Origin: a virus
DNA length: 64,000 nucleotides
IMG/VR virus record: IMGVR_UViG_3300040770_000547
Reading direction: 5' to 3' (one strand)
Numbering within the stretch: the first letter of the stretch is position 1; every line of letters begins with the position of its first letter. A program made the position numbers and the translations under genes. This document shows, piece by piece, positions 1-64,000 of this stretch. The notes beneath the pieces were generated by a model, which worked only from the letters and a program-made list of their open reading frames with translations, was not told the DNA's origin and ran no database searches.

Positions 1-72
1 CAGCTTGGATCTGGCAGCCGGACTGTAAATCCGGTCTTGTTACGGGGAGAGGTTCGAGTCCTCGGGTTCTCA
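1..72 (+). tRNA. trnY: tRNA-Tyr(GTA), 5' end cut by window edge
   Basis: Anticodon arm CCGGA-CTGTAAA-TCCGG, long variable arm, T-loop GGTTCGAGTCC; no encoded CCA. Confidence 0.9.
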
Positions 73-80
73 CAATAAAA

Positions 81-168
81 GGAAGGTTAATCCAAGTTGG
101 TCTAAGGGATGCGGTCTTGAAAACCGTTAGTCGTAATTGGCGTGTGGGTTCGAGTCCTACACCTTCCG
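81..168 (+). tRNA. trnS: tRNA-Ser(TGA)
   Basis: GGAAGGT/ACCTTCC acceptor, loop CTTGAAA, long variable arm, GGTTCGAGTCC, G73. Confidence 0.93.
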
Positions 169-172
169 CAAC

Positions 173-261
173 AGAAGAATGTCCGAGAGGCTGAAAGAGC
201 TCGTCCGCTAAACGAGTGTGCATGGAATATGGCACCGTGGGTTCGAATCCCACTTCTTCTA
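173..261 (+). tRNA. trnS: tRNA-Ser(GCT), non-canonical C33
   Basis: AGAAGAA/TTCTTCT acceptor, CTCGT-CCGCTAA-ACGAG anticodon arm, long variable arm, GGTTCGAATCC. Confidence 0.88.
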
Positions 262-268
262 CAAATAT

Positions 269-341
269 TCTTGTGTAGCTCAGTGGTCAGAGCGTCCGAC
301 TGTTAATCGGAGGGCCGTAGGTTCAAATCCTACCTCAAGAG
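269..341 (+). tRNA. trnN: tRNA-Asn(GTT)
   Basis: Cloverleaf with TCCGA-CTGTTAA-TCGGA and GGTTCAAATCC. Confidence 0.93.
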
Positions 342-347
342 CAAAAT

Positions 348-421
348 ACGCTGGTGTCCGAGTGGTCCAAGGAAGATGTCTGCAAAACTGAAGAGCGTGA
401 GTTCGAATCTCACCCGGCGTT
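348..421 (+). tRNA. trnC: tRNA-Cys(GCA) with poorly paired anticodon stem (possible pseudo-tRNA)
   Basis: ACGCTGG/CCGGCGT acceptor, loop CTGCAAA, T-arm GTGAG-TTCGAAT-CTCAC, U73; only 2 of 5 anticodon-stem pairs form. Confidence 0.75.
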
Positions 422-499
422 CTAGAATCTACAGACTGTAGCGTGCTGTAGCTCTATCTTGTTGCCAATAAAATAAGACCTAATTTTAAAGTAAACATA

Positions 500-829
500 A
501 TGAATACAAGTACAAAACAAACTGAAAATTTAGCCAAATGTAGCGATAAGTCAAAACCATTGTTAGTGGCAGTTACTTGTCAATTAACTGAACGTGGTTT
601 TTCAACTAAAAACAGAGATAAAGTTAATGATGATAGGTTAGGTATAAAATTATCTTTTACAAATGAAGTTGGTAAATATGTTGAAATTTACGATGAAGAT
701 ACTTATTTGCATATTTTGCATTATGGATTTGATGGCAAATATTTACCTATTGGGTTTGATGTTTTATTTATAAAAGATATTAAAAAATATGGCGCGTTTT
801 TAGACGGTATTTTGGCTAATTGCCTGTAG
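500..829 (+). CDS. hypothetical protein inserted in tRNA cluster
   Basis: 109-aa ORF with A-rich leader; no catalytic motif recognised. Confidence 0.7.
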   Translation: MNTSTKQTENLAKCSDKSKPLLVAVTCQLTERGFSTKNRDKVNDDRLGIKLSFTNEVGKYVEIYDEDTYLHILHYGFDGKYLPIGFDVLFIKDIKKYGAFLDGILANCL

Positions 830-898
830 CACTTTGCTAAACGATATCAACTTAAGAGTGAGCCTTGTTATGATTGTCAAAAGTTGCTACAGTAAAAT

Positions 899-971
899 AG
901 TCGCCAGCATAATGGCATGCAGCAGGTCTCCAACACCTTGCATGGATGAGGTTCGATTCCTCAGGTGATTG
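899..971 (+). tRNA. trnW: tRNA-Trp(CCA)
   Basis: AGTCGCC/GGTGATT acceptor, loop CTCCAAC, T-arm TGAGG-TTCGATT-CCTCA. Confidence 0.85.
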
Positions 972-975
972 CTAA

Positions 976-1047
976 GGGAAAGTAGCTCAGGGGTAGAGCA
1001 CCAGATTGAAGATCTGGGTGTCGGTGGTTCGAGACCACCTTTTCCCA
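976..1047 (+). tRNA. trnF: tRNA-Phe(GAA)
   Basis: GGGAAAG/TTTTCCC acceptor, CCAGA-TTGAAGA-TCTGG, GGTTCGAGACC. Confidence 0.92.
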
Positions 1048-1119
1048 CTTATAAACCTACTGTTTATTTAATAAGCTAACACGTACTAAAAACTTGAGTT
1101 AAATTTTAATAGTATAAAT

Positions 1120-1149
1120 TTGGTTATTATATTAATTTTAGTATATTCG
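1120..1149 (+). promoter_or_regulatory. Bacteroidota-type housekeeping promoter (TTG-N19-TAnnTTcG)
   Basis: TTG at 1120, 19-nt spacer, TATATTCG at 1142; one mismatch from the TAnnTTTG -7 element. Confidence 0.6.
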
Positions 1150-1168
1150 TAGTCCCAAACCATTTGTT

Positions 1169-1255
1169 ATGTATATGCTATTTTTTACTGTTGGAGTAGT
1201 TATAGGTATTATTCTATATCGTTTCTTTTGCGACGATCCAAAAATTAGCAAATAA
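1169..1255 (+). CDS. small membrane peptide (28 aa)
   Basis: MYMLFFTVGVVIGIILYRFFCDDPKISK between a promoter and a terminator; below ORF-track cutoff. Confidence 0.5.
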   Translation: MYMLFFTVGVVIGIILYRFFCDDPKISK

Positions 1256-1282
1256 CCAGACAAAATCAAACCTACTAAAACC

Positions 1283-1310
1283 AAGCCCTGCCCCAAGCAA
1301 GGCTTTTTTT
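1283..1310 (+). terminator. intrinsic terminator
   Basis: AAGCCCTGC-CCCAA-GCAAGGCTT then T-run. Confidence 0.7.
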
Positions 1311-1379
1311 ATATGCCTCGGTTTCTGCTTTCTTTAAAACCTGATTTTTAGTATTATAATAAGTACTAGCACATTCGAT

Positions 1380-2333
1380 ATGATATACTATAGCAAACAA
1401 AAAGTACAGGCGGCACAACAGGGTGCTATATTACTAAACAACGATGCTCGATTGAGAAACGCTGTTCTAAGAAACGTAAGGACTATGGGCGGACCAATGA
1501 AAAAAACAACTCCGGTAACGCCTTTTTTAAAAGCCTCTATAGCCCCTTTAAAACAAAGTTTTCCTTCTAGAGTAAACGAGTCCACAAACGTTCCAAAAAT
1601 AAAGCCGCTCCTTACAACTCAAGAAGCAGCAAATAGCTTGACTGTTAAAGAAAAAGCCGGAGTAGCAAAAGCCTACTTAAACGAGTGGATGGCTTCACCC
1701 AGGTATATGGAAATGATCAAAACAAGCGCCCCTAAAAACTTCCAAAAAATAACGGAAAGAAGACAGGCTGATTTATACTCCGCGCAAGCAAGCTACATGC
1801 ATAGAGATAAAGGAAACACTGCTGCTGACTCCAGAAATTCGGACGGCAGTATTCGAGTATTCCGAAAAGGTGTAGGTACTAACGGTACTCTAGTGCATGA
1901 GATGTCGCACTCAAGCGACAGAACTGGCCGAAGTACAGGCGAAAGGCTGCCCATAACGGATGTAAAAAGAATAGCAATGTTCTCCAATAGCGCTTATAGT
2001 GCAGTTAATAAAATAGTTCCAAATGAAAGAGCTGAAAGAAGAAGATGGGTATCTTATGTCACAGACCCTACAGAAACAAGAGCGCGATTAAATGACGTCC
2101 GATTTCAGTCTAAAGAGCGCAGTATTTACGACCCCTTTAAGCAAAAAGTTACTCCTGAAATATATGACAATATGAAAAGCCAAAATTTTGAAGATGAACA
2201 ACACAGTGGCTTCGATGCTTTAAAACAGCTGAGAGGAATCTACTCAGACAAGGAAGTAATAAACTTATTGAACACCGTATCTGAAAATAAAAAGAAAGCC
2301 CTTCCAAACAACATTGAACCACGATACTCATGA
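1380..2333 (+). CDS. HExxH zincin-like metallopeptidase, probable virion/ejected protein
   Basis: TLVHEMSH plus downstream PTETRARL; paralog of next ORF. Confidence 0.65.
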   Translation: MIYYSKQKVQAAQQGAILLNNDARLRNAVLRNVRTMGGPMKKTTPVTPFLKASIAPLKQSFPSRVNESTNVPKIKPLLTTQEAANSLTVKEKAGVAKAYLNEWMASPRYMEMIKTSAPKNFQKITERRQADLYSAQASYMHRDKGNTAADSRNSDGSIRVFRKGVGTNGTLVHEMSHSSDRTGRSTGERLPITDVKRIAMFSNSAYSAVNKIVPNERAERRRWVSYVTDPTETRARLNDVRFQSKERSIYDPFKQKVTPEIYDNMKSQNFEDEQHSGFDALKQLRGIYSDKEVINLLNTVSENKKKALPNNIEPRYS

Positions 2334-3742
2334 TCTACTATAACAATAAAAGCGCCTCTGCCAAGTTACAGACCGGAGGTCAGACTCCCAAAGAATTCCA
2401 GACAGAATACATCCAGTCCTCTAAATACGCAGCGCGACTTAAGAGTAGCGGATATCAAGCCATACCTAAAGTAGTTGAAAAAAGACTTGGCCAAGTAGAA
2501 CAAACCGGGCTAAACAAATATAGAAAAACACTGGGTGAGGCCTTGATGTCTTTCCAAGTCCCTGCAGGCACCGGTAGTCATTTCGATAATTCAAGAGTCA
2601 ACATAGATTATAAAACTGATCTACATGATTTAAAAAAAGGATATCCAGGAATGACCATGCCTAGCCCAATAGAAGTAGAAGCACATGAGTTTTCTCATCC
2701 AAGTGTAGCCGATCTAAAAGGCTTATCACAAGATAATATCATGAACGATTACGACAACAGACAGCTTATTGGCAGAGGCCAGCGCCTTCCGTACGTAAAC
2801 GACCACGATAAAAGAGCCAGTGAAAACAAGGCGGACATCGACGCCTACAGGTACATGCTGAAACAGAAAGGGGTGTACGACGCCGGCAAGGAGACCTTCA
2901 CGAAAGAACATCTGAAAAACAATTCCAAGAATTTCAGTCGAGAACGCCTTCAAAGAAACTACTCTGATAAAAATCTGATCTGGCTTATGAACAACGTGGC
3001 TTCATCTCCGTCAGTGCCTTCGGCTTCGCCGCCTGTCGCGGGATCGAGTCCTCTTGTACCTTATAATAATTCGCAGCGCGTAATGAAAGCACAGGCCGGC
3101 ATGCAAATGGATTGGGATGCAGTTAGAAATGTTAACGACAACGGCCTTGTGCAAACTGCTAAGATATTTGACCCTACTGGAATATCTTCCTATCCCGATG
3201 TGTACTATGCCTATAAAGATATGGTTGCAGGAAAAGGGTCCGCTACAAATTTGGGACTTAATATATTAGGAGCTCTACCGGTAATAGGTAAAGCCAAGAC
3301 TATATTTAGAATGGCCAAACTAAACAGGGTTGGAAAACCTACTGTAGGCTTAATAAAAGCAATGGATGGAGTAGCGTCAATAACCTCAAGCATAAACAAA
3401 GTTACCGGGGCACCAGTAGCCTACGCAAGAACTCTTTCAGGATCGAGCAATAGGGTAGTTCGAGGTGCGTCCTACTTAGCAAAAGGAGCTGATAATATAA
3501 GTACAAACCTCGCTAAAAAATTAAGGCCTACTGGAGAAAAGTATTCTTATAAAGTAATTACCAACTCTGACTATAAAAACCTAGGAGTAGACGTGCTAGA
3601 TACAGGGAACTTTTTACATGACTTAAATGCTGCCGTATCTACAGCAGTGCCTACAAAGAAATCACTGATCGATAAAAATAAAAAAATTGTTTTTACAGAC
3701 TCGAATAATGCTGAGAAAGCATATACTAACATAAACCAATAA
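2330..3742 (+). CDS. HExxH zincin-like metallopeptidase fused to a DPTG...GALPVIGK (pre-toxin-TG-like) module
   Basis: EAHEFSH, ASENKAD; second domain after KAQAG motif; ATGA overlap with previous gene. Confidence 0.62.
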   Translation: MIYYNNKSASAKLQTGGQTPKEFQTEYIQSSKYAARLKSSGYQAIPKVVEKRLGQVEQTGLNKYRKTLGEALMSFQVPAGTGSHFDNSRVNIDYKTDLHDLKKGYPGMTMPSPIEVEAHEFSHPSVADLKGLSQDNIMNDYDNRQLIGRGQRLPYVNDHDKRASENKADIDAYRYMLKQKGVYDAGKETFTKEHLKNNSKNFSRERLQRNYSDKNLIWLMNNVASSPSVPSASPPVAGSSPLVPYNNSQRVMKAQAGMQMDWDAVRNVNDNGLVQTAKIFDPTGISSYPDVYYAYKDMVAGKGSATNLGLNILGALPVIGKAKTIFRMAKLNRVGKPTVGLIKAMDGVASITSSINKVTGAPVAYARTLSGSSNRVVRGASYLAKGADNISTNLAKKLRPTGEKYSYKVITNSDYKNLGVDVLDTGNFLHDLNAAVSTAVPTKKSLIDKNKKIVFTDSNNAEKAYTNINQ

Positions 3743-3744
3743 CA

Positions 3745-3993
3745 ATGAACAAATTTGAAGAGGCAATACAAATAGCCAAAGGAGTAACTAACTTTCTTAG
3801 AATGAAAGCAAATATAGCCAACAACGACATAGAAGAGCTGCATAAAAGAAGGTATGCAGTATGCAAGGTGTGCGAGTTTAGAAATCCAGATAATGATAAA
3901 TGCAATTCATGCGGATGTCCTTTGCAATTAAGAACGCGCGCTCCTGAAACTGCCTGCCCAAAAGAGTTTTGGAAAGCGGTTATTTCGGTATAA
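3745..3993 (+). CDS. small Cys-rich (Zn/Fe-binding) protein, DUF6171-like
   Basis: RYAVCKVCE...CNSCGC......CPKEFW pattern. Confidence 0.6.
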   Translation: MNKFEEAIQIAKGVTNFLRMKANIANNDIEELHKRRYAVCKVCEFRNPDNDKCNSCGCPLQLRTRAPETACPKEFWKAVISV

Positions 3994-3996
3994 AAG

Positions 3997-4039
3997 CTGC
4001 ACTTTTTGATACTCAAACCTGCACTTTTTGATACTCAAA
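3997..4039. repeat. tandem duplication, 2 x CTGCACTTTTTGATACTCAAA
   Basis: Exact 21-bp copies at 3997-4017 and 4019-4039. Confidence 0.95.
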
Positions 4040-4249
4040 TGTTCGTTAACCCCTGATACCAGTGGGCTGCCAAGCTCCTAACAATAACAGTAAGAAACCT
4101 CGTCTTCACGTGCGTCTTGTTACGGGGAGAACCCGGGTTTCTAATGACCTCCTCCCATTATTGTTTCACATAATTTCCCTCCTCCTAAAACAGAGGATTT
4201 TTTAAAGTATTATATAAATAATAAATATAAACAGCTAAATATTAGAACC

Positions 4250-5473
4250 ATGGCAGAATCATTTGAAGGCAAAAAAATAATTAGTAACCCACTGGCAAAT
4301 CTTCGCCCACAGAAAATGCAGTACGGTGCAAAGGTAGGTGGGTTCGGTAAAGTGAACAGACAGGAGGTCTTCACAACCACTGTAAAAGGCTCCGATGCTA
4401 AGGGCATGTATACGGACACGAATAAAAACCAGGCGAATGATTTCTACCCAGGATCTCCTGCAAAAACGCACACGGCCAATGCCTGGTTTAATGGTTTGAC
4501 AGCGCAACAAAAAGCTGCTCATAATACTATGATGCGTGCTAAAGATGCTGCAGCAAGAATCCCAAGTGCTACTGTACCTGGAATGACCAGCACTAATAGA
4601 GTGTATGATCCTGTTGCACCAGTGGCCCCTAAACCAGGTAGATTCTGGACAGCAGAAGGTACAGGCATGAAGTTCGGAGGACACACCAACAGAGGAACTA
4701 CTTCAGATCAAAACGTGATCAATAGCGGTATGGCTAAGAACAAAATAGATATCCAATATCCTCAGAGTAAAAACAATACCTACGAATCAAGAGCGTTCAC
4801 TGCTACGGAAAACGAGCTTTGGAAAAAAGGTAAACTAAACAACTCTGACAATCCAATCGGTAGAGATACAATTGGTAGAGCTATGCAGCAAAAGATAATG
4901 CTTGCTTCTATGAACTCTCCAGTAAAAAGAAGAGTTATCCAGACCTCATCAATAGCTACAAGAAAAGCAGGTGGAACAATGATGGCAAGTAAATCTTCTG
5001 GATGTGGTTGCGGTGATAGCAAAATGCAAGAAGGCGGACCTGTTACAAGTATGTCAATGCAAACAGCCAAAGGATCTATGATGGGCGCTACAACTGCTAT
5101 GATGAAACAAAGAAAAGACAAAGTAAAGGCCTCATCTGGTACTAAAACATTAGGTACAATATCTAACATGGGTATGAGTTCAACACCTAAGTATGGCATG
5201 GGAACTAAAAAAGTAATGCAAGATGGCGGCCCGGTAACCCCAAAGCCTAATGCTGTAAAGTACAAAGTGCCTTTAACTACTAAGAAAGCTTCCGGAAAGA
5301 CTAATTCATCTGAGCAAGAAGAGCCAGAGGGGAACCAGAAATCCTATAAGCCTGCAGCTGGAGCAAGAATGCCACAGCCTGGTAAACAAGTAGGACGCCG
5401 TCGTACTATGTACGCTGATGGTGGTAACATTCCACAGATTGACGAGGAGTCTCCCATTAGATATCGACGCTAA
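4250..5473 (+). CDS. low-complexity M/K/G-rich protein with repeated xxQxGG motifs, probable internal virion protein
   Basis: KMQYGA, KMQEGG, VMQDGG, MYADGG motifs; largely disordered composition. Confidence 0.7.
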   Translation: MAESFEGKKIISNPLANLRPQKMQYGAKVGGFGKVNRQEVFTTTVKGSDAKGMYTDTNKNQANDFYPGSPAKTHTANAWFNGLTAQQKAAHNTMMRAKDAAARIPSATVPGMTSTNRVYDPVAPVAPKPGRFWTAEGTGMKFGGHTNRGTTSDQNVINSGMAKNKIDIQYPQSKNNTYESRAFTATENELWKKGKLNNSDNPIGRDTIGRAMQQKIMLASMNSPVKRRVIQTSSIATRKAGGTMMASKSSGCGCGDSKMQEGGPVTSMSMQTAKGSMMGATTAMMKQRKDKVKASSGTKTLGTISNMGMSSTPKYGMGTKKVMQDGGPVTPKPNAVKYKVPLTTKKASGKTNSSEQEEPEGNQKSYKPAAGARMPQPGKQVGRRRTMYADGGNIPQIDEESPIRYRR

Positions 5474-6281
5474 AGTTTCGTTCTATAATCTATCGCCAGC
5501 ACCTACTGTAATAGCTCCTTCGCCTGCGGCCGTGGCTACAACAGCTACTCCAGCAGCCCCAGTAGATCCAACAACAAGCGCTTTATTTGGAGGAGCCAGC
5601 TCAGCGCTAGAACATCTGTACAATGCTACCGACGGGACTAATAATTTCGATAAAGTAGTCGACTTTCTTGGCACCATGGCAGAGGCAGAAAGTTTTAAGG
5701 GTAAGCAGACCTACAGTCTCACCTCATCCGCCTCAGGAATATTCCATTTCCTTACAGGCAACGGAGGCGGGCACAACAAAGCAGGCGTAAAAGAGGACCT
5801 AGGCCAGTATGATGCCAAAGGAGTTCTTAGAACATCCTCTTTTGAAACAGCAAAGAAAAGATTACGCGCCATGATGGGGAATCCTAAGTACTCTGATAGT
5901 ATAAAGAAACAGCCCGGCTTAGTGTACGAGCTTTCTACTGTACTTCAGGCACGCACACCGGACGATTTGTCCCCACAAAAGCAGGCTATCCTGGCATACG
6001 CCAACCTGAAGATGCAGTCCAACGATTTCTCTAGCTATCTGCAGGGAAAACAAGCTGCTTCAGACGTGTATGGCAAGGTTTGGGTAACCCGAGGTAGCAC
6101 ACATAGCGACGGAGAGATCAAAACCAACTGGCAAAACGCTATAAAGAGAAGTGTCAACCAGAAATCAAACCACGCCTTCTTCGGTTTAGCCCCTATATCC
6201 ACTATACCAGGTATACCCAACGTACTTCGTGACGGCGGAGCTTTCGATCTGAGAGTCCAACAGAAGAAGACTTTAATCTGA
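5418..6281 (+). CDS. lysozyme/lytic-transglycosylase-like domain protein; may be a +1 frameshifted continuation of 4250-5473
   Basis: MAEAES...SSASGIFHFL resembles SLT motifs I/II; poor own start context; ends with LRDGG. Confidence 0.55.
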   Translation: MVVTFHRLTRSLPLDIDAKVSFYNLSPAPTVIAPSPAAVATTATPAAPVDPTTSALFGGASSALEHLYNATDGTNNFDKVVDFLGTMAEAESFKGKQTYSLTSSASGIFHFLTGNGGGHNKAGVKEDLGQYDAKGVLRTSSFETAKKRLRAMMGNPKYSDSIKKQPGLVYELSTVLQARTPDDLSPQKQAILAYANLKMQSNDFSSYLQGKQAASDVYGKVWVTRGSTHSDGEIKTNWQNAIKRSVNQKSNHAFFGLAPISTIPGIPNVLRDGGAFDLRVQQKKTLI

Positions 6282-6311
6282 CAGCTTCCATTTCTGTAAT
6301 ATTTGTTTTTT

Positions 6312-6346
6312 AACCCTCCTTGTCTCTTACCTTGGAGGGTTTTTTA
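6312..6346 (+). terminator. intrinsic terminator
   Basis: AACCCTCC/GGAGGGTT stem then T-run. Confidence 0.8.
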
Positions 6347-6423
6347 TGTATCTTTACAAGTAAATAAAGAACGCCTACATGCTTTCTTGAAAAAACTATT
6401 TCTGTCATAGGTAATATTAGGGT

Positions 6424-6455
6424 AACCCTGGGTGTAAAAAGCTCAGGGTTTTTTT
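6424..6455 (+). terminator. intrinsic terminator
   Basis: AACCCTGGG/CTCAGGGTT stem then T-run. Confidence 0.75.
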
Positions 6456-6953
6456 GTGCCCTGCTTACAGCGAGCATACGCCAACCTAACTTGGGCAGGT
6501 CCCTTTAATCCTAACCATTCTTCAGCACAGCCCCATCTCCAGGACCCGCGTGCAAACCCGAGAACCCGTGCTTCACATAAAAAGGCCCCCGCCCTTTCCC
6601 GGAGGCTTCGCCAAATGCTGTGTAAAAAGGGGGTAGGGTCTTCCCCTGTAAAAAAATATTTAAAAAAATTTTTGGAATTTTAAGCGCGCAGTGATACACA
6701 TAGCTGAAAATCCCCCGCCGAAAACGTCAGGGAAATGGAATTTGTCGCCGAGCCTTGGGTAGGTCGATCGACTATTCCACAGCTATTCAAGCAGAGAGGG
6801 GTATAGGGGGATATCAAACCTTTGCTGAAATATTTTATTGCATTATATTACAGACAGGGAGGGAGTACCTACTATATGTGTATACTCCAATCACTATAGC
6901 CAGGCTTGATACCTAGTGCATACCAGGGCAGGGAGGGAGGGTGTATATAAAAT
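6456..6953. other. non-coding late/early junction, candidate genome terminus or packaging region
   Basis: GC-rich, C-run-rich then G-run-rich, central A/T tracts; separates late genes from the first early cassette. Confidence 0.4.
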
Positions 6954-6980
6954 AAAGGGCAGCTTCGCCTAGTCTTATTA
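6954..6980 (+). promoter_or_regulatory. early-cassette motif copy 1 (AAAGGGCAGCTTCG-N5-YCTTATYA)
   Basis: Exact core, ~54 nt before ATG 7021. Confidence 0.75.
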
Positions 6981-7020
6981 TTTCATTGTACTATAAACAT
7001 AAACCCTAAACACATACACG

Positions 7021-7206
7021 ATGACACACTTACCTATGATTACTAATGATGAAGCTGTAGAATTGCTAGACTACATAGCAATGAATGATCTAGAGAACGC
7101 ATATGATGCTGAAAGAGATGCTATCTCAGCAGACATGTACGACAACTGCGATCCTTCGGAATTTTTCGGATACTCCGAACTATACGAAGACGAGCTTCCT
7201 TACTAA
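7021..7206 (+). CDS. very acidic 61-aa protein, candidate DNA mimic
   Basis: 17 D/E, 1 R, 0 K; first gene of the early region. Confidence 0.7.
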   Translation: MTHLPMITNDEAVELLDYIAMNDLENAYDAERDAISADMYDNCDPSEFFGYSELYEDELPY

Positions 7207-7211
7207 CTAAT

Positions 7212-7227
7212 AGCCCTTCGGGGCTTT
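7212..7227 (+). terminator. UUCG hairpin ending cassette
   Basis: AGCCC-TTCG-GGGCT-TT. Confidence 0.7.
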
Positions 7228-7242
7228 AAGTTTAATCAATAA

Positions 7243-7269
7243 AAAGGGCAGCTTCGGTAAGTCTTATTA
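7243..7269 (+). promoter_or_regulatory. early-cassette motif copy 2
   Basis: AAAGGGCAGCTTCG-GTAAG-TCTTATTA. Confidence 0.75.
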
Positions 7270-7306
7270 TGTTTTTGTATTTCTCTAATGAGATACCCAA
7301 TTTAAA

Positions 7307-7687
7307 ATGAAGATTATTGAACTAAAAGGAGATATATATGATGTGTTATCTGATGGCGTTGCAGGTGAAAACTGCATAGTGTACCATAATGGTACAGCTA
7401 ATGTATTTAGCAACATGGAAAGAATATACCACTCTCCAAACTTTACAAATTCAGAAGTGTTAGGAGAAATCCGCACACAAGAAGTTGTATCTACAGAGAA
7501 TTTTGACTCTCGATATGGAGGACAAAACTCTTTAGTATCTTCGGATATGAAGAGGGTGCAGGACTTCTCAAGAACCAAGGTTTTCGATGATATCGTAGGC
7601 GATCTTAAAATAGATGCTCTATATATATTTGATAAAGCCTTATTAACAACACATCATTTTGTAGTGTTGAAAGATGATAAGCTATAA
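7307..7687 (+). CDS. hypothetical early protein
   Basis: ORF 51 nt downstream of motif copy 2. Confidence 0.8.
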   Translation: MKIIELKGDIYDVLSDGVAGENCIVYHNGTANVFSNMERIYHSPNFTNSEVLGEIRTQEVVSTENFDSRYGGQNSLVSSDMKRVQDFSRTKVFDDIVGDLKIDALYIFDKALLTTHHFVVLKDDKL

Positions 7688-7692
7688 TACCA

Positions 7693-7723
7693 AAGCCTCT
7701 GCATATTGTGGAGGCTTAATTTT
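7693..7723 (+). terminator. hairpin/terminator
   Basis: AAGCCTC/GAGGCTT stem. Confidence 0.55.
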
Positions 7724-7737
7724 AAAAACAAACTGAT

Positions 7738-8121
7738 ATGAAAACTACAATGCTATGGTGTTCCGCACACCAACCAACTCAAGAACAAATTAACGAGCTT
7801 GAGGAAAAAGGAAGATTAATTCTTCTAAAAGAGCACTCTCCAAAGATGATGGAGAGGATATCTAACTGTCCAAACAATAGACAGGAGATTAAAGAACTCA
7901 TCTCTGATTTCAGAGATGTATTAGAAAGCTTCGATGCTTGTACTATTGTACAATTGGGAGGAAGCCCATTGTTCTTATTCATGGCAGGATCATTCATCCA
8001 AGGGGCGATGAATAAAGGGAATATACTATTCTCTCATAGCGAGAGAGTGAGCATAGACACGCCTCAGCCTGATGGTTCTGTGGTTAAGACGAGTGTATTC
8101 AAACACTTGGGCTTTATATAA
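7738..8121 (+). CDS. hypothetical early protein (SAHQPTQEQ motif family)
   Basis: N-terminal WCSAHQPTQEQ, C-terminal DGSVVKTSVFKH. Confidence 0.8.
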   Translation: MKTTMLWCSAHQPTQEQINELEEKGRLILLKEHSPKMMERISNCPNNRQEIKELISDFRDVLESFDACTIVQLGGSPLFLFMAGSFIQGAMNKGNILFSHSERVSIDTPQPDGSVVKTSVFKHLGFI

Positions 8122-8124
8122 TCA

Positions 8125-8140
8125 TATCCCTTCGGGGATA
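8125..8140 (+). terminator. UUCG hairpin ending cassette
   Basis: TATCCC-TTCG-GGGATA. Confidence 0.65.
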
Positions 8141-8151
8141 ATGGTTCTCAA

Positions 8152-8178
8152 AAAGGGCAGCTTCGTGTAGCCTTATTA
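8152..8178 (+). promoter_or_regulatory. early-cassette motif copy 3
   Basis: AAAGGGCAGCTTCG-TGTAG-CCTTATTA. Confidence 0.75.
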
Positions 8179-8215
8179 TTAATTTGTATCTGTCTAATCA
8201 GATACCAACATAATT

Positions 8216-8377
8216 ATGATTATCAAGATATTTCTTAGTATTATTGTAATGTTATTCATTGCAATATCTTACGAACTTCACCAAATAGGTGATGTCAATC
8301 TGTACGCGTGGTACGGATTCGGAGGACTGATGGTTGTTTTAAGAACTATCAGAGCTGTTCAATTATCTAAACTTTAA
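8216..8377 (+). CDS. small membrane protein (53 aa)
   Basis: MIIKIFLSIIVMLFIAISY...; ATG 51 nt after motif copy 3; below track cutoff. Confidence 0.7.
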   Translation: MIIKIFLSIIVMLFIAISYELHQIGDVNLYAWYGFGGLMVVLRTIRAVQLSKL

Positions 8378-8381
8378 ATAG

Positions 8382-8564
8382 ATGAGAGCATTGAACATTA
8401 TCAGAGGAATTTCGAAGGCTTTGATGTTTGTAGTTTTGTACTTTATCTTGTACAATTACACTCAAGGTCTTCAAACCATGGCTATTGGATTCTGCCTAGC
8501 CATGGTATTACTAATCAGCATCGTGCTGGTTATCAATTATTATGAAATAAATAAAGAGTTATGA
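8382..8564 (+). CDS. small 2-TM membrane protein
   Basis: Two hydrophobic stretches. Confidence 0.75.
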   Translation: MRALNIIRGISKALMFVVLYFILYNYTQGLQTMAIGFCLAMVLLISIVLVINYYEINKEL

Positions 8565-8863
8565 AAAATGTATTGAGATTTATCGGCGTGATAGCTATAA
8601 TAGTATCACTAAGTAATGTCATCGTATTGGCATTAAAAGGGTATAATGAAAACATTGTACTCATTGGAGCATCTGTATTTATCACAGTAGTGGGATTTGT
8701 ACTCCTTATTGCTGCTGATAATATGCAGATTAGGTTAACAGATAAGCAAATAGCAGATGCTATTACTAGCTTAGAGAGGCAAAGTCTTAGAGATAAGATG
8801 GCTCATTGGGGAGATGAACTCAATGAAGAAGAGATTGAGCGTCTATCTAGAGGAAGGTATTAA
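8561..8863 (+). CDS. 2-TM membrane protein
   Basis: Two hydrophobic helices then a charged tail. Confidence 0.78.
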   Translation: MKNVLRFIGVIAIIVSLSNVIVLALKGYNENIVLIGASVFITVVGFVLLIAADNMQIRLTDKQIADAITSLERQSLRDKMAHWGDELNEEEIERLSRGRY

Positions 8864-8867
8864 TCAA

Positions 8868-8892
8868 ATGGTCGGGGATATTCCTCGGCCAT
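8868..8892 (+). terminator. hairpin
   Basis: ATGGTCGGGGA-TAT-TCCTCGGCCAT. Confidence 0.55.
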
Positions 8893-8922
8893 TATTTATT
8901 TAACAAATTAAATCAAGAAGTT

Positions 8923-9309
8923 ATGTGGAGAACAGAATCAAAATTGGCATTAGTTGCAATAGCACTAATTGTCTTAGGAGGCATATATGGTATGTCAAAC
9001 AAGAGTAACAATAGAAAGGCAGATGCCATCGCTGTACTCATGGAGAATGGAGAAGTTGATAGTTACAATAATGTATTGTTCTATACTGCCAATGATGAGC
9101 AGATGGATCAAAGAACATTGAGTGCATTGTCCTATCTATCAAGAGGATATGATATGGTTCAGGTATACAATAAGATGTCTGACTACAATGACAAAGAGTT
9201 ATGGTCTGCTAATAAGCCAAGTTGGGATACAGTATACCAAACACCTAAGGAGAAGTATATCAGTATGCTTATAACAGAGAATGCGGCTGGAGGTATCAAG
9301 GAAGATTAG
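8923..9309 (+). CDS. membrane-anchored hypothetical protein
   Basis: N-terminal hydrophobic anchor. Confidence 0.78.
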   Translation: MWRTESKLALVAIALIVLGGIYGMSNKSNNRKADAIAVLMENGEVDSYNNVLFYTANDEQMDQRTLSALSYLSRGYDMVQVYNKMSDYNDKELWSANKPSWDTVYQTPKEKYISMLITENAAGGIKED

Positions 9310-9310
9310 A

Positions 9311-9346
9311 AAAAGATGGTTGGGCTTCGGCTCAATCACCTCTTTT
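9311..9346 (+). terminator. UUCG hairpin ending cassette
   Basis: AAAAGATGGTTGGGC-TTCG-GCTCAATCACCTCTTTT. Confidence 0.7.
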
Positions 9347-9347
9347 A

Positions 9348-9374
9348 AAAGGGCAGCTTCGTGTAGGCTTATCA
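9348..9374 (+). promoter_or_regulatory. early-cassette motif copy 4
   Basis: AAAGGGCAGCTTCG-TGTAGG-CTTATCA. Confidence 0.75.
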
Positions 9375-9408
9375 TGTGTTCATGCAACTGTGCATTAAAC
9401 TTATAATT

Positions 9409-9687
9409 ATGGAAGAGTCTACAAAGAAAATTTTCAAACCAAAGTTCGAATTGGTTCAAGAATGTAATGGCCTTGTTTCAATACATTTGGGTAAGCACGC
9501 TGCTGCGGCTATACTTCAAGGGACAGAAATCACTGGAACCACCCAGGAAGATCATCAAATGTTGGTGGTGTGTCGTACAATTCTTAGAGACATTGCCCTT
9601 AACGCATTGGGAGTTAGGCCTGAAGAATTGTGCCAGGACAAAGCAAGGAATCTTTTATATAATCTATCAGATAGCCTACGTGGTTAA
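9409..9687 (+). CDS. hypothetical early protein (start moved from 9376 to MEESTKK)
   Basis: A-rich leader; spacing from the motif matches other cassettes. Confidence 0.75.
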   Translation: MEESTKKIFKPKFELVQECNGLVSIHLGKHAAAAILQGTEITGTTQEDHQMLVVCRTILRDIALNALGVRPEELCQDKARNLLYNLSDSLRG

Positions 9688-9694
9688 TATTCAA

Positions 9695-9712
9695 ACCTCT
9701 CTTCGGAGAGGT
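9695..9712 (+). terminator. UUCG hairpin ending cassette
   Basis: ACCTCTC-TTCG-GAGAGGT. Confidence 0.7.
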
Positions 9713-9729
9713 ATGTTTATCTCAAGGAA

Positions 9730-9756
9730 AAAGGGCAGCGTCGTTCTGTCTTATCA
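9730..9756 (+). promoter_or_regulatory. early-cassette motif copy 5 (one substitution)
   Basis: AAAGGGCAGCGTCG-TTCTG-TCTTATCA. Confidence 0.72.
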
Positions 9757-9797
9757 ATTCCTCGTACTATATCTAAGTAGTACGCAAAACATATAAC

Positions 9798-10181
9798 ATG
9801 GAAAATACTATTGACTTAAGAAAGACAGGCGCTGAGAACATTATTGGTAAATTCAGTAAAAAACATTCTTCTCAACATATTATACCTGTACGTGAGAACG
9901 GTTCGTTCATCGTGGGAGCAAATATCTACATGACTGCTCGTCAAGCTGAAACTATTCTCATGCTATCTGATTTCTTGGAAAAACGCCCAAGTGGTGATTC
10001 TAAGCATTGTGAGGATAGAGAATCAGAGGCTAATGTCATGCGTGAAAACACTGTGTTCGAACTTGCAATGCTTGTTCGTACTATGGCTAAAGGCGTTGCA
10101 GGTGTACCTTCTATGATTTCCATTAAGGACATGTCTATTGGCTACGGCCATGTATGTGATGAGCATAATGGCAGATACTAA
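9798..10181 (+). CDS. hypothetical early protein
   Basis: ORF 55 nt after motif copy 5. Confidence 0.8.
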   Translation: MENTIDLRKTGAENIIGKFSKKHSSQHIIPVRENGSFIVGANIYMTARQAETILMLSDFLEKRPSGDSKHCEDRESEANVMRENTVFELAMLVRTMAKGVAGVPSMISIKDMSIGYGHVCDEHNGRY

Positions 10182-10213
10182 AGTATCAAAAGCCTCTCTT
10201 GATTGAGGGGCTA

Positions 10214-10448
10214 TACTATATCAGCGTAGAGAATATTTGATATAGTAGCAACAATGCAGGGGGTAAATGCACACGAGTATATCAGAACAGCGATATACTT
10301 GGGCGTGATTGCTGTGGTGCTTAGGCATCGGCGCTGGGTGAAGCCTGCACGTGAGAATTTAGTTTATTGTATAGCCCGAGGTAGAAATACCTGTGACAGC
10401 ATTGACTACAATAAGTGGATTCTCCAAACAACTACGATAAGGTTGTTT
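10214..10448 (+). ncRNA. candidate structured non-coding RNA in the early region
   Basis: Five to six hand-verified stems of 5-10 bp, including a GAAA tetraloop hairpin. Confidence 0.45.
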
Positions 10449-10453
10449 AATAA

Positions 10454-10480
10454 AAAGGGCAGCTTCGTTCGGTCTTATCA
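10454..10480 (+). promoter_or_regulatory. early-cassette motif copy 6
   Basis: AAAGGGCAGCTTCG-TTCGG-TCTTATCA. Confidence 0.75.
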
Positions 10481-10523
10481 ATTCTTCATGAGCACACAAA
10501 TTATAACTATCAGCGAAGATGTT

Positions 10524-11033
10524 ATGAATACTGTAATCAAACCTATTTCCCTTTTCTTGAACGATATCGAGAAGAATACTATCTTCACTCATAACCCTGC
10601 TAATGCTAAAGGCGTTAGTAATTATGACATCGTTGATAAAAAGCTACCTGTCTTCTTCTACACATCATCGAAAGGTGGTACGTATAAGTTTACTGCGTAT
10701 GACTTGCGTAACTTTTCTCATAAAGGAGTACCGTTCAAGGACTCTTTTCAAGTAGAGAACGGCAAAGTTATACATGTAGCTGAAACGTTCACTATTACAA
10801 AGAAGAGCACGGCTCTACTTGTGGACGACGAGAAAGTCTATCCACCGTTCTGTTATAAGAACTATGCGGAGTATGCTGTCATGAAAGCCGAACAGCCACT
10901 AGGAACGTACCCTACTGCTGAAATGCTGACTTTCTTAAAGGAGAAAGGTGTAAAGGAAGCAGACGTTGATAAGTACTATCGTACTATCGACACTGACAAA
11001 CCTTTATTCTTCTATAAGGCTAACGGCAAATAG
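10524..11033 (+). CDS. hypothetical early protein with YPPxCY motif (start 10488 or 10524, not 10254)
   Basis: VYPPFCYKNY; paralog of 11400-12005. Confidence 0.75.
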   Translation: MNTVIKPISLFLNDIEKNTIFTHNPANAKGVSNYDIVDKKLPVFFYTSSKGGTYKFTAYDLRNFSHKGVPFKDSFQVENGKVIHVAETFTITKKSTALLVDDEKVYPPFCYKNYAEYAVMKAEQPLGTYPTAEMLTFLKEKGVKEADVDKYYRTIDTDKPLFFYKANGK

Positions 11034-11127
11034 AAACGGGTTTGATTACGCATACGCATATCGCATACAAATAACATCTTCGCGGATGTAGACCTCGAAT
11101 AATAGTAAGGGTCTATATTATTGAACT

Positions 11128-11159
11128 AAGCACTCTCTTAATTGGGAGTGCTTTTTTTT
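11128..11159 (+). terminator. intrinsic terminator
   Basis: AAGCACTCTC/GGGAGTGCTT then T-run. Confidence 0.8.
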
Positions 11160-11251
11160 ACGTCTATGTATTGCAATAACTAACCGACTGTACTCTGCAA
11201 TAGCTGACCTGACCGCAATGGCTACGGACAATATTGAGACTCTACTACCCC

Positions 11252-11292
11252 AAGGGCAGCTTCGTCCTGACAAAAGAAAAAGGGCAGCTTCG
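11252..11292 (+). promoter_or_regulatory. early-cassette motif copies 7 and 8 (tandem)
   Basis: AAGGGCAGCTTCG at 11252 and AAAGGGCAGCTTCG at 11279. Confidence 0.72.
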
Positions 11293-11399
11293 TCTTGTCC
11301 AAATATTTCTTTGTCGCTCCCGCGTGTGGGATTGATACAACGGCTTCCCTGAGGATGTTTGTTGTCACTTATAACACGAAATATAAAACCTATATTACA

Positions 11400-12005
11400 A
11401 TGTCAAAATCAAGCACGATTAGTTTAGATGTATTAAATGCATTAAGCCCACAAAAAGGAATGTTGAACGCTTCAGTTAAGGAGCTAGAGAACCAAGTATT
11501 CACTTTTCATTCTATAGTTGCACCTGCTGAGAAAACTGCGGATCTTACTGCTGTCAGCGATGACAACTCGTATGTGAAAGCTCGTTATATCAATTCAAAA
11601 ACAAAGAAGAGTTTCTTGATCCCAATCAGAGGATTATTGAATCTTGGAATTGTTCAGATGGGTACAACTAAAGTGAAAGCATTAGACCCTAAAGCAGAAG
11701 TTGCAAAAGTGAATGATTATTTACTTGAGAAATCAACTGATGGTAAAGGAGTGAGTCTTCCAATGTCTTTCTATGTAGTTTCTGTCAAAGATAGAATCCA
11801 AGAAAGCACTGGGAACATTATGTACCCTCCGTACTGCTACCAAGCGTTCTCTGATGAGATTGAGACGCTTAGAGCGACAGATCCTAAAGCGGATTTGGGT
11901 CCTATCTACCAAAATTATGACTTTATGCAGTCATTATATGCTGGAGAAAGATCTGCTCGCTACGCCACTGCGGAAGCAACTAAAGACATAGTTATCTCAG
12001 TTTAA
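11400..12005 (+). CDS. hypothetical early protein with YPPxCY motif (start moved from 11295)
   Basis: MSKSSTIS start after an A-rich leader; IMYPPYCYQAF. Confidence 0.78.
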   Translation: MSKSSTISLDVLNALSPQKGMLNASVKELENQVFTFHSIVAPAEKTADLTAVSDDNSYVKARYINSKTKKSFLIPIRGLLNLGIVQMGTTKVKALDPKAEVAKVNDYLLEKSTDGKGVSLPMSFYVVSVKDRIQESTGNIMYPPYCYQAFSDEIETLRATDPKADLGPIYQNYDFMQSLYAGERSARYATAEATKDIVISV

Positions 12006-12035
12006 TCCCCAAAGGATTTAATAATGATACTATTT

Positions 12036-12079
12036 ACTCTCATACCAGACCATGTGTCCGGTGTGGGAGTTCTTTTTTT
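12036..12079 (+). terminator. intrinsic terminator closing the early cassette array
   Basis: ACTCTCATACC/GGTGTGGGAGT then T-run. Confidence 0.8.
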
Positions 12080-12222
12080 GTCCTTTTTCAACAATACACC
12101 ACTAAAAAGCACCTGACATTGCACCATTCATCCATAGGTTTATATAACATTACCGTCTTTTTCAACAACAAACTACCCATTTCCTCTTAACAAACTGGAT
12201 TTATACTCGATATCGAGTGTAT

Positions 12223-12471
12223 TTATCTCCCGATTTGTAATAAATAACAGGAAATAAGTGTATTTTTGGTTCGTTGATAACAGGCAAAAGCGATGAGTAC
12301 AAAAAATTGAATAATAACGTTAAGTATAAAAAGGAGATCCTCGATTACTGAAGAAAGTAAGTAAGTCGAATGGGTTAACCCGAGTAAGAACACAACGATA
12401 AAAATATAGTTAATCAGTCCACAGCCTTCCAGGAACAAACACACTTGTTTTTCCATAATTATAAGAGTCAT
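12223..12471 (-). CDS. possible small membrane protein on the minus strand
   Basis: Hydrophobic 82-aa ORF with no competing + ORF; 14-bp palindrome ACTCGATATCGAGT (12205-12218) just past its stop. Confidence 0.3.
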   Translation of the reverse strand: MTLIIMEKQVCLFLEGCGLINYIFIVVFLLGLTHSTYLLSSVIEDLLFILNVIIQFFVLIAFACYQRTKNTLISCYLLQIGR

Positions 12472-12478
12472 TAATCAC

Positions 12479-12893
12479 GTCAGACAAGACCGCGAAGCTT
12501 GTTTGACTGGGTTAGTTACTAAAGTACCAATCCCTGGTCGGCGAAGGGAACTGAGGTTAGAAAAAACTGCGAAGCAGCAGGCTGAATGCAATGTGATGAA
12601 GTACAGTAATCATGTTAGTAAGTCTCTCCCGAGTAGATTGAGTATAACGATTTACAATATTAGCCCCGGATATAGGTTGATTACCTTACCCTGTATCAGA
12701 TAGACACGTTTCATCGTCGGGCAATAACAAAAAGTCCAGAGTGCACATAGGTATATGAAAATTAAGAACCTACCTGCATTAGATTTATTAGAGAATCGTC
12801 TGGCAACAATAAGTCCTGAGTGGATTGCATGATACGTCATACAACCTCGAGCTCTTCATAAGTGGAGAGCTTTACAGGCTTATAGAAAAGTCC
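12479..12893 (+). ncRNA. candidate ~415-nt structured ncRNA (unknown class)
   Basis: 10-bp hairpin at the 5' end, several further stems, no convincing ORF. Confidence 0.55.
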
Positions 12894-13012
12894 GGAATTA
12901 ATCTTGACGCTGATAGTATGTGCACATATAATTTCAGTTGAGGTACGAGAGATAATCATAAATTAAGTTGTACAGCTTGATTCAATGAAAGGGTTCGATT
13001 CCCGAATTTCCG
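12894..13012 (+). ncRNA. tRNA-like element with non-canonical interior
   Basis: GGAATT/AATTTCC ends, GGGTTCGATTCCC T-loop, followed by GCA; no anticodon arm. Confidence 0.45.
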
Positions 13013-13076
13013 CATAATATGGAGAACTTCAGAAGAGCTATCCAAGTTTAATAAACCATTTAATAACCAAACCATT

Positions 13077-13202
13077 ATGAAAAAGATTTTGTTTTTATTC
13101 GTATTGGCTTTCAGTCTGTTTTCCTTTATGGGAGCTAGAGACTATGTGAAGCCTGTTTCAAGTCATGAAGCTGTATTTGTAGGAAGTACTAACTTTCCCT
13201 AA
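13077..13202 (+). CDS. small secreted peptide (41 aa)
   Basis: MKKILFLFVLAFSLFSF signal-peptide-like start; A-rich leader. Confidence 0.55.
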   Translation: MKKILFLFVLAFSLFSFMGARDYVKPVSSHEAVFVGSTNFP

Positions 13203-13386
13203 AGATCTACAACGGTACAATCAAAAAAGCCGAAGTTCCATAAGGAAAGACAAAAGAATTAGAATACTGCAGGCCTCCTTTATAGTTTGGAACGAGCCTG
13301 AAGTTAGAATTAACATTGTGTATAATATCGTTGCAAGCACAGACTTAAAATCTGGATACTGACAACTATACTATATATAAAATCTA

Positions 13387-13433
13387 AAAATACCCTTGAG
13401 AGGCGAGTGCCGTTTAGGACTCAAGGGTATTTT
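13387..13433. terminator. 14-bp perfect hairpin
   Basis: AAAATACCCTTGAG/CTCAAGGGTATTTT. Confidence 0.65.
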
Positions 13434-13501
13434 ATTAACATGGGGAGGCAACTAAGCTTTCTAATATTACGAAGCCGTGTAATAATATGCATTATAAAAG
13501 C

Positions 13502-13584
13502 GGGTAAGTACTCTAGAAAAGGCGTTATTGTTTGTCGCGGTATACAGTCGGCATACAAGATGGGTTCGATTCCCTACCTATCCA
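13502..13584 (+). pseudogene. degenerate tRNA-like element (possible TGT/Thr remnant)
   Basis: GGGTAAG/CCTATCC-A-CA ends, GGGTTCGATTCCC; arms weak. Confidence 0.35.
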
Positions 13585-13589
13585 CAAGA

Positions 13590-13830
13590 TTGTTCATTGA
13601 CGTATTATGAGTTTTTGCAAGACGGGAGTTCGACTCTCCCCAACTCCACAAATCGAAGACCGTGTATGTTGTCGATGGTGTAGCTAGCCGATATACAAAT
13701 AGCCGAACTTATGGGGTTGCCTGGTTTTGATTGCAATACACAAGTTTTACTGAGAATAGTCCCAACTATAACTCCAAAAGTTATACAACTTTTTAGTGCA
13801 GCTGATTTAGAATTAGCAGCCTAAACGAAA
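13590..13830 (+). ncRNA. ssrA: circularly permuted (two-piece) tmRNA
   Basis: 3' end GACGGGAGTTCGACTCTCCCCAACTCCA (13621-13648) precedes 5' end GGGGTTGCCTGGTTTTGA (13713); G3:U70 pair; tag frame ending ...ADLELAA-TAA (13824). Confidence 0.88.
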
Positions 13831-13833
13831 CTT

Positions 13834-13860
13834 GGGGGAGCGTCAATCCCCCTTTCTTTT
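13834..13860 (+). terminator. terminator after tmRNA
   Basis: GGGGGA/TCCCCC stem then T-rich tail. Confidence 0.7.
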
Positions 13861-13879
13861 TACTCTAAACCCCAAACAC

Positions 13880-14221
13880 ATGAAAAACGAAACACTACCT
13901 AATCCAAAGATTACGAGAACTCGTAATTCTGTGAATGTAAATTGGTTATCTGTATATAATGGTAACTCTGATAACGTTATTCAAATTACATCAAAATCCG
14001 AGTTCTTTAATACTCCTCTTGTTTATAAAGTAACAGAGGATTTAATTATACTTAGAAAAGTCACTATACGAGATAACAAAAGAATAGTAGTACCTAAAAA
14101 AGGCCGCGATTCTGAGTTTTATCGCATGAGCATCATAACTAAATTTGAAATCGAAAACAACAGATACGATTTTGAATTTGATGAAGATGATGAGGATGTA
14201 GTATCTGCTTATTATAAGTAG
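13880..14221 (+). CDS. hypothetical protein (start MKNETL)
   Basis: A-rich leader before ATG 13880. Confidence 0.75.
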   Translation: MKNETLPNPKITRTRNSVNVNWLSVYNGNSDNVIQITSKSEFFNTPLVYKVTEDLIILRKVTIRDNKRIVVPKKGRDSEFYRMSIITKFEIENNRYDFEFDEDDEDVVSAYYK

Positions 14222-14249
14222 CATATTTGTAAATTAATTGAGATCTTTG

Positions 14250-15190
14250 AATTGAAATAACGGCTTGGCGAGCGAAACGTGGGCCGTGGTTCAAAGAATA
14301 TACAACACTAGTCCTGGAATTCCTGGCAAGCCTATGAAGATAGGAACTTGGTAGAGGATAGAGGCACGTAATCCTTCATATTGCATCGGTACAAATAAAC
14401 AAAACCGAGCCGCACAACACCGTGATTCTTTTAGATAACGGAATATGATTGACTACAACCGGAGCAGCACGGATTCAAACTAACTGTACTGTGTCGAACA
14501 GGATGAAATCGATTGATGCTAGCCGTAAGGCAACTAACATCTTGTTGCATTTAAAAAGGGACAAGAAATGATAGGGATTCTGCAGGATCCAGCTATTGAA
14601 TAAGGGTAAGAATAATATCCCCTTAGAACCTCGCTGACACCAGCCAAGTCAGGAGAACAAATCGGGTGGCATCCCTCTAAGCATAAGGAGAACAACAATG
14701 CGCATTAGCATAAGGTGTACAACAATGCAAGTACTGTCGGCCAGCCATGTCAGCTTGGACCCAAAAGTTGGAGTTGATAACTTTGCCGGCAAGTACTTTA
14801 ACCATGCTGAAAAGCAATTGCAAGGAGACTATTAGGTACGTCTTCCCAGAGTAACGTGTGCCAACACCCTGGGTATCTTAGGTCAAGGATGCAATACTTT
14901 TCATAAAGTCTATAATCTGCGATAACAGAATGAATACATCAACCGCGCAACAAGGCGAGTTTAGTTTTTTAGTATGTGAGCGGTAGACACAACTACACAC
15001 AACAAACAAAGATTGCTACTTAAGCTAGTTTATGAACAGCGACTCTGACTCGGGCATCTAATGTACCGGCTAACCTTACAGAGAAAAAGGTGTAATCCCT
15101 TGCCAGTATGATTTTTAGGCAAATGCAAACTTCGTCAATGTTCCTTAGCGTTCGGGTATTAAGTATAAGATAGCATAAGCCTAAAAGTTG
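14250..15190 (+). ncRNA. candidate ~950-nt large structured ncRNA
   Basis: No ORF of 60 aa or more in any frame, elevated GC, many stems with GUAA/GAAA tetraloops and a 13-bp long-range helix. Confidence 0.7.
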
Positions 15191-15192
15191 TT

Positions 15193-15271
15193 GGGGCATT
15201 AGGGCATCAAGGGATTGATGTGATGAGCTGTAACGGAACTCAGCAGGCAGGTTCGATTCCTGTTAGCCTCA
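15193..15271 (+). ncRNA. tRNA-like element lacking a normal anticodon arm
   Basis: GGGGC/GCCTC-A ends, GCAGG-TTCGATT-CCTGT T-arm, two internal hairpins. Confidence 0.5.
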
Positions 15272-15287
15272 CTATTTTAACAACATC

Positions 15288-15585
15288 CAACGCTCAAAGG
15301 AATTAAGAGGGCAGGCGTTATAGTGACCCGCCGAGAATGAATGGTCACTGAATTTCTAAGTAGTAATGGTCATCTTAAGATACCTGAGTAGAGTGAGTAG
15401 TAAGAGTGGTGCCTATATGGTATTTCTGAAATGAACGTAGTAGCTCAAAAAGGCAGATGGACTCAATAGAGAAGATTATTATTGAATTTGCGTGTTCGTT
15501 CAGTCCAGTTTGCATAGCAGGATCGCGCACGTTAAAAACTAAGGTAGGAGCAGTCATCAAGTATGGTGATTGTCTCCCCTTTTTT
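15288..15585 (+). ncRNA. candidate ~300-nt structured RNA ending in a terminator-like hairpin
   Basis: AGTGACC/GGTCACT, GGACT/AGTCC and GGAGCAGTCATCA/TGGTGATTGTCTCC stems. Confidence 0.4.
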
Positions 15586-15612
15586 GTATACTAAGAACTA
15601 ACAACAACTAAC

Positions 15613-16107
15613 ATGGAAGAGTATGTAGATTACCTGAAAGGGAAAATTCAAGAATGCGAGCTGGAAGATATGCACGTATCTGTGTCTGTTTACAAAGAAG
15701 TACTAAATACTTATTTAAGTTTCCTTGATGCCGCCAAGCTGAAAGCATCGTTACATAATAAAGTAGGCATAGTTACAGCAGGCTCAAGACAATTTGGTAA
15801 AGCTGCCAGATTTGCAGAGCTCTATGGTATGATGAAACCTGCAGTTCACATCATGGTGGGCAGCAAAGAGATGCATGACAATATGGAAAAAGCACTTATT
15901 GATGCTGTAGAGCATGTAAAGAATGCACCTATTCAAGGAAGATTTACAGACGCTTTTGAAAAAGAACGCGGTATGAGCATAAACGAGTCCATGGCAAAAG
16001 ACAACAGTATAATGATTACTGCTCTTCCAAAGATGACAAAGCCTCTACTCCCGTTGGATAAATATGGCCAACCGCTTGAATTACCTAAATCCAAATACCA
16101 CAAATAA
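15613..16107 (+). CDS. hypothetical protein
   Basis: Co-oriented ORF, A-rich leader. Confidence 0.78.
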   Translation: MEEYVDYLKGKIQECELEDMHVSVSVYKEVLNTYLSFLDAAKLKASLHNKVGIVTAGSRQFGKAARFAELYGMMKPAVHIMVGSKEMHDNMEKALIDAVEHVKNAPIQGRFTDAFEKERGMSINESMAKDNSIMITALPKMTKPLLPLDKYGQPLELPKSKYHK

Positions 16108-16109
16108 TC

Positions 16110-16328
16110 ATGAACAGCAAATTTATAGGTTACGTAGCAGGGTTGTTGGTAATAGACAGGCAAATGAAAAAATGCTTGGCTGTTGTAAGAACAGCTGGCC
16201 ACCAGAAAAGAACATCAAGCAAGTCTAAGCTGAAGCAGAGTAAGCCGGCGACTAATGCAAATTACAAGAGCACTAAACCGATGAAATCTAAGTCGACCTC
16301 GCAATTTCGAAACAAGTCAAATATCTAA
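16110..16328 (+). CDS. basic hypothetical protein
   Basis: Abuts previous gene; K/S-rich. Confidence 0.65.
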   Translation: MNSKFIGYVAGLLVIDRQMKKCLAVVRTAGHQKRTSSKSKLKQSKPATNANYKSTKPMKSKSTSQFRNKSNI

Positions 16329-16348
16329 CAACAACTAAACTAAGAAAA

Positions 16349-16633
16349 ATGGTAAAGAAAAACACCTCAATTGAATTGGCCGTAGCGCTAATGTTAAAAG
16401 GCATGGCTTATATGTTGTGCATATTAGTTTGTGCAATGTTCCTTCCTTTTATTGTCAGCCTTATCGGAGTGACATTTGTAAAAGAGCTCACATTGGATGA
16501 AGCAGTAAGCTCTCCATTGTTTATCGTTTTCACAGTAATTGGCGGATTTATATCCTTTTTTGTGTTAATGTCAGCTCTTGAAGAACAAACAAAACAAGAG
16601 CGCGCTCAAAGAATCAGTAATTCTATTAAATAG
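16349..16633 (+). CDS. membrane protein
   Basis: Two long hydrophobic segments. Confidence 0.75.
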   Translation: MVKKNTSIELAVALMLKGMAYMLCILVCAMFLPFIVSLIGVTFVKELTLDEAVSSPLFIVFTVIGGFISFFVLMSALEEQTKQERAQRISNSIK

Positions 16634-16699
16634 CATGTAGGAAATTTGTACTAATTTATTATATTCGTAAGTTGCGGTACTAATCGACAAGCAATAACC

Positions 16700-17116
16700 A
16701 TGAAAGAAATAAATAAAGACATTGTAAAAGAAACATCAAATAGGCTGTTGGGATTATGTGAAAACAATCCGGCAGCCTATAAATGTATGATAGAGCTGCT
16801 GTCTTCTAATAGACGTATCGATCCCAGTAACGGTTTTGGACCGTTAGGGGCTGTAGTAACATTACACTCCTCAGGCATAAAAGGCAACAAAATAAATCTG
16901 TTGTTCAACTCAATATGTCAAGGCAACATTGCCAGACTAATAGCCATTTTAAGAGCTGTACAGTTGGGGTTGATCTGTAAAACAGAGGTTCACCAAGCAA
17001 TGTCTATATGTGAAAACTCCAAGGAAGAAGCTCTTGACGTAAGAAACATTTATCATAAAGTCAAAAAATACTTGGCACTCAACTTTGACATAAAGAACGA
17101 GGCCAGGTTCACCTAA
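16700..17116 (+). CDS. hypothetical protein, paralog of 17128-17553
   Basis: Shared IDP...GP...L.S.GI.G and LRA.QLG motifs. Confidence 0.8.
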   Translation: MKEINKDIVKETSNRLLGLCENNPAAYKCMIELLSSNRRIDPSNGFGPLGAVVTLHSSGIKGNKINLLFNSICQGNIARLIAILRAVQLGLICKTEVHQAMSICENSKEEALDVRNIYHKVKKYLALNFDIKNEARFT

Positions 17117-17127
17117 AAACCAAACAA

Positions 17128-17553
17128 ATGGCACACATAGAAAGAATAAACTGGACAGACAGCGTGCCCGATGCGGTAGCTAAAATAGCGGAAGGGAACA
17201 TCGGGGCGGCAGTATGCATTATGGACCTGATGAAACACTCAGAAGAAATAGACCCTTTGAGTTACCTAAAAGTAATAGGACCCGTTATGCTGTTAGACAG
17301 CCTTGGGATATATGGACCAAACGTATGGGTAATATTCAAAGACGTCTGCGAACAGAACCATGCAAGAATGCTCGCAGTGCTGCGTGCCACACAGTTGGGC
17401 ATGCTTTCAAGCGAAGCATTGTTGGAGGTTTCAAACAGGCAGTACAGAAATGAAGGAAAAGTAAAAACAATAGACGTTGCCGAATTATATTTCAAGGTGA
17501 AAGACTTTCTTGAAGACTTCGACCCCAACAACAGGGCCGATTTACATAGATAG
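17128..17553 (+). CDS. hypothetical protein, paralog of 16700-17116
   Basis: EGNIGA...IDP...GP...LDSLGIYG...LRATQLG. Confidence 0.82.
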   Translation: MAHIERINWTDSVPDAVAKIAEGNIGAAVCIMDLMKHSEEIDPLSYLKVIGPVMLLDSLGIYGPNVWVIFKDVCEQNHARMLAVLRATQLGMLSSEALLEVSNRQYRNEGKVKTIDVAELYFKVKDFLEDFDPNNRADLHR

Positions 17554-17591
17554 ACCACAGGGACCTGTAACAAAGCAACTTCCAAAATTAC

Positions 17592-17615
17592 AAGGGTCTT
17601 TAAAAGCCCTTTTTT
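17592..17615 (+). terminator. terminator
   Basis: AAGGGT/GCCCTT stem then T-run. Confidence 0.6.
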
Positions 17616-17635
17616 AATTTAACAACTAACCAACT

Positions 17636-18016
17636 ATGGAAGTAGCAATTAACCATGTGATAGCGATAGCTGAAAAAATCACGAGAATGGAGGTCCTTGG
17701 AGAAGATTCATTAGGCCTTGGAGTACATAAAAATAATTCTGTCCTGTTTGATAAGAAAAACAGAAGCCACTATTTTTATATCGAATACAACAAGAAATTC
17801 AAAACAGCTGTAGTAGCAATATTTATCAAAGAATCTTTAGTGCAGCAAATAGCCATCAAGGCTCATTTCTTAAGAATATCCGGATACGATATTGCAAGCA
17901 GGCTAGAGATCGTAGGCAAAGAAACTATTACTGACGAAGAAATCAGAACAAATTACATCACCCTTCCTCATTTCGTAACACTGAAGGATGAAATCATGAG
18001 AACGTTACAAAAATAA
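17636..18016 (+). CDS. hypothetical protein
   Basis: Co-oriented ORF. Confidence 0.75.
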   Translation: MEVAINHVIAIAEKITRMEVLGEDSLGLGVHKNNSVLFDKKNRSHYFYIEYNKKFKTAVVAIFIKESLVQQIAIKAHFLRISGYDIASRLEIVGKETITDEEIRTNYITLPHFVTLKDEIMRTLQK

Positions 18017-18045
18017 AAGACCAATAAACCCTAACAACAAAAATC

Positions 18046-18288
18046 ATGTTAAAAAACATCAAGAATTCCGGAGCAACTAAAGTATTGACAGTTGTAGTAT
18101 TATTATCATTAGGCAAAGAATCTACTCAAAGAGAGTACAAAATTGCTTTTGCTGAAAATGCAATAGTTGACGAACATGCAGAAGCTGTTAAAGTAGCAAC
18201 GGCTGCTAAGAAAAAGTATACTAGTATTATACGTCTTGGAGGTAACACGTCAGTGTTCACCAGCGTATTGGCAACAACAGAAGTATAA
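18046..18288 (+). CDS. hypothetical protein
   Basis: Co-oriented ORF followed by hairpin 18296-18329. Confidence 0.75.
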   Translation: MLKNIKNSGATKVLTVVVLLSLGKESTQREYKIAFAENAIVDEHAEAVKVATAAKKKYTSIIRLGGNTSVFTSVLATTEV

Positions 18289-18462
18289 TAAAACAAAAAT
18301 CCCCTAAGCAAAGAGCGAAGGGGGTTTTATATAAATCAAGCAGTGAGCCAACGTTAAAGTAAAAGACCAATAATGCTTTAACAACAGTAATGATAAATAA
18401 ACAGAGTAAATAAACAACATTTATTTTAATTACACAAGCGGATCAGCTTAAATCTTACTCCC

Positions 18463-18936
18463 ATGGCTCATATTAATACAGAAAACAAAGTAGATGCCCT
18501 TATTTTATCTAGAAGAGCTAGCCAAAACCAAAATTCACAAAACACTGCAACCTTAAAGGAAGCCTTACATGAATTCATAGGTACAGCTTACATAGTCCAA
18601 AAAGATTGGGGATACGGAGAAATACCGATGTACAAAGAAATGCATAAGATTACAGATATTACAGTAAAAAATGGAGTAGTCTATTTTTTATCAGAGGTAA
18701 TGCTCATAGAAAATGATATCAAGACAGGGCACATCAGTGTGAGTAGAAGCTCCCAGGAAGTGTTACCAGTCGTGTATGAAAAAAGCACAGAGCTCTCAGG
18801 TATATTTTACGAGGAAATAGTTATGTACTATAATAAATCCTTAAGTAAAATGTTCAAAGACTTGAATGACATGATTACAGATCAGCTTGTCATAGGAAGA
18901 CAGAAAAAAGCCATCAAAAACGGAACAGTAAAATAA
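18463..18936 (+). CDS. hypothetical protein
   Basis: Co-oriented ORF. Confidence 0.75.
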   Translation: MAHINTENKVDALILSRRASQNQNSQNTATLKEALHEFIGTAYIVQKDWGYGEIPMYKEMHKITDITVKNGVVYFLSEVMLIENDIKTGHISVSRSSQEVLPVVYEKSTELSGIFYEEIVMYYNKSLSKMFKDLNDMITDQLVIGRQKKAIKNGTVK

Positions 18937-18961
18937 GTCGAAAGACTCTAAAACATACAAC

Positions 18962-19150
18962 ATGCAAGATACTTTAATAGTTATTTTGTCTTTTTTGTTC
19001 TACCCAATTTTCATAGGAGGTATGTTATTTTTATTAAGTTTTCTCATTTCTAAGAATACAAAATCAAGCTTAGAAGAAGGATTTAGATTAACACAAATAA
19101 TGTGGGTAGTGCTAGCAGTAGCAGTACTAATATTTCTATTCAGCTCATGA
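18962..19150 (+). CDS. small 2-TM membrane protein
   Basis: Two hydrophobic segments. Confidence 0.72.
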   Translation: MQDTLIVILSFLFYPIFIGGMLFLLSFLISKNTKSSLEEGFRLTQIMWVVLAVAVLIFLFSS

Positions 19151-19317
19151 TAAAATACGAGTACAAAAAAGAGACGTTAATAGAAAGCACGATAGAAAAT
19201 CGATTAAACGATTTAGGAGGAAAAGGTTGGGAGCTAGTATTGCTTATGCCAATACCACTTAGAGCCAGCCTTGACGCTTTATTTACAGGATATTTTAAAA
19301 GGATCAAAGATTCTTAA
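19147..19317 (+). CDS. DUF4177-like small protein
   Basis: YEYK...LNDLGGKGWELV...YFKR pattern; ATGA overlap with previous gene. Confidence 0.7.
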   Translation: MIKYEYKKETLIESTIENRLNDLGGKGWELVLLMPIPLRASLDALFTGYFKRIKDS

Positions 19318-19363
19318 ACCAAACACAGTTGGGATAGCAATATCCCGTTGTCGTTGTTAGTTC

Positions 19364-19396
19364 AAAAGGGCGGCTAGTTACCGCCCTTTTATTTTT
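19364..19396 (+). terminator. terminator (possibly bidirectional)
   Basis: AAAAGGGCGG/CCGCCCTTTT. Confidence 0.8.
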
Positions 19397-19417
19397 AACC
19401 TATAAACCATAGAAAAA

Positions 19418-19687
19418 ATGGATGCAATTGAATTCAATAAAACTCTTTCTGAAGCTCATTCGATAAGCTCAAAGCTGGAGCACCAGAAAAAAATGCTTAC
19501 TGAATGCCGAAATATGGGCTTCGAAAAGCATACTACTGTTAAATTACTTCACTGTAGTTTGAACTCTATAAATGAAGACGAGTATACAATACTCCAAAGA
19601 AGTTTCGAAAACGTGTTGGCCTTAAGAGTTGACGTGCTGAGAAAACAGCTTAGTAAATTCACAATCAGTAAAGACACAGATGAGTAA
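19418..19687 (+). CDS. hypothetical protein
   Basis: Co-oriented, tightly packed. Confidence 0.75.
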   Translation: MDAIEFNKTLSEAHSISSKLEHQKKMLTECRNMGFEKHTTVKLLHCSLNSINEDEYTILQRSFENVLALRVDVLRKQLSKFTISKDTDE

Positions 19688-19985
19688 TTACAGTCTAATA
19701 GAGCTGCAGTTTTCTGATATAGAGATGATCGATTTCCTTTCAAACCACGGTGTAGTGGTACGAAAAGAAGAACGTCGTTTTGCAGACGAGCACAGCATTC
19801 AAAGACAACATAGAAAGTCAGGTACTAAGATGCCAGAACCAGAATACTTCGAAAAAGAAGTGTTTGTTTTGTATGTCAACAACATAGAGATTCTTTGCGA
19901 TGACGAAGAGTTCGTTTATGATAAAGAGCGTTTACTGCCCATCTTATTTACCAGGCAGTTGAAAAAACAGTTATTAACCCTATAA
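19680..19985 (+). CDS. hypothetical protein
   Basis: Overlaps previous stop. Confidence 0.75.
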   Translation: MSNYSLIELQFSDIEMIDFLSNHGVVVRKEERRFADEHSIQRQHRKSGTKMPEPEYFEKEVFVLYVNNIEILCDDEEFVYDKERLLPILFTRQLKKQLLTL

Positions 19986-19995
19986 TTTTCAGCAA

Positions 19996-20325
19996 ATGAA
20001 ATACAAAGGCATCGTAGGGGCATGGAAGAAGACAGAGGTAAATACGCCTGCTGTTAAGTTACTATCCATAGTCACTGATACAAAAGAAAACACAGAAGTG
20101 ATTGGTCTCATGTTTTTACCCAAGCATGAAATCACCGATAAAGAAAGAGCTACGGCTCAAATGATTGCAGCATCTCATCAAATGTACTCAGCCCTTAAAG
20201 CGCTTGTAGATTTGAAAGAATGGAAAAATGTGCATGGAAAAGACAGCACATACACTCTTAATAGAGACATTGTATGGGCAAAGGCAGAATATGCGCTCGA
20301 GCTGGCTTTAAATTTCAAAAAGTAA
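19996..20325 (+). CDS. hypothetical protein
   Basis: AQMIAASHQMYSALK motif common in phage small proteins. Confidence 0.78.
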   Translation: MKYKGIVGAWKKTEVNTPAVKLLSIVTDTKENTEVIGLMFLPKHEITDKERATAQMIAASHQMYSALKALVDLKEWKNVHGKDSTYTLNRDIVWAKAEYALELALNFKK

Positions 20326-20525
20326 TGGTAGTCGAAGGATTTGCGCTATATTTTTTAATAGGCATGCAATTTATGATCATAGCTACTATGAGCGCTAAAG
20401 GGTACGGTATCTTTCTAGGTATGGTAGCAGCATTGATATCTTGGTTTACTTCTCCATTATTAGTATTATTATTATGTTTATTCCTTGTTCCAGCCCGTAA
20501 AGGGAGTTTCTGGGACGCTGATTAA
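20325..20525 (+). CDS. small membrane protein (start MVVEGF)
   Basis: TAATG overlap; hydrophobic. Confidence 0.65.
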   Translation: MVVEGFALYFLIGMQFMIIATMSAKGYGIFLGMVAALISWFTSPLLVLLLCLFLVPARKGSFWDAD

Positions 20526-20611
20526 GTAAGGACGTCGGTGTGTTAAGGGGTTTTCATACCGATATCCTTTCACAGCAACAAAAGTATTAACAACAACTAA
20601 CAACAACTACC

Positions 20612-21292
20612 ATGGAAAATTCAAAAAAAGACGAGTTTACTCCAATATTATCTGATATCATAAGAATGATGGTAATGACAAGACTAGGGCTTGCAAAAGA
20701 AGAAAATAGACCGATACTTGCAATGAATATATTAACAAAAAATAAAGGCATATCAACAGAAGATCGCTTGTCTTTGTTAATAGCAATGCCTGTAATACTT
20801 GACAAAATAAACAGGACTCTTAGTGATGAATCTATCCAAGATTTAAAAGACGCTATAGAAGAGAGTGGAGAGAGCGCTAAAGACTTCATAAATGAAATGA
20901 TGGTAGAGGAAATAGACGGCAAAGAATTTGTTGAAGCAGCCTTAGCACATAAGAACAGAATCGAAAAATTAGAGGATTTAAGAGGTCGTCTTGTAGATCA
21001 AGCAAAAAAACAAGTAGGAGACCAAGTGACTATATGCCACAAGTTACTTACTAATATGCTTGTTACTTCTGATGGAGTTCAAATGCCTAGTAAAAGCCGT
21101 GACATAGCAGCTGTACCCGAATTAATGGGGCTCAAAGCAACCGTAGTTTCTATAAACAACACAACCCATTCTTACCTATGTGGCGGATGTGCTAATAATC
21201 ACCTGGCAGATGTTAGAATAGCTTTTGAAGACTTTAACATGGAGTTTTATATCGATAATGATTTCATAATAGCTGTAGAAAATGAAGATTAG
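20612..21292 (+). CDS. hypothetical protein
   Basis: 226 aa, A-rich leader. Confidence 0.8.
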   Translation: MENSKKDEFTPILSDIIRMMVMTRLGLAKEENRPILAMNILTKNKGISTEDRLSLLIAMPVILDKINRTLSDESIQDLKDAIEESGESAKDFINEMMVEEIDGKEFVEAALAHKNRIEKLEDLRGRLVDQAKKQVGDQVTICHKLLTNMLVTSDGVQMPSKSRDIAAVPELMGLKATVVSINNTTHSYLCGGCANNHLADVRIAFEDFNMEFYIDNDFIIAVENED

Positions 21293-21677
21293 TAAAATAA
21301 AACCTCGAGAACCTAGCCTCAAATTTTTTCTGGAAGAAGATGGGAAAATAGAAATAGTTCCTCAAGATATTAATGGTATACATAGACTAGCTCAATTTTT
21401 GCTAAACAGATTTGTAAAAAAGCGTTCTTTTGAATCCACTCCTAAAGGAAAATTTGAATTCATCAATGAAATTCTTCAAGACGATCTCAATAAAAATATG
21501 GACATAGAAGACTCAATACCGGCGCTCGCCAGTGCAATTATCAGTGTCTATGATATACGTAAAAATATTGTCAACAACGAGCTCAAAGGAAGAGACCTGA
21601 AACACGTAGAATATGGTATAATGAAGGAGCTAGAAAACGTTTGGAATATGTACAGCAAAAAGATTGTTTCAGCTTAA
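21282..21677 (+). CDS. hypothetical protein
   Basis: Overlaps previous stop. Confidence 0.78.
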   Translation: MKISKIKPREPSLKFFLEEDGKIEIVPQDINGIHRLAQFLLNRFVKKRSFESTPKGKFEFINEILQDDLNKNMDIEDSIPALASAIISVYDIRKNIVNNELKGRDLKHVEYGIMKELENVWNMYSKKIVSA

Positions 21678-21692
21678 TAATCGAACTCAAAA

Positions 21693-21725
21693 GCGGTATA
21701 AGCAAATAAAAACCCATATATTTGC
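21693..21725 (+). promoter_or_regulatory. promoter candidate with TATATTTG -7 box
   Basis: GCGGTATAAG-N8-AACCCA-TATATTTGC; similar to 45087-45117. Confidence 0.5.
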
Positions 21726-21800
21726 AAAAACATATAGAAGGGTATACTTACAAGATACTTTTCTAACTCAAGCTTAACCATTAATCTAAATAAATAAATC

Positions 21801-22688
21801 ATGCAATTAAACCAAGAAGTTATCGTAGTTTTTATCATAGCAGTATCGCTAGCAATGGCCGGAATATTTATTTTGTCTATGTATTTTCAAGCATTCATGA
21901 AAAACAAAAACAGTAAAGAATTTAAAATAAAAGTTGTTTTAAATCCTAAACCGCTTGTAGTAGAAAATGGTATACAAAGACCACCGATTGTAGCAATAAC
22001 GCCAAGCGGTGAGCCCATGGATCCATTTACTGAGCAAGCACAGTCAGACAACTACAACAATTCTCCTGCAATAGATATGACCAGAGGAGGTGTATTTGAA
22101 AATGGACAAGAAGGAATCATAGCTATAGATATTCAAGATGGATACGACAAGTTTAACGATAACGTAAAAAATACTTTCGACAGCTCTCAAGACCTAAACA
22201 TTACTATAAACGAAGATGTCTTTACTTCTAATAATGAAAGTCAAGCGCAAGCTGAGGGTAATGGACTGTTTGAAAAAGATTTTGTAGCTCAACCAGACCT
22301 TACAGAAATAGGCAAAAACTGGGAACAGTTTGATGTTATAGATCGTCTAGGTGCTTTCGAGATGTATTCTCCAACAGCTGACATATTCAAATGGAGGCTT
22401 GATGAAAAAAGCGGTTTAATACTTAAAAGCAATGCTAATTACCTTTCAGAACTGACATGTAGAAACGGCATATTATCTGCTTTGAGTAGACTAAGCAATA
22501 AAAAGTCTAAAAACGATCCTTTAGTTATATCCTTCACACAAGATTTCGGGTACAGAATGCTGCTCAAAGCAGTAAATGGAAAACACCTGGCTTATGGAGA
22601 ATACTTTGACAACGAGGAATCAGTGAAAGAAGCAATAGTTAAAGCTGTAATCATATTAAAAGACAACCAGTTGTTACTGAAAAAATAA
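21801..22688 (+). CDS. membrane-anchored protein with C-terminal tandem DUF1508 (YegP-like) domains
   Basis: N-terminal TM; FKWRLDEKSGLILKSNANY...CRNGI and LLKAVNGKHLAYGEYF...AI. Confidence 0.65.
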   Translation: MQLNQEVIVVFIIAVSLAMAGIFILSMYFQAFMKNKNSKEFKIKVVLNPKPLVVENGIQRPPIVAITPSGEPMDPFTEQAQSDNYNNSPAIDMTRGGVFENGQEGIIAIDIQDGYDKFNDNVKNTFDSSQDLNITINEDVFTSNNESQAQAEGNGLFEKDFVAQPDLTEIGKNWEQFDVIDRLGAFEMYSPTADIFKWRLDEKSGLILKSNANYLSELTCRNGILSALSRLSNKKSKNDPLVISFTQDFGYRMLLKAVNGKHLAYGEYFDNEESVKEAIVKAVIILKDNQLLLKK

Positions 22689-22691
22689 ACT

Positions 22692-22719
22692 AAAGCAGCT
22701 TTAATCAGGCTGCTTTCTT
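22692..22719 (+). terminator. terminator
   Basis: AAAGCAGC/GCTGCTTT. Confidence 0.7.
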
Positions 22720-22743
22720 ATTAACTAACTTTTCCACACCTAC

Positions 22744-22977
22744 ATGGAACCATTCAAACCACGAACTAAGATACTTCTAATAGTTGGAGCATCTAAGATC
22801 ACATTCTCTGGAAACAAAAGAGATGCTCAAATAGCCACACTAGCCAATGGCGCAGAGGTGAGAGCAAATAAGCTATCAACAGCATTCCGATTCAAAGCCG
22901 AAGGATACAGACCTATCGAAATAAGTTTCGACGATATCAGAGCACAAAACTTCAAATTAACACTTCAATCTAAGTAA
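22744..22977 (+). CDS. hypothetical protein
   Basis: Co-oriented, tightly packed. Confidence 0.72.
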   Translation: MEPFKPRTKILLIVGASKITFSGNKRDAQIATLANGAEVRANKLSTAFRFKAEGYRPIEISFDDIRAQNFKLTLQSK

Positions 22978-22978
22978 T

Positions 22979-23185
22979 ATGAGCCATATGATAGAAGGAA
23001 TACAAGTCACAGAAGATCACATAGGGGATCCGGTAACTTACATACCAAACCATGCAAAAGGTGACGTTAATCATTCAGACGTAGAACATGGAACGATATC
23101 ATCGTTCAATGAAAGCTGCCTGTTTGTGAGATACAGATCAGCATGCGGGGAGAGCACTCCGACGAACCTATTAGTATGGGGATAA
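22979..23185 (+). CDS. hypothetical protein
   Basis: Abuts previous gene. Confidence 0.75.
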   Translation: MSHMIEGIQVTEDHIGDPVTYIPNHAKGDVNHSDVEHGTISSFNESCLFVRYRSACGESTPTNLLVWG

Positions 23186-23219
23186 TACCAGCTCAAAAAT
23201 AAAATACAACCTACATCAA

Positions 23220-23492
23220 ATGAACAAAGAAATTATACATCAAGCGGCACAAGCTCACGCAGAAAAATCTTTTATACAACCATTGAACGCTCAAGGAGAA
23301 GTAATGTCTATACCTACTGGGCATACTGTTCCGTACGGCTACAGAAAGCATTGCAAATTGGCTGAAAAACATTTTAAAGCCGGAGTACTTTGGTATCAAG
23401 AACAACAGCTTAAACCAGCTGCAAAGCCTTTGATTAAAAAAGAATCTAAGACGTGGTTCAGTGTAAACTGCTGGCCTCTAAAAAGAAAATAA
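23220..23492 (+). CDS. hypothetical protein
   Basis: FKAGVLW motif typical of flavobacterial phage ORFs. Confidence 0.75.
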   Translation: MNKEIIHQAAQAHAEKSFIQPLNAQGEVMSIPTGHTVPYGYRKHCKLAEKHFKAGVLWYQEQQLKPAAKPLIKKESKTWFSVNCWPLKRK

Positions 23493-23495
23493 TTT

Positions 23496-23792
23496 ATGAA
23501 ATTATACGAAACAGAAAGTCTATCAGAAAAACAAAGAGACAAATTAACCAGCTATTTTAAACTCGCAAAAAAATTAAAAGAATTTCAAAATGGTTGCACT
23601 CCTCTTGTTATGATAGCCCTATTCGGAGAAAAAGAAGGAGACAGATTATGGGTATCTTTTGCAGGCAAATGTGATAGAAACGCTGATATGTGGCTTACTT
23701 ACTTGTGCTCAGAACAAAAAGATATATTCTGGGTACAAATAGTGAAATACGAAAATCTTTGCAAAGGGATAAAAGAATATGGAGAAATATAA
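23496..23792 (+). CDS. hypothetical protein
   Basis: Tightly packed. Confidence 0.75.
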   Translation: MKLYETESLSEKQRDKLTSYFKLAKKLKEFQNGCTPLVMIALFGEKEGDRLWVSFAGKCDRNADMWLTYLCSEQKDIFWVQIVKYENLCKGIKEYGEI

Positions 23793-23804
23793 ACAGACAA
23801 CACT

Positions 23805-23993
23805 ATGTATAATATATCAGCAAGAAGAGCAACTGAGTCAGATTATGGCTTAATCACAAAAGACAACAAACCTTTAGAGTTTGAAACAGAGCAAGGAGCT
23901 AGAAAATGGGCATCGGCTAACATAGAAGCTAAGAAAAGTATGATTGTAAGCTGGTCTATAATAAGAGCAGAAGTAACTAACGCTGACAAGTAA
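23805..23993 (+). CDS. hypothetical protein
   Basis: Tightly packed. Confidence 0.7.
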   Translation: MYNISARRATESDYGLITKDNKPLEFETEQGARKWASANIEAKKSMIVSWSIIRAEVTNADK

Positions 23994-23997
23994 AGTT

Positions 23998-24492
23998 ATG
24001 GAGTACTGTGGGACAATAAGAATATCAAACCCTAAAACGCTGCAAAGCTGGATAGATAGGGGCTGGTATCAAAAAAGTCTATCTGAAGGCTACATATTTA
24101 ACGTAGGTTGCGGAAGATTCAAAACAGAGAAGTGTACCTGCTCAGCTTGTAGAACTAGAAAAAGACCGGAGCTATCTAAAATAGTAAATAAATTTAATAA
24201 TTTAAATATCAATAATATGGAAAATGGATTGAATTTCGGAAAAGCCATTGAGGCTGCTAAGGCAGGCAAAAGAGTGGCAAGAGCAGGATGGAACGGAGCA
24301 GGAATGTTCGCATACATAGTTCCTGCATCACAATATCCTGCTATTACAGGCGTTGCAAAAGAATATTGGGGAGAAGGAAACTTTGTACCTTATCGCGCAT
24401 ATTGGGCTCTTAAAACTGCTCAAGAAGACGTAGCAACCTGGGCTCCTTCTGGAAGCGATTCTCTCGCTGAAGACTGGTCAATACTAGACTAA
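23998..24492 (+). CDS. DUF2829/Tad2-like protein (domain 24217-24492) with in-frame Cys-containing N-terminal extension
   Basis: LNFGKAIEAAKAGKRVARAGWNG and WAPSGSDSLAEDW motifs. Confidence 0.78.
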   Translation: MEYCGTIRISNPKTLQSWIDRGWYQKSLSEGYIFNVGCGRFKTEKCTCSACRTRKRPELSKIVNKFNNLNINNMENGLNFGKAIEAAKAGKRVARAGWNGAGMFAYIVPASQYPAITGVAKEYWGEGNFVPYRAYWALKTAQEDVATWAPSGSDSLAEDWSILD

Positions 24493-24908
24493 TGAGCAGA
24501 AGAGGAGAACCAGTGAAACATACCTGTCCGGACATTGACAGGTTGATCAAAACAGTGACAGAGATAGTCGCTGGTATGAATTTCTGTAAAGAAGAAGATA
24601 CCATGGAAGACACGCTATCTTTAATGTCCGACTGGAAAGCAGAATTAGAAAGCTTAGGCATAGGTAAATGGTCTGAACTTGAAACATTAAGAAACTCAAA
24701 TCACTCTTTAAGAGAGTGGGGAGTTGAGATGTATGAAGATGCAGAAAATATGGAAAAAGAACGGGATGATTTCGAAAACAAATTAGCTGATCTATCAAAC
24801 GAAAAAGAACTTTTAGTAGAACAAATTGCTAGTAAAGAATTTGAAATTGAAAACCTACAAGAAACTATAGTTGATTTAAACGATAAATTAGTGAATAATG
24901 GATTCTAA
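24492..24908 (+). CDS. coiled-coil hypothetical protein
   Basis: HTCPDID...LRNSNHSLREWG; TAATG overlap. Confidence 0.8.
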   Translation: MSRRGEPVKHTCPDIDRLIKTVTEIVAGMNFCKEEDTMEDTLSLMSDWKAELESLGIGKWSELETLRNSNHSLREWGVEMYEDAENMEKERDDFENKLADLSNEKELLVEQIASKEFEIENLQETIVDLNDKLVNNGF

Positions 24909-25245
24909 AACATCAGCTACTGATAGCAGCAAAAAGTTCTGGAATACGCTTTCCGATAAAAAGCCGCACTCTTATAAAACCGGTCACTGGGACGGTATGA
25001 TGTCAGATGAGATCCTCTTCCAAGACGCTGACGGTAATAATTTCATTGGCACATGTTATCAAGGATTTATGGACGGCAGTGAATTCTGTTGCTTCTATGA
25101 TAGAAGTGACTACGATGTTTGCTCCGTAGTAGTTTGGGCAGAGATACCGGACGTAATAGAAAACAAGAAGGTTTACTCACAGGTAACAACAGACAAAGAG
25201 CATAAAAAATTGATGAAAGTATTATACCCAAAAAACAACAAATAA
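24898..25245 (+). CDS. hypothetical protein (DUF551-like C-terminal WAEIP)
   Basis: Overlap packing. Confidence 0.75.
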   Translation: MDSKTSATDSSKKFWNTLSDKKPHSYKTGHWDGMMSDEILFQDADGNNFIGTCYQGFMDGSEFCCFYDRSDYDVCSVVVWAEIPDVIENKKVYSQVTTDKEHKKLMKVLYPKNNK

Positions 25246-25255
25246 AACTAACAAC

Positions 25256-25633
25256 GTGAAAAAACTATTATTGCTACTGCTTGCACTAACTATGCTAAGC
25301 TCTTGCGGATCATCGAGATACGCCAAACTTAAGGAAGAGAACGAGAGACTCTCTGATGCCCAAGGTATGAGTGATTCAGATAAAGGATATACTACTTATT
25401 CTGCTACTTATAAATCTGACGGAAATCTAGTTAGAAACATAGGCGGCAGCATCATAGCCAAAGCAGTAAACAGACAATCAAAAGGCTGTTTCTTTTACAT
25501 ACATCTAGATAACAATAAAGAAGTACGTTGGGGAACAAGCAGAAAAAAGTATGATGCCAAAGATATAGGCGACCGAGTCTTCTTTGATTATATAGGTAAA
25601 TACAGGTTCAAAACAAATATTCTAAACCGGTAA
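25256..25633 (+). CDS. lipoprotein
   Basis: MKK-hydrophobic-LSSC lipobox. Confidence 0.78.
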   Translation: MKKLLLLLLALTMLSSCGSSRYAKLKEENERLSDAQGMSDSDKGYTTYSATYKSDGNLVRNIGGSIIAKAVNRQSKGCFFYIHLDNNKEVRWGTSRKKYDAKDIGDRVFFDYIGKYRFKTNILNR

Positions 25634-25893
25634 TGGAAAATATCATAAACAAATTAGGCCATTCTAGGTTGCTAGAATATTTCTTGATTATGTGGATAGT
25701 TACGTTAGTAGCTATTAAATTAATCGATCGATCCATGTACTACATTTTAGTACTAACTGAAAAACAAAAAAAGAACTGGAAAAAATACAGTGGTTTTGCT
25801 TATGGCTTTACCATAATATTAAAATTTGGAGTAATAATGCTCTTCTTGATAGTATTTTATATAATGTTCAAAAAAGACTTAGTTGATTTATAA
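25633..25893 (+). CDS. 2-TM membrane protein
   Basis: Two hydrophobic segments. Confidence 0.72.
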   Translation: MENIINKLGHSRLLEYFLIMWIVTLVAIKLIDRSMYYILVLTEKQKKNWKKYSGFAYGFTIILKFGVIMLFLIVFYIMFKKDLVDL

Positions 25894-25911
25894 CTACAAA
25901 CAAAAAAAGAT

Positions 25912-26169
25912 ATGCCAATAGTAAAACAACCATCTAAATTAATAACTGCTTCAGGTCACAAAAAGTTTTCTAAACAAGAAACTGCAGTTTTCAAATTATT
26001 ATTAGAAGAAAATAAAGCTTCAGAAATAGCTAAAATAATGAGGCTTGATGAAAAAACCATCGGTACCTACAAGCTACGGCTGCTTCAAAAAACAGGGGCT
26101 AAAACTATTATAGGGCTGTATTTATTCAATGAAAAATACAAACTTGTCTCTTTAAAACAACCTGCATAA
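25912..26169 (+). CDS. LuxR/GerE-type helix-turn-helix protein
   Basis: FSKQETAVFKLL...SEIAKIMRLDEKTIGTYKLRLLQKTG. Confidence 0.82.
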   Translation: MPIVKQPSKLITASGHKKFSKQETAVFKLLLEENKASEIAKIMRLDEKTIGTYKLRLLQKTGAKTIIGLYLFNEKYKLVSLKQPA

Positions 26170-26171
26170 CC

Positions 26172-26636
26172 ATGTCAGGCCATTTATCAACAGAAGAGAA
26201 AGCTTTATTTAAAGCCGAAATAGATGCAATAAGAAGAAAGGATTATGCTTTTTTCATAGAGTTTTTAGAGGCAAACAAAATAAAGTTCAAAAGAACAGGG
26301 GGAACCATTGTGCTAGACGGTATGGTGGTATACGAAGATCTTCAAGTTTCTTTCGGCAGTCCCAAGACGTATCAATACAATCTTGAGACACTAAAAAGAA
26401 AAGTAAGCTCAAATACAGTATTAAGTATAAAAGCTAAGTTTATAGGTGCAAACAGCCTAGGTTACATAACAGGTTTGAATTACATCTTAAATGTACTTCC
26501 ATCTAGTGGTATAACTATATGCAGAAAAGATGGATCAGGTAAATGCGTTTACCAATCCCTAACAGCTTTTCTTGTAAACTGGGATAGCATAGAAAAAATA
26601 ACAAGCGGGAAACCACAAGATCAAGCTAGCCTATAA
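26172..26636 (+). CDS. hypothetical protein
   Basis: Tightly packed. Confidence 0.75.
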   Translation: MSGHLSTEEKALFKAEIDAIRRKDYAFFIEFLEANKIKFKRTGGTIVLDGMVVYEDLQVSFGSPKTYQYNLETLKRKVSSNTVLSIKAKFIGANSLGYITGLNYILNVLPSSGITICRKDGSGKCVYQSLTAFLVNWDSIEKITSGKPQDQASL

Positions 26637-26702
26637 ACGGGGATGCGTGGGAGGATGATAAATAAACACTGTCTGATAAGGGTTCGAATCCCTTTTTCCC
26701 GT
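26637..26702 (+). ncRNA. minimal tRNA-like element (acceptor stem plus T-arm only)
   Basis: ACGGGGA/TTCCCGT, AAGGG-TTCGAAT-CCCTT. Confidence 0.5.
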
Positions 26703-26721
26703 TATTTTAACAACTAAATAT

Positions 26722-26955
26722 ATGGCACAAGAAAAGAACGTTGCCTGCATTTGTCCTAGTATTATGATCTACAACGAGTGGGTCAGAGAAAACGCAGTAA
26801 AAGGAGAGCAATATATCTGGGTCTATAATGAAGACAAAATCAGAGGACTACGCTTCCATAGACTAGTTAAGTTATTTAAATATTGGACAATAAAAGATAT
26901 AGATAGAATATTGAGGTTTATTATAATAGACCCTCAAGATGTCGAGATTCAATAG
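26722..26955 (+). CDS. hypothetical protein
   Basis: Co-oriented ORF. Confidence 0.7.
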   Translation: MAQEKNVACICPSIMIYNEWVRENAVKGEQYIWVYNEDKIRGLRFHRLVKLFKYWTIKDIDRILRFIIIDPQDVEIQ

Positions 26956-26983
26956 TAATCTCATATAATTTAATAAGAACAAT

Positions 26984-27331
26984 ATGAAAGCGTATCAAAT
27001 AAACATCGCCCCTAGAACTGGAGTCGGTATGGGATTTGTGACTGTTGGAGAAAACGAGAACCACGCTCTTGCAGAGTTTTCAAAGTCCCTTAGGGATTCC
27101 ATCAAGATAATCAACGCCAAAATAGCGTGCGGACCTGAATGTAATATATCAATACACGAAAGCCAAAAAGAGCGCAATGTAGAGATCCTTAGAACACTTA
27201 GAAAACCAGGTAGGCTTGCTTTCCAAAAAAACGACTTCTATAGGCCAAACTCTTGGCCTAAGGTTACAGTAACAGAGATTACCCGTACAATCACAACATC
27301 GTACGTGAAAGAAGTTTGGCTCGGAAACTAG
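26984..27331 (+). CDS. hypothetical protein
   Basis: Co-oriented ORF. Confidence 0.75.
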   Translation: MKAYQINIAPRTGVGMGFVTVGENENHALAEFSKSLRDSIKIINAKIACGPECNISIHESQKERNVEILRTLRKPGRLAFQKNDFYRPNSWPKVTVTEITRTITTSYVKEVWLGN

Positions 27332-27467
27332 TATCTACAAGTAGGAGGGAACAAACCTACAAACCAGAACTAGTAACCTATGAGCCAAGTGCAGGTGTCG
27401 CGGTGGATTATGTCTGATAGACTAGATCGCGACCGGCCTGCTAGTATTCAACTAACAACTAGCAACA

Positions 27468-27659
27468 ATGAAAACAAAGCTAATCGACTTCATCCCTTTT
27501 TACGGAATACGTACGTATGGTGGAAGGCTTATAAAAGCACAAAGATCCATAACGATAAAGGAGCAACAGATAGACCAAGCTCTTATGATTTACCATGTGG
27601 TAGTTAGTATAGTACTAATAGAAATTGTCATAGAAATGGTAAAACAACTAACAACTTAA
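27468..27659 (+). CDS. small membrane protein
   Basis: FIPFYGI motif plus C-terminal hydrophobic helix. Confidence 0.68.
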   Translation: MKTKLIDFIPFYGIRTYGGRLIKAQRSITIKEQQIDQALMIYHVVVSIVLIEIVIEMVKQLTT

Positions 27660-27663
27660 CATT

Positions 27664-29340
27664 ATGAAATCACTACATTTTTGGACAGATGGTGAGTCTA
27701 TGACTCGTCTGTTACTCGATTTTTACCAATCAGGTGAGTTCCATAAAGTGGAGCAAATCTTAATTGATGCAGGGCTAAATGAAAATCAAATACGCATGTC
27801 TTTTGAATTAAAGCTGCAACTTACAGGAACTACAAAAAACGGTGCTTTTATGGAATGTAATTTCTTAGAAAAAAGTCCGGAAGAATTTGTAGAATTATTT
27901 TATTCCGGATTGCTTTCCGCAATAGGCTGCCAAGCAGACTATGACGACACTTTCGAAGCAATAGTGATGAAAGAGCACGACAAAGACAAAAATATCCTCA
28001 CAATACTCAAATATTTTTCTATAGATTGGATCAAGAAAACATGCTGGAAAGAAATTGTAAACCTGGCTGGGTATGAAGTGACTACCCTTATAGAAGCGGT
28101 AGAGGCAAGCGACAATTCCATATCAGGCATGCTTCTAGCAACAGGAGAATTTGTACAGTGCGGTTATCAAAGTCATATGGCATTATTTCCATTGCTTAAA
28201 ACTGCAAGAGTAGCTTCAGGTGAAAACTCTTTAAGCTCCGATGCTTTATCTGTATCTTCTAACTTACTTACTGGCTCTATGGCGTATTGCCTCCAGTCAC
28301 AAAGTTTTTCAGAAGAGAAATACTTGCTGACCAACAGTCAAGTAGCAGAACTCTGGAAAATCAGAGAGCACAAATTTAAACACTATTCCAATACTAACAG
28401 AAATGAGAGCGTTACTGCTCAACTCCTCGGTTATTTTAGTTATAAAAAAGGTTTGGGTGGAAAATTTGGTGGCCTTGAGTTTCTAGCAAATTTTTATCCT
28501 GAAGTAGCATTAGCCAATTACGCAAGAACTCCAAATAAAGACTGGAAAGCTATGTTAGTCAGAACTTCGCCTAAAGAATCCATGCCCGGACTTCTCAACA
28601 GTATAAAAGCAGAAACAGAAGAAGAAACATATTCTGCAGTTTCCAAGATAATTTCAGACTTCAAAGTACACATGAACGTTATACGTAACAACGAAATTTA
28701 TTGGTTTTTCCAAGAATTTATAGAAGGGCAAAATGGAGTAGTCAATTGTCTTGAAAGACCTAAATGGGAGCAACCTAGAAACCTTTCTGCAGAATATACA
28801 GCCACACTCAAGTATGACATACAGATAGCCTGCTCTACAGTGCAAGGAAATATTGTTATAGGGCATACTACCAATTATGAAGTAGGACCTGAAAATGCAC
28901 AGTATTTAAGAAGACTTTCAAGAAAACTGGCAGCAGACCTAAACAGCGACATTCAGCTTGAATTTGTTATAGATAAAAAAGGTACAGTAAAAATAGTACA
29001 GTTACGCGTGCTAAAAAACAAAGCTGTAAGCAACTTTCAAATTAAAAAAGAAATTTTAGAAGATGCTTTAGTAATAGGCACAACATTCTGCAGTCCTACG
29101 TACGGCGCCAACATACAACTAGAGCTAGACGACATTCTTATAGTGGAGCAAGATTGTTCTTCTGAAATGCTGATAAGTAAAAAAGCTTTGATTGTAGAAA
29201 ACCACACTAACTTTTCGCATATTCTTGCCCTGTCCAAAGCTTTAAACATTCCTTCAATTTACGGGACAGGCAAAATTATTCTAGGAGGAAAAACCTCTTT
29301 TAGATTTAACACAGAGTACGAAACAGGATACATAAAATAA
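27664..29340 (+). CDS. PPDK/PEP-synthase-like dikinase: ATP-grasp plus phosphohistidine swivel domain, no PEP/pyruvate barrel
   Basis: LGGKFGGL, LVRTS..SMPG, QEFIEG.NGV, IQLEFV...VQLR, NFSHILALSKALNIPSIYG. Confidence 0.72.
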   Translation: MKSLHFWTDGESMTRLLLDFYQSGEFHKVEQILIDAGLNENQIRMSFELKLQLTGTTKNGAFMECNFLEKSPEEFVELFYSGLLSAIGCQADYDDTFEAIVMKEHDKDKNILTILKYFSIDWIKKTCWKEIVNLAGYEVTTLIEAVEASDNSISGMLLATGEFVQCGYQSHMALFPLLKTARVASGENSLSSDALSVSSNLLTGSMAYCLQSQSFSEEKYLLTNSQVAELWKIREHKFKHYSNTNRNESVTAQLLGYFSYKKGLGGKFGGLEFLANFYPEVALANYARTPNKDWKAMLVRTSPKESMPGLLNSIKAETEEETYSAVSKIISDFKVHMNVIRNNEIYWFFQEFIEGQNGVVNCLERPKWEQPRNLSAEYTATLKYDIQIACSTVQGNIVIGHTTNYEVGPENAQYLRRLSRKLAADLNSDIQLEFVIDKKGTVKIVQLRVLKNKAVSNFQIKKEILEDALVIGTTFCSPTYGANIQLELDDILIVEQDCSSEMLISKKALIVENHTNFSHILALSKALNIPSIYGTGKIILGGKTSFRFNTEYETGYIK

Positions 29341-29347
29341 AATAATT

Positions 29348-29575
29348 ATGGAAGTAAAGCTAATTAAAGTAGAAGGCTGTGTAGTCGGCTGGTCTATGGA
29401 AGGAGAAAACCTTGAAGAAATGAAAAAACTAGGGGCTATCAGAGACATCCAATTCTTTGGTTTTGAAGATACAGAAATAGTGTACGCAGGTAGAAAAGGC
29501 GGTGACTATGTAACAGATCCTGGAGTGTTGTCTTGGAAACAAAAAAAGCACGACACTAGCTCCCCAAAAAAATAA
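29348..29575 (+). CDS. hypothetical protein
   Basis: Tightly packed. Confidence 0.72.
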   Translation: MEVKLIKVEGCVVGWSMEGENLEEMKKLGAIRDIQFFGFEDTEIVYAGRKGGDYVTDPGVLSWKQKKHDTSSPKK

Positions 29576-29868
29576 TGAAAAAGCTAGAAGCTACAATAAC
29601 AGTAGATAACTTAGTGTCGACCATGAAAAACATCAATGCCATCAGAGAAGATCCTAAGAGAACGAATGAAATATTTCGTGCTGCAGGATTTTTAGAGGGT
29701 ATATTGTATACTACAGGGAGGCTAGTACCAGGCAAACAACTTGTCTTTAAAAATATCACTTATGTGGAGATTGGATGGATAGGCCAGAAAAGAATAAAGA
29801 CCAGAGAACAAACCTACATGGAGCTGATGGTAGAAATGATGGAAGAATTCATCAAAGAACTCACTTAA
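29575..29868 (+). CDS. hypothetical protein
   Basis: TAATG overlap. Confidence 0.75.
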   Translation: MKKLEATITVDNLVSTMKNINAIREDPKRTNEIFRAAGFLEGILYTTGRLVPGKQLVFKNITYVEIGWIGQKRIKTREQTYMELMVEMMEEFIKELT

Positions 29869-29879
29869 TAAATTGACTT

Positions 29880-30098
29880 ATGGAAAAAGAAGTAAATGTT
29901 AGAACATACACATACGCTCAACTAGACTGTAAATATGATGCACTATGTTTAAAAGATAAAAATACAGTGCTTAGAGGAGCTTTAGAATACATGCAGCAGT
30001 ACAACGGTAGGACTATAAAAACATGCATTTTCATGGCTATGGGCTATGAGGATTGCGTAGGGGAAGGAGAATACATAAAAGTAATAGACCATGGGTAA
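29880..30098 (+). CDS. hypothetical protein
   Basis: Tightly packed. Confidence 0.72.
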   Translation: MEKEVNVRTYTYAQLDCKYDALCLKDKNTVLRGALEYMQQYNGRTIKTCIFMAMGYEDCVGEGEYIKVIDHG

Positions 30099-30852
30099 CA
30101 TACAAGAACTGGAAAAACAGCTGGCTGAGGCAAAAGCTGAAGAAAAGAGAAAAGAGCTTCAAACCTTGACAGAAAACCTCATCTCTAAATACCAAGGGAA
30201 AGCTTACGGGAGTCACAGTTTCGAAAGAAAAAACAGATCAGCGTACGCTTCAGCTGTGTTTTATGAAAAGTTCTGGGTTACAGGCAATACGATAACAGTA
30301 TTGAAATGGAACATATCCTTTTGCAGAGCAGGAAGAAATTACAAATTCTCAAGTGATAAGCTGTCTTTTGACAGAAACAAAACTGAGGTATCCTCACAGG
30401 AGAACGGCTATAGTTTTGAGCACAATTTAATAAGTTCAGGCGCCTATGGTAGGGACAAAGAAATGTCCGTAAACAAATTCATGCAACTTTGGGAGTACGG
30501 ATATTTTGTGGTACAAGAACTAGACAACGTATACACAAAAACTGTGGGACAGCCGTGGGACTTGACTAGAATGGGCACAGCAACCGATGAACTAAAGTTA
30601 GATATAGCTATAAAAGCCACTGGTATTGATGTTATAGATATAACAAAAGACTACAAGGTATTCAACGTACTCAAGTATTGTCAGTTACCGTTCTTTCAAG
30701 AACAGAAGTATCTGCCTAGAATATTCGCAGTAAAAATACTCGAATATCAGATATCCAAAATGAAGGAGGATATGGCACATCCATTCTCTACACGCACAGA
30801 ACACACACGTGGAGAAATTAAAATTCTAGAAGATTTTATAAAAACAATTTAA
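30091..30852 (+). CDS. hypothetical protein
   Basis: 253 aa, overlap packing. Confidence 0.8.
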   Translation: MGNIQELEKQLAEAKAEEKRKELQTLTENLISKYQGKAYGSHSFERKNRSAYASAVFYEKFWVTGNTITVLKWNISFCRAGRNYKFSSDKLSFDRNKTEVSSQENGYSFEHNLISSGAYGRDKEMSVNKFMQLWEYGYFVVQELDNVYTKTVGQPWDLTRMGTATDELKLDIAIKATGIDVIDITKDYKVFNVLKYCQLPFFQEQKYLPRIFAVKILEYQISKMKEDMAHPFSTRTEHTRGEIKILEDFIKTI

Positions 30853-30862
30853 CTCTTACATC

Positions 30863-31768
30863 ATGCAAGTAAAAACGATAAAGAAAATAATCAGTAAAAA
30901 AATGATCGACTGGTTAGAAACTATTCCCAACGAAAAGTTGAGATCTGACGTCAAGAAAAATATCCTCGTATCAGGAGGTTGTATCACATCATTGTTTCAA
31001 GGATTACCAGTTAACGACTACGACGTATACATTCAGGACATGGATGTTCTGATCAGACTGGCTCAGCATTATTACCCAGGAACAACTACCACAGGTGTTG
31101 ATAAAGTGCTTGACGGAAGAAAACGTGAGGACTATCTTAACAATATACAGAGCTCTTTTGAAATTGACGATAACGAATCTGAAGAAGCAGTTCGCTACAA
31201 AACACTTAAACTAGATCAAGTCAAATTGAACATAAGTTCGATAGGAATGAAAAAAGAGCTGATTGAAGGTAAAAAATACCAGGTTGCTTTCTTTTCCCAA
31301 AATGCTATCTCCCTTACAGAAGATTTGCAGATTGTATTAAGATTCAGTGGTAACGTTACTCAAATTCACAAAACTTTCGATTTCGTGCATGCCACTAACT
31401 ATTTCACCTTTGAGGAAGGATTAGTTACAAACGTAGCAGCACTAGAAAGCATATTGACAAAGTCTTTGAGATACCAGGGATCCTTATATCCTCTTACCTC
31501 TGTAATACGTATGAAGAAATTCATACAACGTGGTTGGACCGTAAACGCGGGAGAAATCCTTAAGATGTTGTTCCAAGTGTCTGAGTTAGACCTAAAAAAC
31601 ATAGAGGTGCTAGAAGAGCAGCTTATAGGAGTTGACGTAGCTTATTTTTCGCTACTGATAACAGTGCTAAGAGATACTGAAGGAAAGCTTACCGCTCATC
31701 ATTTATCTGAATTGATAGACAAGGTATTCAATGAATACGAAGAGCCGGTTGACGAAGAAGTTAAATAA
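30863..31768 (+). CDS. nucleotidyltransferase (pol-beta superfamily, CCA-adding/poly(A)-polymerase-like head)
   Basis: VSGGCITS...VNDYDVY and FDFVHA motifs. Confidence 0.72.
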   Translation: MQVKTIKKIISKKMIDWLETIPNEKLRSDVKKNILVSGGCITSLFQGLPVNDYDVYIQDMDVLIRLAQHYYPGTTTTGVDKVLDGRKREDYLNNIQSSFEIDDNESEEAVRYKTLKLDQVKLNISSIGMKKELIEGKKYQVAFFSQNAISLTEDLQIVLRFSGNVTQIHKTFDFVHATNYFTFEEGLVTNVAALESILTKSLRYQGSLYPLTSVIRMKKFIQRGWTVNAGEILKMLFQVSELDLKNIEVLEEQLIGVDVAYFSLLITVLRDTEGKLTAHHLSELIDKVFNEYEEPVDEEVK

Positions 31769-31783
31769 TTAAAGCATAAAAAA

Positions 31784-32548
31784 ATGAATTATTACTTAGA
31801 CACGGAATTCATAGAAGGACAACAATCTTTACGCCTTTTCGGAATACCTACAAAATCCCTTCCCACCATAGATCTGATATCGATAGGAATAGTGTCCCAA
31901 GATGGCAGAGAATATTACGCAGTTTCCAAAGACTTTAATCTTAAAGAAGCGTGGAATAGAAATCAAAAAAGAGATCACGGAACTGCGTATAACTCGTATG
32001 GCGAAAAGCTTCAGGTAAAAGAATTCTGGATACGGGAAAACGTGCTCAAACCGATATGGAGAGAGTTTGTTGCAAAAGAAACTTTAGATATTGTAAATAC
32101 CGTGCTGAGCAATGGAGCCGCAGTGGCTGATGTCAACATGGATTTTAACAGAAAAACTTTCGAAAAATTACTGCTCAAGCACGGAAAATCCAATCAGGAA
32201 ATAGCAAAAGAAATAAATGACTTTTGTTCTGGTCCTAATGTACAGTTCTACTCTTACTTTGGAAGCTATGATTGGGTGGCTTTCTGTTGGTTATTTGGAA
32301 AGATGATCAATTTACCAAAACACTTGCCAAGATATTGCAGAGACTTAAAACAGATTCTTGACGATAAAGCCGAAGCACTGGCAATGAGAATAGCTTACGA
32401 AAGTGGAAATCACACGGTATGGACCAATGAAAGATGCTTAGCAGACTTAAAAAGTCATAGAGATTACCCCAAAAAAACAAATGATCATATTGCTATAAGC
32501 GATGCAAAATGGAATAAAGAACTACATAAATTCCTTGAGACTAACTAA
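31784..32548 (+). CDS. DEDDh 3'-5' exoribonuclease (Rv2179c-like)
   Basis: YLDTEF, LISIGIV, YDW, H.A..DAKW. Confidence 0.85.
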   Translation: MNYYLDTEFIEGQQSLRLFGIPTKSLPTIDLISIGIVSQDGREYYAVSKDFNLKEAWNRNQKRDHGTAYNSYGEKLQVKEFWIRENVLKPIWREFVAKETLDIVNTVLSNGAAVADVNMDFNRKTFEKLLLKHGKSNQEIAKEINDFCSGPNVQFYSYFGSYDWVAFCWLFGKMINLPKHLPRYCRDLKQILDDKAEALAMRIAYESGNHTVWTNERCLADLKSHRDYPKKTNDHIAISDAKWNKELHKFLETN

Positions 32549-32632
32549 TTAATCAAGTGAGGTTTTCACAGGCAAAAAGCGACAAACTGTAAAGCACGCT
32601 TTTACTCACTTTTTAATTTAAATATTATTTAT

Positions 32633-32854
32633 ATGTCAAAAGCACTAAAAAGAGAAAACACCTCTATTTTTGGACACACACATGTGTTCACAGGGTATCA
32701 GGGATCTGTACCCTATCTAAAGCCTAAGAAAGGCGCTGTAGATAATACAGGTAGACATCATGTAGGTCTATACGGAACTTGTGATGTATGCGACAAAGAA
32801 TTTTTATTAGCACATGTTCACATAGATGATTTGACTGGTAAATTGTTTAACTAA
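32633..32854 (+). CDS. small Zn-binding hypothetical protein
   Basis: GRHH...CDVC...H. Confidence 0.75.
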   Translation: MSKALKRENTSIFGHTHVFTGYQGSVPYLKPKKGAVDNTGRHHVGLYGTCDVCDKEFLLAHVHIDDLTGKLFN

Positions 32855-32869
32855 ATAAAACCAAATACT

Positions 32870-33109
32870 ATGGCAGATAAAAAGAATACATGCTACAATT
32901 GCATACACTCCGGTGATAATGACAATATGAACTCTGCTCACATCCACTGCAAATTGTTTTGGAGAGCTGGACATAGTTCGCGTAGCGAGCAACCAAAAGG
33001 AAATGAAAACGCAATCAAAAACGGGTGGTATGACTTTCCGTATAACTTCGACCCAGTATGGATGGAAGAAGATTGCAAGTATCACACAATTAAACCCTCT
33101 AAAATTTAA
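32870..33109 (+). CDS. small Cys-rich hypothetical protein
   Basis: CYNC...C...GWYDFPYNFDPVW...C. Confidence 0.78.
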   Translation: MADKKNTCYNCIHSGDNDNMNSAHIHCKLFWRAGHSSRSEQPKGNENAIKNGWYDFPYNFDPVWMEEDCKYHTIKPSKI

Positions 33110-33112
33110 AAC

Positions 33113-33589
33113 ATGGAAATTACAAGAAAAGACCCTTTCACGGGTGACATCAATACGCATAATTTGAACATCACAGGAGAAGAAATGACCCTCTGGGAAA
33201 AAGGAAATACCTATATTCAAGATGCTTTTCCTAATCTTACTGGAGACGAAAGAGAGTTTGTTAAAACAGGAATCAATATAGGAACGTTTGATGCTTTGTT
33301 TGAAGATGAAGACGAGGATGAAGATGAGGATGAAGATCTTTCTGACGACGAGTACCTTAGAATAAAATCTGGAGTAGGTAGGGATATGTACGATGAAGAT
33401 GATGATGAAAATGATGATGAAGATGATGAAGACGATTGTCATGAGTTTGACGATATGATGAGGTTGGCTAAAAATACTGGCTGCAGAGTTATGTTGTGCA
33501 TGATGGCCATGGGAGAAAATGATCACGATTACGATATAGCGCTAGATTGGTTGATTGATAACGGGCATTATACACCTGAAAACAGCTAA
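33113..33589 (+). CDS. protein with conserved IQDAFPNL..EREF..TG domain and poly-acidic tail
   Basis: Two long D/E runs. Confidence 0.8.
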   Translation: MEITRKDPFTGDINTHNLNITGEEMTLWEKGNTYIQDAFPNLTGDEREFVKTGINIGTFDALFEDEDEDEDEDEDLSDDEYLRIKSGVGRDMYDEDDDENDDEDDEDDCHEFDDMMRLAKNTGCRVMLCMMAMGENDHDYDIALDWLIDNGHYTPENS

Positions 33590-33593
33590 GTAA

Positions 33594-33779
33594 ATGATTA
33601 AGAAGCCGCCCCCTCCTTTTACCGGAAAAGAAAAGCCTAAGGATGATAAACCAAATTTACCTATAGATTTTGGAGTTAATTACGCTATTGTAATTGCAGT
33701 TATACTTGCTTTTGTATCCATGTTTAAGCCTGAAATATCAGCTTTAAAAGAGCGTATTAAAATAAACTTTAAAAAATAA
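33594..33779 (+). CDS. small membrane protein
   Basis: KPPPP start, one TM. Confidence 0.68.
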   Translation: MIKKPPPPFTGKEKPKDDKPNLPIDFGVNYAIVIAVILAFVSMFKPEISALKERIKINFKK

Positions 33780-33783
33780 GAAC

Positions 33784-34179
33784 ATGACTAAGCAAGATCC
33801 CGCATCAACTTATACAACTGCAAAGTTCATGAGTGAGTTATCTGGTATACCAATGAACTACGAGGAGAAGTATCCTACGCTAAATTCGATGTGCTATTCT
33901 ACCAAACACAAACCACCAAAAAGAAAAGTAATTTTCCCAGCGGCTTATATAAAAGTGGTGACAGAATCAGGCGATATAGTAGAATACTATTCAGAGAACA
34001 GCCGCTTCGACCAGAAAGGAATTGTGGCTAAAGAGTTCATAGTAACCAGACAAAGAGCGCTAGTTGATTTCAATGTTGAATTTGCTGTAGTTGGTAAATA
34101 TAAAGACTGCGAAGGAGGGGGCTGGTACTCTATGGTACCGCTTTACAAAATTAAAGATCACGATTTTTATTTCATTTAA
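33784..34179 (+). CDS. hypothetical protein
   Basis: Tightly packed. Confidence 0.75.
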   Translation: MTKQDPASTYTTAKFMSELSGIPMNYEEKYPTLNSMCYSTKHKPPKRKVIFPAAYIKVVTESGDIVEYYSENSRFDQKGIVAKEFIVTRQRALVDFNVEFAVVGKYKDCEGGGWYSMVPLYKIKDHDFYFI

Positions 34180-34190
34180 AATATAAAACA

Positions 34191-34679
34191 ATGGATAACA
34201 CAATTAAAAAAGGGCACACACCTAAGAAAAAAGCAGAGATTTGGTCAGATGAAGAAAAACAAAAGCTATGGTATCTTTATTTAGATAACTCTGATCTTTC
34301 TTGCTTAGATCTAGCCGAGAAAGTTAAAGGGTCTTTTCATAACAGAACTGAGAACGCAATAACAGCAATGATATACAATCTTAAGCAAGCAAGCGAGCCC
34401 TCGCTCATAAAAGCAAACAATTTATCAGAAAGTGACGTTAAGAAAATAGTACTTGAGTGGTATACTAATGGCATGTTTGCTGACATACTTCAGGACGAAT
34501 ACGGAAGAGATCTAGAAGAGATATTACAAGAAGAACCAAAAACAGCTGAAGAACTATTAAAAACAGCTATGGATATTATCACTGATTTAGAAAAGTTTGC
34601 AAACAAAAAAATTAAAAATGAGATAAAAAGACTTTTTGTAGACGCAGATATTTGGATCTTTAAAGAAGGAGATATATAA
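34191..34679 (+). CDS. Myb-like/HTH domain protein
   Basis: WSDEEKQKL...LAE.....RTENAI. Confidence 0.65.
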   Translation: MDNTIKKGHTPKKKAEIWSDEEKQKLWYLYLDNSDLSCLDLAEKVKGSFHNRTENAITAMIYNLKQASEPSLIKANNLSESDVKKIVLEWYTNGMFADILQDEYGRDLEEILQEEPKTAEELLKTAMDIITDLEKFANKKIKNEIKRLFVDADIWIFKEGDI

Positions 34680-34843
34680 TGGGAGGATTTGCAAAAGATA
34701 TGATACAAGGAAGAACATGCTCGCATTGCGGGATTATGTTTGAAAAAGAGCACGGTCATCCAGTGCTATGTAACGCCTGCTATTTTGAAGCGGACGATGA
34801 AGACAAGAAAATCTACGTGAAAGCCACGGAGAAAGAACTATAA
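34679..34843 (+). CDS. small Zn-finger protein (54 aa)
   Basis: CSHC...HGHPVLCNAC; TAATG overlap; below track cutoff. Confidence 0.7.
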   Translation: MGGFAKDMIQGRTCSHCGIMFEKEHGHPVLCNACYFEADDEDKKIYVKATEKEL

Positions 34844-34853
34844 AACAAGTACC

Positions 34854-35228
34854 ATGACAATAAACCTGATCACTAAAAAAGAATGTAAATTTCTTTTGGA
34901 TTCTTATAAAAAACACCCTGCATTAACGCTGCAAAATCAAGGCTACGAAAAAATAAACAGGGATAAACTAAGTGATTTAGATAAAGCTAAGATAAAAGAA
35001 ATCGAAGCTTTATTAGGTAAATCTATCGTCGGATTCAGTAGCTTTCAAAACTTTAAACTGAGCACAAAAAATAAAGTAGGCCTAAGGTTTCAATATAATT
35101 ACGATGCTGATTATGAAGGCGGTGGAAACAAAATATACTTTATAGGTGTAGGCTACATATTAGTAAATGAGCTCTTAGTAGGGTTCAAACCTGCTCCAAA
35201 ACAAAAATTAAAAGAACCCACTAAATAA
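34854..35228 (+). CDS. hypothetical protein
   Basis: Tightly packed. Confidence 0.78.
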   Translation: MTINLITKKECKFLLDSYKKHPALTLQNQGYEKINRDKLSDLDKAKIKEIEALLGKSIVGFSSFQNFKLSTKNKVGLRFQYNYDADYEGGGNKIYFIGVGYILVNELLVGFKPAPKQKLKEPTK

Positions 35229-35235
35229 GGAATCA

Positions 35236-35451
35236 ATGGATCAAAAAGAAGATTTAATCAGCCAACACGACACTCTAAAAAAAGCGTACGACGAAGCTAT
35301 AGCTCAAAACAAGCTTATATTCGAGGTAAAAGGGGAAACCTATTTGGTGGCATATGCTAAGTACAGACTGGAATATTACCAGACATTGATTAACCCAAAG
35401 ACTAAGGAAGTTAAGGACATTGACATGGATTTCAAAAAAGAATCAGAGTAA
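35236..35451 (+). CDS. hypothetical protein
   Basis: Tightly packed. Confidence 0.72.
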   Translation: MDQKEDLISQHDTLKKAYDEAIAQNKLIFEVKGETYLVAYAKYRLEYYQTLINPKTKEVKDIDMDFKKESE

Positions 35452-35494
35452 TGATAACACTTTCAGCAGGCTACGAACCAATAAAATAACACTT

Positions 35495-35809
35495 ATGAAT
35501 AAAAGCAGCTGTTCCAACATGAGGATGATAGACAGAGAAAAGACTTGCTGTAGAAAAGTGAACCAAAGTGAAGGCAGATACGTTTATAACGTAAAAGTGT
35601 GCGGCAAAGCAGCTCCCTATACAAATAACGGTACTCACTTTTATTGTAGGCAACATTCCAAGATAGGCAGATTTGTCATCAGAAACGGAAATGTCGGTGA
35701 AATACTGGCACGCTTCAACACAGAAGAGCAGGTAAGAGCTGCTTTTCCTGATTACCCAGGCATGCGAATGCAAAAGATTACCCCTTCACACAGAAAAGAT
35801 ATTCACTAA
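35495..35809 (+). CDS. Cys-containing hypothetical protein (start moved from 35420)
   Basis: CC...CGK...YCRQH. Confidence 0.68.
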   Translation: MNKSSCSNMRMIDREKTCCRKVNQSEGRYVYNVKVCGKAAPYTNNGTHFYCRQHSKIGRFVIRNGNVGEILARFNTEEQVRAAFPDYPGMRMQKITPSHRKDIH

Positions 35810-35821
35810 AAACTAGTAAAC

Positions 35822-36562
35822 ATGAAAAACATACACGTGTTACAGACTGCCCAACCGAGCAGGCTGTTTTATTTCAATAATGAATTGAGGCTGGAACACA
35901 ACACTGTTGAAAGAAAGACAAACCAGAACATCTACATCACTTCTGATGAAAAAATTAAAAAAGGAGATTGTTTCATAGAAAACGGAAAGTATATTTTCAA
36001 CGGAAGTTCCTCACCAGTATCAGATACTTTTATACCAAGAAGGAATCAAAAAATCATCCTAACAACAGACCAAAACTTAATCAAAGAGAGAGTGCAAGCC
36101 ATTAATGATGAGTTTCTGGAGTGGTTCGTAAAGAATCCAAGTTGTGAGGAGGTGGAGGTACTTCATCAAGATGTTTATTCTATGGGTAAATGGGATAGAA
36201 GAAGTAACATAATCATTCCAAAAGAAACGCCTAAACAAAACCTAGAAAAGGATATGTTTGAATTAGAACAGGAACTTGACATACCATCCCATTTAAGATT
36301 TCACAATTCTAAGCAAGAAACGCTTGAGGAAGCCGCACAATCCCACTTGTCAAAAGTAGCTGACGGTAAAAGAACAACCGGATATGCTGATGAAGACTTC
36401 ATTGCGGGAGCTATATGGCAACAGCAAAGAAGCTACACAGAAGAAGAAATGAAGCTGTTTGCAAGAAGCTACTTCAGAGAAATTAAATTAGACACAACTA
36501 ACACATTGTGGAGCGACCTTGCTGACAGGTGTTTTGAGGAATTTAAAAAAAAAGTAAATTGA
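35822..36562 (+). CDS. mosaic flavobacterial-phage hypothetical protein
   Basis: MKNIHVL..QPSRL, EFLEWFVKNPSCE and QETLEEAA motifs. Confidence 0.82.
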   Translation: MKNIHVLQTAQPSRLFYFNNELRLEHNTVERKTNQNIYITSDEKIKKGDCFIENGKYIFNGSSSPVSDTFIPRRNQKIILTTDQNLIKERVQAINDEFLEWFVKNPSCEEVEVLHQDVYSMGKWDRRSNIIIPKETPKQNLEKDMFELEQELDIPSHLRFHNSKQETLEEAAQSHLSKVADGKRTTGYADEDFIAGAIWQQQRSYTEEEMKLFARSYFREIKLDTTNTLWSDLADRCFEEFKKKVN

Positions 36563-36852
36563 AAACAACCATACACTACCTTGTAGTCGGGGATCTGTTG
36601 GGAAATAATGCCAATTCGTATCATCCGACATATTTTACTACTATTGAAGAAGCTTTTGCTTGCTGGGAAAAAGAGTATAAGTACAGAGATAAAAAAGATG
36701 GGTACGATGCTAAGTGGCATAAAGTTCCATTTAGAGTGCAACAAGTGATCACCAATAACCTTTGGGATATAAATGGTGAGACATTAGTAACAGTAGTTAA
36801 GAAAGATAAATTCTCCTTAATCAGTTGGTTTGAACAATTCAAAAAAAAATAA
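36559..36852 (+). CDS. hypothetical protein
   Basis: TTG start overlapping previous stop. Confidence 0.68.
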   Translation: MKTTIHYLVVGDLLGNNANSYHPTYFTTIEEAFACWEKEYKYRDKKDGYDAKWHKVPFRVQQVITNNLWDINGETLVTVVKKDKFSLISWFEQFKKK

Positions 36853-36854
36853 AT

Positions 36855-37268
36855 ATGGAAGCAGATAAATTAGGAGGCTATACTGTAAAGGAATGGCGTC
36901 AGATGATAGAAGACAAGGTGGTGGCCGATATATCAGACGAAGTTCTTGAGTTCGTCAAGCCAAATATATTCGAAAGAAAAAATGCTCAAAACAAAGAGGC
37001 CCGTAAAGAATCGGTTACTGAGGAACTATACTACGTAAGAAACGAAGGCTTTCTGGGCAACGCTTTATTGTGGTGGACAAAAGGCTGTAACGGCTATACC
37101 TGCGATATAAATGATGCCCACAAGTTTACGAGAGAACAAGCAGAAAAAACTTGTAAAAGACCTCAAGATTCAGCTTACCTTTGTACGTACATAGACGGAC
37201 TAGAGAAAGCCAAAAAAGTGATAATAGATTCTCAATACGTAGATAAGTCAGAAAGATTATGGAACTAA
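36855..37268 (+). CDS. hypothetical protein
   Basis: GNALLWW..GYTCDI..AH.FT motif. Confidence 0.78.
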   Translation: MEADKLGGYTVKEWRQMIEDKVVADISDEVLEFVKPNIFERKNAQNKEARKESVTEELYYVRNEGFLGNALLWWTKGCNGYTCDINDAHKFTREQAEKTCKRPQDSAYLCTYIDGLEKAKKVIIDSQYVDKSERLWN

Positions 37269-37714
37269 AGTCAATGATCGACTTTGTTTTCTATATAGGA
37301 AACTTAGACATAGCTCGTAAATCATCTCATAAAGAAATGGTTACCCTTATTTTTAATTATGCTCTGCTGCTTAAAGACAAACTATCCCTATGGATGTTTG
37401 TTCCCTGTGATAAAGACGGTAAAATAATGGAAGAACCGCAATCTATAAAAAACACATTTATTCAAAAAAGCGATAATGGAGACTTCTTTAACCAAAAAAG
37501 GTTTCTAGAATATATTGTAAATTATGACCAAGCAAAAAGTAAATGCCTGTTTAAAGATTTCGATTTATGGAGAAGTGGTAACGGCTTTCTAGTAAGAAAT
37601 GCATTTATAAAAATACACGACGTAGAATTTGAAAATGTAACTATAGAATATCTATCTGTTCAAGGAGGTATCTATAGTACTACTCCAGCTTTTATGAACA
37701 AAGTTGGCTTATAG
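37259..37714 (+). CDS. hypothetical protein
   Basis: LWMFVPCDKDG motif typical of flavobacterial phages. Confidence 0.8.
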   Translation: MELKSMIDFVFYIGNLDIARKSSHKEMVTLIFNYALLLKDKLSLWMFVPCDKDGKIMEEPQSIKNTFIQKSDNGDFFNQKRFLEYIVNYDQAKSKCLFKDFDLWRSGNGFLVRNAFIKIHDVEFENVTIEYLSVQGGIYSTTPAFMNKVGL

Positions 37715-37779
37715 AAGCTATAAACAAATTCATTATGGAAAAATTACAAGGTTATTTAACTGAAGTTCTTAATAAACTA

Positions 37780-38185
37780 AAATAAAGTATCCCTGTTAAC
37801 AAAAAGATAAGGCTAAACATTAATCCTTTGGAAGTGCCCATGCAAAATACTTATCGTTCGAACGAAGAAGATACAAGCACCATAATTAAGATATCGGGCG
37901 AAATCCCGGACGTGTAGCTTTCCTTGAGAAAGAAAGTAGAACAGAAGTAAAAGGTGTGCCAAGATAATTGAGCTGCACGCACTACGCGAATGAGCAGCTA
38001 TCCGTAAGGACGCTGAACTAGTAATAGTTTTCTCAGCAAGAATTAAGAAACTACGGGGAATCACTTGTGATGGCCGTGAGTGTAAAATACGTGACCCTAC
38101 TCTTACGGCATTAAAGTAGATGTAAATCGAAAAAGTACTGGTTGGTACGTGAGTAAGAAAGAGGGTGCTAAACAATCTAAAACTA
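37780..38185 (+). ncRNA. candidate ~400-nt structured ncRNA
   Basis: No + strand ORF; GAAA and GUAA tetraloop hairpins, 6-9-bp stems. Confidence 0.48.
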
Positions 38186-38192
38186 AGCAACA

Positions 38193-38471
38193 ATGAAAAA
38201 AATATTATTATTAACAGTCTGTATTCAATTACTAGCATCTTGCGGTTATGCATGTATAGACACCAGTAAACTCGTGGTGATTACCTCAATAGAATCTGCA
38301 GGGGCTAATAAGTGCGACTATTATGGCTACGGTAATTCCGGTATGACTTATAATATTTGGACTAGCGAATTGTTCAAAATGAGAGACATATGTGGTAAAT
38401 TCCAAATAGGCGATACTATTACATTTACAAAAGTAAAAGCATACAAAAACACTTCTGTGAATACCAATTAG
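38193..38471 (+). CDS. lipoprotein
   Basis: MKK-hydrophobic-LASC lipobox. Confidence 0.75.
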   Translation: MKKILLLTVCIQLLASCGYACIDTSKLVVITSIESAGANKCDYYGYGNSGMTYNIWTSELFKMRDICGKFQIGDTITFTKVKAYKNTSVNTN

Positions 38472-38474
38472 AGG

Positions 38475-38692
38475 TGGTAAATATCCGCTAGTACAAACAA
38501 ATTCACATAAGTAACCGGTTAAACTGAGGCCCCTTGAGGGATAGTGTAAGACTGTAGACAAGCCTCTGTGAAAGCAAGCTTCTTTAGTTATCGGATTAAA
38601 CTTTTGATACGGGTCATGCGCAGCCCCGATACAAGACTGGAAGAAACCAGAGCTATTAAAAATTTATTTGATAAGTTCCCTCACATGAGGGC
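38475..38692 (+). ncRNA. candidate structured RNA
   Basis: GAGGC/GCCTC multibranch, CTGG/CCAG and CCCTCA/TGAGGG stems. Confidence 0.35.
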
Positions 38693-38695
38693 TTT

Positions 38696-38878
38696 GGGGA
38701 GGTGATGTAACTGGCAGGCATGCCTGCGGTAATGCAGCAGGTGGTAAGGGCAATAATGAAAGTCATCAGGAATCAGGCCTGATTTTTAAGGTGATGGACA
38801 AGAATGACCCAAAAGTGAAAGCGGCAATTGTACATTACCCGTGAAAGCTCCGTGCAGGTTCGAGTCCTGCTCACCCCA
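38696..38878 (+). ncRNA. expanded tRNA-like RNA (183 nt) with 112-nt variable-region insert
   Basis: Acceptor, D-arm ATGT/GCAT, CCTGC/GCAGG stem with 9-nt loop, T-arm GCAGG-TTCGAGT-CCTGC, ends ACA. Confidence 0.72.
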
Positions 38879-38934
38879 CAAACCACACATTGAAAAACAA
38901 ACACAGTTATGATACATTAAACAGCAAGAGAAGT

Positions 38935-39137
38935 AGGGGCACTGAAAATTTTGTGATATAGGCATCATAATGCACTATCAAGATAACCGGAAGCATAGAT
39001 GAGGAAGGTTAAGTGCCAGGTTTGTTGAGTAAGATAAGCTCTTGTTACGTTGCCTCCGAGTAGGACAGTACGTACTTGAAGGACTAAGTGAACCTTGTAG
39101 AGTAATATCCCTATCTTGAAGGATGGGTGGTTTATAA
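38935..39137 (+). ncRNA. candidate structured RNA
   Basis: GGCACT/AGTGCC closing helix and further hairpins; no ORF on +. Confidence 0.3.
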
Positions 39138-39338
39138 GGCCGGATGGCGTAGAGGCATACGCTAAGGTTATAGGCCTAGAATGGATTATCAAAAAGCCTA
39201 TCTGTAAGACAAGTCAGGTAAATAAGCGGCAAGATAGGATAGTCCAGCAAGTTCTGTGAAAATAATAACTATTATCCCTGTAAAGGTGCTGACTAACACA
39301 GAATATAATTCATGCAGGTTCGAATCCTGCTCCGGCCA
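39138..39338 (+). ncRNA. expanded tRNA-like RNA (201 nt)
   Basis: Perfect GGCCGGA/TCCGGCC acceptor, D-arm GCGT/ACGC, T-arm GCAGG-TTCGAAT-CCTGC, ~150-nt interior, ends ACA. Confidence 0.72.
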
Positions 39339-39370
39339 CAAACAGTATTTTAATTAAACAACTAACAACC

Positions 39371-40264
39371 ATGCTTGAGATAAAAAATCAAAAGACCAAA
39401 ACCACGGCATGTAGAGAAAACGGCAGAAGCGCAGACTTTACAAGCGGTAATTTCATCTTAGGCTGCTCCCACAAAAAAGGAGATACTTATGATAATCCCT
39501 GCTCTTATTGCTATGTAGCAAGATTCGGCAGACAAAAATTGTACGTCAATACTAACACAGATGAGTTGTTGGCAGAGTGCGACAAAGCCATACAAGACCT
39601 GCCTTTCCCTAGAGTACCTAACCAAGTAGATGAGAAATACTACTACGTTGACATCTCTTGTGATACAGATATTAATCTGCATTGGAACGACTATGATTGG
39701 ATTTATGTGTTTGATTATTTCAAGAAGCATCCCAAGCTAGCAGCTACTTTTGCTACAAAATGGGTGAATACAAAACTGCTGGACTATGTTCCTGAAAACA
39801 AAATCAGAGTAAGAATGAGCTTGATGCCTGAGAAAATGAGAGCTATACTTGAAAACGGTACCAGTCCTATAATAAAAAGAGTTCAGTTCCTGGAGAAGCT
39901 TTTCCAAGCAGGATACTCTACGCACATCAATTTCAGTCCAATTATTTACCACGACAAAAAACTGAGCGGGTACAAAGAACTCTTCAACATCATTAACAAC
40001 GAAGTATCAGAGGAGTTTAAAAAACAAGCCGGTCTCGAATGTATTTTCCTTACTCACAATGCTAATCTTCACAAAATAAATTTGGAAAAAGGCCTTTTAA
40101 AGCAAGAAGAAATACTTTGGACACTAGAGAACCAAGAACAGAAAATCAGTCAGTATGGAGGCTCAAACCTGCGGTACAATCAACGTGTAAAGCCAGCTTT
40201 AATTAGAGCTTTTACAAAGTCGGTAAACCAAGACCTCAACATACCTATTAGGTATATATTTTAA
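39371..40264 (+). CDS. spore-photoproduct-lyase-like radical SAM protein
   Basis: GC-x11-CSYCY, DISCDTD, FATK, RVRMSL, GYSTHINFSPI motifs. Confidence 0.78.
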   Translation: MLEIKNQKTKTTACRENGRSADFTSGNFILGCSHKKGDTYDNPCSYCYVARFGRQKLYVNTNTDELLAECDKAIQDLPFPRVPNQVDEKYYYVDISCDTDINLHWNDYDWIYVFDYFKKHPKLAATFATKWVNTKLLDYVPENKIRVRMSLMPEKMRAILENGTSPIIKRVQFLEKLFQAGYSTHINFSPIIYHDKKLSGYKELFNIINNEVSEEFKKQAGLECIFLTHNANLHKINLEKGLLKQEEILWTLENQEQKISQYGGSNLRYNQRVKPALIRAFTKSVNQDLNIPIRYIF

Positions 40265-40267
40265 AGA

Positions 40268-40380
40268 AGATCCAAGCAGCAAGGATGTGCAAATAAAACT
40301 GCAGATATGGCCCCTCTACATGTGGGCTCGTATAAAAGGACGCAGGCTTTTTGGCTAGCAGGAATAGACTGCTTTTTTTA
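40268..40380 (+). ncRNA. structured element ending in a T-run
   Basis: AAGCAG/CTGCTT closing pair, internal TGCA/TGCA and GCCC/GGGC hairpins. Confidence 0.3.
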
Positions 40381-40471
40381 GTTTAAATAAATATTCAATT
40401 CAAAGTAAAGCTATATGGCTTGTAAGGTCATTTCAATAAGAAAATGTAATATCTTTGAAAAGAATTGTTAA

Positions 40472-40588
40472 AAATAAATACACGTGTTGCAAAAGTCGAA
40501 TGCAAGCGGCAAACTTAGAAGGAGTAATTACCCTCGACAGCAGCAGGTGCCTTGTGGATCCCTGGACAAGCGCAACACGTTTATTTTA
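40472..40588 (+). ncRNA. multibranch structured element
   Basis: ACGTGTTGC/GCAACACGT perfect closing helix plus AAAATAAA/TTTATTTT. Confidence 0.4.
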
Positions 40589-40632
40589 TAAATTACCCTG
40601 AATTTATTTACTAACCTATACATCTAACCAAA

Positions 40633-40941
40633 ATGAAAAAATTATGCGCGTCTTTTGCTGTACTTATCCTAGTTAGCTCTTTAACTTATTCTGTAGTTTA
40701 CCTATTAAGCCAGAATCCAAATGCTTTAGAGTGGGAAGCAAATATCCAAAACATATCGATTGCTATTGTTGTCAACATTACCCTTTTTGTATCCTTATGG
40801 ATGTTTGAACAAAAATGGTTTGCAATCACTGAAAGAATTAAAGCAAAGCCAATAAAAAAAGATTTTAATGTTTTTATTGACAAGATTCGAGGAGAAGAAT
40901 ACATGAACGGTAATATAATAAAAACGCAGCTACAAAATTAA
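40633..40941 (+). CDS. 2-TM membrane protein
   Basis: Two hydrophobic segments. Confidence 0.75.
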   Translation: MKKLCASFAVLILVSSLTYSVVYLLSQNPNALEWEANIQNISIAIVVNITLFVSLWMFEQKWFAITERIKAKPIKKDFNVFIDKIRGEEYMNGNIIKTQLQN

Positions 40942-40943
40942 CA

Positions 40944-41144
40944 ATGGAAAAAAGCTATAATTTCAAAATGCAAATGGGGTGGTGTTCAGTTCTTAGCTGG
41001 GCAGCTACTCTATCTCTAGCTTTTAAAGCCCCAGAGAAAATAGATGATTGGATGGTAATTCCATTCGGGGCAATAGTATTTACGATTATCCACTTCAAGA
41101 TGAGTATGCTTATCTCAGAATACAAAGATAAATCAAAAAACTAG
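40944..41144 (+). CDS. small 2-TM membrane protein
   Basis: Two hydrophobic segments. Confidence 0.72.
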   Translation: MEKSYNFKMQMGWCSVLSWAATLSLAFKAPEKIDDWMVIPFGAIVFTIIHFKMSMLISEYKDKSKN

Positions 41145-41300
41145 TCATGGTAGTTACAGGACCACGAACACTAGCAGATTACTTAGCCGTGCAGAAAACG
41201 ATAACAGGTATTCTAGACAGTCGTTACTGCACTTGCCAGATGAAAAAAGACTTGAACGTAAAGCTCAACAGAGTTAAAGAAAAAATAAAAAACCTCGGCA

Positions 41301-41723
41301 ATGGAGATATATAAAAAAGTGGAATATATCCACAAAGATAAAGCGCAAAAAATATATAAGGATATAGCAGAAAAGCAGTTTATTATGGCTTTTTTCAAGG
41401 AAATGCCCTTAGATAAATTAAAAAAGCTGATAAGCTTCAAAGAAACAGATCCAGACAAAGAAGAAGAGTGGAAAAACAAAGATCAGGTAGAGATGCTGTG
41501 CCATCTCAGAGACACAAACAGTCTGCTGCTCTCCTGTCATTTAGAAATAGGCCCTAAGCCTGTTGATGACACCTTCACTCTAAATTTCGCAGAGTGGTTG
41601 CGAAAAGAGTCTTACGATGTTGGAGACAAGTGGTATTACCAGCAAGACAATGAATTATACACCTCGGCTGGAATGCTTTCCATTTACAGGGCAGTATTAT
41701 CTGTTGATAAAAACAAAAATTAG
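41301..41723 (+). CDS. hypothetical protein
   Basis: FAEWL...ELY motif. Confidence 0.78.
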   Translation: MEIYKKVEYIHKDKAQKIYKDIAEKQFIMAFFKEMPLDKLKKLISFKETDPDKEEEWKNKDQVEMLCHLRDTNSLLLSCHLEIGPKPVDDTFTLNFAEWLRKESYDVGDKWYYQQDNELYTSAGMLSIYRAVLSVDKNKN

Positions 41724-41871
41724 CCATGGATCTTAATAGATTCTCTGTAAATTTTATTTGTATGTTTACACAAATAATGTGGTTTTACGTAATGGGGCTT
41801 ACTACTCCGTTTCAAATAAGAAGCTATGTGACTACCTGTGGAGCAAGAATTGAACTAATGCGTTAATAAAT

Positions 41872-42195
41872 ATGAGAACAGAAAAACACACACAGAAAGT
41901 AATTTTGTTGGTAATTTGGGGATTACTAACAGCCGTATTACTTGCATTAAGCTGGTTTCACTTTGCCTGGCAATACCTGGGCATAACAACCGGTATCCCA
42001 AAAAACATAACTAACAATTTTAGCTCAAGTTGGGAAGCTTATAGTTATTTTTTCTCCAGAGACTACGGTACAGGAGGATTAATTTATATCACGCTATTTG
42101 GTTACTATTGGTGGCTTACTAGTAAAGCTTTCTTGTACATACTGAAAAAGCAAAAAAGAGACAGTAAAAAAAGTAAATATTATGGACACAATTAG
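41872..42195 (+). CDS. 2-TM membrane protein
   Basis: Two hydrophobic segments. Confidence 0.75.
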   Translation: MRTEKHTQKVILLVIWGLLTAVLLALSWFHFAWQYLGITTGIPKNITNNFSSSWEAYSYFFSRDYGTGGLIYITLFGYYWWLTSKAFLYILKKQKRDSKKSKYYGHN

Positions 42196-42397
42196 AATAA
42201 AATGTAACGTAGCAAAAATTACTAGTTACGGAAACGGTGGAGGTACAAAAGTAACGTTAATGCCTGTTACAGGTAATAGCGAAGAAAACAAACAGTTTTG
42301 GAACAATGTACCTACTGGAAAGATAGTTCTGCACGTAGATGCTGAACCGTGTGGTTTTGAAAAAGGAGAGTACTATGTAGACTTTACTAAGCTATAA
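42182..42397 (+). CDS. conserved small phage protein (SEENKQFW..PTG...YYVDFT family)
   Basis: Recognisable motif, function unknown. Confidence 0.8.
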   Translation: MDTIRIKCNVAKITSYGNGGGTKVTLMPVTGNSEENKQFWNNVPTGKIVLHVDAEPCGFEKGEYYVDFTKL

Positions 42398-42678
42398 TGT
42401 ACACTCCTTTAATTATTGAGAAGAAAGACATACTGGCCCCAGGTACCGTTATATTAAGCGGTAATTTCAAATTGGTCAAGAAAATAGAAGATTTAAACGA
42501 GTTTTGGGCAGTGTTAAAAACACAAAAATCGTTTTATGCAAGGCATAGAATGTACCCCACCTCCTTCTTTTTTTCTTGGACATTAAGAACAATAGACGCC
42601 TGGATAAAGGCCGGTTACTTCTGGACTGTTGCACCTTGCGGGAAACCAAAGCGCGCGAATTTCCAGTTAAATAAATAG
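42397..42678 (+). CDS. hypothetical protein
   Basis: TAATG overlap. Confidence 0.75.
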   Translation: MYTPLIIEKKDILAPGTVILSGNFKLVKKIEDLNEFWAVLKTQKSFYARHRMYPTSFFFSWTLRTIDAWIKAGYFWTVAPCGKPKRANFQLNK

Positions 42679-42685
42679 CCCTTAA

Positions 42686-42880
42686 CTTACCGAGATGATA
42701 AAAAAAACTAAATTAACGAAGTTTTATGTATTCTGTGGAACTTGGTAAGTAAAGTAAGCTTGCTGCTGTTTTCGGTTGAAGCCTGAGAATCAGCGAGGAC
42801 GATGGACAGGCAACCGTCAAAACTCGGAGTCCTCATTACGGTAGCGAAACGGCTCTGGGCACGAAATCCAGGGCCGTTTT
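42686..42880 (+). ncRNA. candidate structured RNA (four hairpins)
   Basis: 10-, 7-, 6+5- and 12-bp stems in series. Confidence 0.45.
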
Positions 42881-43064
42881 ATATTTAATACAATTGTAAA
42901 ATAATTCAGGTCATGATGCAAAACATGTACATTGCTTATATGAGAGGTTTTGAAAACAAACCTAAGCCTAAATATATCAAAGGAAGCCTTGTCGAAAAAG
43001 AGTACGATAAAGGCAAAAAAGACAGAGTAAATAAATTACCTAACAGGTATTTAAAGTCTTAAAT

Positions 43065-43204
43065 GGAGGCATAGCTGTTAAGATTGCATTCTAACACAGT
43101 AAGTGGGTCGCCGATGAGCTGATATTACTGCACAACATGCGCGCTAAAGATGTAAGTGATCAGTTATGTACGCGGCAAGGGAGGTTCGATTCCTCCTGTC
43201 TCTA
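43065..43204 (+). ncRNA. expanded tRNA-like RNA (140 nt)
   Basis: GGAGGCA/TGTCTCT acceptor, GGAGG-TTCGATT-CCTCC T-arm, ends ACA; no canonical anticodon arm. Confidence 0.55.
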
Positions 43205-43225
43205 CAAACAATTAAATAAGAAACA

Positions 43226-44134
43226 ATGAGAGAAAATGAAAAAGAAAAGCAAGGTCATGCTCTTAAATTATCAGAGCTTGTAGTAGGTGAATGGTATGGT
43301 TGTAGCAGTTGGGAATCAAACATAAAAGCAAAATACAGTATTCATTCATTGTTTGATGCAGATAAATTCGACTATACGGAGAGAACAAATAAAGACGGCA
43401 GTATTAATACTAGACCTGATTGGTTAAGAATATACAGTTATTCAAGGTTTTCTAAAACAACCATCGAAACCGGGCCTGCAGATTCAACAGAAACTCCTTG
43501 GTATGTGTACGTTCCGAACAAAAGTAGTGAATATCCGCAACTTGAATTTTGGAGAAGAGGAACTGGATTAGATAAACGAGGAAGTTGGTCTATAGGTCAG
43601 TATATAAAACACGATAGAACTGTACATAAATTTAGACCGGATAACTGTATTGCAAGATCCTACGAATCTTTTTTAGAAGACGTCTATTTACCTTATTTAA
43701 AAAGGTTTATTAGAAGTGATGCACAGACTTACTGCTACCCTTTTCAGTTAAAAGAAGGAGATAAGTTTAAATTGACCTCTTCTATATCTGCAAAAGTTGA
43801 AGAGTTAAGGAGAATAGTGAGTATTACTCATATCGGCCTAATTTATTACACTACAGACTCTTTACTCGCTAAATCCATGAATAACTTAGTTAGTTTAAAG
43901 TTATGTAATAATACATCACTTAGCGAAAAAGCCATAGATTTTCTAAAAAATACTCCAATTGAAAACTACCATGTTTTTAACCCGTATTCACCTGGAGAGT
44001 GTTTTGGACCTGGTATAATACCAATGATTACAACACCTGCAGAACCAAAAGAAATAATATACCCTAAAATGCCGAACAAAGGGCTAAGAAAAATGCAGGC
44101 AAAACCACTTTTAAACATAACAAAAACAATTTAA
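43226..44134 (+). CDS. mosaic hypothetical protein
   Basis: 302-aa ORF, no catalytic motif recognised. Confidence 0.78.
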   Translation: MRENEKEKQGHALKLSELVVGEWYGCSSWESNIKAKYSIHSLFDADKFDYTERTNKDGSINTRPDWLRIYSYSRFSKTTIETGPADSTETPWYVYVPNKSSEYPQLEFWRRGTGLDKRGSWSIGQYIKHDRTVHKFRPDNCIARSYESFLEDVYLPYLKRFIRSDAQTYCYPFQLKEGDKFKLTSSISAKVEELRRIVSITHIGLIYYTTDSLLAKSMNNLVSLKLCNNTSLSEKAIDFLKNTPIENYHVFNPYSPGECFGPGIIPMITTPAEPKEIIYPKMPNKGLRKMQAKPLLNITKTI

Positions 44135-44144
44135 AACAAAAATC

Positions 44145-44489
44145 ATGAGCACAATTTCAAATTTCGTAAACACAGTTATTGCAATCATCAAAGGAGATGA
44201 TGCTGAAGTTATCGGTTTAAAAATACAAAAAAGAGCTGTTGCGGTACTTACTGCTCAAATTGCTGTAAAAGTATGCAGAACTCTTTCTTTAGAAGGAATA
44301 GAAGATCTTGCTGAAGATAACCTAAACAAAGCCAGGGTGAATAATGGTACTCTAATTGTCAACGACGATCAGTATATACAAAAATTACTTGACGCTAAAT
44401 TCAAGTTCGATCAAGCGGCTTCTGATCTTTCAGACCACAAACAAGATATCGAGTTCTTGAAAAAAGAGCTTGAAAACGCTAAGAAATAA
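44145..44489 (+). CDS. coiled-coil hypothetical protein
   Basis: Helical heptads. Confidence 0.8.
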   Translation: MSTISNFVNTVIAIIKGDDAEVIGLKIQKRAVAVLTAQIAVKVCRTLSLEGIEDLAEDNLNKARVNNGTLIVNDDQYIQKLLDAKFKFDQAASDLSDHKQDIEFLKKELENAKK

Positions 44490-44797
44490 TGTCCAAAATA
44501 AAAGTTGAAAAAGTAATATACCGCCATGGAAAAGGCCACGCTTTAAAATGGCGGGATATAAAACACCTTGAACTAAAGGATGACGATGTAATACATGCAG
44601 CTTGGGTTGATGATGATAATTTTGATTATCAAGGATATTGGCTAGGCAACATAACTAGGATGGTTGAAGAGTCAGATGAACAGTACGAGAAAAGAATACA
44701 AAGGGCAAAGATTTCTGTAGCTGAGTTAAAGAAACGCAGGTATGAAAATTACCTTAAACTTAAAAAAGAATTTGAAAATGACAAAAAAAAGGTCTAA
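44489..44797 (+). CDS. hypothetical protein
   Basis: TAATG overlap. Confidence 0.78.
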   Translation: MSKIKVEKVIYRHGKGHALKWRDIKHLELKDDDVIHAAWVDDDNFDYQGYWLGNITRMVEESDEQYEKRIQRAKISVAELKKRRYENYLKLKKEFENDKKKV

Positions 44798-45059
44798 ATC
44801 AGATCCCCCGAAAGAAAAAGCAGATGAGAGCAACATTCTTAGTTACACTGTTTCAGGTACATTATATGGAACAGTTTCATCAATTCCTGCAATGCAAGCA
44901 ATTGAAGTATGGAGTCCTACAGTCCAAATAAGACAGTTACTACGAGAAGAGAAAATAAACTCTCAAGACGCTAAAATGACTTTATTTCTACAGCAAGGTT
45001 GGATAAATCTTCAAGGGAATATAAAATGGGTAGACGTTCCGATAGTCTTTAACCCATAA
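44778..45059 (+). CDS. hypothetical protein (start moved from 44742)
   Basis: LQQGW...WVDVP motif. Confidence 0.68.
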   Translation: MTKKRSKSDPPKEKADESNILSYTVSGTLYGTVSSIPAMQAIEVWSPTVQIRQLLREEKINSQDAKMTLFLQQGWINLQGNIKWVDVPIVFNP

Positions 45060-45086
45060 TTAAATCATTGAAATATTACATTTAAA

Positions 45087-45117
45087 CGCGTATAAGTTAA
45101 TTTTAACCTATATTTGC
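45087..45117 (+). promoter_or_regulatory. promoter candidate with TATATTTG -7 box
   Basis: GCGTATAAG-N8-AACC-TATATTTGC upstream of the Acb2-like/thyA genes. Confidence 0.55.
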
Positions 45118-45160
45118 GTATGTAGAAAACCTACAGAAATATAACTCAAACATTTAGATA

Positions 45161-45412
45161 ATGGAAAGTACAAACAAAAACCCATCCTTAGGAGAAACAA
45201 GAGTAAGAGTCGATTTTAATGTTGCAAACAGTTCTGATGTAACTAAAGTTAAAATTGAATCTGCAAAAAGCATAGACTTCATGCAATCTTTAAGAGTAAA
45301 TAAAGATGGAGTATCAGCAAGCTCTGAAAAGCAACGTCTAATATCAATGGCTCAAACAGCTTATGAGGAAGCAGGAATGTGGGCTGTTAAAGCAATAACT
45401 GAAGGTATATAG
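45161..45412 (+). CDS. Acb2/Tad1-family-like signal-sponge protein
   Basis: SLGETRVR..FN and RLISMAQTAYEEAGMWAVKAI helix-hairpin motif. Confidence 0.68.
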   Translation: MESTNKNPSLGETRVRVDFNVANSSDVTKVKIESAKSIDFMQSLRVNKDGVSASSEKQRLISMAQTAYEEAGMWAVKAITEGI

Positions 45413-45414
45413 TT

Positions 45415-46587
45415 ATGGCGCACACAGACAAAACATATAAAACCCTCTGTACCAAAATAAACACAGAGGGCAGGTTATATGAAGACAAGAGCAGAAATGT
45501 ATCTCGTATTCAAATTACGAGTCACACACTGAGACACAACTTCAGCAATGGTTTTCCGGCTTTATCAGCAAAACAACTCCCTTACAAGTTTGTAAAGGGA
45601 GAACTGATATGGTTCCTTAGAGGAGACACACATATCAAGTACTTGTTAGATAACGGAATTCCTATATGGAACAAAGATGCCTACAACCTTTATGTCAAAG
45701 TAACTTCAGCAAATCTTGACTCTGATGCAAATCATATGTACAGAAAAAACTTAGATGGAAGCTTCAGTATGTTCAGCATGGAAGAATTCATTCATATAGT
45801 AATGCTGCACCCAATTGAAGTTTTGCATGAAGCATTCTCTTACGAAAGGTATACCATGGGAGATGTAGGTAGAAACTACTCTGCGCAATGGAGAAGCTAT
45901 AAAGGAGAAGCTATTGCCTATAACTCTGATAATAACAGTTTCATTTATGAAAGACATGATCAAATTAAAGAACTGATTGCAGACATGCGCGAAAACATCA
46001 TGAGTACCAGATTAAAAGTTGCCTCATGGAATCCAAGCGAAATAAACAAAACAGCGCTTCCTCCATGTCACGACAATTTCCAAGTCATAGGAGTTCCTTT
46101 GTTCGATAATGAAATGATCGCTCTAGCCGGAAAGAACGGAGCAAATATTTCAAAGCAAATGAAACGCGAAGAGTTAATAAAAATGGGTATTCCAGAGTAC
46201 GGATTTGAAGTGCATTGGGGACAAAGAAGCACAGATACGTTTCTTGGTTTCCCATTCAACATAGCTTCTTACGCTACACTAGCTAAGATACTTGAAGAAA
46301 TTACTTTGTTTGTAGCCTTAGGAGTCGAAGGTAATCTAAAATGCGTTCATTTCTATGACAACCAATTTGAAGCAGTAGAGACCCTATTAAAAAGAGATAC
46401 TGATGTGCACGAAGACTGCACACTGGAGGTTTCTCAAGAATTCAAAGACCTGTGTCAATTGTTTAGAGAAAATCAAATCACCCTAGACGTATTATTTAAT
46501 CTAATGAGTATCGATATGTTTAAGCTTAGCGGATACACTTCCGATAAAGCTATAAGTGTAGAAATGCTTGCACCAATAAAAATATAA
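45415..46587 (+). CDS. thyA: thymidylate synthase
   Basis: ELIWFLRG, LPPCH, QRSTDTFLGFPFNIASY, HFYDN. Confidence 0.95.
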   Translation: MAHTDKTYKTLCTKINTEGRLYEDKSRNVSRIQITSHTLRHNFSNGFPALSAKQLPYKFVKGELIWFLRGDTHIKYLLDNGIPIWNKDAYNLYVKVTSANLDSDANHMYRKNLDGSFSMFSMEEFIHIVMLHPIEVLHEAFSYERYTMGDVGRNYSAQWRSYKGEAIAYNSDNNSFIYERHDQIKELIADMRENIMSTRLKVASWNPSEINKTALPPCHDNFQVIGVPLFDNEMIALAGKNGANISKQMKREELIKMGIPEYGFEVHWGQRSTDTFLGFPFNIASYATLAKILEEITLFVALGVEGNLKCVHFYDNQFEAVETLLKRDTDVHEDCTLEVSQEFKDLCQLFRENQITLDVLFNLMSIDMFKLSGYTSDKAISVEMLAPIKI

Positions 46588-46589
46588 AA

Positions 46590-46862
46590 ATGCCAAGTCC
46601 TAAAAGACAAGCTGTTATCTGTCATAAGATAGCAGCTTTAAGCTATTTATTAGCCGAAGCTCTAGATGAGCTAAATCCAGAAGTTGCAGACTCTAATCCA
46701 TTCAAAAAGCAATGTGATGCCATGGCTGATAAGTGCAATGAAATTGTCAGTGATGTCTTTGGAGTACAAGAAATAGCCTCCTCTACATATCTTCAAAACA
46801 TGAGTACTCAAGTGGATACTGCGATAAGAAGAAATTATGTTAGAATTCCAGGCAGTGAGTAA
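46590..46862 (+). CDS. hypothetical protein
   Basis: Tightly packed. Confidence 0.78.
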   Translation: MPSPKRQAVICHKIAALSYLLAEALDELNPEVADSNPFKKQCDAMADKCNEIVSDVFGVQEIASSTYLQNMSTQVDTAIRRNYVRIPGSE

Positions 46863-46882
46863 TAACCCTTAAAAAAAGACCG

Positions 46883-47542
46883 ATGAATAAACAATCGTAT
46901 AAAAAAGCAGCTTTAGAGCACGGAGACTTTCAAAGCCCTGTACAAGCAATTCAACACCACGTAGAATTGGCTATGGCACATGCATTTCTATTTATGGACG
47001 GAACCGAGCCGGACAGAATAATGCATATTTTAAATATGGCCTTAGTTGAAATACTATCTCCAAAAGCTTTGGTGCCTGAAGTTATTGCAGTACCAGAAAA
47101 GCCTCTTGTTATTGATTTATTTTCAAATGTACCAGAGCCTTCTTCAATACCTGAAGAAAATGTAATAGCTGAAGAGCATATCTCAACTGTAAAAACTGTC
47201 ATAGTAGGAGATACAGAAAAAATAGTGTTCCCAGACCGTGCAGTAGCTCTAGCTACATTAATTCAAGACTCCATGTTGTCCAGCAGAGCAAAAATAATTT
47301 TCTCAAGGACTTCTTTATTAACCCTAGGAGATGTTATGAAGTATAATAACAACGAAATAAGCGTATTTGCTGGCATTGGGTTCAATACTTTAGCTGAAAT
47401 AATAGGTCGATTAAAGACTTACTATGGCCTTCACTTAACTATTTTTGAAAAAGGGCCTACATTACAAGAACAAAAAAATGCCAAGAAAGCAGCAAATCAA
47501 AAAAAGCCGTCTTCTGATGATTTTGGTAGAATAAGCGTTTAG
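46883..47542 (+). CDS. protein with RNA-polymerase alpha C-terminal-domain-like module
   Basis: LSSRAK.I...S.LTLGDV....EI..F.GIG..TLAEI...L...GL resembles alphaCTD. Confidence 0.62.
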   Translation: MNKQSYKKAALEHGDFQSPVQAIQHHVELAMAHAFLFMDGTEPDRIMHILNMALVEILSPKALVPEVIAVPEKPLVIDLFSNVPEPSSIPEENVIAEEHISTVKTVIVGDTEKIVFPDRAVALATLIQDSMLSSRAKIIFSRTSLLTLGDVMKYNNNEISVFAGIGFNTLAEIIGRLKTYYGLHLTIFEKGPTLQEQKNAKKAANQKKPSSDDFGRISV

Positions 47543-47566
47543 TCTAATCCCCAAATAAATCTAAAA

Positions 47567-47827
47567 ATGTATACCTGCGACAAATGTAAAGGGACTTCTA
47601 CAGACTCAAAGTTCTGTGAAAACCCTGCCTGCCCGTTAATGCCCTGCTGCATGCAAGTTGAAGAAATGTGTGCCTGTGATATTGAGAGCTCTTTTTACTC
47701 TCCACTGGATTCCAAAATACTCAATAAAATATTCGAAGTGTCTTTAATAAACGATACTATGAAGTTCTTTTTTGAAGATCAGGAAATAACTGTCTTACAC
47801 TGCTATGCTTCCCTAAGTCAAAACTAA
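47567..47827 (+). CDS. Cys-rich hypothetical protein
   Basis: CDKC...C...C...PCC...C.C. Confidence 0.7.
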   Translation: MYTCDKCKGTSTDSKFCENPACPLMPCCMQVEEMCACDIESSFYSPLDSKILNKIFEVSLINDTMKFFFEDQEITVLHCYASLSQN

Positions 47828-47836
47828 ATTAAACAT

Positions 47837-47870
47837 AAGCCTTTGCTGCTAACGTATCAAGGGCTTTTCT
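47837..47870 (+). terminator. terminator
   Basis: AAGCCTTTG/CAAGGGCTT then T-run. Confidence 0.65.
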
Positions 47871-47889
47871 ATCTAAAAACTAAGCAGAA

Positions 47890-48360
47890 ATGATAAAACA
47901 TAATATAGAAGAAGAGGCAAAGCTTATGGCTTTACCTGAAGGAACCTCGGTTACAGTAGAAGGAATTACAGGCAAACTTACTATTAAACCTTATCCTGCC
48001 GGCTATGAAAATACTATAAAAGTAGTTCTTGAGTACATGGGAGAAATGGATGAAGATCTCTTTGATGATTTTGATGAAGCAGTTGGAAATACATTTGATG
48101 AACTCATTGAATTTTACAGAAAGCACGGTGGAGGATTTGTTGAAGATAAAAAGTCTGTTGCATTCAGAAAGCCTACGTTAATAGAGATTTACGAATTTAA
48201 CGCTTTTTACGAATCTTATGAGTTTGGTATTGAATACGAACAAGAAGAAGACTTTAATGTCAATCCAAGAGACATAAGTAAAGGCCTTATTAAAAAAGGA
48301 CAGTCTGTAGTATGCTACGAGTACCCTGCATCAGCTTATCAAATAAACGTAAAAAAATAA
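47890..48360 (+). CDS. acidic hypothetical protein
   Basis: Co-oriented ORF. Confidence 0.78.
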   Translation: MIKHNIEEEAKLMALPEGTSVTVEGITGKLTIKPYPAGYENTIKVVLEYMGEMDEDLFDDFDEAVGNTFDELIEFYRKHGGGFVEDKKSVAFRKPTLIEIYEFNAFYESYEFGIEYEQEEDFNVNPRDISKGLIKKGQSVVCYEYPASAYQINVKK

Positions 48361-48365
48361 CTGTC

Positions 48366-48617
48366 ATGATACTAAAAAAAGGAAAATTCACTGTTGACAG
48401 ACAAAAGCTCGTAATTTATTCAACAGATGTAATTACAACTTTAATTGCCTGTAATGCAATAAAAGACATAGTCTTAGGAGGAGAATTCATAATTACCGCT
48501 GAAGATATTTTAGAAAAAAGAAAGCACATTCCCGCATCTCTTTTAAACGAAGAGTTGCCTGAAGGCTATACCAGCGCGCATCACTCTATTATTAACATAG
48601 TTTATAAACCAAACTAA
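48366..48617 (+). CDS. hypothetical protein (start moved from 48312)
   Basis: MILKKGK start after previous stop. Confidence 0.7.
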   Translation: MILKKGKFTVDRQKLVIYSTDVITTLIACNAIKDIVLGGEFIITAEDILEKRKHIPASLLNEELPEGYTSAHHSIINIVYKPN

Positions 48618-48618
48618 C

Positions 48619-49716
48619 ATGAAATTTTCACCTCAACTATTACCAAATAACCCTGCAGGAATAACACCTGATTGGGAAGCATTATTAACTCCAATTTCTG
48701 ACTACATGGCCTCTGATAAGGCTGATGGAGGTCGTGTAGAATGCGGAGAAGACGGATCAGCATTAGGAAGAAGCTTAAAACCTATTCCAAGTGAGCATAT
48801 TAAAGCAATGACAAAAGACCTTTCGCTGTTATTACAACACGAAGGATACGTTGAAGCTGAATTGTACAGCCCCAACATGAACTTTGCTGAGATCATGCAT
48901 TTCTTTCGATCGGAAGACGTTACTTCATTAAAATCTCGTAAAAAACATGAGGCAGAATGGAAAAAAACAGTCGGTGGAACTATCTCCTACACTAAAAAAG
49001 TAGGTAATGTAAATGTAGATCAGCACTGGGAATATCCGGGAAGAGATGTCGACTGGTTATGTACTTGGCAACCTTGCCTAAAGCTGTACGTTTTTGACCA
49101 TATTAAAGGAATTGATGACAGCCGCACCAAAGAACAGCGCTATGAATCCCTTCAAGCTATATGGGACAACAGCAGAATAATCGATGATTTAAATGACATA
49201 GCAGTCTTAGTTAAGCAAACTCAATATACAAGTATTGACGAAGTTTTCCAAGCTTATGATCAAGCTATCATCAGTGGATACGAAGGCCTTGTAATGATGC
49301 ATAAAAACTCTTCTTATAAAATGGGAAGACATAGCCTAAATTCAGGTATGGCATACAAAATCAAAGAAGACAACCTTCAATTTGATGGTGTGATTCTGTC
49401 GCTAGAAGAGGGTACAGAAGTCATAGAAGGAGTAGATAAGAAAATCAACGAGTTAGGCAGAAGTGTAACTTCAAAATTAAAAGAACACCGTACTCCAAGT
49501 GGATTATGCAAAGGCTTCAAAGTTCTTATGGACGATGGTAACGAACTTACCGTTTCTTTAAAGGATTACCCTCACCCAGAGCGTAGGGCTATGCTTTTAG
49601 ACCCTTCTCCTTATATTGGACAGACAATACGTTTCACCGGAATGGGTGCCGTAAAAGAAGGCGGATGTCCTCGTCATGCCCATTACACAAAAGGGAATAT
49701 CAGGGATGAAAAGTAG
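48619..49716 (+). CDS. ATP-dependent DNA ligase
   Basis: SDKADGGR (KxDG), EAELY, LYVFD, YEGLVM, YKIK, C-terminal OB fold. Confidence 0.9.
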   Translation: MKFSPQLLPNNPAGITPDWEALLTPISDYMASDKADGGRVECGEDGSALGRSLKPIPSEHIKAMTKDLSLLLQHEGYVEAELYSPNMNFAEIMHFFRSEDVTSLKSRKKHEAEWKKTVGGTISYTKKVGNVNVDQHWEYPGRDVDWLCTWQPCLKLYVFDHIKGIDDSRTKEQRYESLQAIWDNSRIIDDLNDIAVLVKQTQYTSIDEVFQAYDQAIISGYEGLVMMHKNSSYKMGRHSLNSGMAYKIKEDNLQFDGVILSLEEGTEVIEGVDKKINELGRSVTSKLKEHRTPSGLCKGFKVLMDDGNELTVSLKDYPHPERRAMLLDPSPYIGQTIRFTGMGAVKEGGCPRHAHYTKGNIRDEK

Positions 49717-49954
49717 CACTTTACAATTACTTGAAAAACTAAAATACGACGTGCTTGACATTCATTATATCTACAGCTTTTTTTCAATAAAAATGATCAT
49801 AGGAGGAGTAGAAACAACATCAATGAACTCTCCTAACGGATATTGCAAACTAACTAAACTAGCTGTAGGTGGAGACAAATTCTATATAAACCAAGCTATA
49901 GAGTTTGGAAGAGCAGGACTAGAATTCACTGATGTGCAATTCAGATCAAAATAA
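49706..49954 (+). CDS. hypothetical protein
   Basis: Overlap packing. Confidence 0.65.
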   Translation: MKSSTLQLLEKLKYDVLDIHYIYSFFSIKMIIGGVETTSMNSPNGYCKLTKLAVGGDKFYINQAIEFGRAGLEFTDVQFRSK

Positions 49955-49975
49955 TTAAACTTTAATAACAATTAA

Positions 49976-50650
49976 ATGAAAAATACATTACAAACCGTAC
50001 TAACTATATCAAACACAGACATAGTGACAATGCTTGTAGTAAAGCAAAAAGAAGAGTTAATCTTAAAAGTTCCAATTCTAAGACAACAAAAAATAGATTT
50101 ATTATCAAAATACGTAGCTATTTTAGAAGCAAATTTGCAAAAAAGATGGGATGAAAATAATTCAAAAGATGCAATACTAAGCGCTGCAAAAACAGTTGTT
50201 TCTCTTTATAACCCAGGTATAGAGTTTACTATACTTGCAGATAACACTATGCTTGAAGCTGCAACAAGAAGAGTACATAACACTTTCGGTAATAGATTAA
50301 ATTATTCTGGTAATAACCTGCCTTCATATAAAAACTCGTTTTCGGTAGGACCTCTTCCAATGTTATCAACAGAGTGGGTACACGAAAAAGACGAAAGATC
50401 GTTTAATGCGTTTATGTTTGCAAGTTTTTCACTTGTAGAAAAAAATAAAGAGTCTGAAAAGCTTATTTCTCTAGAAAAAGAAGATAACATTAAACTTGTA
50501 GAAATTGACGTAGAAATAACTAAAATCGATAGCTTTCTAAAAGACGATAAGAAATTACACGACCATATCGTTGCCCAAATGACTGAAAGAGCTATTGAAA
50601 ACAATCAAGAAATGAAAGTACTGCTTTCTGGAATCAAACTACTTTCTTAA
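49976..50650 (+). CDS. hypothetical protein
   Basis: 224 aa, coiled-coil ends. Confidence 0.8.
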   Translation: MKNTLQTVLTISNTDIVTMLVVKQKEELILKVPILRQQKIDLLSKYVAILEANLQKRWDENNSKDAILSAAKTVVSLYNPGIEFTILADNTMLEAATRRVHNTFGNRLNYSGNNLPSYKNSFSVGPLPMLSTEWVHEKDERSFNAFMFASFSLVEKNKESEKLISLEKEDNIKLVEIDVEITKIDSFLKDDKKLHDHIVAQMTERAIENNQEMKVLLSGIKLLS

Positions 50651-50830
50651 ATGAGCTTCGACGAGATAGAAACAATAGTTATATTAGTACAACTTAAAAA
50701 TGGTTCTGCCCATCAAGTACTTACATCTAAAGAAAACAAAGAAGTAGCTTTAAGAATGATAGCTATTCAAGATGAGTCGTTGAAACTGGACAAAGAAATA
50801 ATGCCAGTAGTATTCACCATTAAAAAGTAA
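50651..50830 (+). CDS. hypothetical protein (59 aa)
   Basis: Abuts previous stop; VQLKNGSAHQV; below track cutoff. Confidence 0.65.
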   Translation: MSFDEIETIVILVQLKNGSAHQVLTSKENKEVALRMIAIQDESLKLDKEIMPVVFTIKK

Positions 50831-50847
50831 CCAATAAATACGTTAAT

Positions 50848-51189
50848 ATGGATAAAATTGAACAGATTGCAAGAATGTGCCATCAAACCAACAAAGCTTG
50901 GTGCGAGCTAAATGGAGATAATTCTCAAAAAGACTGGGACGAAGCACAACAATGGCAAAGAGACAGCGCTATCAAAGGCGTAGAATTTAAACTTGACAAC
51001 CCTGATGCAGGGCACGACGCGCAACACAATGCTTGGATGGCTGATAAAATAGCTGACGGCTGGGTGTATGGCGAAGAAAAAGATGAGATGCTTAAGACAC
51101 ATCACTGTATAGTAGCGTTTGAAAAACTGCCGGAATTCCAACAGAAAAAAGATGCATTATTTGTTAACATTGTAAATACCTTAAAATAA
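50848..51189 (+). CDS. RyR-domain protein
   Basis: QHNAWMADKIADGWVYGEEKD..KTHHCIVAFEKLPEFQQKKD. Confidence 0.88.
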   Translation: MDKIEQIARMCHQTNKAWCELNGDNSQKDWDEAQQWQRDSAIKGVEFKLDNPDAGHDAQHNAWMADKIADGWVYGEEKDEMLKTHHCIVAFEKLPEFQQKKDALFVNIVNTLK

Positions 51190-51190
51190 G

Positions 51191-51655
51191 ATGGATTTAA
51201 GAGAAGAAATTAAAGCGTCGATCGAAAAAAACTTACCTAAACAAGTAGGGGATACTTTAAGAAAACGTCTAGAGCAAGCAGATAGTTTTGAAAAAGAGAA
51301 TGAAGCCTTAAAAGCAGGTCTTGAGCAATCAAAAACCCTTGCAGAAGTATTAAGAGGCCAAATATCTCAATTAGAAAAGCTAAAAATGGTTGTGGCAGAG
51401 TTAAACGCAAGAGAAAAGGCCCTTGAACAAAGAGAAATTGGCTTAGAAGTAACACTGCTTAAAGCAGAACTTGAGTCAGAAAAATCAAAATCTGAGTTTG
51501 GTTTCAATGTAGCACTCGGTCTTGTAAGAAACTCAGTATTTAGAAAAAGCCTTATTGATAGCAAAACATTGCCTCCAATACCGGGGCAAAACGGAAACTA
51601 TAATACACCTCAAAATACGTTTCAAAATTCTAATGAAACTACTACTGAAGAATAA
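51191..51655 (+). CDS. coiled-coil hypothetical protein
   Basis: LPKQVGD.LRKRL motif, heptads. Confidence 0.8.
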   Translation: MDLREEIKASIEKNLPKQVGDTLRKRLEQADSFEKENEALKAGLEQSKTLAEVLRGQISQLEKLKMVVAELNAREKALEQREIGLEVTLLKAELESEKSKSEFGFNVALGLVRNSVFRKSLIDSKTLPPIPGQNGNYNTPQNTFQNSNETTTEE

Positions 51656-52413
51656 TGTTAGTAGGTATAAGTGGAGACATTAATTCCGGTAAAGATGTAG
51701 TAGGTAGGATGTTTCAATATTTGACATCAGAGTATCAAAACAAATATTCTTTCGAAAATTGGTTAGATAGAGTCGACAAGTATAAATCAGATCCTTACAG
51801 CCCTATTGAAATCAAGAAGTTTGCTGATAAACTCAAAGACATGGTATGTGTATTACTCAGTTGTACAAGAGAAAAGTTGGAAGACAGGGAATTCAAGAAC
51901 ACTCCATTAGGAGAACATTGGAGAAAATGGTATTACACAGCTGAAAGTGAAGTTTTTGTAAATAATCCTACAGGAAGAAACAAGTTAGTATTTAGCTCAG
52001 AAGAAGCCTGTTTACTACATATCAGAACTAATAAATACTGGTTGTTACATTCAAAATCTGCTTACACTATACAATCTGAAATTCTTACCCCTAGGCTTCT
52101 TATGCAATTAATAGGAACCGACTGTGGAAGAGATATCATACACCCTAACATCTGGCTTAATGCTACTATGGAAAAGTATGTACCTGGCAAATCTAACTGG
52201 GTATTGACTGATACTCGATTTCCTAACGAAGGAAGTGGAATATATCAAAGAAAAGGTATTGTCCTTAGGATACAAAGACCTGAAACAGATATCAAAGACA
52301 GAACTAATCTGCATGAGTCTGAGACGGCTTTGGATCTATTCCAGTTTACGGGTATTATTAACAATACAAAAGATCTGCCTTATTTGCTAGATCAAGTAAA
52401 AGAATACCTTTAA
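51655..52413 (+). CDS. deoxynucleoside monophosphate kinase
   Basis: GISGDINSGKD, FADKLK, RLLMQLIGT, TDTRFPNE, HESE. Confidence 0.88.
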   Translation: MLVGISGDINSGKDVVGRMFQYLTSEYQNKYSFENWLDRVDKYKSDPYSPIEIKKFADKLKDMVCVLLSCTREKLEDREFKNTPLGEHWRKWYYTAESEVFVNNPTGRNKLVFSSEEACLLHIRTNKYWLLHSKSAYTIQSEILTPRLLMQLIGTDCGRDIIHPNIWLNATMEKYVPGKSNWVLTDTRFPNEGSGIYQRKGIVLRIQRPETDIKDRTNLHESETALDLFQFTGIINNTKDLPYLLDQVKEYL

Positions 52414-52421
52414 TAATAAGT

Positions 52422-52450
52422 AAAGCCGGCGGTAAACACTGCCGGTTTTC
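52422..52450 (+). terminator. terminator
   Basis: AAAGCCGGCGGT/ACTGCCGGTTTT. Confidence 0.75.
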
Positions 52451-52466
52451 ACATAAAAACTACACC

Positions 52467-52964
52467 ATGAAATATAAATTAAACATAGACACTCTGGTAA
52501 TTGACGGCTATACAGGCACTGGAGATATTCAGCTTACAGAAGGAGATGACAATACTCCAATAGCAATGTTTGATGATTTGCATACTACTAAAAACATTAG
52601 GCTTCTTGGAAATTACTTAGCAAGACCAATAAGAGACCCAAAAGGACTTAATGGTGAGATGAAACGTATAATAATGCTGATGCACCTCTCTAGAGATACT
52701 GACTGTAACGTTGATATGATATACAGCAAGGATTTCAAAAAGAATTCGTACACAAACATATACGAAAGAAATATCACCTTTAAGATACTCCTAGGTACAA
52801 AAAACAATCAAATGAAGCTCAAAAAAGTAATTGTAAGCAACAATACTTTAGACGGTTTTGAAATCTCGGGTTACTTAAAAAGCCAGTTAGAGTCCGTTGA
52901 CTCTATAAATAGTCAAATAAAGTCGCTAAACGCGTCAATAGAAAACACCTTTAATAAATACTAA
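52467..52964 (+). CDS. hypothetical protein
   Basis: Co-oriented ORF. Confidence 0.78.
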   Translation: MKYKLNIDTLVIDGYTGTGDIQLTEGDDNTPIAMFDDLHTTKNIRLLGNYLARPIRDPKGLNGEMKRIIMLMHLSRDTDCNVDMIYSKDFKKNSYTNIYERNITFKILLGTKNNQMKLKKVIVSNNTLDGFEISGYLKSQLESVDSINSQIKSLNASIENTFNKY

Positions 52965-52965
52965 A

Positions 52966-53343
52966 ATGAAAGAAAAAATAAAGCTTTGGTTAGTTACTAT
53001 GCTGCTCTCAAAAATGGATCCTATTACAGTTGAAGACATCTACAAAAAAAGAATTAAAATAGCGCTTTTCGAATTGTACAGAAATAATTTAAGTCCTCAA
53101 ACAACAGACAGAGAAGTAGCAGCAATGATTTTTGACGCCAAGTATACTGAAGTTCTTATAGATTTAGGCTTCAGAACTCTTAGTGGAGAAGATCCAAAAC
53201 CAAGCGAGCTTTTGTCAGGCTATTATCAAAAAGCCAACAAAGGAGATATTTCTTTTATGAAAGGAGACTTTTATAGACACCTTGTGCAAGTAGGAGACAA
53301 TGAAGTAAGAAAGCTGCGTTACAGAATAAAAAGAAACCAATAA
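52966..53343 (+). CDS. hypothetical protein
   Basis: Tightly packed. Confidence 0.78.
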   Translation: MKEKIKLWLVTMLLSKMDPITVEDIYKKRIKIALFELYRNNLSPQTTDREVAAMIFDAKYTEVLIDLGFRTLSGEDPKPSELLSGYYQKANKGDISFMKGDFYRHLVQVGDNEVRKLRYRIKRNQ

Positions 53344-53353
53344 ATTTAAAGCT

Positions 53354-53908
53354 ATGATTAACATTAAAGAAAATGCGGTCATATGCTTAGGCTACCCTGA
53401 TTACGCTTCCTTTAAGAATTCTACAGGCCTAAAAATGGAGTTTAGTACTTATAATAATCACCTAAGCATCTCAAACAGTGAAGACGGTTTTTATGGTAGC
53501 TACTCTAGAGGAACGTCTATGTATGTAGGTAGGCAAGCACCTGATTTCAACCCGTTTAAAAACAATAAAGAAAACGAAAAAGCCCTTAAAGGAAAAGTAA
53601 GTTCTTTATTGAGACAACAAAGATCTCTAGAAGAAATCAAACAAAGGGGAATACCAAAGATAAAAGCGTTTATATCAACTTCTTTCAATGTCCCTGAAGA
53701 ATGTATAGAAACATCTGACATTGTATTTAATAAATGCTGGTCATTCACAGTAGCAAGCGTTACCTTCAACTATGAAGGAGAAATAAAAAACAAAAGCTTC
53801 AACATCCGTGAAACTTTGTACACAAGCTATAAAAATGCTTATGCAATGACCCAAGAAATAAAAAATTATTTTAACCTTAAAGAGAAAGAATATGATTCCA
53901 AATATTAA
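53354..53908 (+). CDS. hypothetical protein
   Basis: Tightly packed. Confidence 0.78.
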   Translation: MINIKENAVICLGYPDYASFKNSTGLKMEFSTYNNHLSISNSEDGFYGSYSRGTSMYVGRQAPDFNPFKNNKENEKALKGKVSSLLRQQRSLEEIKQRGIPKIKAFISTSFNVPEECIETSDIVFNKCWSFTVASVTFNYEGEIKNKSFNIRETLYTSYKNAYAMTQEIKNYFNLKEKEYDSKY

Positions 53909-56222
53909 ATCATCGGAAGGTATTGGAGACGGTGTCCTGAAAAAAGTTATACATGCGGGCTCAGAGTCTATCATGTTCAGCGTGCTTCAGGAAACCCAGT
54001 ACGTATACCCGTTCAAATCATCAGTCAGAGAAATTGTATCCAACTGCCTAGATTCTGTCACTGAGAGAAACAACTCCAGAAAAATTATAAACGGAGAGCT
54101 GCTGGCCTCAGATCTGTACATTATAAAAGAAGGAACCGAGTTTTCTGGGTCCGGCTTTAACGCTGATTACTACGATCTAAATTGGCTTAGTAATAACGAT
54201 AATGTTCAGATAGTTTATGTAGATAACGATACACCTACAAGAGATAGAATCAAATTTATCGATCACGGTGTGGGGCTTGGTGGTGAAAGACTTATCAACT
54301 ACTTCTCCTTAGGATACTCTACCAAGAGGCTAAGTAAAAACCAGTTGGGATCTTTTGGATTAGGTGCCAAGTCGTTGCTTGCTACAGGAGTAGATTTCTA
54401 TACTGTAACCTCTAGGTATAATGGAAGAGAATATTCTTTTCATGTGTACAAAGACCACGTAGTATCTGCAATTGCTAAGTTCGAAGACGACATAGTAAAC
54501 GAAGTAGAAATTTTCTTTGAAGGCCTTGATAACGAGTATTCTGTGTACTATAGAAAAACAGAAAAACTTAACGGAGTTATTATAGAAACAGAGGTAAAAC
54601 GCCATAGAAGAATGGATTTTATCAGCAGTATAGAGAACCAACTAGGGTTTATACCAAATATCGAATTGCTTATAGCAGACGGTAACATGGAATATGTATC
54701 TCCAAACAAAAGAAATATTGCAGTAAATGTGCTGTTCTCAAACGACAAATTGTTAGTTGGAGAGTCAGACTATTACGCCGTACCTCAAATTCTATTGAAG
54801 CCAGGGGACGACTCAAATATCATGATCTCGTATGGAACCATTAATTTCGAAGAGCTAGAGATGAAAAAGTACACAGGAAATGTGTCTTTCATTCTTAACA
54901 TAAACGAAGTAGATGTAACTCCTTCCAGAGAAAATGTGATTTGGAATACCAAAACTAGAGAAGCTGTAAAAAGAATGTTTATCTCAGCTCAGAAAACGGT
55001 AACAGACCTAATAGAAGATAAGATTAAGAACGAGACAAATCTTCCTGATTATCTTGCCTTACTTGCAAACTTCAAGGACAAAAACACTATTTCAGGTATC
55101 AATGAGCTTTACAAGATAATTGACGTATCTCAGATAGAAAACACGTACAGAGATTTCAAAATAGGTGAGGCGGCTTTACAGATGTCAGAGCTAGATGTTA
55201 GAAAAGATTTCATATGTACTACCACAGAAAATACAAACCAGTACGGTAGTAGAAGAATTGCCGACACTAATTATTCTAGTAATCTTTCTAAGGAGTTTGT
55301 TTCAAAGCTGAGTGTAAAAAACACAGCCTCTAATCTAACAATATACATAGGAGAGCCTAAATTAAATGGTATAGCTAGGTACATTGCAGACAAGTTTAAC
55401 ATCAATGACAGGCATGTGGATATTATTTATATAAAAAAAGACTTGTATGAAAAGCATGCTGACCTAGTGCTAGAAAAAGGGTTGGAAGTATACCTAGACG
55501 AATTGTATGAAGCAAAAGCTTTCCGTTCTGTACTTATTGCAGAGATAGTGAGATTTGTAACAGCTCAAGAAACAGCGCACCGCGTGCTATATCATGAAGA
55601 TATAGATCTGACCAAAATGAACAATCTTGCCAAAGTAGAAGAAGAGCAGCATAAAAACAGATACTTATCTTATGCAGAGCAACAAAAAGCACAAGGAAAA
55701 GTGACGGGGAATTTTCATTATACACCCACGTCTACTACTAGAAACTACTATGATGAAGAAATCATTGACAGAGACGGTCCTTTTATCATTTACCAACTTG
55801 GAAACCCAGTATGCGAAAGTATTTTCAAAAACGCTGCTGACAGGTTTCCAACTGGTATCAATATTGTAGGCTTTTCACAAGAAAATTTCAAGCGCTTTTA
55901 TAAGCTACCTAAAGTACGACAATTAACAGATTGTTTGTACAATGTTGCGTTTGGAGATTTAAACTTTACCGACCTAGGTAAAACATGTTTACCTGAAAGT
56001 GTAAGGAAAGAAATTCAAAAGCTGTACACTAAAGAAAAGCATCATACAAGCCTTCTTGGTACATCTTTTCACTTTTTAAGTGATAAATTTAAGGATTTTA
56101 AAGTAGATAACACTATATTTGAAAAAGCTATTTTATCCAAAGAATACAGTATTAGAAATAAGCGAGATCGCTATTTAAAACCAGAAAAACAGTGCTCCTG
56201 CGAGGAGTGCAAAACGCTATAA
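53892..56222 (+). CDS. rIIA: RIIA-like protein (GHKL ATPase N-terminus)
   Basis: VREIVSNCLDS, FIDHGVGL, STK..., GSFGLGAKS, VTPSRE; directly upstream of rIIB-like gene. Confidence 0.82.
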   Translation: MIPNIKSSEGIGDGVLKKVIHAGSESIMFSVLQETQYVYPFKSSVREIVSNCLDSVTERNNSRKIINGELLASDLYIIKEGTEFSGSGFNADYYDLNWLSNNDNVQIVYVDNDTPTRDRIKFIDHGVGLGGERLINYFSLGYSTKRLSKNQLGSFGLGAKSLLATGVDFYTVTSRYNGREYSFHVYKDHVVSAIAKFEDDIVNEVEIFFEGLDNEYSVYYRKTEKLNGVIIETEVKRHRRMDFISSIENQLGFIPNIELLIADGNMEYVSPNKRNIAVNVLFSNDKLLVGESDYYAVPQILLKPGDDSNIMISYGTINFEELEMKKYTGNVSFILNINEVDVTPSRENVIWNTKTREAVKRMFISAQKTVTDLIEDKIKNETNLPDYLALLANFKDKNTISGINELYKIIDVSQIENTYRDFKIGEAALQMSELDVRKDFICTTTENTNQYGSRRIADTNYSSNLSKEFVSKLSVKNTASNLTIYIGEPKLNGIARYIADKFNINDRHVDIIYIKKDLYEKHADLVLEKGLEVYLDELYEAKAFRSVLIAEIVRFVTAQETAHRVLYHEDIDLTKMNNLAKVEEEQHKNRYLSYAEQQKAQGKVTGNFHYTPTSTTRNYYDEEIIDRDGPFIIYQLGNPVCESIFKNAADRFPTGINIVGFSQENFKRFYKLPKVRQLTDCLYNVAFGDLNFTDLGKTCLPESVRKEIQKLYTKEKHHTSLLGTSFHFLSDKFKDFKVDNTIFEKAILSKEYSIRNKRDRYLKPEKQCSCEECKTL

Positions 56223-56283
56223 TGGCAAACTAGAATATCAAATAACAAGTAAGTAATTAATTAATAAATAAACAATTAGTATT

Positions 56284-57498
56284 ATGATCACAATCAATGT
56301 AATTAAAGTAAACGAAGTAGAGTATTTAACTGGAAAAATTGGAAAAGAAGGTTACTCAGTAGAATTCTCAAAAGACCTAAGAGATGTTTTATTGGACGCT
56401 GCTAAAAAGTACAGCAATTCAACTACTGTCGTAGAAGCTAACGAGGTCCTTGCAGACGCTCTAATAGCTGTAGACACTGTCAAATCAGTGAGCAACAACG
56501 CTCTTACTGAGATCCTTAAAGATGACTTAAGCTACAATCCTAAAACACATTCTTACCACATTATTAGCGATGGTAAAACAAGTGTTGAGCCAGTTCACCA
56601 ATTCTTTTGTCAAAAAATGATTGAAGCTAGCGAAAAAGGGCTTTCTCCTAAACCATGGTTAGTTTTCTGGGTACGTTTGATGAGAAACAAGCTGTACATG
56701 AAAAACAGCACTAAAGTTGAAACTTTAGTTGAGTATTTAAAAGCACAGTACCTTGATGAGGCTGCTTCAGCTAAATTAGTAGAAGAAGGGTATTCTTCTA
56801 CAATGGCAAACCAATTGTCTACTTTTGATCAGATTAGCATCACAGAAGAGGGTATTCTTGCCGCATTCAAATATGTGAAATTAATTGACCAAAAATACAT
56901 CGTTGAAAAAGACGATAAAGGGGAGCAAGTAATCAAACGTGTGGCAATGTATGAAAGAAAATTAGAGGTTGATCCAATTACAGGAGAAGTAACTAAAGAT
57001 GAACTTGAATTACCTACACACGCAGAAGACTTCACATTTGAGCCACCTATGCAAAGACAAAACAACGACCCTTTCACTTGTCAAGATATCAATGATACGA
57101 CTACTGAGCCTGCAATGGCGCACGTTATTAAGATAGGTAAAATTCACGCATTAACTGCTGGATTTGGTCAAGTAAATACTAACGACAACCAGTCTTGTGT
57201 TAAAGGCTTACACCTTGGAGGACACTATTATGTGAAATCTTACAATGGAGTTTCTTCTTACCTTGTTGATTGTCTTGTAGCTCCTGAAGATATCGGAGCT
57301 GTTTGTGATGTTAGAAGAGAAGATGGTGCTATCAGATGTAGACGTTACATGGTAACTGGAGGTCACTTTGCTGTAAGTAAAGGTATGTACCACCCATCAT
57401 CTTACGCAAAAATGTTGGATGCAGAGTGGATTGAAGTAAAAGCAAAGGTAATTGCTGATTTAAATGCTGCAAAAGCTGAAATAGAAGCAAAACTCTAG
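56284..57498 (+). CDS. rIIB: RIIB-like protein
   Basis: VN.ND..SC..GLH.G...Y, CLVAPEDI..V, IRCRRY motifs. Confidence 0.8.
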   Translation: MITINVIKVNEVEYLTGKIGKEGYSVEFSKDLRDVLLDAAKKYSNSTTVVEANEVLADALIAVDTVKSVSNNALTEILKDDLSYNPKTHSYHIISDGKTSVEPVHQFFCQKMIEASEKGLSPKPWLVFWVRLMRNKLYMKNSTKVETLVEYLKAQYLDEAASAKLVEEGYSSTMANQLSTFDQISITEEGILAAFKYVKLIDQKYIVEKDDKGEQVIKRVAMYERKLEVDPITGEVTKDELELPTHAEDFTFEPPMQRQNNDPFTCQDINDTTTEPAMAHVIKIGKIHALTAGFGQVNTNDNQSCVKGLHLGGHYYVKSYNGVSSYLVDCLVAPEDIGAVCDVRREDGAIRCRRYMVTGGHFAVSKGMYHPSSYAKMLDAEWIEVKAKVIADLNAAKAEIEAKL

Positions 57499-57535
57499 TT
57501 ATATTTGTGTACCCAATACACAAAAAACTTAACCC

Positions 57536-58315
57536 ATGGCTCCTACTAAACCAAAAGACACTCCAGAAATACTGGAATTGATAAAAAGCGCCCAGGCTGG
57601 GAATTCCCGATCTGAAGACAAACTTATATTAATTTATGCATCTTACGTCAATTTTATGGTCAGACAATATTCCAAAAAAACAGAGATCAAAGAAGACGAC
57701 GATTTACGATCGTACGTCAACCAAGGTCTCTTAGATGGAATTAGAAAGTTCGACCCAAAACGTGGTTCTAAGTTTATCTACTTCGCCCACATATGGATGA
57801 AGAAAAATATATTTCTTGGAGAGGCGTCATACAGGTTTATTAGGATACCGGTTAATCAAAAAGTATTCTACGACTCGCATGTCAAAGAACGTGCAGCAGC
57901 AGAGCTCTTGAATTCAGAGCATAGCCACAGTCACGGTCAAAAATTCATGGCGTTAGAAAATACAAAGACAGATTTTTTCACAGATTTAGTAACATTCGAT
58001 GTAGAGTCTGGTTTGCAGGAGCTCCCAGAGCATCTACTACACCAGACAAACATCAAAACCTTCAACGAAGATGAAGAGACCCTTTCGCTAGATGTATTGA
58101 AATCCAATATTCAACAAGTGTTAGCCAACTTCAATCAGAAGGAAATTTATATTATAGAGCACCTTTTTGGGCTCAATGGGAGAGAGCTGTTATCTTCAGA
58201 AGAGATAGCAGCTAATCTTAAAGTTACCAAAGTAAACATAACATTCACAAAGACCAGAATTATCCGGATGTTAAGACACAGTTCACTTAGTAATAAAATA
58301 CTTAACGGAATATAA
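57536..58315 (+). CDS. phage RNA polymerase sigma-70-family factor
   Basis: Region 2 (NQGLLDGIRKFDPKRGSKFIYFAHIW) and region 4 HTH (EEIAANLKVT). Confidence 0.9.
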   Translation: MAPTKPKDTPEILELIKSAQAGNSRSEDKLILIYASYVNFMVRQYSKKTEIKEDDDLRSYVNQGLLDGIRKFDPKRGSKFIYFAHIWMKKNIFLGEASYRFIRIPVNQKVFYDSHVKERAAAELLNSEHSHSHGQKFMALENTKTDFFTDLVTFDVESGLQELPEHLLHQTNIKTFNEDEETLSLDVLKSNIQQVLANFNQKEIYIIEHLFGLNGRELLSSEEIAANLKVTKVNITFTKTRIIRMLRHSSLSNKILNGI

Positions 58316-58336
58316 ATAAACAAACCACTCAAAATT

Positions 58337-59014
58337 ATGGCTACTAAAAAAGTCACGACCGCCTCAGTAGAGGTATTTAAGGTCAAAGGAGAAACTATGA
58401 AAATAGCTTTCAATAACTTGAAACAAGAAAAAGGTTTTGACAATCATCACCTAGAAATCGAAGATGACGAGTTACTAAACCAAGGCAACATTTGTAACGG
58501 AGCTATCTACAAAAAATCTAAAGATTTATATCCTGAATACATTAACAACAAGCTCTCTGAATACACTATCAAAGGTGCTTTGTACAATCTAAAGCCTAAA
58601 CTTAAGGATGAAAGTAGATTGCTAATGCACAACATTGTAATCAAGGGAACCAAACAATGGGAAACCATAAACTCTTTCAGAACAGATAATGGAGAAACAG
58701 TTTTCGAAGATGCTAGTACTAAAGAAGATGCTATTGCAAAAGCTAGAGAACTTGCCTTAGAGAGAAATGCTACCATCAATGTTGTAGTATCAAAAAGATT
58801 AGTGGGAATAGACGGAGTTATAGCTATAGCAGAGTTTATACCATTAGAATGTGCTGATGATACAAACATTTATGTGTTCTGGGTATTTCAAACTAAAGTA
58901 GAAGAGCAGGATGAGGATGAGCTAGCAGACGCACATACTGAAACAGATTCATACGGCCAACTTTCAATCAAAGAAGATTTGTTCGGATTTGTCGGACGTT
59001 CTTTAATATCATAA
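58337..59014 (+). CDS. hypothetical protein
   Basis: 225 aa in the replication cluster. Confidence 0.82.
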   Translation: MATKKVTTASVEVFKVKGETMKIAFNNLKQEKGFDNHHLEIEDDELLNQGNICNGAIYKKSKDLYPEYINNKLSEYTIKGALYNLKPKLKDESRLLMHNIVIKGTKQWETINSFRTDNGETVFEDASTKEDAIAKARELALERNATINVVVSKRLVGIDGVIAIAEFIPLECADDTNIYVFWVFQTKVEEQDEDELADAHTETDSYGQLSIKEDLFGFVGRSLIS

Positions 59015-59016
59015 CT

Positions 59017-60021
59017 ATGGAAAAAGAAAATAACTTAGTCATAATTGACGCTGATTCAATGATATACATCATAGGATCTGAGCTTGAGCACCTGCAACTA
59101 GAGCCTCTTGGTATCATGAAATTAGACGAGTTTATTTCAGATATTCTTATCACTACCGGATCAAAAGATTACTTAGGATTCATAGGAGGTAAAGGAAGAA
59201 ATTTCAGAAAAGATATCGCTATTACTAAGCCCTACAAAGGGACCAGGCCAGAAAAACCAGAGTGGTTCGTATTTTGGCAGCCTATATTGGCCCAAAGAAT
59301 GATAGAACACTGGGGATTTCAACCCTGTGACAATATTGAAGCCGACGATGCCTGCGCAATTGCCAGGGTTAAGTACGGAGACATGTACAGTAAAATTACT
59401 ATAGCATCACCAGATAAGGATCTACTTCAGATTGCCGATACTTGGTTCTATGATTATAGTAAAAGAACTACTATATTTTGTAACGAGACTGTGTCGCTTC
59501 ATAAATTTTGTCATCAATTAATCACGGGAGATTCTACAGACAATATCCCAGGATGTTTCGGAGCAGGAGCTGCGGCAGCTACTCTTGAAGTAAATATTAT
59601 AGCCAAAGAAGGCTTAGACAAAGTCGCTGCAATCTTAAGAATAAAAGCATTCTACATAAGCTGGCATACTGTTGTCTATAAAAAGAAGCAAGCTGTAAAG
59701 CAAGAAAAAGAATTCTTAGAAAGCTATAAGAAAACAAATGCTATTGCCAGGTTAACTGCAGCTTTAAAAAGCACCGCTCTTAAAGATTTTGTTGTAGACA
59801 CATCTATGATAATGAGCGAAGTAGACGCTATAATTTTGTTCAAAGAGCAGTATACACTTGTCAAATTAATTGACAACGAAGAAGAAGCTGCTAAGTACAG
59901 TTTTATACTTCGAGAACCTGTAACTAATAATTCGGTCGACTGGGATAGCATAGATATCTTCCACAATGAAATGGAGATGGTGCCTGAAGAAGAACACTTC
60001 GATTTCGAAGACGACCTTTAA
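59017..60021 (+). CDS. 5'-3' exonuclease/flap endonuclease (T5/T7/PolI-N type)
   Basis: IIDADS, EADD, DKDLLQI, GDSTDNIPG. Confidence 0.92.
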   Translation: MEKENNLVIIDADSMIYIIGSELEHLQLEPLGIMKLDEFISDILITTGSKDYLGFIGGKGRNFRKDIAITKPYKGTRPEKPEWFVFWQPILAQRMIEHWGFQPCDNIEADDACAIARVKYGDMYSKITIASPDKDLLQIADTWFYDYSKRTTIFCNETVSLHKFCHQLITGDSTDNIPGCFGAGAAAATLEVNIIAKEGLDKVAAILRIKAFYISWHTVVYKKKQAVKQEKEFLESYKKTNAIARLTAALKSTALKDFVVDTSMIMSEVDAIILFKEQYTLVKLIDNEEEAAKYSFILREPVTNNSVDWDSIDIFHNEMEMVPEEEHFDFEDDL

Positions 60022-60039
60022 CCAATTAAATATGTAACA

Positions 60040-61140
60040 ATGGAGTTATTAAATCTAAGCAAATGCAAAACAAACGCGGATGTTTGTAAGCTAGTCTCAG
60101 AAAGAGTAAACTCTGTACCCTATACCGCGCTACTTTCGGAAGTAGAGAAAAGATTTATATACCAAGAACCGGCTACAAACGCTATTTACACCGGGCTTTC
60201 AGAAAACATGAACGTGTTTTTAAGCGGCCCTGGCGGTTACGGTAAAAGTAACTTGATAAAATTCGTCCTTGATTTCTATAAAATTCCTTACACAGTAGTT
60301 GTAGGGTATAAAGACATGCCTGTGGACGCCTTGTTAGGTATTCCAGATATGTCCAAATTACTTAATGAAAGCAAGTACGAAGTCAATTTCAAGGAGTCAC
60401 CTTTCTATAAACCAGGGATCCTTATAGGGGAAGAATTTACAGATATATTACCTTCTACCGCAGCAGCGCTAAAGGATATACTGACCGAGAAGGGCTTCCA
60501 TACAAAATCAGGAAAAGTTGAGTCATTGATCTCCTGTATGATAATTGCAGCAAATAAATCCTCCAAAGAGGTTATTGACGACGAGAGCAAGAGAGCGTTC
60601 TACGAAGAACGCTTTCCAATACAGTGCGAAGTTAACTGGGATACGCATACTGCACAGGATTACTTTAAACTTCTAAAGCTTTCTTTTGCTGATTCTGATA
60701 CGGCGTTGTTGTTTTTCATGTCCAAATTGTTCGAAGACAATCATGCTAACTTTAACAATACGCCCTCTCCGAGAATCGCCATAGATATTACCAAAGTGTA
60801 CATAAACAAGGGTATCGATTTTATAGGCAACTTTTCAATCAGCACGGCTAACATAGCCCAAATAAAAGCTGCAGCGGCTAGGGAGTATAACATCAAATCA
60901 GTATCCAAGTTGCTCAAAGAAGTTAGCTTTGTAATTTACTCAGTAAAGTCTGCTAAAGACCATAGACTAGTAGGTTTACATGCATTAAAACTACTTAACA
61001 GTATTAAGGTTACTGATGATACTATGAGTGTTGTAATGGAAGCCAAGAAGACAATAGAAGACCAACTATCGGCCAAACCTTTTTCTGATAATATGCTAAA
61101 CGACATCGATCAATTATTCAAACTAATCAACAATGATTAG
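60040..61140 (+). CDS. MoxR/RavA-like AAA+ ATPase
   Basis: GPGGYGKS Walker A, IGEEF Walker B, AAN, ERF. Confidence 0.8.
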   Translation: MELLNLSKCKTNADVCKLVSERVNSVPYTALLSEVEKRFIYQEPATNAIYTGLSENMNVFLSGPGGYGKSNLIKFVLDFYKIPYTVVVGYKDMPVDALLGIPDMSKLLNESKYEVNFKESPFYKPGILIGEEFTDILPSTAAALKDILTEKGFHTKSGKVESLISCMIIAANKSSKEVIDDESKRAFYEERFPIQCEVNWDTHTAQDYFKLLKLSFADSDTALLFFMSKLFEDNHANFNNTPSPRIAIDITKVYINKGIDFIGNFSISTANIAQIKAAAAREYNIKSVSKLLKEVSFVIYSVKSAKDHRLVGLHALKLLNSIKVTDDTMSVVMEAKKTIEDQLSAKPFSDNMLNDIDQLFKLINND

Positions 61141-62137
61141 GAAGCATCCAAATGTAAGTGATGCCAACTTTGATATACTGATCGATATCGCCATAAAAGA
61201 TGCAGAACTAACCGGGTATGTCTCAAAAGACACGCTCAAGCAATTCTACAATTTGTTTTCCTGGGTTTACATCCAGGGGAACACTTATGGAGCATTCAGC
61301 AAAAACACTAAACTTGAGAAGTTTCTTTCCCGGTTTGATTTGTTTCGATTCAAGGGAGAATCAATGTGCTATTCTGCGGTATTGTTTTACCAAAAGCTAA
61401 GCAAAGTGATAAACCTTAGAGATCTGGAAACAGACCTGATACAAGGTTTAGGAACAGGCGACAATAAATTGTTTGTAAGTAATGATTTTACATATAAACA
61501 GTTGTATGATTTGTACGCAGAGAATGGAGGAGATTTGAGCACTGACTTTCTGTTATTCAACGAGCTGTTTAAAACCAGCACAGAAAAAGAAGTCAAGAAG
61601 TTGAGCTCGTACAGTGAACTGACTAAGCTGACCAACATCACTAATTTAGTGAGACCTGACCTAGCATACAGTCTGGCCACCAACAAGCTTAACGTGAATT
61701 TTGAGAAAGAAAGCAGCAGCAAAGAAGATAAAAAAATATATGTTCTTCAAGACAGCACTTTCTCTATACAGAGATACGAAAGCCAATTAAAAATGGTGAA
61801 AGCTTTTATTTTAGATACCGCTTTCAAAAACGACTACCAAGTAGAGTGGCTGTTTGTATCAAATAGAATAAACCACAGGGTTTCATACAATAAAGCTAAC
61901 ATAGCCAACATTGATATGCAATTCCATTACAGCGGAACGTTTGTAGACACGTCTTCAATACTTATAGCTGATGAATTCATGGGGAAACAAGTCGTGATAA
62001 TCACTGACGGCACCGACATGTTTGACTTTCCGTTCAACACAAAAACTAAGAAGATTAGTGTAATAAGCTTTTTAGACAATATTAACATCAAAGATAAAAT
62101 TTCAAAATATGGAAGATTCTTTAAAATCACAACCTGA
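61133..62137 (+). CDS. VWA-domain protein (partner of AAA+ ATPase)
   Basis: VLQDSTFS (MIDAS-like), SGT, VIITDG. Confidence 0.72.
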   Translation: MIRKHPNVSDANFDILIDIAIKDAELTGYVSKDTLKQFYNLFSWVYIQGNTYGAFSKNTKLEKFLSRFDLFRFKGESMCYSAVLFYQKLSKVINLRDLETDLIQGLGTGDNKLFVSNDFTYKQLYDLYAENGGDLSTDFLLFNELFKTSTEKEVKKLSSYSELTKLTNITNLVRPDLAYSLATNKLNVNFEKESSSKEDKKIYVLQDSTFSIQRYESQLKMVKAFILDTAFKNDYQVEWLFVSNRINHRVSYNKANIANIDMQFHYSGTFVDTSSILIADEFMGKQVVIITDGTDMFDFPFNTKTKKISVISFLDNINIKDKISKYGRFFKITT

Positions 62138-63614
62138 TAAAGAAGGTAAAGTAAGCAAGCTCTCCTTATTTGATATTGGAGATGAGAGTACCGGACTAAG
62201 TATAGCGGCAGTACCTGTTCATGCAAGTCTAACTGAAGAGCACTTGGTAGGACTGAACAGTGATCAAGGAAGCATGGTTATGGGAATATCTGAGTATCTA
62301 AAAGGAAAGAGCGGTAAACCTTTCTTTCTAGTTCAAGGAGGCGCTGGAACCGGTAAGTCGTTTTCGATAAACAGAGCACTACTTGGAATAGATCCAAAAC
62401 ATGTTATAGCTGCTGCTCCAAGTCACTTTGCCAAAAATGTGCTCCAAGATTTCCTAGGACCTAGGTACAAAGTAACTACCATTGCAGGATTGCTTGGTAA
62501 AAAAGTTACTTACAATGATCAAGGTGACCAGATTCTGGTCAGAATAAACAAGTATGTTCCGCCGCCGATCAACTTCTACCAAATCATACTTATAGATGAG
62601 GGGTCCATGGTGAATGATGAGACTGCAAAAGAACTTATAGGATACGTTAAAGAGGGTAATAAAGCACTAATCGTTTTAGGTGATTACTGTCAATTGCCAC
62701 CTGTTAACCAGGAAACAGACTCCCTATTCTTTGAAAACATTTCTTCAGAGCTTACCATACCAATGCGATTTCAAGGTCCGCTGTACTATCTCGTAAACTT
62801 AATAAGAACAGAAATCATAAAAATGCGTTCTGGGCTAGTTCCTTCGTTAAATATCATTAACATGGAAACCAATAGAGTAAGTCAACTAGATGAAACAGGT
62901 AGTGGGTACATCTTTCTTAACAACATGCCTCTGCTACTAAAAGCCGCTATCCGCCGATTCAAAAAAGGAAAAGGGACTGGGTATGTCAGGCTTCTGGCTT
63001 ATAGAAACAAAACTATTGAAAAGCTAAACGTGCATATTAGAATAGGCTTGTATGGAGAAAAACCAAAGCAGTTCGAAATAGGTGAGTTGCTCATAAATAA
63101 CGGAGGATACTCTGTAGAAACTGTTACCGGCAAAGAGCAGCAGATTATCATGAACGGAGAATTGTTTAAAGTAAGATCAGCCACTCCAATTATAGGCCCT
63201 TACGAGATACCTTGTGTTTCTTTGACATTCGAAGACGAAGATTTCGACGTGTCTATTATAGTAGTGGCTACTGAAGGCGAGGATAGATACAGTAATACTC
63301 TAAAAAGACTTACCGGCCTTGCAAAAGAAAACACACAGTTGTGGAGAGACGTATTTGCATTCAAAGAGTCTTTTGCGTACTTCAATTATAGCTATGCTGC
63401 ATCAATACACAAAGCTCAAGGAAGTACTATAAACCATGTATTTATCATAGAAGACGACATCTTAGAAGTTAAATTAACTACTACTAAAGAAAAGCTTCAA
63501 TCTATAAATGTAGGTATATCAAGGGCTTCTTACAGAGCTTATATCTATAATAAGATATACAAGGTGGACAACTCAAACTTAGATAAAAAATTACTTCAAA
63601 TGGATGTACCATGA
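62109..63614 (+). CDS. Dda/RecD-like SF1B DNA helicase
   Basis: GGAGTGKS, APSHFA, IDEGSMV, GDYCQLPPV, YAASIHKAQGST. Confidence 0.92.
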   Translation: MEDSLKSQPDKEGKVSKLSLFDIGDESTGLSIAAVPVHASLTEEHLVGLNSDQGSMVMGISEYLKGKSGKPFFLVQGGAGTGKSFSINRALLGIDPKHVIAAAPSHFAKNVLQDFLGPRYKVTTIAGLLGKKVTYNDQGDQILVRINKYVPPPINFYQIILIDEGSMVNDETAKELIGYVKEGNKALIVLGDYCQLPPVNQETDSLFFENISSELTIPMRFQGPLYYLVNLIRTEIIKMRSGLVPSLNIINMETNRVSQLDETGSGYIFLNNMPLLLKAAIRRFKKGKGTGYVRLLAYRNKTIEKLNVHIRIGLYGEKPKQFEIGELLINNGGYSVETVTGKEQQIIMNGELFKVRSATPIIGPYEIPCVSLTFEDEDFDVSIIVVATEGEDRYSNTLKRLTGLAKENTQLWRDVFAFKESFAYFNYSYAASIHKAQGSTINHVFIIEDDILEVKLTTTKEKLQSINVGISRASYRAYIYNKIYKVDNSNLDKKLLQMDVP

Positions 63615-64000
63615 AAGAGGGTAGTTTAATATTCAAGCTAGAGCACCTAGATAGATATGCAATTGTAAAAGAACCTTGTACGTTGATTGTAAAAAACAAC
63701 TCCAAGCTTGCAATGGATGATCTTTACACAGAAGACAACAGTCCCCGGTGGATCCTAAATCTAAAGGTTATCTCTGAGTTTAATCTTATGCTACTAAAAG
63801 AACTTAGCAAAGAAGGAGAGCGCTTAACCTACAGTGATATGGGACATCTATTAATGACTGGAGCCCTATGGGAAGATCAGATTGCAACAGACGCAGATTT
63901 ACCGTCTAAAGGAGAAGAGATGATTGCTGTTTTTGGTTACGTGAGAGAAGTACTTATGTGTACTAACATCACACTTATACCCAGAAGACAGCCGGATATC
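63611..64000 (+). CDS. hypothetical protein, runs off window
   Basis: ATGA overlap with helicase stop; open to the edge (MKEGSLIFKLEHLDRYAIV...). Confidence 0.7.
   Translation, partial: MKEGSLIFKLEHLDRYAIVKEPCTLIVKNNSKLAMDDLYTEDNSPRWILNLKVISEFNLMLLKELSKEGERLTYSDMGHLLMTGALWEDQIATDADLPSKGEEMIAVFGYVREVLMCTNITLIPRRQPDI

What the first reader, a model, noticed from the sequence alone, without database searches (positions are those of the whole stretch)
12479..15590. A 3-kb RNA island where long ncRNAs are punctuated by tRNA-like elements (mascRNA-style processing?)
Seen order: ~415-nt structured RNA, tRNA-like (12894), small ORF and hairpin, tRNA-like (13502), permuted tmRNA, one ORF, ~950-nt structured RNA, tRNA-like (15193), ~300-nt structured RNA. 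Both long RNAs are directly followed by an acceptor-plus-T-arm element, and tmRNA is directly preceded by one. Known: RNase P and 3' tRNA processing need only the acceptor stem and T-arm; MALAT1/mascRNA and mitochondrial tRNA punctuation use this to release neighbouring RNAs. Inference: the phage uses host tRNA-processing enzymes to cut a polycistronic ncRNA transcript. This would be an undescribed system.
Basis: partly seen in the sequence, partly recalled or inferred. Interest (0 to 1): 0.8.

Follow-up and report, generated by a model that had tools for sequence, protein, structure and literature searches.

The report
Phage RNA island with tRNA-like modules
A cold-water phage carries a 3.6-kb stretch made mostly of conserved, folded non-coding RNAs, a two-piece tmRNA and three tRNA-shaped elements that cannot decode. 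One large RNA always carries a tRNA-like element at its 3' end, so host tRNA-processing enzymes probably trim it, though this is untested.

Summary
Window 12.0-15.6 kb is a modular non-coding RNA island found after the same gene in every related phage contig I fetched.

- **Conserved RNAs.** Modules alpha (12081-12650), beta (14226-15191) and gamma (15272-15546) match no Rfam family. They are at least as conserved as the flanking genes. Alpha and beta show clear covariation.
- **tmRNA.** The permuted tmRNA is real.
- **tRNA-like elements (TLEs).** Three canonical T-arms mark TLE-A, TLE-B and TLE-C; none is a decoding tRNA.
  - TLE-C follows beta in all three lineages that have beta, and in none that lack it.
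  - TLE-B precedes the tmRNA in two of three tmRNA-bearing lineages. It starts at 13442, not 13502.
  - TLE-A is a lineage-specific 165-nt insertion.

Trimming of beta, and of the tmRNA's 5' side, by RNase P and RNase Z is plausible but untested. Four conserved terminators argue against one polycistronic transcript.

The principle is not undescribed. GOLLD and ROOL RNAs sit by or contain tRNAs (papers read here). Spacer tRNAs of rRNA operons, the T4 tRNA cluster and MALAT1-mascRNA are precedents I cite from memory.

An earlier follow-up of this scan on a related genome (e1-5360861) reached a similar reading.

The parts
12036..12080 (+). Intrinsic terminator of the upstream gene X (11295-12005)
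   Evidence: Stem followed by a T-run. It is kept in all 7 aligned relatives, and 7 of its pairs changed on both sides (helix 4).
12081..12650 (+). Module alpha: conserved structured non-coding RNA, the most widespread part of the island
   Evidence: nhmmer matches in L013, L014, L018, L019 and L020, and partial matches in L021, L022, L024 and L015. All six tblastx frames score alike, so it is not coding. Of 115 pairs, 29 changed on both sides against 14.0 in shuffles, 0 of 500. Folding z-score with alpha2 is -3.3.
12651..12888 (+). Module alpha2: conserved non-coding RNA, separable from alpha
   Evidence: 92-96% identical to L013. It is split from alpha by insertions of 105 nt (L001) and 255 nt (L013), and it is absent in L018.
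12893..13013 (+). TLE-A: degenerate tRNA-like element
   Evidence: Canonical T-loop UUCGAUU, a T-stem of only 3 pairs, and an acceptor with 6 of 7 pairs. It lies inside a 165-nt segment (12888-13052) that L013 lacks. It contains a sigma-70-like promoter match at 12904-12932.
13077..13202 (+). Small protein gene: 41-aa peptide with a hydrophobic N-terminus
   Evidence: The reading frame is intact in L013 and L001, and both termini are conserved.
13392..13435 (+). Terminator-like hairpin followed by a U-rich tract
   Evidence: CCCUUGAG/CUCAAGGG in the window and CCCUC/GAGGG at the same place in L013.
13442..13584 (+). TLE-B: 143-nt tRNA-like RNA with G3:U70 and A73
   Evidence: Both acceptor strands (GGGGAGG and CCUAUCC) and the T-arm are invariant in the window, L001 and L013, while the interior diverges. 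Of 40 pairs, 7 changed on both sides against 2.2 in shuffles, 1 of 500. tRNA finders do not call it at default settings.
13589..13824 (+). Two-piece (permuted) tmRNA: acceptor 3' strand 13641-13647 with A73 at 13648, coding piece from GGGGUUG at 13713, tag ending AADLELAA, stop at 13822-13824
   Evidence: RF04321 at 50.8 bits, gathering score 47. It is conserved in L013, where a 3-nt deletion in the tag keeps the frame. L021 and L022 carry one scoring 60.2 bits.
13834..13862 (+). Intrinsic terminator after the tmRNA
   Evidence: Terminator scan. It is identical in L001, and L013 differs by one loop base.
13880..14221 (+). 113-aa protein gene of unknown function, lineage-specific cargo
   Evidence: Its homologues occur only in near-identical contigs. 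It is absent from L013.
14226..15191 (+). Module beta: large structured RNA. The conserved 5' half (beta1, about 14296-14710) is followed by a variable 3' half.
   Evidence: Of 153 pairs, 36 changed on both sides against 12.0 in shuffles, 0 of 500; slid controls give 2-9. The beta1 profile matches only L013 and L018. Folding z-score is -1.75. No Rfam match at E <= 10.
15192..15272 (+). TLE-C: cloverleaf-shaped tRNA-like element without an anticodon loop
   Evidence: The T-arm core (CAGG-UUCGAUU-CCUG) is identical in the window, L013 and L018; the closing pair of the stem varies. The element directly follows beta in all three. Compensatory changes: acceptor G-C to U-A, and arm 2 G-C to A-U (helix 26). 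Only a weak tRNA-Sec match: 21.4 bits, E 0.74.
15273..15546 (+). Module gamma: conserved non-coding RNA with a widely kept core (CAGATGGA-TCAATA invariant in all six aligned relatives)
   Evidence: Strong matches in L013 and L014. The core is also found in L015, L017 and L022. A hairpin covaries, with G-U pairs on the + strand. Folding z-score is only -0.27.
15547..15586 (+). Intrinsic terminator closing the island, 27 nt before the next gene (ATG at 15613)
   Evidence: A 13-pair stem followed by CCUUUUUU. L013 has a compensated stem followed by a T-run.

Best explanation
This is a modular non-coding RNA island, a fixed feature of a family of cold-water phages. It always sits after the same gene of unknown function (gene X).

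Alpha and gamma are ancient conserved RNAs. Between them the lineages swap cargo: a two-piece tmRNA, the large RNA beta, small protein genes and tRNA-derived elements. The island is transcribed as several terminator-bounded units, not as one precursor.

The tRNA-like elements keep the acceptor/T-arm half of a tRNA but have lost the decoding parts. Host RNase P (5' side) and RNase Z or RNase E with exonucleases (3' side) would excise them. This would give beta a defined 3' end and release TLE-C as a small RNA. In the window it would also separate beta from gamma, and cutting out TLE-B would free the 5' side of the tmRNA acceptor piece.

Shown: the anatomy, the conservation, the covariation and the beta/TLE-C linkage. 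Inferred: every cleavage step and the number of transcripts. The function of alpha, beta and gamma is unknown.
For: - The island follows gene X homologues (45-87% identity) in every fetched relative.
- Non-coding modules are 86-96% identical to L013 over long stretches, against about 78% for gene X and about 65% for the downstream gene.
- No reading frame is favoured.
- Covariation is well above controls for alpha, beta and TLE-B.
- Beta1 and TLE-C co-occur in 3 of 3 lineages with beta and 0 of 4 without.
- L013 and L018 place a terminator-like hairpin shortly after TLE-C, so beta plus TLE-C is the unit.
- TLE-B's T-arm and both acceptor strands are invariant, while its interior is only about 54-78% identical.
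- T-loop motifs are 12-fold over-represented and all lie on the + strand.
- Further elements of this kind lie in ORF-free gaps elsewhere in the window (26637-26703, 38696-38879, 39138-39339, 43065-43205). Three of them end 19-32 nt before the next start codon.
- Published precedent: GOLLD and ROOL phage RNAs lie near tRNA islands, tRNAs can sit in the GOLLD linker, and co-transcription has been suggested.
Against: - There are no RNA data of any kind, so no 5' or 3' end, cleavage or CCA addition has been seen.
- TLE-A and TLE-B have T-stems of only 3 pairs and mismatched acceptors.
- All three acceptor stems are at chance level on their own.
- TLE-A is dispensable: L013 lacks it. The tmRNA of L021/L022 has no TLE. 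Alpha and gamma persist without any TLE. So most of the island does not depend on such processing.
- Gamma's folding energy is no better than that of shuffles.
- Covariation rests on 3-7 sequences, and on structures derived from those same sequences.
Confidence: 0.5

Rival explanations
1. The tRNA-like elements are the functional products themselves. They could be tRNA mimics that get charged, or decoys or sponges for host tRNA-binding or tRNA-cleaving proteins. On this reading they lie next to the long RNAs only because non-coding genes cluster and share promoters, and releasing the neighbours is a side effect.
For: - TLE-B has G3:U70 and A73, the alanine identity set it shares with the adjacent tmRNA (the identity rule is textbook knowledge).
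- TLE-B's T-arm region, CAAGAUGGG...CCACAA, resembles the tmRNA's own.
- TLE-C's arms are kept by compensatory changes beyond what a cleavage signal should need.
- Elements of this kind also sit directly between or before protein genes with no long RNA nearby, for example 26637-26703.
- tRNA mimics with functions of their own are known in bacteria: YrlA (the abstract listed) and the skipping-rope RNA.
Against: - There is no anticodon loop and no match to any known mimic family: YrlA, skipping-rope and the others are absent at E <= 10.
- G3:U70 is not kept in TLE-C of L013.
- The strict beta/TLE-C linkage is left unexplained.
Confidence: 0.25
2. The elements are decaying tRNA or tmRNA pseudogenes, or recombination scars, in a region where phages gain and lose tRNA-type genes. 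They have no present role.
For: - TLE-A is a lineage-specific 165-nt indel with a 3-pair T-stem.
- None of the three is called by ARAGORN at default settings or by the Rfam tRNA model.
- Distant relatives have no such elements.
- The acceptor pairings are at chance level.
Against: - The T-arm and 3' strand of TLE-B and TLE-C are invariant amid 20-45% divergence of their surroundings.
- Compensatory changes keep their helices.
- TLE-C survives in three lineages whose gene X proteins are only about 55% identical to the window's in the most distant case.
Confidence: 0.12
3. One reading: the whole 3-kb island is one polycistronic non-coding precursor that host tRNA enzymes cut at each tRNA-like element. 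This would be a new, obligatory maturation system.
For: - All elements lie on one strand and in one orientation.
- In L013 beta begins about 15 nt after the tmRNA terminator, which leaves no room for a promoter and suggests read-through.
Against: - Four conserved terminator hairpins lie inside or at the edges of the island.
- Two protein genes are interspersed.
- Modules are gained and lost independently.
- Alpha, gamma and the tmRNA occur without any tRNA-like element in other lineages.
Confidence: 0.1

Closest known systems
GOLLD (RF01998) and ROOL (RF03087) large ornate phage RNAs
   Same: They are large (0.5-0.9 kb), highly structured non-coding RNAs of phages and prophages. They are typically found next to tRNA islands, and tRNAs sometimes sit inside the GOLLD linker. 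GOLLD has a conserved part and a variable part. Co-transcription with tRNAs has been suggested.
   Different: No sequence or structure match to either model at E <= 10. In GOLLD the 3' region is the conserved one; in beta it is the 5' half. The neighbours here are non-decoding tRNA-like elements, not real tRNAs. Multimeric cages have not been tested.
MALAT1-mascRNA and MEN-beta (eukaryotic lncRNA 3' ends made by RNase P at a tRNA-like element)
   Same: A long non-coding RNA is directly followed by a tRNA-shaped element that lacks a working anticodon arm. RNase P cleavage would define the long RNA's 3' end and release a small tRNA-like RNA. This comparison rests on my own knowledge of the literature.
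   Different: That system is eukaryotic and nuclear. Cleavage is untested here. There is no homology.
tRNAs co-transcribed with other RNAs in bacteria and phages (spacer tRNAs of rRNA operons; the T4 tRNA cluster with its stable RNAs C and D)
   Same: tRNA-type structures embedded in multi-RNA precursors are cut out by RNase P and 3' enzymes, and this separates the neighbours. T4 also encodes small stable RNAs with tRNA-like ends and no known decoding role. This comparison rests on my own knowledge.
   Different: In those systems most of the punctuating elements are true tRNAs. Here they cannot decode, and the neighbours are unknown large RNAs.
Two-piece (permuted) tmRNA of aquatic phages
   Same: The gene at 13589-13824 meets the Rfam family threshold. 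Two-piece tmRNAs were reported for 53 of 133 distinct phage tmRNAs, mostly from marine or aquatic phages.
   Different: In the window and in L013 a second tRNA-like RNA with the same alanine identity features lies just upstream. I found no report of that arrangement.

Membership tests
tmRNA_permuted (RF04321) | Covariance-model score at or above the curated gathering score | tested here: met
   50.8 bits against 47. L021 and L022 score 60.2 bits. L013 gives only a partial match of 42.8 bits.
tmRNA_permuted (RF04321) | Acceptor stem with G3:U70 and A73, formed by a 3' strand upstream and a 5' strand downstream; a tag reading frame ending in a hydrophobic C-terminus and a stop | tested here: met
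   CAACUCC-A at 13641-13648 pairs with GGGGUUG at 13713-13719. The tag ends AADLELAA, then UAA at 13822-13824. A 3-nt deletion in L013 keeps the frame.
tmRNA_permuted (RF04321) | Works with SmpB in trans-translation | not testable with these tools
   No host genome is held, and no assay is available.
Canonical tRNA (RF00005) | Called by ARAGORN or by the Rfam tRNA model; cloverleaf with a 7-nt anticodon loop | tested here: not met
   None of TLE-A, TLE-B or TLE-C is called at default settings. Relaxed ARAGORN gives only doubtful calls for TLE-B and TLE-C. TLE-C's second arm has a 4-pair stem and an 8-10-nt loop.
Canonical tRNA (RF00005) | T-arm with the loop UUCRANY, stacked on a 7-pair acceptor stem | tested here: inconclusive
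   The T-loop UUCGAUU is present in all three. The T-stem has 5 pairs in TLE-C and 3 in TLE-A and TLE-B. The acceptors have 6 of 7 pairs, which is chance level on their own.
GOLLD (RF01998) / ROOL (RF03087) | Match to the family covariance model | tested here: not met
   No match at E <= 10 in 11800-16000 with permissive filters. No match at gathering score in 8 related loci.
GOLLD (RF01998) / ROOL (RF03087) | Large ornate structure supported by covariation; phage context beside tRNA-type genes | tested here: met
   for the covariation, and for the context. This shows resemblance in kind, not membership.
mascRNA-type 3'-end formation | RNase P cleavage immediately 5' of the tRNA-like element, then 3' processing and CCA addition of the released small RNA | not testable with these tools
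   No RNA run holds the stretch, and no CCA is encoded. Only the substrate-like shape can be seen.
YrlA (RF02553) | Match to the model: a permuted tRNA-like domain plus a Ro60-binding stem | tested here: not met
   No YrlA match in the island. The YrlA-like match (43.7 bits) lies in an unrelated jumbo phage that shares only a 22-23-nt T-arm string.

The most novel reading that the evidence does not exclude
The phage uses non-decoding tRNA-like elements as general punctuation marks across its genome, much like the tRNA punctuation of mitochondrial transcripts. At least eight such elements (899-972, 12893-13013, 13442-13584, 15192-15272, 26637-26703, 38696-38879, 39138-39339, 43065-43205) sit at junctions of non-coding RNA with non-coding RNA, non-coding RNA with gene, or gene with gene. 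Three of them end 19-32 nt before the next start codon. Host RNase P and RNase Z would then carve primary transcripts into mature large RNAs, the tmRNA and mRNAs with short leaders. The large RNAs alpha and beta would be new GOLLD/ROOL-like classes.
Probability: 0.2. Interest if true: 0.85.

Novelty: new variant of a known kind. Interest (0 to 1): 0.6.

Why it matters
Large ornate phage RNAs such as GOLLD and ROOL are abundant and form cages, yet their function and their recurrent link to tRNAs remain unexplained. This island offers three further conserved large RNA classes that Rfam does not hold. It also offers one clean, evolutionarily kept case (beta plus TLE-C) in which the tRNA partner has lost decoding but kept the half that processing enzymes recognise. 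That makes one idea directly testable: that the tRNA link concerns RNA maturation or stability rather than translation. A tRNA-like RNA with alanine identity features just upstream of a two-piece tmRNA is a second, separate lead for ribosome-rescue biology in phages.

Tried and rejected
- **Public phage genomes.** A blastn search with the island found no match.
- **Exact-pattern scans of IMG/VR.** The tmRNA T-arm pattern found nothing. The TLE-C T-arm pattern hit only an unrelated 287-kb phage, where the string belongs to a YrlA-like RNA; I rejected it as a coincidence.
- **Protein anchor 15613-16107.** It has no relatives in IMG/VR.
- **Sequencing runs.** No RNA holder is listed. The four holders are DNA runs from ice and sediment metagenomes, so I did not lay reads.
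- **Whole genome.** None is held for the window.
- **Other tRNA-like regions.** A search for a relative of 38440-39370 found nothing in the one related viral record that is held.
- **Rfam.** Permissive searches of the island, of 12880-13590, of 38300-43300 and of the related loci gave only the tmRNA and chance-level hits.
- **Minus-strand ORF 12223-12471 (82 aa, hydrophobic).** I considered it a possible gene and rejected it. The frame breaks after 51 codons in L013, is fragmented in L018 and is not called in L014. Amino-acid identity (80%) is no higher than nucleotide identity.
- **Gene X.** No Pfam or PHROG family. The model is good (pLDDT 82), but Foldseek found no PDB match at E <= 0.001, so it gives no functional clue.
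- **Repeated promoter motif.** The conserved alpha motifs are not repeated elsewhere in the window.
- **Paralogues.** Alpha, beta and gamma have none elsewhere in the window.
- **Downstream 5' acceptor strand (a permuted tRNA-like element).** By reading the sequence after TLE-A and TLE-C I saw no such strand.
- **Covariance model of TLE-C.** Not built, because MAFFT could not align L018 and two sequences carry too little information.
Full report
**What the window is.** All long reading frames lie on the + strand. The genes include thymidylate synthase, an ATP-dependent DNA ligase and an SF1 helicase. A cluster of five tRNAs lies at 81-1048. The island matches nothing among deposited phage genomes. 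The only public runs that hold it are ice and sediment metagenomes. One related viral record of 64 kb is rated 37% complete, which suggests a phage of roughly 170 kb.

**Checking the observation.** Window 12006-15612 has no frame of 100 aa or more except 13832-14221. Rfam finds a permuted tmRNA at 13589-13824 with 50.8 bits, above the gathering score of 47. Its acceptor 3' strand (13641-13647, A73 at 13648) lies upstream of the 5' strand GGGGUUG (13713). It has G3:U70, and its tag ends AADLELAA. The T-loop string GTTCGANTC occurs 13 times in the window, always on the + strand, against 1.05 expected. Four copies lie in the island: 12993, 13564, 13628 (the tmRNA) and 15251. The listed order of elements is therefore real. 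Neither ARAGORN at default settings nor the Rfam tRNA model calls the three extra elements.

**Relatives.** The 113-aa ORF has only near-identical relatives (92-97% DNA identity, many with frame errors). The upstream gene X (11295-12005; its homologues are 201-207 aa) has relatives at 45-87% identity. I fetched L013 (82%), L014, L015/L016, L017, L018-L020 and L021/L022/L024. In every one, gene X is followed by a terminator hairpin and then a gene-poor stretch. That stretch is a 1.9-3.8-kb gap without called genes in L013-L017, and about 0.8 kb before the next ORFs in L021/L022.

**Module map.**
- Alpha (12003-12650) is present in L013, L014, L018, L019 and L020, and partly in L021, L022, L024 and L015.
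- Alpha2 (12651-12888) occurs only in the window clade and L013. Insertions of 105 nt (L001) and 255 nt (L013) separate it from alpha, and L018 lacks it.
- TLE-A lies in a 165-nt segment (12888-13052) that L013 lacks.
- The 41-aa ORF at 13077-13202 is intact and conserved in L013 and L001.
- TLE-B and the tmRNA are both present in L013. L021 and L022 have a tmRNA (60.2 bits) but no tRNA-like element upstream.
- ORF 13880-14221 is absent from L013.
- Beta aligns to L013 with two large indels. Only its 5' half (beta1) is present in L018.
- TLE-C directly follows beta in the window, L013 and L018.
- Gamma is strong in L013 and L014, and its core is kept in L015, L017 and L022.

**Are the long stretches RNA genes?**
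- tblastx gives equal scores in all six frames.
- Identity to L013 reaches 86-96% over long stretches of alpha, alpha2, the tmRNA, beta and gamma. Gene X is about 78% identical and the downstream gene about 65%.
- Alpha: 115 predicted pairs, 29 changed on both sides against 14.0 in shuffles (0 of 500). Slid controls give 4-10.
- Beta: 153 pairs, 36 changed on both sides against 12.0 (0 of 500). Slid controls give 2-9. One helix is kept by eight compensated pairs in L018.
- Hairpins with G-U pairs on the + strand fix the strand.
- Folding z-scores are -3.3 for alpha plus alpha2, -1.75 for beta and -0.27 for gamma.
- Caveat: these structures were derived from the same few sequences.
- No Rfam family matches at E <= 10.

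**The tRNA-like elements.**
- *TLE-C (15192-15272)* folds as a four-arm cloverleaf. It has a 6-pair acceptor (UGGGGC/GCCUCA), a long first arm, a second arm of 4 pairs with an 8-10-nt loop, and a 5-pair T-arm. Between the window and L013 the acceptor shows G-C to U-A and G-U to G-C. Arm 2 shows G-C to A-U, and the first arm also changes by compensation. L018 has a different-looking four-arm element with the same T-arm and nearly the same 3' strand.
The invariant GGGGAGG at 13442 pairs with CCUAUCC (13577-13583) and gives G3:U70 and A73. The 143-nt model has 7 of 40 pairs changed on both sides, against 2.2 in shuffles (1 of 500). Its T-arm region resembles that of the adjacent tmRNA.
- *TLE-A* has a 3-pair T-stem, an acceptor of 6 of 7 pairs and no comparative support.
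- Taken alone, all three acceptor pairings are at chance level.

**One transcript or several?** Conserved and partly compensated terminator hairpins with U-tracts lie at 12036-12080, 13392-13435, 13834-13862 and 15547-15586. L013 has a further terminator about 100 nt after TLE-C. L018 has a terminator-like hairpin just after TLE-C. Beta plus TLE-C is therefore the conserved unit, and gamma is separate. In L013 beta starts about 15 nt after the tmRNA terminator, so some read-through is possible.

**Mechanism.** From established knowledge, bacterial RNase P needs the stacked acceptor and T-arm with its T-loop. I therefore infer that TLE-C and TLE-B are excised. That would give beta its 3' end and free the tmRNA's 5' side. 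The tmRNA's own coding piece is a further RNase P site. None of this has been observed. Alpha, gamma and some tmRNAs do without any such element, so processing at tRNA-like elements is a local feature of the island, not its organising principle.

**Comparison with known systems.** GOLLD and ROOL are large ornate phage RNAs next to tRNA islands. tRNAs sometimes sit in the GOLLD linker, and co-transcription has been proposed. Two-piece tmRNAs are common in aquatic phages. Spacer tRNAs of rRNA operons, the T4 tRNA cluster with its stable RNAs and MALAT1-mascRNA show the processing principle; I cite those from my own knowledge. The island is therefore a new variant of a known kind. Its new features are three RNA classes that Rfam does not hold, tRNA-like partners that cannot decode, and a conserved large-RNA/tRNA-like unit.

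**Earlier notes of this scan.** A follow-up on a related genome (e1-5360861) described 'a string of separable RNA modules punctuated by a tRNA-like element'. My independent comparison agrees with that.

**Beyond the island.** Relaxed ARAGORN and reading by eye find further tRNA-like elements at 899-972, 26637-26703, 38696-38879, 39138-39339 (a perfect 7-pair acceptor around an insertion of about 125 nt) and 43065-43205. They lie in ORF-free gaps. Three of them end 19-32 nt before the next start codon. I could fetch no relatives for these regions, so this genome-wide pattern is only a lead.

Noticed in passing
window 26637-26703: A 67-nt mini tRNA-like element with a 7-pair acceptor and a 5-pair T-arm. 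It starts directly after the stop of ORF 26172-26636 and ends 19 nt before the next ATG (26722), so it sits between two protein genes.
   Followed up: partly
window 38472-39370: A 900-nt ORF-free gap with two tRNA-like elements. The element at 38696-38879 starts with GGGGAGG. The element at 39138-39339 has a perfect 7-pair acceptor GGCCGGA/UCCGGCC, a D-arm-like stem and an insertion of about 125 nt. Stretches of about 225 and 258 nt precede them. The second element ends 32 nt before the ATG of a spore-photoproduct-lyase-like gene (39371-40264).
   Followed up: partly
window 43065-43205: A 140-nt tRNA-like element with a 7-pair acceptor (including G-U pairs) and a 5-pair T-arm. It ends 21 nt before the ATG at 43226. 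A terminator-like hairpin lies upstream at about 42845-42880.
   Followed up: no
window 899-972: A cloverleaf with anticodon CCA and a 3-pair D-stem, called only by relaxed ARAGORN. It ends 3 nt before tRNA-Phe (976-1048). It may be an unusual tRNA-Trp.
   Followed up: no
window 348-421: Rfam calls a fifth tRNA here (44.6 bits). Default ARAGORN misses it, and relaxed ARAGORN reports an irregular anticodon loop.
   Followed up: no
window 11295-12005 (gene X) and its homologues: This protein of about 201-207 aa always lies directly upstream of module alpha in all fetched relatives. It has no Pfam or PHROG family. A confident model (pLDDT 82) has no PDB fold match. Invariant motifs include MYPxYCY and KARYxN.
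   Followed up: partly
window 12904-12932: A near-consensus sigma-70 promoter match (TTGACG, 17 nt, TATAAT; 11 of 12) lies inside TLE-A, upstream of the 41-aa ORF. If it is used, transcripts would start inside the element.
   Followed up: no
window 13077-13202: A conserved 41-aa peptide with a hydrophobic, signal-like N-terminus and a conserved C-terminus (FVGSTNFP), embedded in the RNA island.
   Followed up: partly
L012:1493-1557 (IMG/VR record of 287 kb with terminal repeats): An unrelated jumbo phage carries a YrlA-like RNA (43.7 bits, below the gathering score of 69) with a loop-closed acceptor stem. It shares a 22-23-nt T-arm/acceptor string with TLE-C.
   Followed up: partly
L013:5750-5782, aligned to window 13790-13824: The tmRNA tag of L013 differs from the window's (it ends MVA instead of LAA) after a 3-nt deletion that keeps the frame. 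This suggests the tag is under coding constraint but evolves fast.
   Followed up: no

What the first reader, a model, noticed from the sequence alone, without database searches (positions are those of the whole stretch)
12479..12893. Unclassified ~415-nt structured RNA
Seen: GTCAGACAAG/CTTGTTTGAC 10-bp hairpin whose loop (GACCG) can pair with TGGTC in the next hairpin loop; CTGC-GAA-GCAG; TAGGT/ACCTA; and a 3' domain closed by ATAAG(T)CCTG/CAGGCTTAT with a bulged U, reminiscent of the RNase P P4 helix. No credible ORF.
Basis: partly seen in the sequence, partly recalled or inferred. Interest (0 to 1): 0.6.

Follow-up and report, generated by a model that had tools for sequence, protein, structure and literature searches.

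The report
Composite phage non-coding RNA modules
The 415-base stretch of this uncultured phage is real folded non-coding sequence, but it is two separate pieces (a conserved 180-base module plus three tandem branched units at the start of an insertable cassette), not one RNA or an RNase P relative, and its job is still unknown.

Summary
The stretch has no ORF under four genetic codes, matches no Rfam family, and beats shuffles on the + strand only (z -2.8 against -0.7). It is not one 415-nt RNA, though. Three related metagenomic phage lineages split it near 12657.

(1) 12479-12657 is a conserved module. It is 77% identical to contig L001, while the adjacent protein is about 51% identical. Three hairpins (12479-12507, 12531-12549, 12593-12613) keep pairing through 7 double substitutions (0 of 500 shuffles reach this).

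(2) 12658-12886 is three tandem 60-75-nt three-way junctions, each closed by a helix with a bulged pyrimidine. They fold well (z -2.7; unit 2 alone -3.7), but no homologue could be retrieved.

Part 2 opens a 1.65-kb segment (12658-14307) holding T-arm elements, a small ORF, the permuted tmRNA and another ORF. L001 lacks this segment: its module runs straight into the homologue of 14303-14445. A 20-nt imperfect direct repeat brackets the segment.

The RNase P P4 likeness is a 6-nt coincidence, and the kissing loop is not supported. The most likely reading is independently folding stable RNA modules of a phage RNA island. The scan had already noted a near-identical RNA on other DNA.

The parts
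12479..12657 (+). Conserved 5' module. It is the last part of an ORF-free conserved segment that starts after the terminator of gene 11295-12005.
   Evidence: 77% identical to L001 1676-1836 and about 73% to L006 7086-7262, against 68% and 63% for the adjacent gene. Fold z is -1.30 on + and +0.74 on -.
12479..12507 (+). Hairpin H1: 10-bp stem, 9-nt loop
   Evidence: Four of the seven column-consistent pairs change on both sides between the window and L001 and stay paired (helix 1). There is G.U on the + strand.
12531..12549 (+). Hairpin Hc: 5 bp, 9-nt loop, followed by an invariant 7-nt single-stranded stretch at 12549-12555
   Evidence: 100% of cells are paired in three lineages. L006 has one double change and one C-G to U-G change (helix 2).
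12567..12577 (+). Small 4-bp hairpin with a GAA loop
   Evidence: Identical in L001, so untested there; not formed in L006 (helix 3).
12593..12613 (+). Hairpin Hb: 5 bp with a nearly invariant 10-11-nt loop
   Evidence: Two double changes in L006, and G.U to G-C in L001 (helix 4).
12654..12673 (+). Left copy of a 20-nt imperfect direct repeat (16 of 20 identical to 14302-14321). It marks the break point of homology with L001.
   Evidence: Alignments A6 and A7; coordinates.
12662..12722 (+). Unit 0: three-way junction closed by a helix with a bulged C
   Evidence: Fold z -1.65. It stays a separate unit when 12658-12886 is folded whole. Its 3' strand and linker closely resemble those of unit 1 (read).
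12733..12804 (+).
   Evidence: Fold z -2.22; same fold in the context of 12658-12886.
12809..12883 (+).
   Evidence: Fold z -3.70, with 1 of 200 shuffles as stable.
12889..13013 (+). Adjacent element with a closing stem and a T-arm look-alike (12991-13003).
   Evidence: Exact T-arm 13-mer. Not called a tRNA by ARAGORN or by the Rfam tRNA model at E<=10. Fold z -0.91.
12658..14307 (+). 1.65-kb segment present here and absent from L001. It holds units 0-2, two T-arm elements, the small ORF 13077-13202, the hairpin 13390-13430, the permuted tmRNA 13589-13824 and ORF 13832-14221.
   Evidence: L001 passes from the homologue of 12479-12640 directly into the homologue of 14303-14445. tmRNA: Rfam RF04321, 50.8 bits.
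14302..14321 (+). Right copy of the 20-nt direct repeat

Best explanation
The interval is the junction of two pieces of a + strand non-coding RNA island in an uncultured phage (rIIA- and Dda-type genes; all genes on one strand).

Piece 1 (12479-12657) is a conserved module of about 180 nt. At least three of its hairpins are maintained by compensatory substitutions. They are separated by invariant purine-rich single-stranded stretches, which are the likely contact surfaces for a protein or another RNA.

Piece 2 (12658-12886) is three tandem three-way-junction units, most likely duplicates of one another. Each is closed by a helix with a bulged pyrimidine, and A-rich linkers join them.

Piece 2 is the first part of a 1.65-kb cassette-like segment that also carries the phage's permuted tmRNA. 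A 20-nt direct repeat brackets the segment, and a related phage lacks it.

Inferred, not shown: the island is transcribed rightwards. Each bead folds on its own as it is made. Host tRNA-processing enzymes acting on the T-arm element at 12889-13013 help set the 3' end. The released modules then act as stable protein-binding or decoy RNAs during infection.
For: Non-coding.

No known family.

Strand-specific stability: and 108/109.

Constraint: the ORF-free DNA is 74-77% identical to L001, against 68% for the neighbouring gene, whose protein is about 51% identical.

Covariation: 7 pairs change on both sides, 88.7% of cells are paired, 0 of 500 shuffles reach this, and slid controls give 0-1.

Modularity: L001 joins the module to the 14303+ RNA. 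In L006 the module is followed by a hairpin and unrelated ORFs.

Beads-on-a-string fold: the three units keep their folds whether folded alone or together.

T-arm motif: 8 copies on the + strand against 0.38 expected.
Against: There is no transcript evidence. Only three lineages could be compared, and only for piece 1.

No homologue of piece 2 was retrievable, so its structure rests on thermodynamics and on the resemblance between the units. Its two strands fold equally well (z -2.67 and -2.69).

The 5' module alone is only modestly more stable than shuffles (z -1.3 at most).

The bulged-helix descriptor is not enriched in the window as a whole.

The T-arm element is not tRNA-like by covariance model. 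A near-consensus sigma-70-type promoter match (12904-12932) lies inside it, which would fit a separate downstream transcript.
Confidence: 0.55

Rival explanations
1. One ~415-nt RNA with a catalytic or RNase P-related 3' domain.
For: Unit 2's closing helix has the same local pattern as P4 of E. coli rnpB: A-A-G, a bulged U, C-C on one strand and G-G-C-U-U on the other. The phage carries tRNAs, T-arm elements and a tmRNA that all need 5' processing.
Against: No RNase P model of any type scores at E<=10. The two strands are 56 nt apart and close a plain three-way junction, with no P1-P3 pseudoknot and no specificity domain. Once a 6-mer is paired, the other strand's sequence is forced, and that 6-mer (counted with two further positions, N then G) occurs 6 times in the window against 4.6 expected. 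The unit is missing from L001 and L006. The 5' and 3' halves separate in evolution.
Confidence: 0.04
2. A long structured leader or intergenic control region of mRNAs rather than a stand-alone RNA. Its hairpins would serve as terminators, processing sites or stabilisers for flanking genes such as the small ORF 13077-13202.
For: All genes run rightwards, so read-through is likely. A small ORF with a signal-peptide-like start follows and is closed by a strong hairpin at 13390-13430. In L006 the module lies about 150 nt upstream of ORFs.
Against: The downstream partner differs in every lineage: RNA modules in L001, unrelated ORFs in L006, and units plus a T-arm element here. So no gene-specific cis-regulator is conserved. 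None of the conserved hairpins is followed by a U tract.
Confidence: 0.2
3. A DNA-level element: a recombination hot spot, origin or protein-binding array whose inverted repeats act in DNA.
For: The indel is flanked by direct repeats. L005 and L007 carry a 498-bp gene cassette at the same spot, which L006 lacks. The upstream conserved segment 12076-12478 has no fold signal (z +0.37) and carries a conserved 20-nt direct repeat (D15). The two strands of 12658-12886 fold equally well.
Against: The supported helices of the 5' module contain G.U pairs that would be A.C on the other strand, and only the + strand beats shuffles there.
Confidence: 0.12
4. Spacer without function. The hairpins would be chance, and the similarity to L001 a recent exchange.
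For: Piece 2 has no homologue in any collection I could search.
Against: Piece 1 is recognisable in three lineages whose neighbouring protein is only 46-51% identical, and it shows compensatory changes. Unit 2 has z -3.7.
Confidence: 0.09

Closest known systems
Phage T4 RNAC and RNAD (stable RNAs of the T4 tRNA region)
   Same: They are phage-encoded, ORF-free stable RNAs lying among tRNA-type genes on the same strand, and their function is still unknown. PMC9697503 calls them RNAs of yet unknown function.
   Different: No sequence or structure relation was tested or seen. Here the neighbours are non-decoding T-arm elements and a permuted tmRNA rather than a regular tRNA cluster, and the RNA is built of shuffled modules.
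GOLLD (RF01998) and ROOL (RF03087) large ornate RNAs
   Same: Large structured RNAs of phages and prophages, often near tRNA genes, with unknown function.
   Different: No covariance-model match at E<=10. The conserved unit here is about 180 nt, and the whole is a string of separable beads rather than one large fold.
RNase P RNA, helix P4
   Same: Local pattern of a helix with a bulged U after a G-C pair, preceded by A-rich sequence.
   Different: No other RNase P feature is present. The strands are 56 nt apart, against about 290 nt in E. coli rnpB. There is no model match, and the relatives do not conserve it.
tRNA-like punctuation (MALAT1/mascRNA; plant mitochondrial t-elements)
   Same: A structured RNA is followed directly by an acceptor/T-arm look-alike that could recruit RNase P or RNase Z to cut it free.
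   Different: This is inference only. The element at 12889-13013 has a 3-bp T-stem and an imperfect closing stem, and the tRNA models do not recognise it.

Membership tests
RNase P RNA (Rfam RF00010, RF00011, RF00373, RF00009, RF02357) | Covariance-model match | tested here: not met
   No RNase P family at E<=10 in 3.8 kb or in 801 bases.
RNase P RNA | P4 helix with a bulged U formed by conserved regions CR-I and CR-V | tested here: inconclusive
   The local pattern is present at 12809-12818/12875-12883 and resembles E. coli rnpB. It rests on one 6-mer, which (counted with two further positions, N then G) occurs 6 times against 4.6 expected.
RNase P RNA | P4 is a long-range pseudoknot enclosing the catalytic core (P1-P3, P5, P15/P18) | tested here: not met
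   The strands are 56 nt apart and enclose only two plain hairpins.
RNase P RNA | Conserved in related genomes | tested here: not met
   No homologue of 12640-13010 in L001-L007, L012 or the rest of the window. The 6-mer is absent from the RNA regions of L001, L005 and L006.
GOLLD / ROOL | Covariance-model match and a single large multi-domain fold of about 580-800 nt | tested here: not met
   No match. The region splits into separable modules.
tRNA / tRNA-like | Cloverleaf recognised by ARAGORN or Rfam RF00005 | tested here: not met
   No call within 12479-13013. Units 0-2 are three-way junctions with 8-10-bp arms and tetraloops.
Cis-regulatory leader (riboswitch-type) | Constant association with a downstream gene family | tested here: not met
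   The downstream content differs in the window, L001 and L006.
T4 RNAC/RNAD-type stable RNAs of a phage tRNA region | Made and processed together with neighbouring tRNA-type genes, and accumulating as a stable RNA | not testable with these tools
   Needs RNA data. Only the genomic setting could be checked.

The most novel reading that the evidence does not exclude
The three tandem junction units are mimics of the RNase P P4 region. Carried next to T-arm elements and a two-piece tmRNA, they would bind or divert the host RNase P protein (or act as a minimal processing ribozyme), letting the phage control tRNA-type processing during infection.
Probability: 0.04. Interest if true: 0.85.

Novelty: new member of a known kind. 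Interest (0 to 1): 0.4.

Why it matters
Phage genomes hold many ORF-free stretches that are usually left unannotated. This one gives a small conserved RNA module (about 180 nt) with three covariation-supported hairpins and invariant loops, small enough for synthesis, probing and pull-down.

It also shows a phage RNA island being rebuilt in cassettes. A 1.65-kb block that includes a permuted tmRNA sits between 20-nt direct repeats inside what is one continuous RNA region in a related phage. If such islands are common, their modules should be catalogued one by one rather than as giant RNAs.

Tried and rejected
Searches for more homologues:
The contigs of the 27 protein homologues of the neighbouring gene, including relatives at 82-87% identity, could therefore not be fetched.
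- blastn of 12000-15600 against the phage collection found nothing.
- Protein-anchored scans gave 6 metagenome loci and 1 IMG/VR locus and none in the genome collection.
- Exact-pattern scans for the 5' module gave only chance hits in coding DNA, plus the already known IMG/VR contig. One pattern was badly designed and missed even L006.
- The triple 6-mer pattern for the tandem units returned 43 loci. All were protein-coding repeats with no similarity to the island.
- nhmmer with the 3' units against all loci and the rest of the window found nothing.
- The whole 64-kb IMG/VR relative gave only a T-arm match and a 14-nt chance match in coding DNA.

Ideas rejected:
- Hammerhead or other small ribozymes: the junctions have almost no unpaired core, and there is no Rfam hit.
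- SRP, 6S and Y RNA: no Rfam hit.
- A recoded protein gene.
- A window-wide motif of the bulged helix: the descriptor gives 4 hits on + against about 2.2 expected.
- A recurring promoter at 12324-12335: the motif is not repeated in the window.

Neighbouring gene: the AlphaFold model has pLDDT 79. Foldseek finds nothing at E<=0.001, and the best VIA Z is 2.9. This gives no functional hint.

Full report
Setting. The window is an uncultured phage. Almost all ORFs lie on the + strand. It has an rIIA-type protein, a Dda-type helicase and a tail protein. No known phage is close. There are five tRNAs by Rfam and four by ARAGORN at the left end, and a permuted tmRNA at 13589-13824 (RF04321, 50.8 bits). 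Between gene 11295-12005 and gene 15613-16107 there is little coding capacity. No whole genome is held for the window.

The observation. The 415 nt fold with z -2.81 on the + strand and -0.73 on the - strand. No Rfam family matches at E<=10, whether 3.8 kb or only 801 bases are searched. No frame is open across the stretch under table 11, TAG=Q, TGA=W or TAA=Q. The one 97-codon open frame is not kept in the relatives.

Relatives. The neighbouring gene has 27 homologues. Scans anchored on a protein alignment gave seven loci in three lineages besides the window's own: L001/L002 (about 51% protein identity), L003 and L004 (too short downstream to be useful), and L005/L006/L007 (46%).

L001 aligns to window 12008-12636 at 69% identity by blastn. 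It then jumps to 14380-14442 and 15248-15276. By global alignment the ORF-free DNA is 74% (12006-12478) and 77% (12479-12640) identical to L001, against 68% for the gene. The figures for L006 are 67%, 73% and 63%. Non-coding DNA that is at least as conserved as a gene whose protein is half diverged is under constraint.

The 5' module (12479-12657). On a three-lineage alignment (A4) I named four helices and counted pairs.
- H1 (12479-12507) has four pairs changed on both sides between the window and L001, and all stay paired.
- Hc (12531-12549) is fully paired in all three lineages, with one double change and one wobble change in L006.
- Hb (12593-12613) has two double changes in L006 and one G.U to G-C change in L001.
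- The small hairpin at 12567-12577 is identical in L001 and not formed in L006.

Overall, 88.7% of cells are paired and 7 pairs have double changes. None of 500 shuffles reaches this, and partners slid by 1-3 columns give 0-1. With three sequences this is supportive but not conclusive.

The loops and joints are the most conserved parts: the seven bases after Hc and the 10-11-nt loop of Hb are invariant or nearly so. A closing helix 12509-12511/12628-12630 is possible in all three lineages but never varies, so it is untested. The + strand is favoured here (z -1.30 against +0.74), and the supported helices hold G.U pairs.

Two of its five pairs use bases already in stems, and L001 turns one of the remaining three into U.U. 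The long-range helix in the 415-nt MFE competes with H1 and with the closing helix of unit 1, so I treat it as a folding artefact.

The upstream segment 12076-12478 is conserved in sequence but has no fold signal (z +0.37), apart from one hairpin at 12340-12369 with a compensatory change. The true 5' end of any transcript is therefore unknown, and 12479 is simply the foot of H1. A variant of the phage's early-promoter motif lies at 12326-12343 (D3) inside a block that is invariant in L001 and L002. The block itself is not repeated elsewhere in the window.

The 3' part (12658-12886). Folded alone or together, it forms three separate three-way junctions: 12662-12722, 12733-12804 and 12809-12883. 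Their z-scores are -1.65, -2.22 and -3.70, and -2.67 for the three together. Each is closed by a helix in which a G-C pair is followed by a bulged pyrimidine and two C-G pairs. The next pair differs between units (C-G, A-U, U-A) (read). The 3' strands and linkers of units 0 and 1 are nearly the same sequence. I read the units as tandem duplicates.

Several caveats apply. The two strands of this part fold equally well. A descriptor for the bulged helix is not enriched across the window. No homologue was found in any locus, in the rest of the window, in the phage collection or in IMG/VR.

The break point. L001 passes from the homologue of the 5' module directly into the homologue of window 14303-14445 (79% column identity). 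A three-way alignment puts the switch inside a 20-nt sequence that occurs twice in the window, at 12654-12673 and 14302-14321, with 16 of 20 bases identical. So 12658-14307 is an insertion here or a deletion in L001. The segment holds units 0-2, two T-arm elements, ORF 13077-13202, the hairpin 13390-13430, the permuted tmRNA and ORF 13832-14221.

In L006 the module is instead followed by a long hairpin and ORFs unrelated to anything in the window. L005 and L007 carry a further 498-bp gene cassette at that spot. The island is thus rebuilt in blocks, and the module works, if it works, without its present neighbours.

RNase P. E. coli rnpB was fetched for a direct look. Its P4 strands share a 6-mer and the forced complementary 5-7 bases with unit 2. 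But they lie about 290 nt apart around the whole catalytic core, whereas unit 2's strands are 56 nt apart around two plain hairpins. The 6-mer, counted with two further positions (N then G), occurs 6 times in the window against 4.6 expected. No RNase P model matches. The resemblance is local and most likely coincidental.

Function. Nothing here shows function. The best-supported reading is a set of independently folding RNA modules in a rightward-transcribed island. The conserved single-stranded loops of the 5' module would be contact sites. The following T-arm element (12889-13013) is a possible processing signal. T-arm 13-mers with up to two mismatches occur 8 times on the + strand against 0.38 expected, several of them outside tRNA genes. 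Against the processing idea, that element is not tRNA-like by model. It also contains an 11-of-12 sigma-70-type promoter match at 12904-12932, although such matches are only mildly enriched in the window and the other three lie inside ORFs.

Earlier scan notes (AI notes, treated as leads) describe a near-identical RNA of about 420 nt in another genome as 'beads on a string' ending in three similar branched units, with the end-to-end helix an artefact. They also describe the 14250-15190 region of this window as modular. My own tests agree with both. They add the three-lineage covariation for the 5' module and the repeat-flanked 1.65-kb indel.

Verdict. This is real, uncatalogued, structured non-coding sequence. 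It is composite rather than one RNA, it is not RNase P-related, and its function is unknown. Interest is moderate.

Noticed in passing
window 949-961, 15249-15261, 26680-26692, 43182-43194 (+): T-arm look-alikes outside any called tRNA. The one at 26680 sits in a small closed stem (26638-26706) directly after the stop of ORF 26172-26636. With the tRNA copies there are 8 on the + strand against 0.38 expected.
   Followed up: partly
window 12076-12478: ORF-free segment conserved in L001, L002 and L006 but with no fold signal (z +0.37). It holds a conserved 20-nt direct repeat (12083-12102 and 12157-12176) and several invariant blocks. It may be a DNA-level control region.
   Followed up: partly
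window 12904-12932 (+): Near-consensus sigma-70-type promoter match (11 of 12, spacer 17) inside the T-arm element, about 145 nt upstream of the small ORF 13077-13202.
   Followed up: partly
window 13077-13202 and 13390-13430: 41-codon ORF with a hydrophobic, signal-peptide-like start. About 190 nt downstream lies an 11-bp perfect hairpin followed by a T run.
   Followed up: no
window 11295-12005: The listed TTG start overlaps an early-promoter motif (11275-11314). The homologues are 201-207 aa and their alignment has an invariant Met at residue 36, so the real start is probably near 11400. The family has no Pfam match and no PDB fold match (pLDDT 79).
   Followed up: partly
L005 7386-7884 and L007, against L006 7385: A 498-bp single-gene cassette is present in two near-identical relatives and absent from the third, right after the hairpin that follows the 5' module homologue.
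   Followed up: partly
window 13502-13585: A second exact T-arm 13-mer (13562-13574) sits directly upstream of the permuted tmRNA. L006 has no such element before its tmRNA.
   Followed up: partly

What the first reader, a model, noticed from the sequence alone, without database searches (positions are those of the whole stretch)
12894..43204. A family of seven anticodon-less or hugely expanded tRNA-like RNAs
Seen: elements at 12894, 13502, 15193, 26637, 38696, 39138 and 43065 keep an acceptor stem, a TTCGA T-loop and mostly the same N-CA tail as the true tRNAs. Interiors range from ~30 to ~150 nt, none with a normal 7-nt anticodon loop on a good stem. All are intergenic and on the + strand. 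Known: bacterial Y RNAs (YrlA) and viral TLSs use partial tRNA mimicry. Inference: decoys for tRNA-sensing or tRNA-cleaving defences, uncharged-tRNA mimics, processing signals, or scaffolds carrying a cargo domain.
Basis: partly seen in the sequence, partly recalled or inferred. Interest (0 to 1): 0.78.

Follow-up and report, generated by a model that had tools for sequence, protein, structure and literature searches.

The report
Non-decoding tRNA-shaped RNAs in a phage
A 167-kb uncultivated phage carries at least seven genes for RNAs that keep the top half of a tRNA but cannot read codons; two belong to a widespread, apparently undescribed phage RNA family, and nobody knows what such RNAs do.

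Summary
The T-loop word GGTTCRANTCC occurs 12 times in the window, against 0.1 expected. All copies are on the + strand: five in the tRNA cluster, and the other seven are exactly the reported elements. ARAGORN and Rfam call none of the seven a tRNA.

They are not one family.
- E5 and E6 have a leucine-tRNA-like frame with a 110-140-nt insert. A covariance model built only from similar elements in unrelated viral contigs finds both at exactly the reported ends (50 and 57 bits).
- E7 is borderline (19 bits).
- E3 and E4 are distinct small tRNA-shaped RNAs.
- E1 and E2 are weak. E2 has alanine identity marks and ends four bases before a genuine permuted tmRNA.

E6 and E7 are under strong constraint. 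E6 is identical over 150 nt beside a gene that is 93% identical. E7 is identical over 53 nt in a relative that is about 72% identical.

Close relatives gain and lose such elements as cassettes.

Best reading: a tRNA frame recruits host tRNA-maturation enzymes, and the insert carries the function. Function is untested.

This scan has found the same kind of RNA before on other DNA, including a near-identical copy of E6.

The parts
12894..13012 (+). E1: weak candidate. T loop GGGTTCGATTCCC on a 3-bp stem, acceptor 5/7 (7 bp if one base bulges), discriminator G, then CA.
   Evidence: An 11/12 sigma-70-like promoter match at 12904-12932 lies inside it. An alternative 5' partner lies at 12757. Fold z-score -0.7.
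13502..13584 (+). E2: 83-nt element with a 6/7 acceptor that includes G3:U70 and A73 (alanine identity, as in tmRNA), a 3-bp T stem and one long hairpin. It ends four bases before the tmRNA.
   Evidence: A terminator follows the tmRNA at 13834-13852, so E2 and the tmRNA look like one transcription unit. This last point is inference.
13589..13824 (+). Permuted two-piece tmRNA. It is a neighbour of E2, not a member of the set.
   Evidence: Rfam RF04321, 50.8 bits against a gathering score of 47. Acceptor GGGGTTG/CAACTCC with G3:U70. The tag frame ends ...AADLELAA and a stop.
15193..15271 (+). E3: 79-nt four-arm RNA. Acceptor of 5 bp plus two mismatches, D arm with a 6-7-bp stem and 4-nt loop (tRNA-Sec-like), a third arm of 4 bp with a 10-nt loop, T arm, A73.
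   Evidence: tRNA-Sec model 21.4 bits, gathering score 47; z-score -1.9.
26637..26703 (+). E4: 67-nt minimal element. 7-bp acceptor, 5-bp T arm, 34-nt poorly structured interior, discriminator U. It fills the gap between two genes.
   Evidence: Present in the 97%-identical relative L259 with one T fewer, which gives a flush acceptor/T-arm stack. An alternative 5' end lies at 26605.
38696..38878 (+). E5: leucine-tRNA-like frame. Acceptor 6/7, 3-bp D stem with a GG loop, 5-bp anticodon-like stem with a 9-nt loop GGUAAUGCA, a 112-nt variable region, perfect T arm, A73, trailer CAAAC.
   Evidence: Model R1: 50.2 bits, E=8e-9, full length at these ends. Sequence. CAUUACC in the insert complements the loop GGUAAUG (chance about 0.02 by my count).
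39138..39338 (+). E6: perfect 7-bp acceptor, 4-bp D arm with GG, a short hairpin in the anticodon-arm position, about 140 nt forming two long extra arms, perfect T arm, A73, trailer CAAAC. It ends 32 nt before the SPL-like gene.
   Evidence: Model R1: 56.9 bits, E=3e-10. Fold z-score -4.3, with 0 of 200 shuffles folding as well. 150/150 nt identical in L015, where the adjacent gene is 93% identical.
43065..43204 (+). E7: 7-bp acceptor (two G-U pairs), tRNA-like UAGCUG start, two hairpins in place of the D and anticodon arms, perfect T arm, A73, trailer CAAAC. It ends 21 nt before the next gene.
   Evidence: Model R1: 18.9 bits, E=0.03, at these ends. The 3' 26 nt plus the leader and start codon are 53/53 identical in L139, which is about 72% identical downstream.
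348..421 (+). Possible eighth member, inside the tRNA cluster. Good acceptor, class-II-like D arm and T arm, but no credible anticodon stem.
   Evidence: Rfam tRNA model 44.6 bits. ARAGORN does not call it at default settings and gives a 2-base 'anticodon' at low stringency. Fold.

Best explanation
The elements are genes for stable, non-decoding RNAs built on a tRNA frame.

How they are probably made (inferred). The retained acceptor/T-arm stack, the canonical T loop and a tRNA-type 3' trailer are the features that RNase P, 3'-end trimming enzymes and the CCA-adding enzyme read. In E5 and E6 a D loop with GG is also kept, which can form the tRNA elbow. The host tRNA-maturation machinery would therefore cut each RNA out of the phage transcript and give it tRNA-like stability.

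What does the work (inferred). The anticodon arm is lost or replaced by an element-specific insert. For the large elements, E6 above all, the insert is the working part. The arrangement is a natural tRNA scaffold carrying RNA cargo, probably acting in trans in phage-host conflict.

Differences among the seven.
- E5 and E6 belong to a widespread phage family on a leucine-tRNA-like frame.
- E3, E4 and E7 are independent variants of the same design.
- E2 more likely serves the adjacent tmRNA. It could define the 5' end of the tmRNA acceptor piece, or act as an alanine-accepting mimic.
- E1 may not be a real member.

Shown: the anatomy, the non-random motif, conservation of E6 and E7, family membership of E5 and E6, and presence/absence between relatives. 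Inferred: transcription, processing, CCA addition, stability, and any function.
For: - Motif enrichment: 12 matches against 0.1 expected, all on the coding strand.
- Not detected as tRNAs.
- E6 is identical over 150 nt, insert included, while the adjacent gene has 6.7% substitutions (0.933^150 is about 3e-5). It also folds far better than shuffles, z-score -4.3. The insert itself is therefore constrained.
- E7 is identical over 53 nt in a genome about 72% identical.
- IMG/VR and JGI hold many 100-205-nt elements with the leucine-tRNA D arm TGGCGGAATTGGTAGACGC, A73, compensatory changes in the acceptor stem and unrelated interiors. ARAGORN calls none of them.
- Model R1, built from 15 of these elements, hits E6 at 56.9 bits and E5 at 50.2 bits at the reported ends.
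- R1 also finds a 102-nt member with a different T arm in L002, a distant relative of this phage.
- R1 scores the true T4 tRNA-Leu at 41 bits, which confirms the frame type.
- The 93%-identical relative L015 has a 731-nt insertion carrying three more such elements. L009 lacks E5-E7.
- No recurrent neighbouring protein family among 128 ORFs beside 25 family members, which fits dependence on host enzymes.
Against:
- Processing, CCA addition and stability are inferred from anatomy only.
- E4 has a short, unstructured interior (z-score +0.2), so it has no obvious cargo.
- The 5' ends of E1, E2, E3, E5 and E7 are not better than chance on acceptor pairing alone.
- R1's training set was picked using the E5/E6 T-arm word, so part of their score is circular. 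The L002 and T4 hits reduce this concern but do not remove it.
- No target for any insert was found. Antisense matches to the window are at most 11 nt, which is chance level.
- The perfect conservation of E6 and E7 could partly reflect recent recombination rather than selection.
Confidence: 0.45

Rival explanations
1. The frame itself is the function. [quoted passage not shown] Candidates are immune effectors such as Cas12a3 (cuts CCA tails), toxSAS enzymes of the CapRel/FaRel2 type (pyrophosphorylate the CCA end) or MenT/AbiEii nucleotidyltransferases. Other candidates are synthetases, EF-Tu or RNase P.
For: - The only parts shared by all seven are the acceptor, T arm and trailer.
- toxSAS and MenT inspect the acceptor end (PMC11559606, PMC7450476).
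- The elements sit in a region with anti-defence homologues. These are a Tad2-like protein at 23998-24492 and precomputed Gad2 and weak Acb2/Tad1 hits in the 99%-identical L264.
- Gain and loss between close relatives fits arms-race genes.
- E4 is little more than the minihelix.
Against: - A pure decoy needs no conserved 140-nt insert, yet the E6 insert is invariant and highly structured.
- Seven different designs are not needed for one decoy.
- No defence system of the host is known.
- Nothing here was tested.
Confidence: 0.2
2. The elements are cis-acting punctuation. They mark RNase P and 3'-end cleavage sites that separate neighbouring RNAs and mRNAs and set their ends, as in the mitochondrial tRNA punctuation model or MALAT1-mascRNA. 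The excised piece would be a by-product.
For: - E2 ends four bases before the tmRNA acceptor piece, whose 5' end must be made by cleavage.
- E4 starts right after a stop codon and ends 18 nt before the next start.
- E6 ends 32 nt and E7 21 nt before the next start codon.
- In L139 the perfectly conserved block runs from the E7 T arm through the leader to the start codon.
- E1 and E3 follow long ORF-free stretches.
Against: - A cleavage signal needs only a minihelix, which does not explain the conserved, structured inserts of E5 and E6.
- Family members in other phages sit in varied contexts with no fixed neighbour.
Confidence: 0.15
3. They are decoding tRNAs after all. Either the inserts are removed by an unknown splicing route, as suggested for the 'enigmatic introns' of Lak megaphage tRNAs, or the unusual loops (the 9-nt loop of E5) decode in a non-standard way.
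For: - ARAGORN with introns allowed models E6 as tRNA-Val(AAC) with a 125-nt intron.
- The E5 loop contains UAA, the anticodon of a tRNA-Leu.
- L015c passes the Rfam tRNA threshold with about 50 extra nt.
- Lak phage tRNA introns are likewise perfectly conserved (PMC6784885).
Against: - The ARAGORN stem for E6 has a G.A mismatch and a split anticodon.
- No pair of flanks forms a proper 5-bp stem with a U33-bearing 7-nt loop in any of the seven.
- The inserts of E5 and E6 lie in the variable region, not the anticodon loop.
- The inserts are too short for group I introns, and no intron family matches.
- No RNA ligase or splicing endonuclease was seen among the 40 window proteins scanned.
Confidence: 0.07
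4. They are decaying tRNA pseudogenes or chance matches with no function. This applies mainly to E1 and E2.
For: - E1 and E2 have 3-bp T stems and imperfect acceptors.
- E1 overlaps a strong promoter-like site.
- Their folds are no better than shuffles.
- Their acceptor pairing is at chance level.
- Only 97-99%-identical relatives are available for E1-E4, so their conservation is uninformative.
Against: - An exact 11-nt T-loop word at each site cannot be chance.
- E6 and E7 are far more conserved than their flanks.
- E5 and E6 have relatives in many unrelated phages.
Confidence: 0.08

Closest known systems
Phage T4 species 1 RNA (rnaC, 139 nt), with species 2 RNA (rnaD), in the T4 tRNA cluster
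   Same: It is a phage-encoded stable RNA of unknown function, transcribed with tRNAs. It has a canonical T arm (CCGGGTTCGAATCCCGG), an acceptor-like closing helix and even the same ACAAAC trailer. It has an expanded interior and no anticodon.
   Different: There is no sequence homology. Model R1 matches only the rnaC T arm (12.4 bits, local). T4 has two such RNAs inside the tRNA cluster. Here at least seven are scattered through the early/accessory region, and two are on a leucine-tRNA frame.
Class-II tRNA-Leu (Rfam RF00005)
   Same: E5, E6 and the viral-contig family share U8/G9, a short D stem with a GG loop, A73 and the T arm. The family's D arm is the tRNA-Leu consensus. A true T4 tRNA-Leu scores 41 bits with the family model. 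LeuRS is known not to need the anticodon (established knowledge, not tested here).
   Different: There is no 7-nt anticodon loop. The variable region is 110-140 nt instead of about 15. Rfam and ARAGORN do not call them. The D arms of E5 and E6 themselves type ambiguously.
'Enigmatic introns' in tRNA genes of Lak megaphages (Devoto et al. 2019, PMC6784885)
   Same: These are phage tRNA-shaped genes with inserts that are perfectly conserved between cohorts and present or absent between related genomes.
   Different: The Lak cases were modelled as anticodon-loop introns of typed tRNAs. Here the flanks do not restore an anticodon arm.
tmRNA tRNA-like domain
   Same: E2 has G3:U70 and A73, a T loop and no anticodon. 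It lies immediately upstream of the phage's own tmRNA.
   Different: E2 has no tag reading frame and no pseudoknots. The Rfam tmRNA models treat E2 only as an unstructured leader.
YrlA / bacterial Y RNAs, and plant-virus 3' tRNA-like structures
   Same: Both show partial tRNA mimicry in a non-decoding RNA.
   Different: No Rfam match. No Ro60/TROVE gene was seen among the scanned window proteins. DUF2828 appears beside only 2 of 25 family members. Viral TLSs are the 3' ends of RNA genomes.
Engineered tRNA scaffolds for recombinant RNA expression (Ponchon and Dardel 2007; cited from memory)
   Same: The design is the same: cargo RNA replaces the anticodon arm, and the tRNA frame gives processing and stability in bacteria.
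   Different: That system is man-made. Whether phages use the design for the same reason is inference.

Membership tests
Canonical tRNA (Rfam RF00005 / ARAGORN) | 7-bp acceptor stacked on a 5-bp T arm with a T-loop consensus | tested here: met
   Met for E4-E7. E3 has 5 bp plus two mismatches. E1 and E2 have 3-bp T stems.
Canonical tRNA (Rfam RF00005 / ARAGORN) | 5-bp anticodon stem with a 7-nt loop (U33, purine 37) | tested here: not met
   None of the seven has it. E5 has a 9-nt loop. E3 has a 10-nt loop on 4 bp. E6 has a 13-nt hairpin. E4 and E7 have nothing comparable.
Canonical tRNA (Rfam RF00005 / ARAGORN) | Reaches the curated model score | tested here: not met
   No RF00005 hit at gathering score or at E<=1 to 10. 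ARAGORN at default settings calls none.
   E6 56.9 bits (E=3e-10) and E5 50.2 bits (E=8e-9), both at the reported ends. E7 18.9 bits (E=0.03) is inconclusive. E1-E4 give no full-length match. Caveat: the training set was chosen by the E5/E6 T-arm word.
   A73 and the expanded interior are met for E5, E6 and E7. The D arms of E5 and E6 keep U8, G9, a short stem and GG, but type ambiguously against 675 phage tRNAs.
tmRNA | G3:U70 with A73, a T arm, plus a tag reading frame and pseudoknots | tested here: not met
   E2 has G3:U70, A73 and a T loop, but no tag frame or pseudoknots. The tmRNA models align it only as a leader. The neighbouring 13589-13824 is the real tmRNA.
tRNA-Sec / allo-tRNA (RF01852) | 6-bp D stem with a 4-nt loop, long acceptor branch, anticodon arm with UCA, long variable arm | tested here: not met
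   E3 has the D-arm shape and a possible 9/4 branch, but only one further arm with a 10-nt loop. It scores 21.4 bits against a gathering score of 47.
Group I intron in a tRNA gene | Conserved catalytic core of more than about 200 nt inserted in the anticodon loop, with flanks that restore a tRNA | tested here: not met
   No intron family at E<=1. The inserts are 30-140 nt, and the flanks do not restore an anticodon stem.
YrlA / Y RNA | Ro-binding helix and linkage to an rsr (Ro60/TROVE) gene | tested here: inconclusive
   No Rfam match. No TROVE hit among the 40 window proteins scanned. Not every ORF was scanned, and only 64 kb of a 167-kb genome was seen.
T4 species 1 RNA (rnaC) | Sequence or model homology to rnaC | tested here: not met
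   Only the T arm matches (12.4 bits, local). blastn of the window elements against 50,697 phage records found nothing. The likeness is one of design, not of descent.
Any functional tRNA-like RNA | Transcribed, end-matured, CCA-tailed, and possibly aminoacylated | not testable with these tools

The most novel reading that the evidence does not exclude
Phages use the tRNA frame as a natural expression and stabilisation cassette for a large, fast-evolving repertoire of structured RNA effectors. Host RNase P, 3'-end trimming enzymes and the CCA-adding enzyme make the RNA. LeuRS or AlaRS may even charge it without needing an anticodon. The swapped-in domain, or the exposed acceptor end, neutralises specific host immune or translation-control factors. 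This genome would then carry seven or eight such effectors beside protein anti-defence genes.
Probability: 0.25. Interest if true: 0.85.

Novelty: new variant of a known kind. Interest (0 to 1): 0.6.

Why it matters
Phage tRNA-like stable RNAs have been known since T4 species 1 RNA in the 1970s, and none has an assigned function.

This genome shows that such RNAs can be numerous, with seven or eight copies, and diverse in design. At least two are strongly conserved, and close relatives exchange them. E5 and E6 tie the genome to a large family on a leucine-tRNA frame that neither standard tRNA finders nor Rfam detect. Phage genomes are therefore systematically under-annotated for this class.

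Several bacterial immune effectors are now known to attack the tRNA acceptor end. That gives concrete, testable candidates for what such mimics might counter. If the scaffold-plus-cargo reading is right, the inserts are a large untapped set of natural functional RNA domains.

Tried and rejected
- **Cultured phages.** blastn of the RNA island, of E5-E6 and of a family member against 50,697 phage records found nothing.
- **Exact-word scans.** Words from the tmRNA T arm, the E6 insert and the E7 3' module found nothing in IMG/VR or in GTDB genomes.
- **Metagenome scans.** A protein scan with the gene downstream of E3 found no relative. It returned no direct homologues of E5-E7, only more leucine-frame elements.
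- **Close relatives of E1-E4.** The relatives reached (L259, L264-L267) are 97-99% identical, with differences mostly indels. They say nothing about selection.
- **Distant relatives.** Five IMG/VR records at about 42% SPL identity hold 0-1 T-loop words each. The model did find one leucine-frame member, in L002.
- **Shared insert motif.** None. GTGAAA looked recurrent but is within the shuffle range.
- **Antisense targets in the window.** At most 11 nt, which is chance level.
- **Recurrent protein neighbour of family members.** None among 128 ORFs.
- **Folding energy.** Informative only for E6, and marginally for E3.
- **Literature.** Six full-text searches found general mentions of phage tRNA-like structures but no description of this family.
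- **Self-splicing introns.** Rejected: the inserts are too short and have no core.
- **Antisense regulators of window genes.** Rejected.

Full report
**Setting.** The window is part of a 167,412-nt JGI metagenome contig of an uncultivated phage. It has 37% G+C and almost all genes are on the + strand. It has no relative among 50,697 deposited phage genomes at the DNA level, and only remote protein matches (rIIA, about 24% identity). Start codons lack Shine-Dalgarno sequences. The window opens with a tRNA cluster at 81-1048. It then runs through an early/accessory region that encodes the following:
- a Tad2-like protein at 23998-24492;
- a Gad2 homologue at 30863-31768, judged from a precomputed Pfam hit on the 99%-identical L264 and on L009; my own Pfam scan of this protein found nothing;
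- an Rv2179c-like exoribonuclease domain at 31784-32548;
- an SPL-like radical-SAM protein at 39371-40264.

**Caveats on the observation.**
- The acceptor pairing alone beats shuffled upstream sequence only for E6 (P about 0.01) and marginally for E4 (0.07). Alternative 5' partners exist for E1, E2, E4 and E7.
- For E5, E6 and E7 the 5' end is supported independently by what follows it: U8, and a D arm or a UAGCUG start. The covariance-model alignment supports the same ends.
- E1 and E2 have T stems of only three G-C pairs.
- E1 holds the best sigma-70-like promoter match of its region inside itself (TTGACG-17-TATAAT, 11/12). That would exclude its 5' strand from the transcript if the promoter is used. 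Whether that promoter type is relevant to this host is unknown.

**Anatomy.**
- E6 (39138-39338) has a perfect acceptor GGCCGGA/TCCGGCC, U8 G9, a 4-bp D arm with a GG loop, and a 13-nt hairpin where the anticodon arm should be. About 140 nt then fold into two long arms, followed by a perfect T arm and A73. Its fold is far better than shuffles (z-score -4.3, 0 of 200).
- E5 (38696-38878) has every part of a class-II tRNA in place. However, its anticodon-like loop is 9 nt (GGUAAUGCA) and its variable region is 112 nt. CAUUACC in that region complements the loop. I estimate the chance of this at about 0.02, and I could not test it by covariation.
- E7 (43065-43204) has a 7-bp acceptor, a tRNA-like UAGCUG start, two hairpins and a perfect T arm.
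- E3 (15193-15271) is a compact four-arm RNA. Its D arm is tRNA-Sec-like (6-7 bp, 4-nt loop) and its third arm has 4 bp with a 10-nt loop. The tRNA-Sec model scores 21.4 bits, well below the 47 needed.
- E4 (26637-26703) is little more than acceptor plus T arm around 34 poorly structured nt. It exactly fills a gap between genes.
- E2 (13502-13584) has a 6/7 acceptor with G3:U70 and A73. These are the alanine identity marks that the phage's own tmRNA also carries. E2 ends four bases before the permuted tmRNA (13589-13824; RF04321, 50.8 bits). A terminator follows the tmRNA.

**One family?** No. I searched IMG/VR for the 3' module shared by E5 and E6 (T arm plus TC...CCA) and took 119 hits. Of these, 81 were called tRNAs by ARAGORN, mainly tRNA-Tyr and tRNA-Met, and 38 were not called. 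Most of the uncalled ones are 100-205-nt elements with perfect 7-bp acceptors. Many carry the tRNA-Leu D arm TGGCGGAATTGGTAGACGC, A73 and unrelated interiors. Their acceptor stems show repeated compensatory changes. A metagenome scan added more, including a 156-nt element recurrent in human-gut contigs.

I built covariance model R1 from 15 of these elements, with pairs given for the acceptor, D and T stems only, and searched the whole window with filters off. The results:

| Element | Score | E-value | Note |
|---|---|---|---|
| E6 | 56.9 bits | 3e-10 | full length, at the reported ends |
| E5 | 50.2 bits | 8e-9 | full length, at the reported ends |
| tRNA-Ser (genuine) | 21.9 bits | 0.008 | for comparison |
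| E7 | 18.9 bits | 0.03 | at the reported ends, borderline |
| E1-E4 | none | - | no full-length match |

The training set was chosen through the E5/E6 T-arm word, so part of the score is circular. Two results reduce that concern. First, the model finds a 102-nt member with a different T arm (ACAGGTTTAAATCCTGT) in L002, a 43%-SPL relative of this very phage lineage. Second, it scores the true T4 tRNA-Leu at 41 bits, which confirms what kind of frame it models.

**Conservation and turnover.**
- L015 is a 2.3-kb JGI contig whose SPL gene is 93.3% identical in DNA. Its 150 nt of E6 are 100% identical, insert included. Under neutrality this has a probability of about 3e-5.
- L139 is a relative only about 72% identical downstream, with the neighbouring protein 57% identical. 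It starts inside the E7 T arm and is 53/53 identical through the acceptor, trailer, leader and start codon.
- L015 also carries a 731-nt insertion directly after the SPL stop, with three more tRNA-shaped elements. One is minimal. One is a class-I frame with a 16-nt anticodon loop. One has about 50 extra nt and still passes the Rfam tRNA threshold at 33 bits.
- L009 (SPL 84% identical in protein) lacks E5-E7 altogether.
- For E1-E4 only 97-99%-identical relatives could be reached, so their conservation is uninformative.

**What they are probably not.**
- Self-splicing introns. The inserts are too short and no intron family matches. The flanks do not restore an anticodon stem, and ARAGORN's intron model of E6 has a G.A mismatch and a split anticodon.
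- Y RNAs. There is no Rfam match and no Ro-like gene among the proteins scanned.
- Antisense regulators of genes in the window.
- Partners of a dedicated phage protein. Among 128 ORFs beside 25 family members there is no recurrent Pfam family.

**Most likely mechanism.** All seven retain the parts read by RNase P, the 3'-end trimming enzymes, the CCA-adding enzyme and T-loop modifiers. That these enzymes read those parts is established knowledge and was not tested here. I therefore infer that the host tRNA pathway excises and stabilises these RNAs.

The E6 insert is invariant and strongly structured, and the wider family keeps the frame while swapping the interior. For the large elements the insert is therefore probably the working part: a natural tRNA scaffold with cargo (confidence about 0.45).

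The main rival is that the frame itself is the function, a decoy for factors that read the acceptor end. [quoted passage not shown] This fits E4 and the anti-defence neighbourhood, but not the conserved inserts.

A cis role as cleavage punctuation fits E2 before the tmRNA. It may also fit E4, E6 and E7, which abut start codons.

**Comparison with what is known.** The closest named analogue is T4 species 1 RNA (rnaC). I confirmed that it has a canonical T arm, an acceptor-like closing helix and the same ACAAAC trailer. It is not homologous by the model test, and its function is still unassigned in the T4 record. The perfectly conserved 'enigmatic introns' in Lak megaphage tRNAs are a second parallel (PMC6784885). 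I found no paper that describes the leucine-frame family.

**Earlier notes of this scan.** They report the same kind of RNA on other DNA, including a near-identical copy of E6 in another genome. I used them as leads. I re-derived the family, its leucine-type frame and the T4 comparison independently.

**Verdict.** 'One family of seven' is not: there are two clear members of a wide phage family (E5, E6), one borderline (E7), two independent small designs (E3, E4), one tmRNA-associated element (E2) and one doubtful one (E1). Function is unknown and untested.

Noticed in passing
window 13589-13824: A genuine circularly permuted (two-piece) tmRNA in a phage. Rfam RF04321 gives 50.8 bits. The acceptor has G3:U70 and the tag frame ends ...AADLELAA. 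A terminator lies at 13834-13852. ARAGORN misses it. The distant relative L007 has an ordinary one-piece tmRNA instead.
   Followed up: partly
window 348-421: A tRNA-cluster member that scores 44.6 bits with the Rfam tRNA model but has no credible anticodon stem. ARAGORN does not call it. It may be an eighth non-decoding tRNA-shaped RNA.
   Followed up: partly
window 899-972: A tRNA-Trp(CCA)-like gene with a good anticodon loop (CUCCAAC). Its D arm is absorbed into a 10-bp extended anticodon helix. Neither ARAGORN at default settings nor Rfam calls it.
   Followed up: no
window 1-72: A T arm (AGAGGTTCGAGTCCTCG) and a 3' acceptor strand at 48-72 belong to a tRNA or tRNA-like gene. It lies at the very start of the window, ahead of the first called tRNA (81-169), and neither ARAGORN nor Rfam calls it.
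   Followed up: no
L015 1078-1810: A 731-nt insertion directly after the SPL stop codon in a 93%-identical relative. It carries three further tRNA-shaped elements (T arms near 1200, 1440 and 1790) and is absent from the window. The elements therefore move as cassettes.
   Followed up: partly
L002 340-441: A 102-nt leucine-frame, anticodon-less element beside tRNA-Arg in a distant (43% SPL) IMG/VR relative. The covariance model found it (55.8 bits); ARAGORN did not.
   Followed up: partly
window 12479-12893, 14250-15190, 15275-15600, 38880-39137, 40265-40632: Long ORF-free stretches beside the tRNA-shaped elements in an otherwise gene-dense genome. None matches an Rfam family at E<=1.
   Followed up: no
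window 23998-24492, 30863-31768, 45161-45412: Homologues of anti-defence proteins are interspersed with the RNA elements. They are a Tad2-like domain (E=2e-21), a Gad2 hit (precomputed on near-identical relatives) and a weak Acb2/Tad1-hairpin hit.
   Followed up: partly
window 12904-12932: A near-consensus sigma-70-type promoter (TTGACG-17-TATAAT, 11/12) inside E1. This is odd for a genome whose genes lack Shine-Dalgarno sequences.
   Followed up: no
L009 1560-1640 and 2985-3070: Two non-coding stretches in the relative L009 share a CCTTGAGAAAG...GAGGC motif where the window has other genes. It may be another repeated RNA element.
   Followed up: no
L146, L164 and nine other loci: A 156-nt leucine-frame element (GGTGGTA...TGCCACCA) recurs nearly unchanged. 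The loci come from metagenome contigs; three of them (L164, L188, L190) are labelled human gut. It has two D-loop variants.
   Followed up: no
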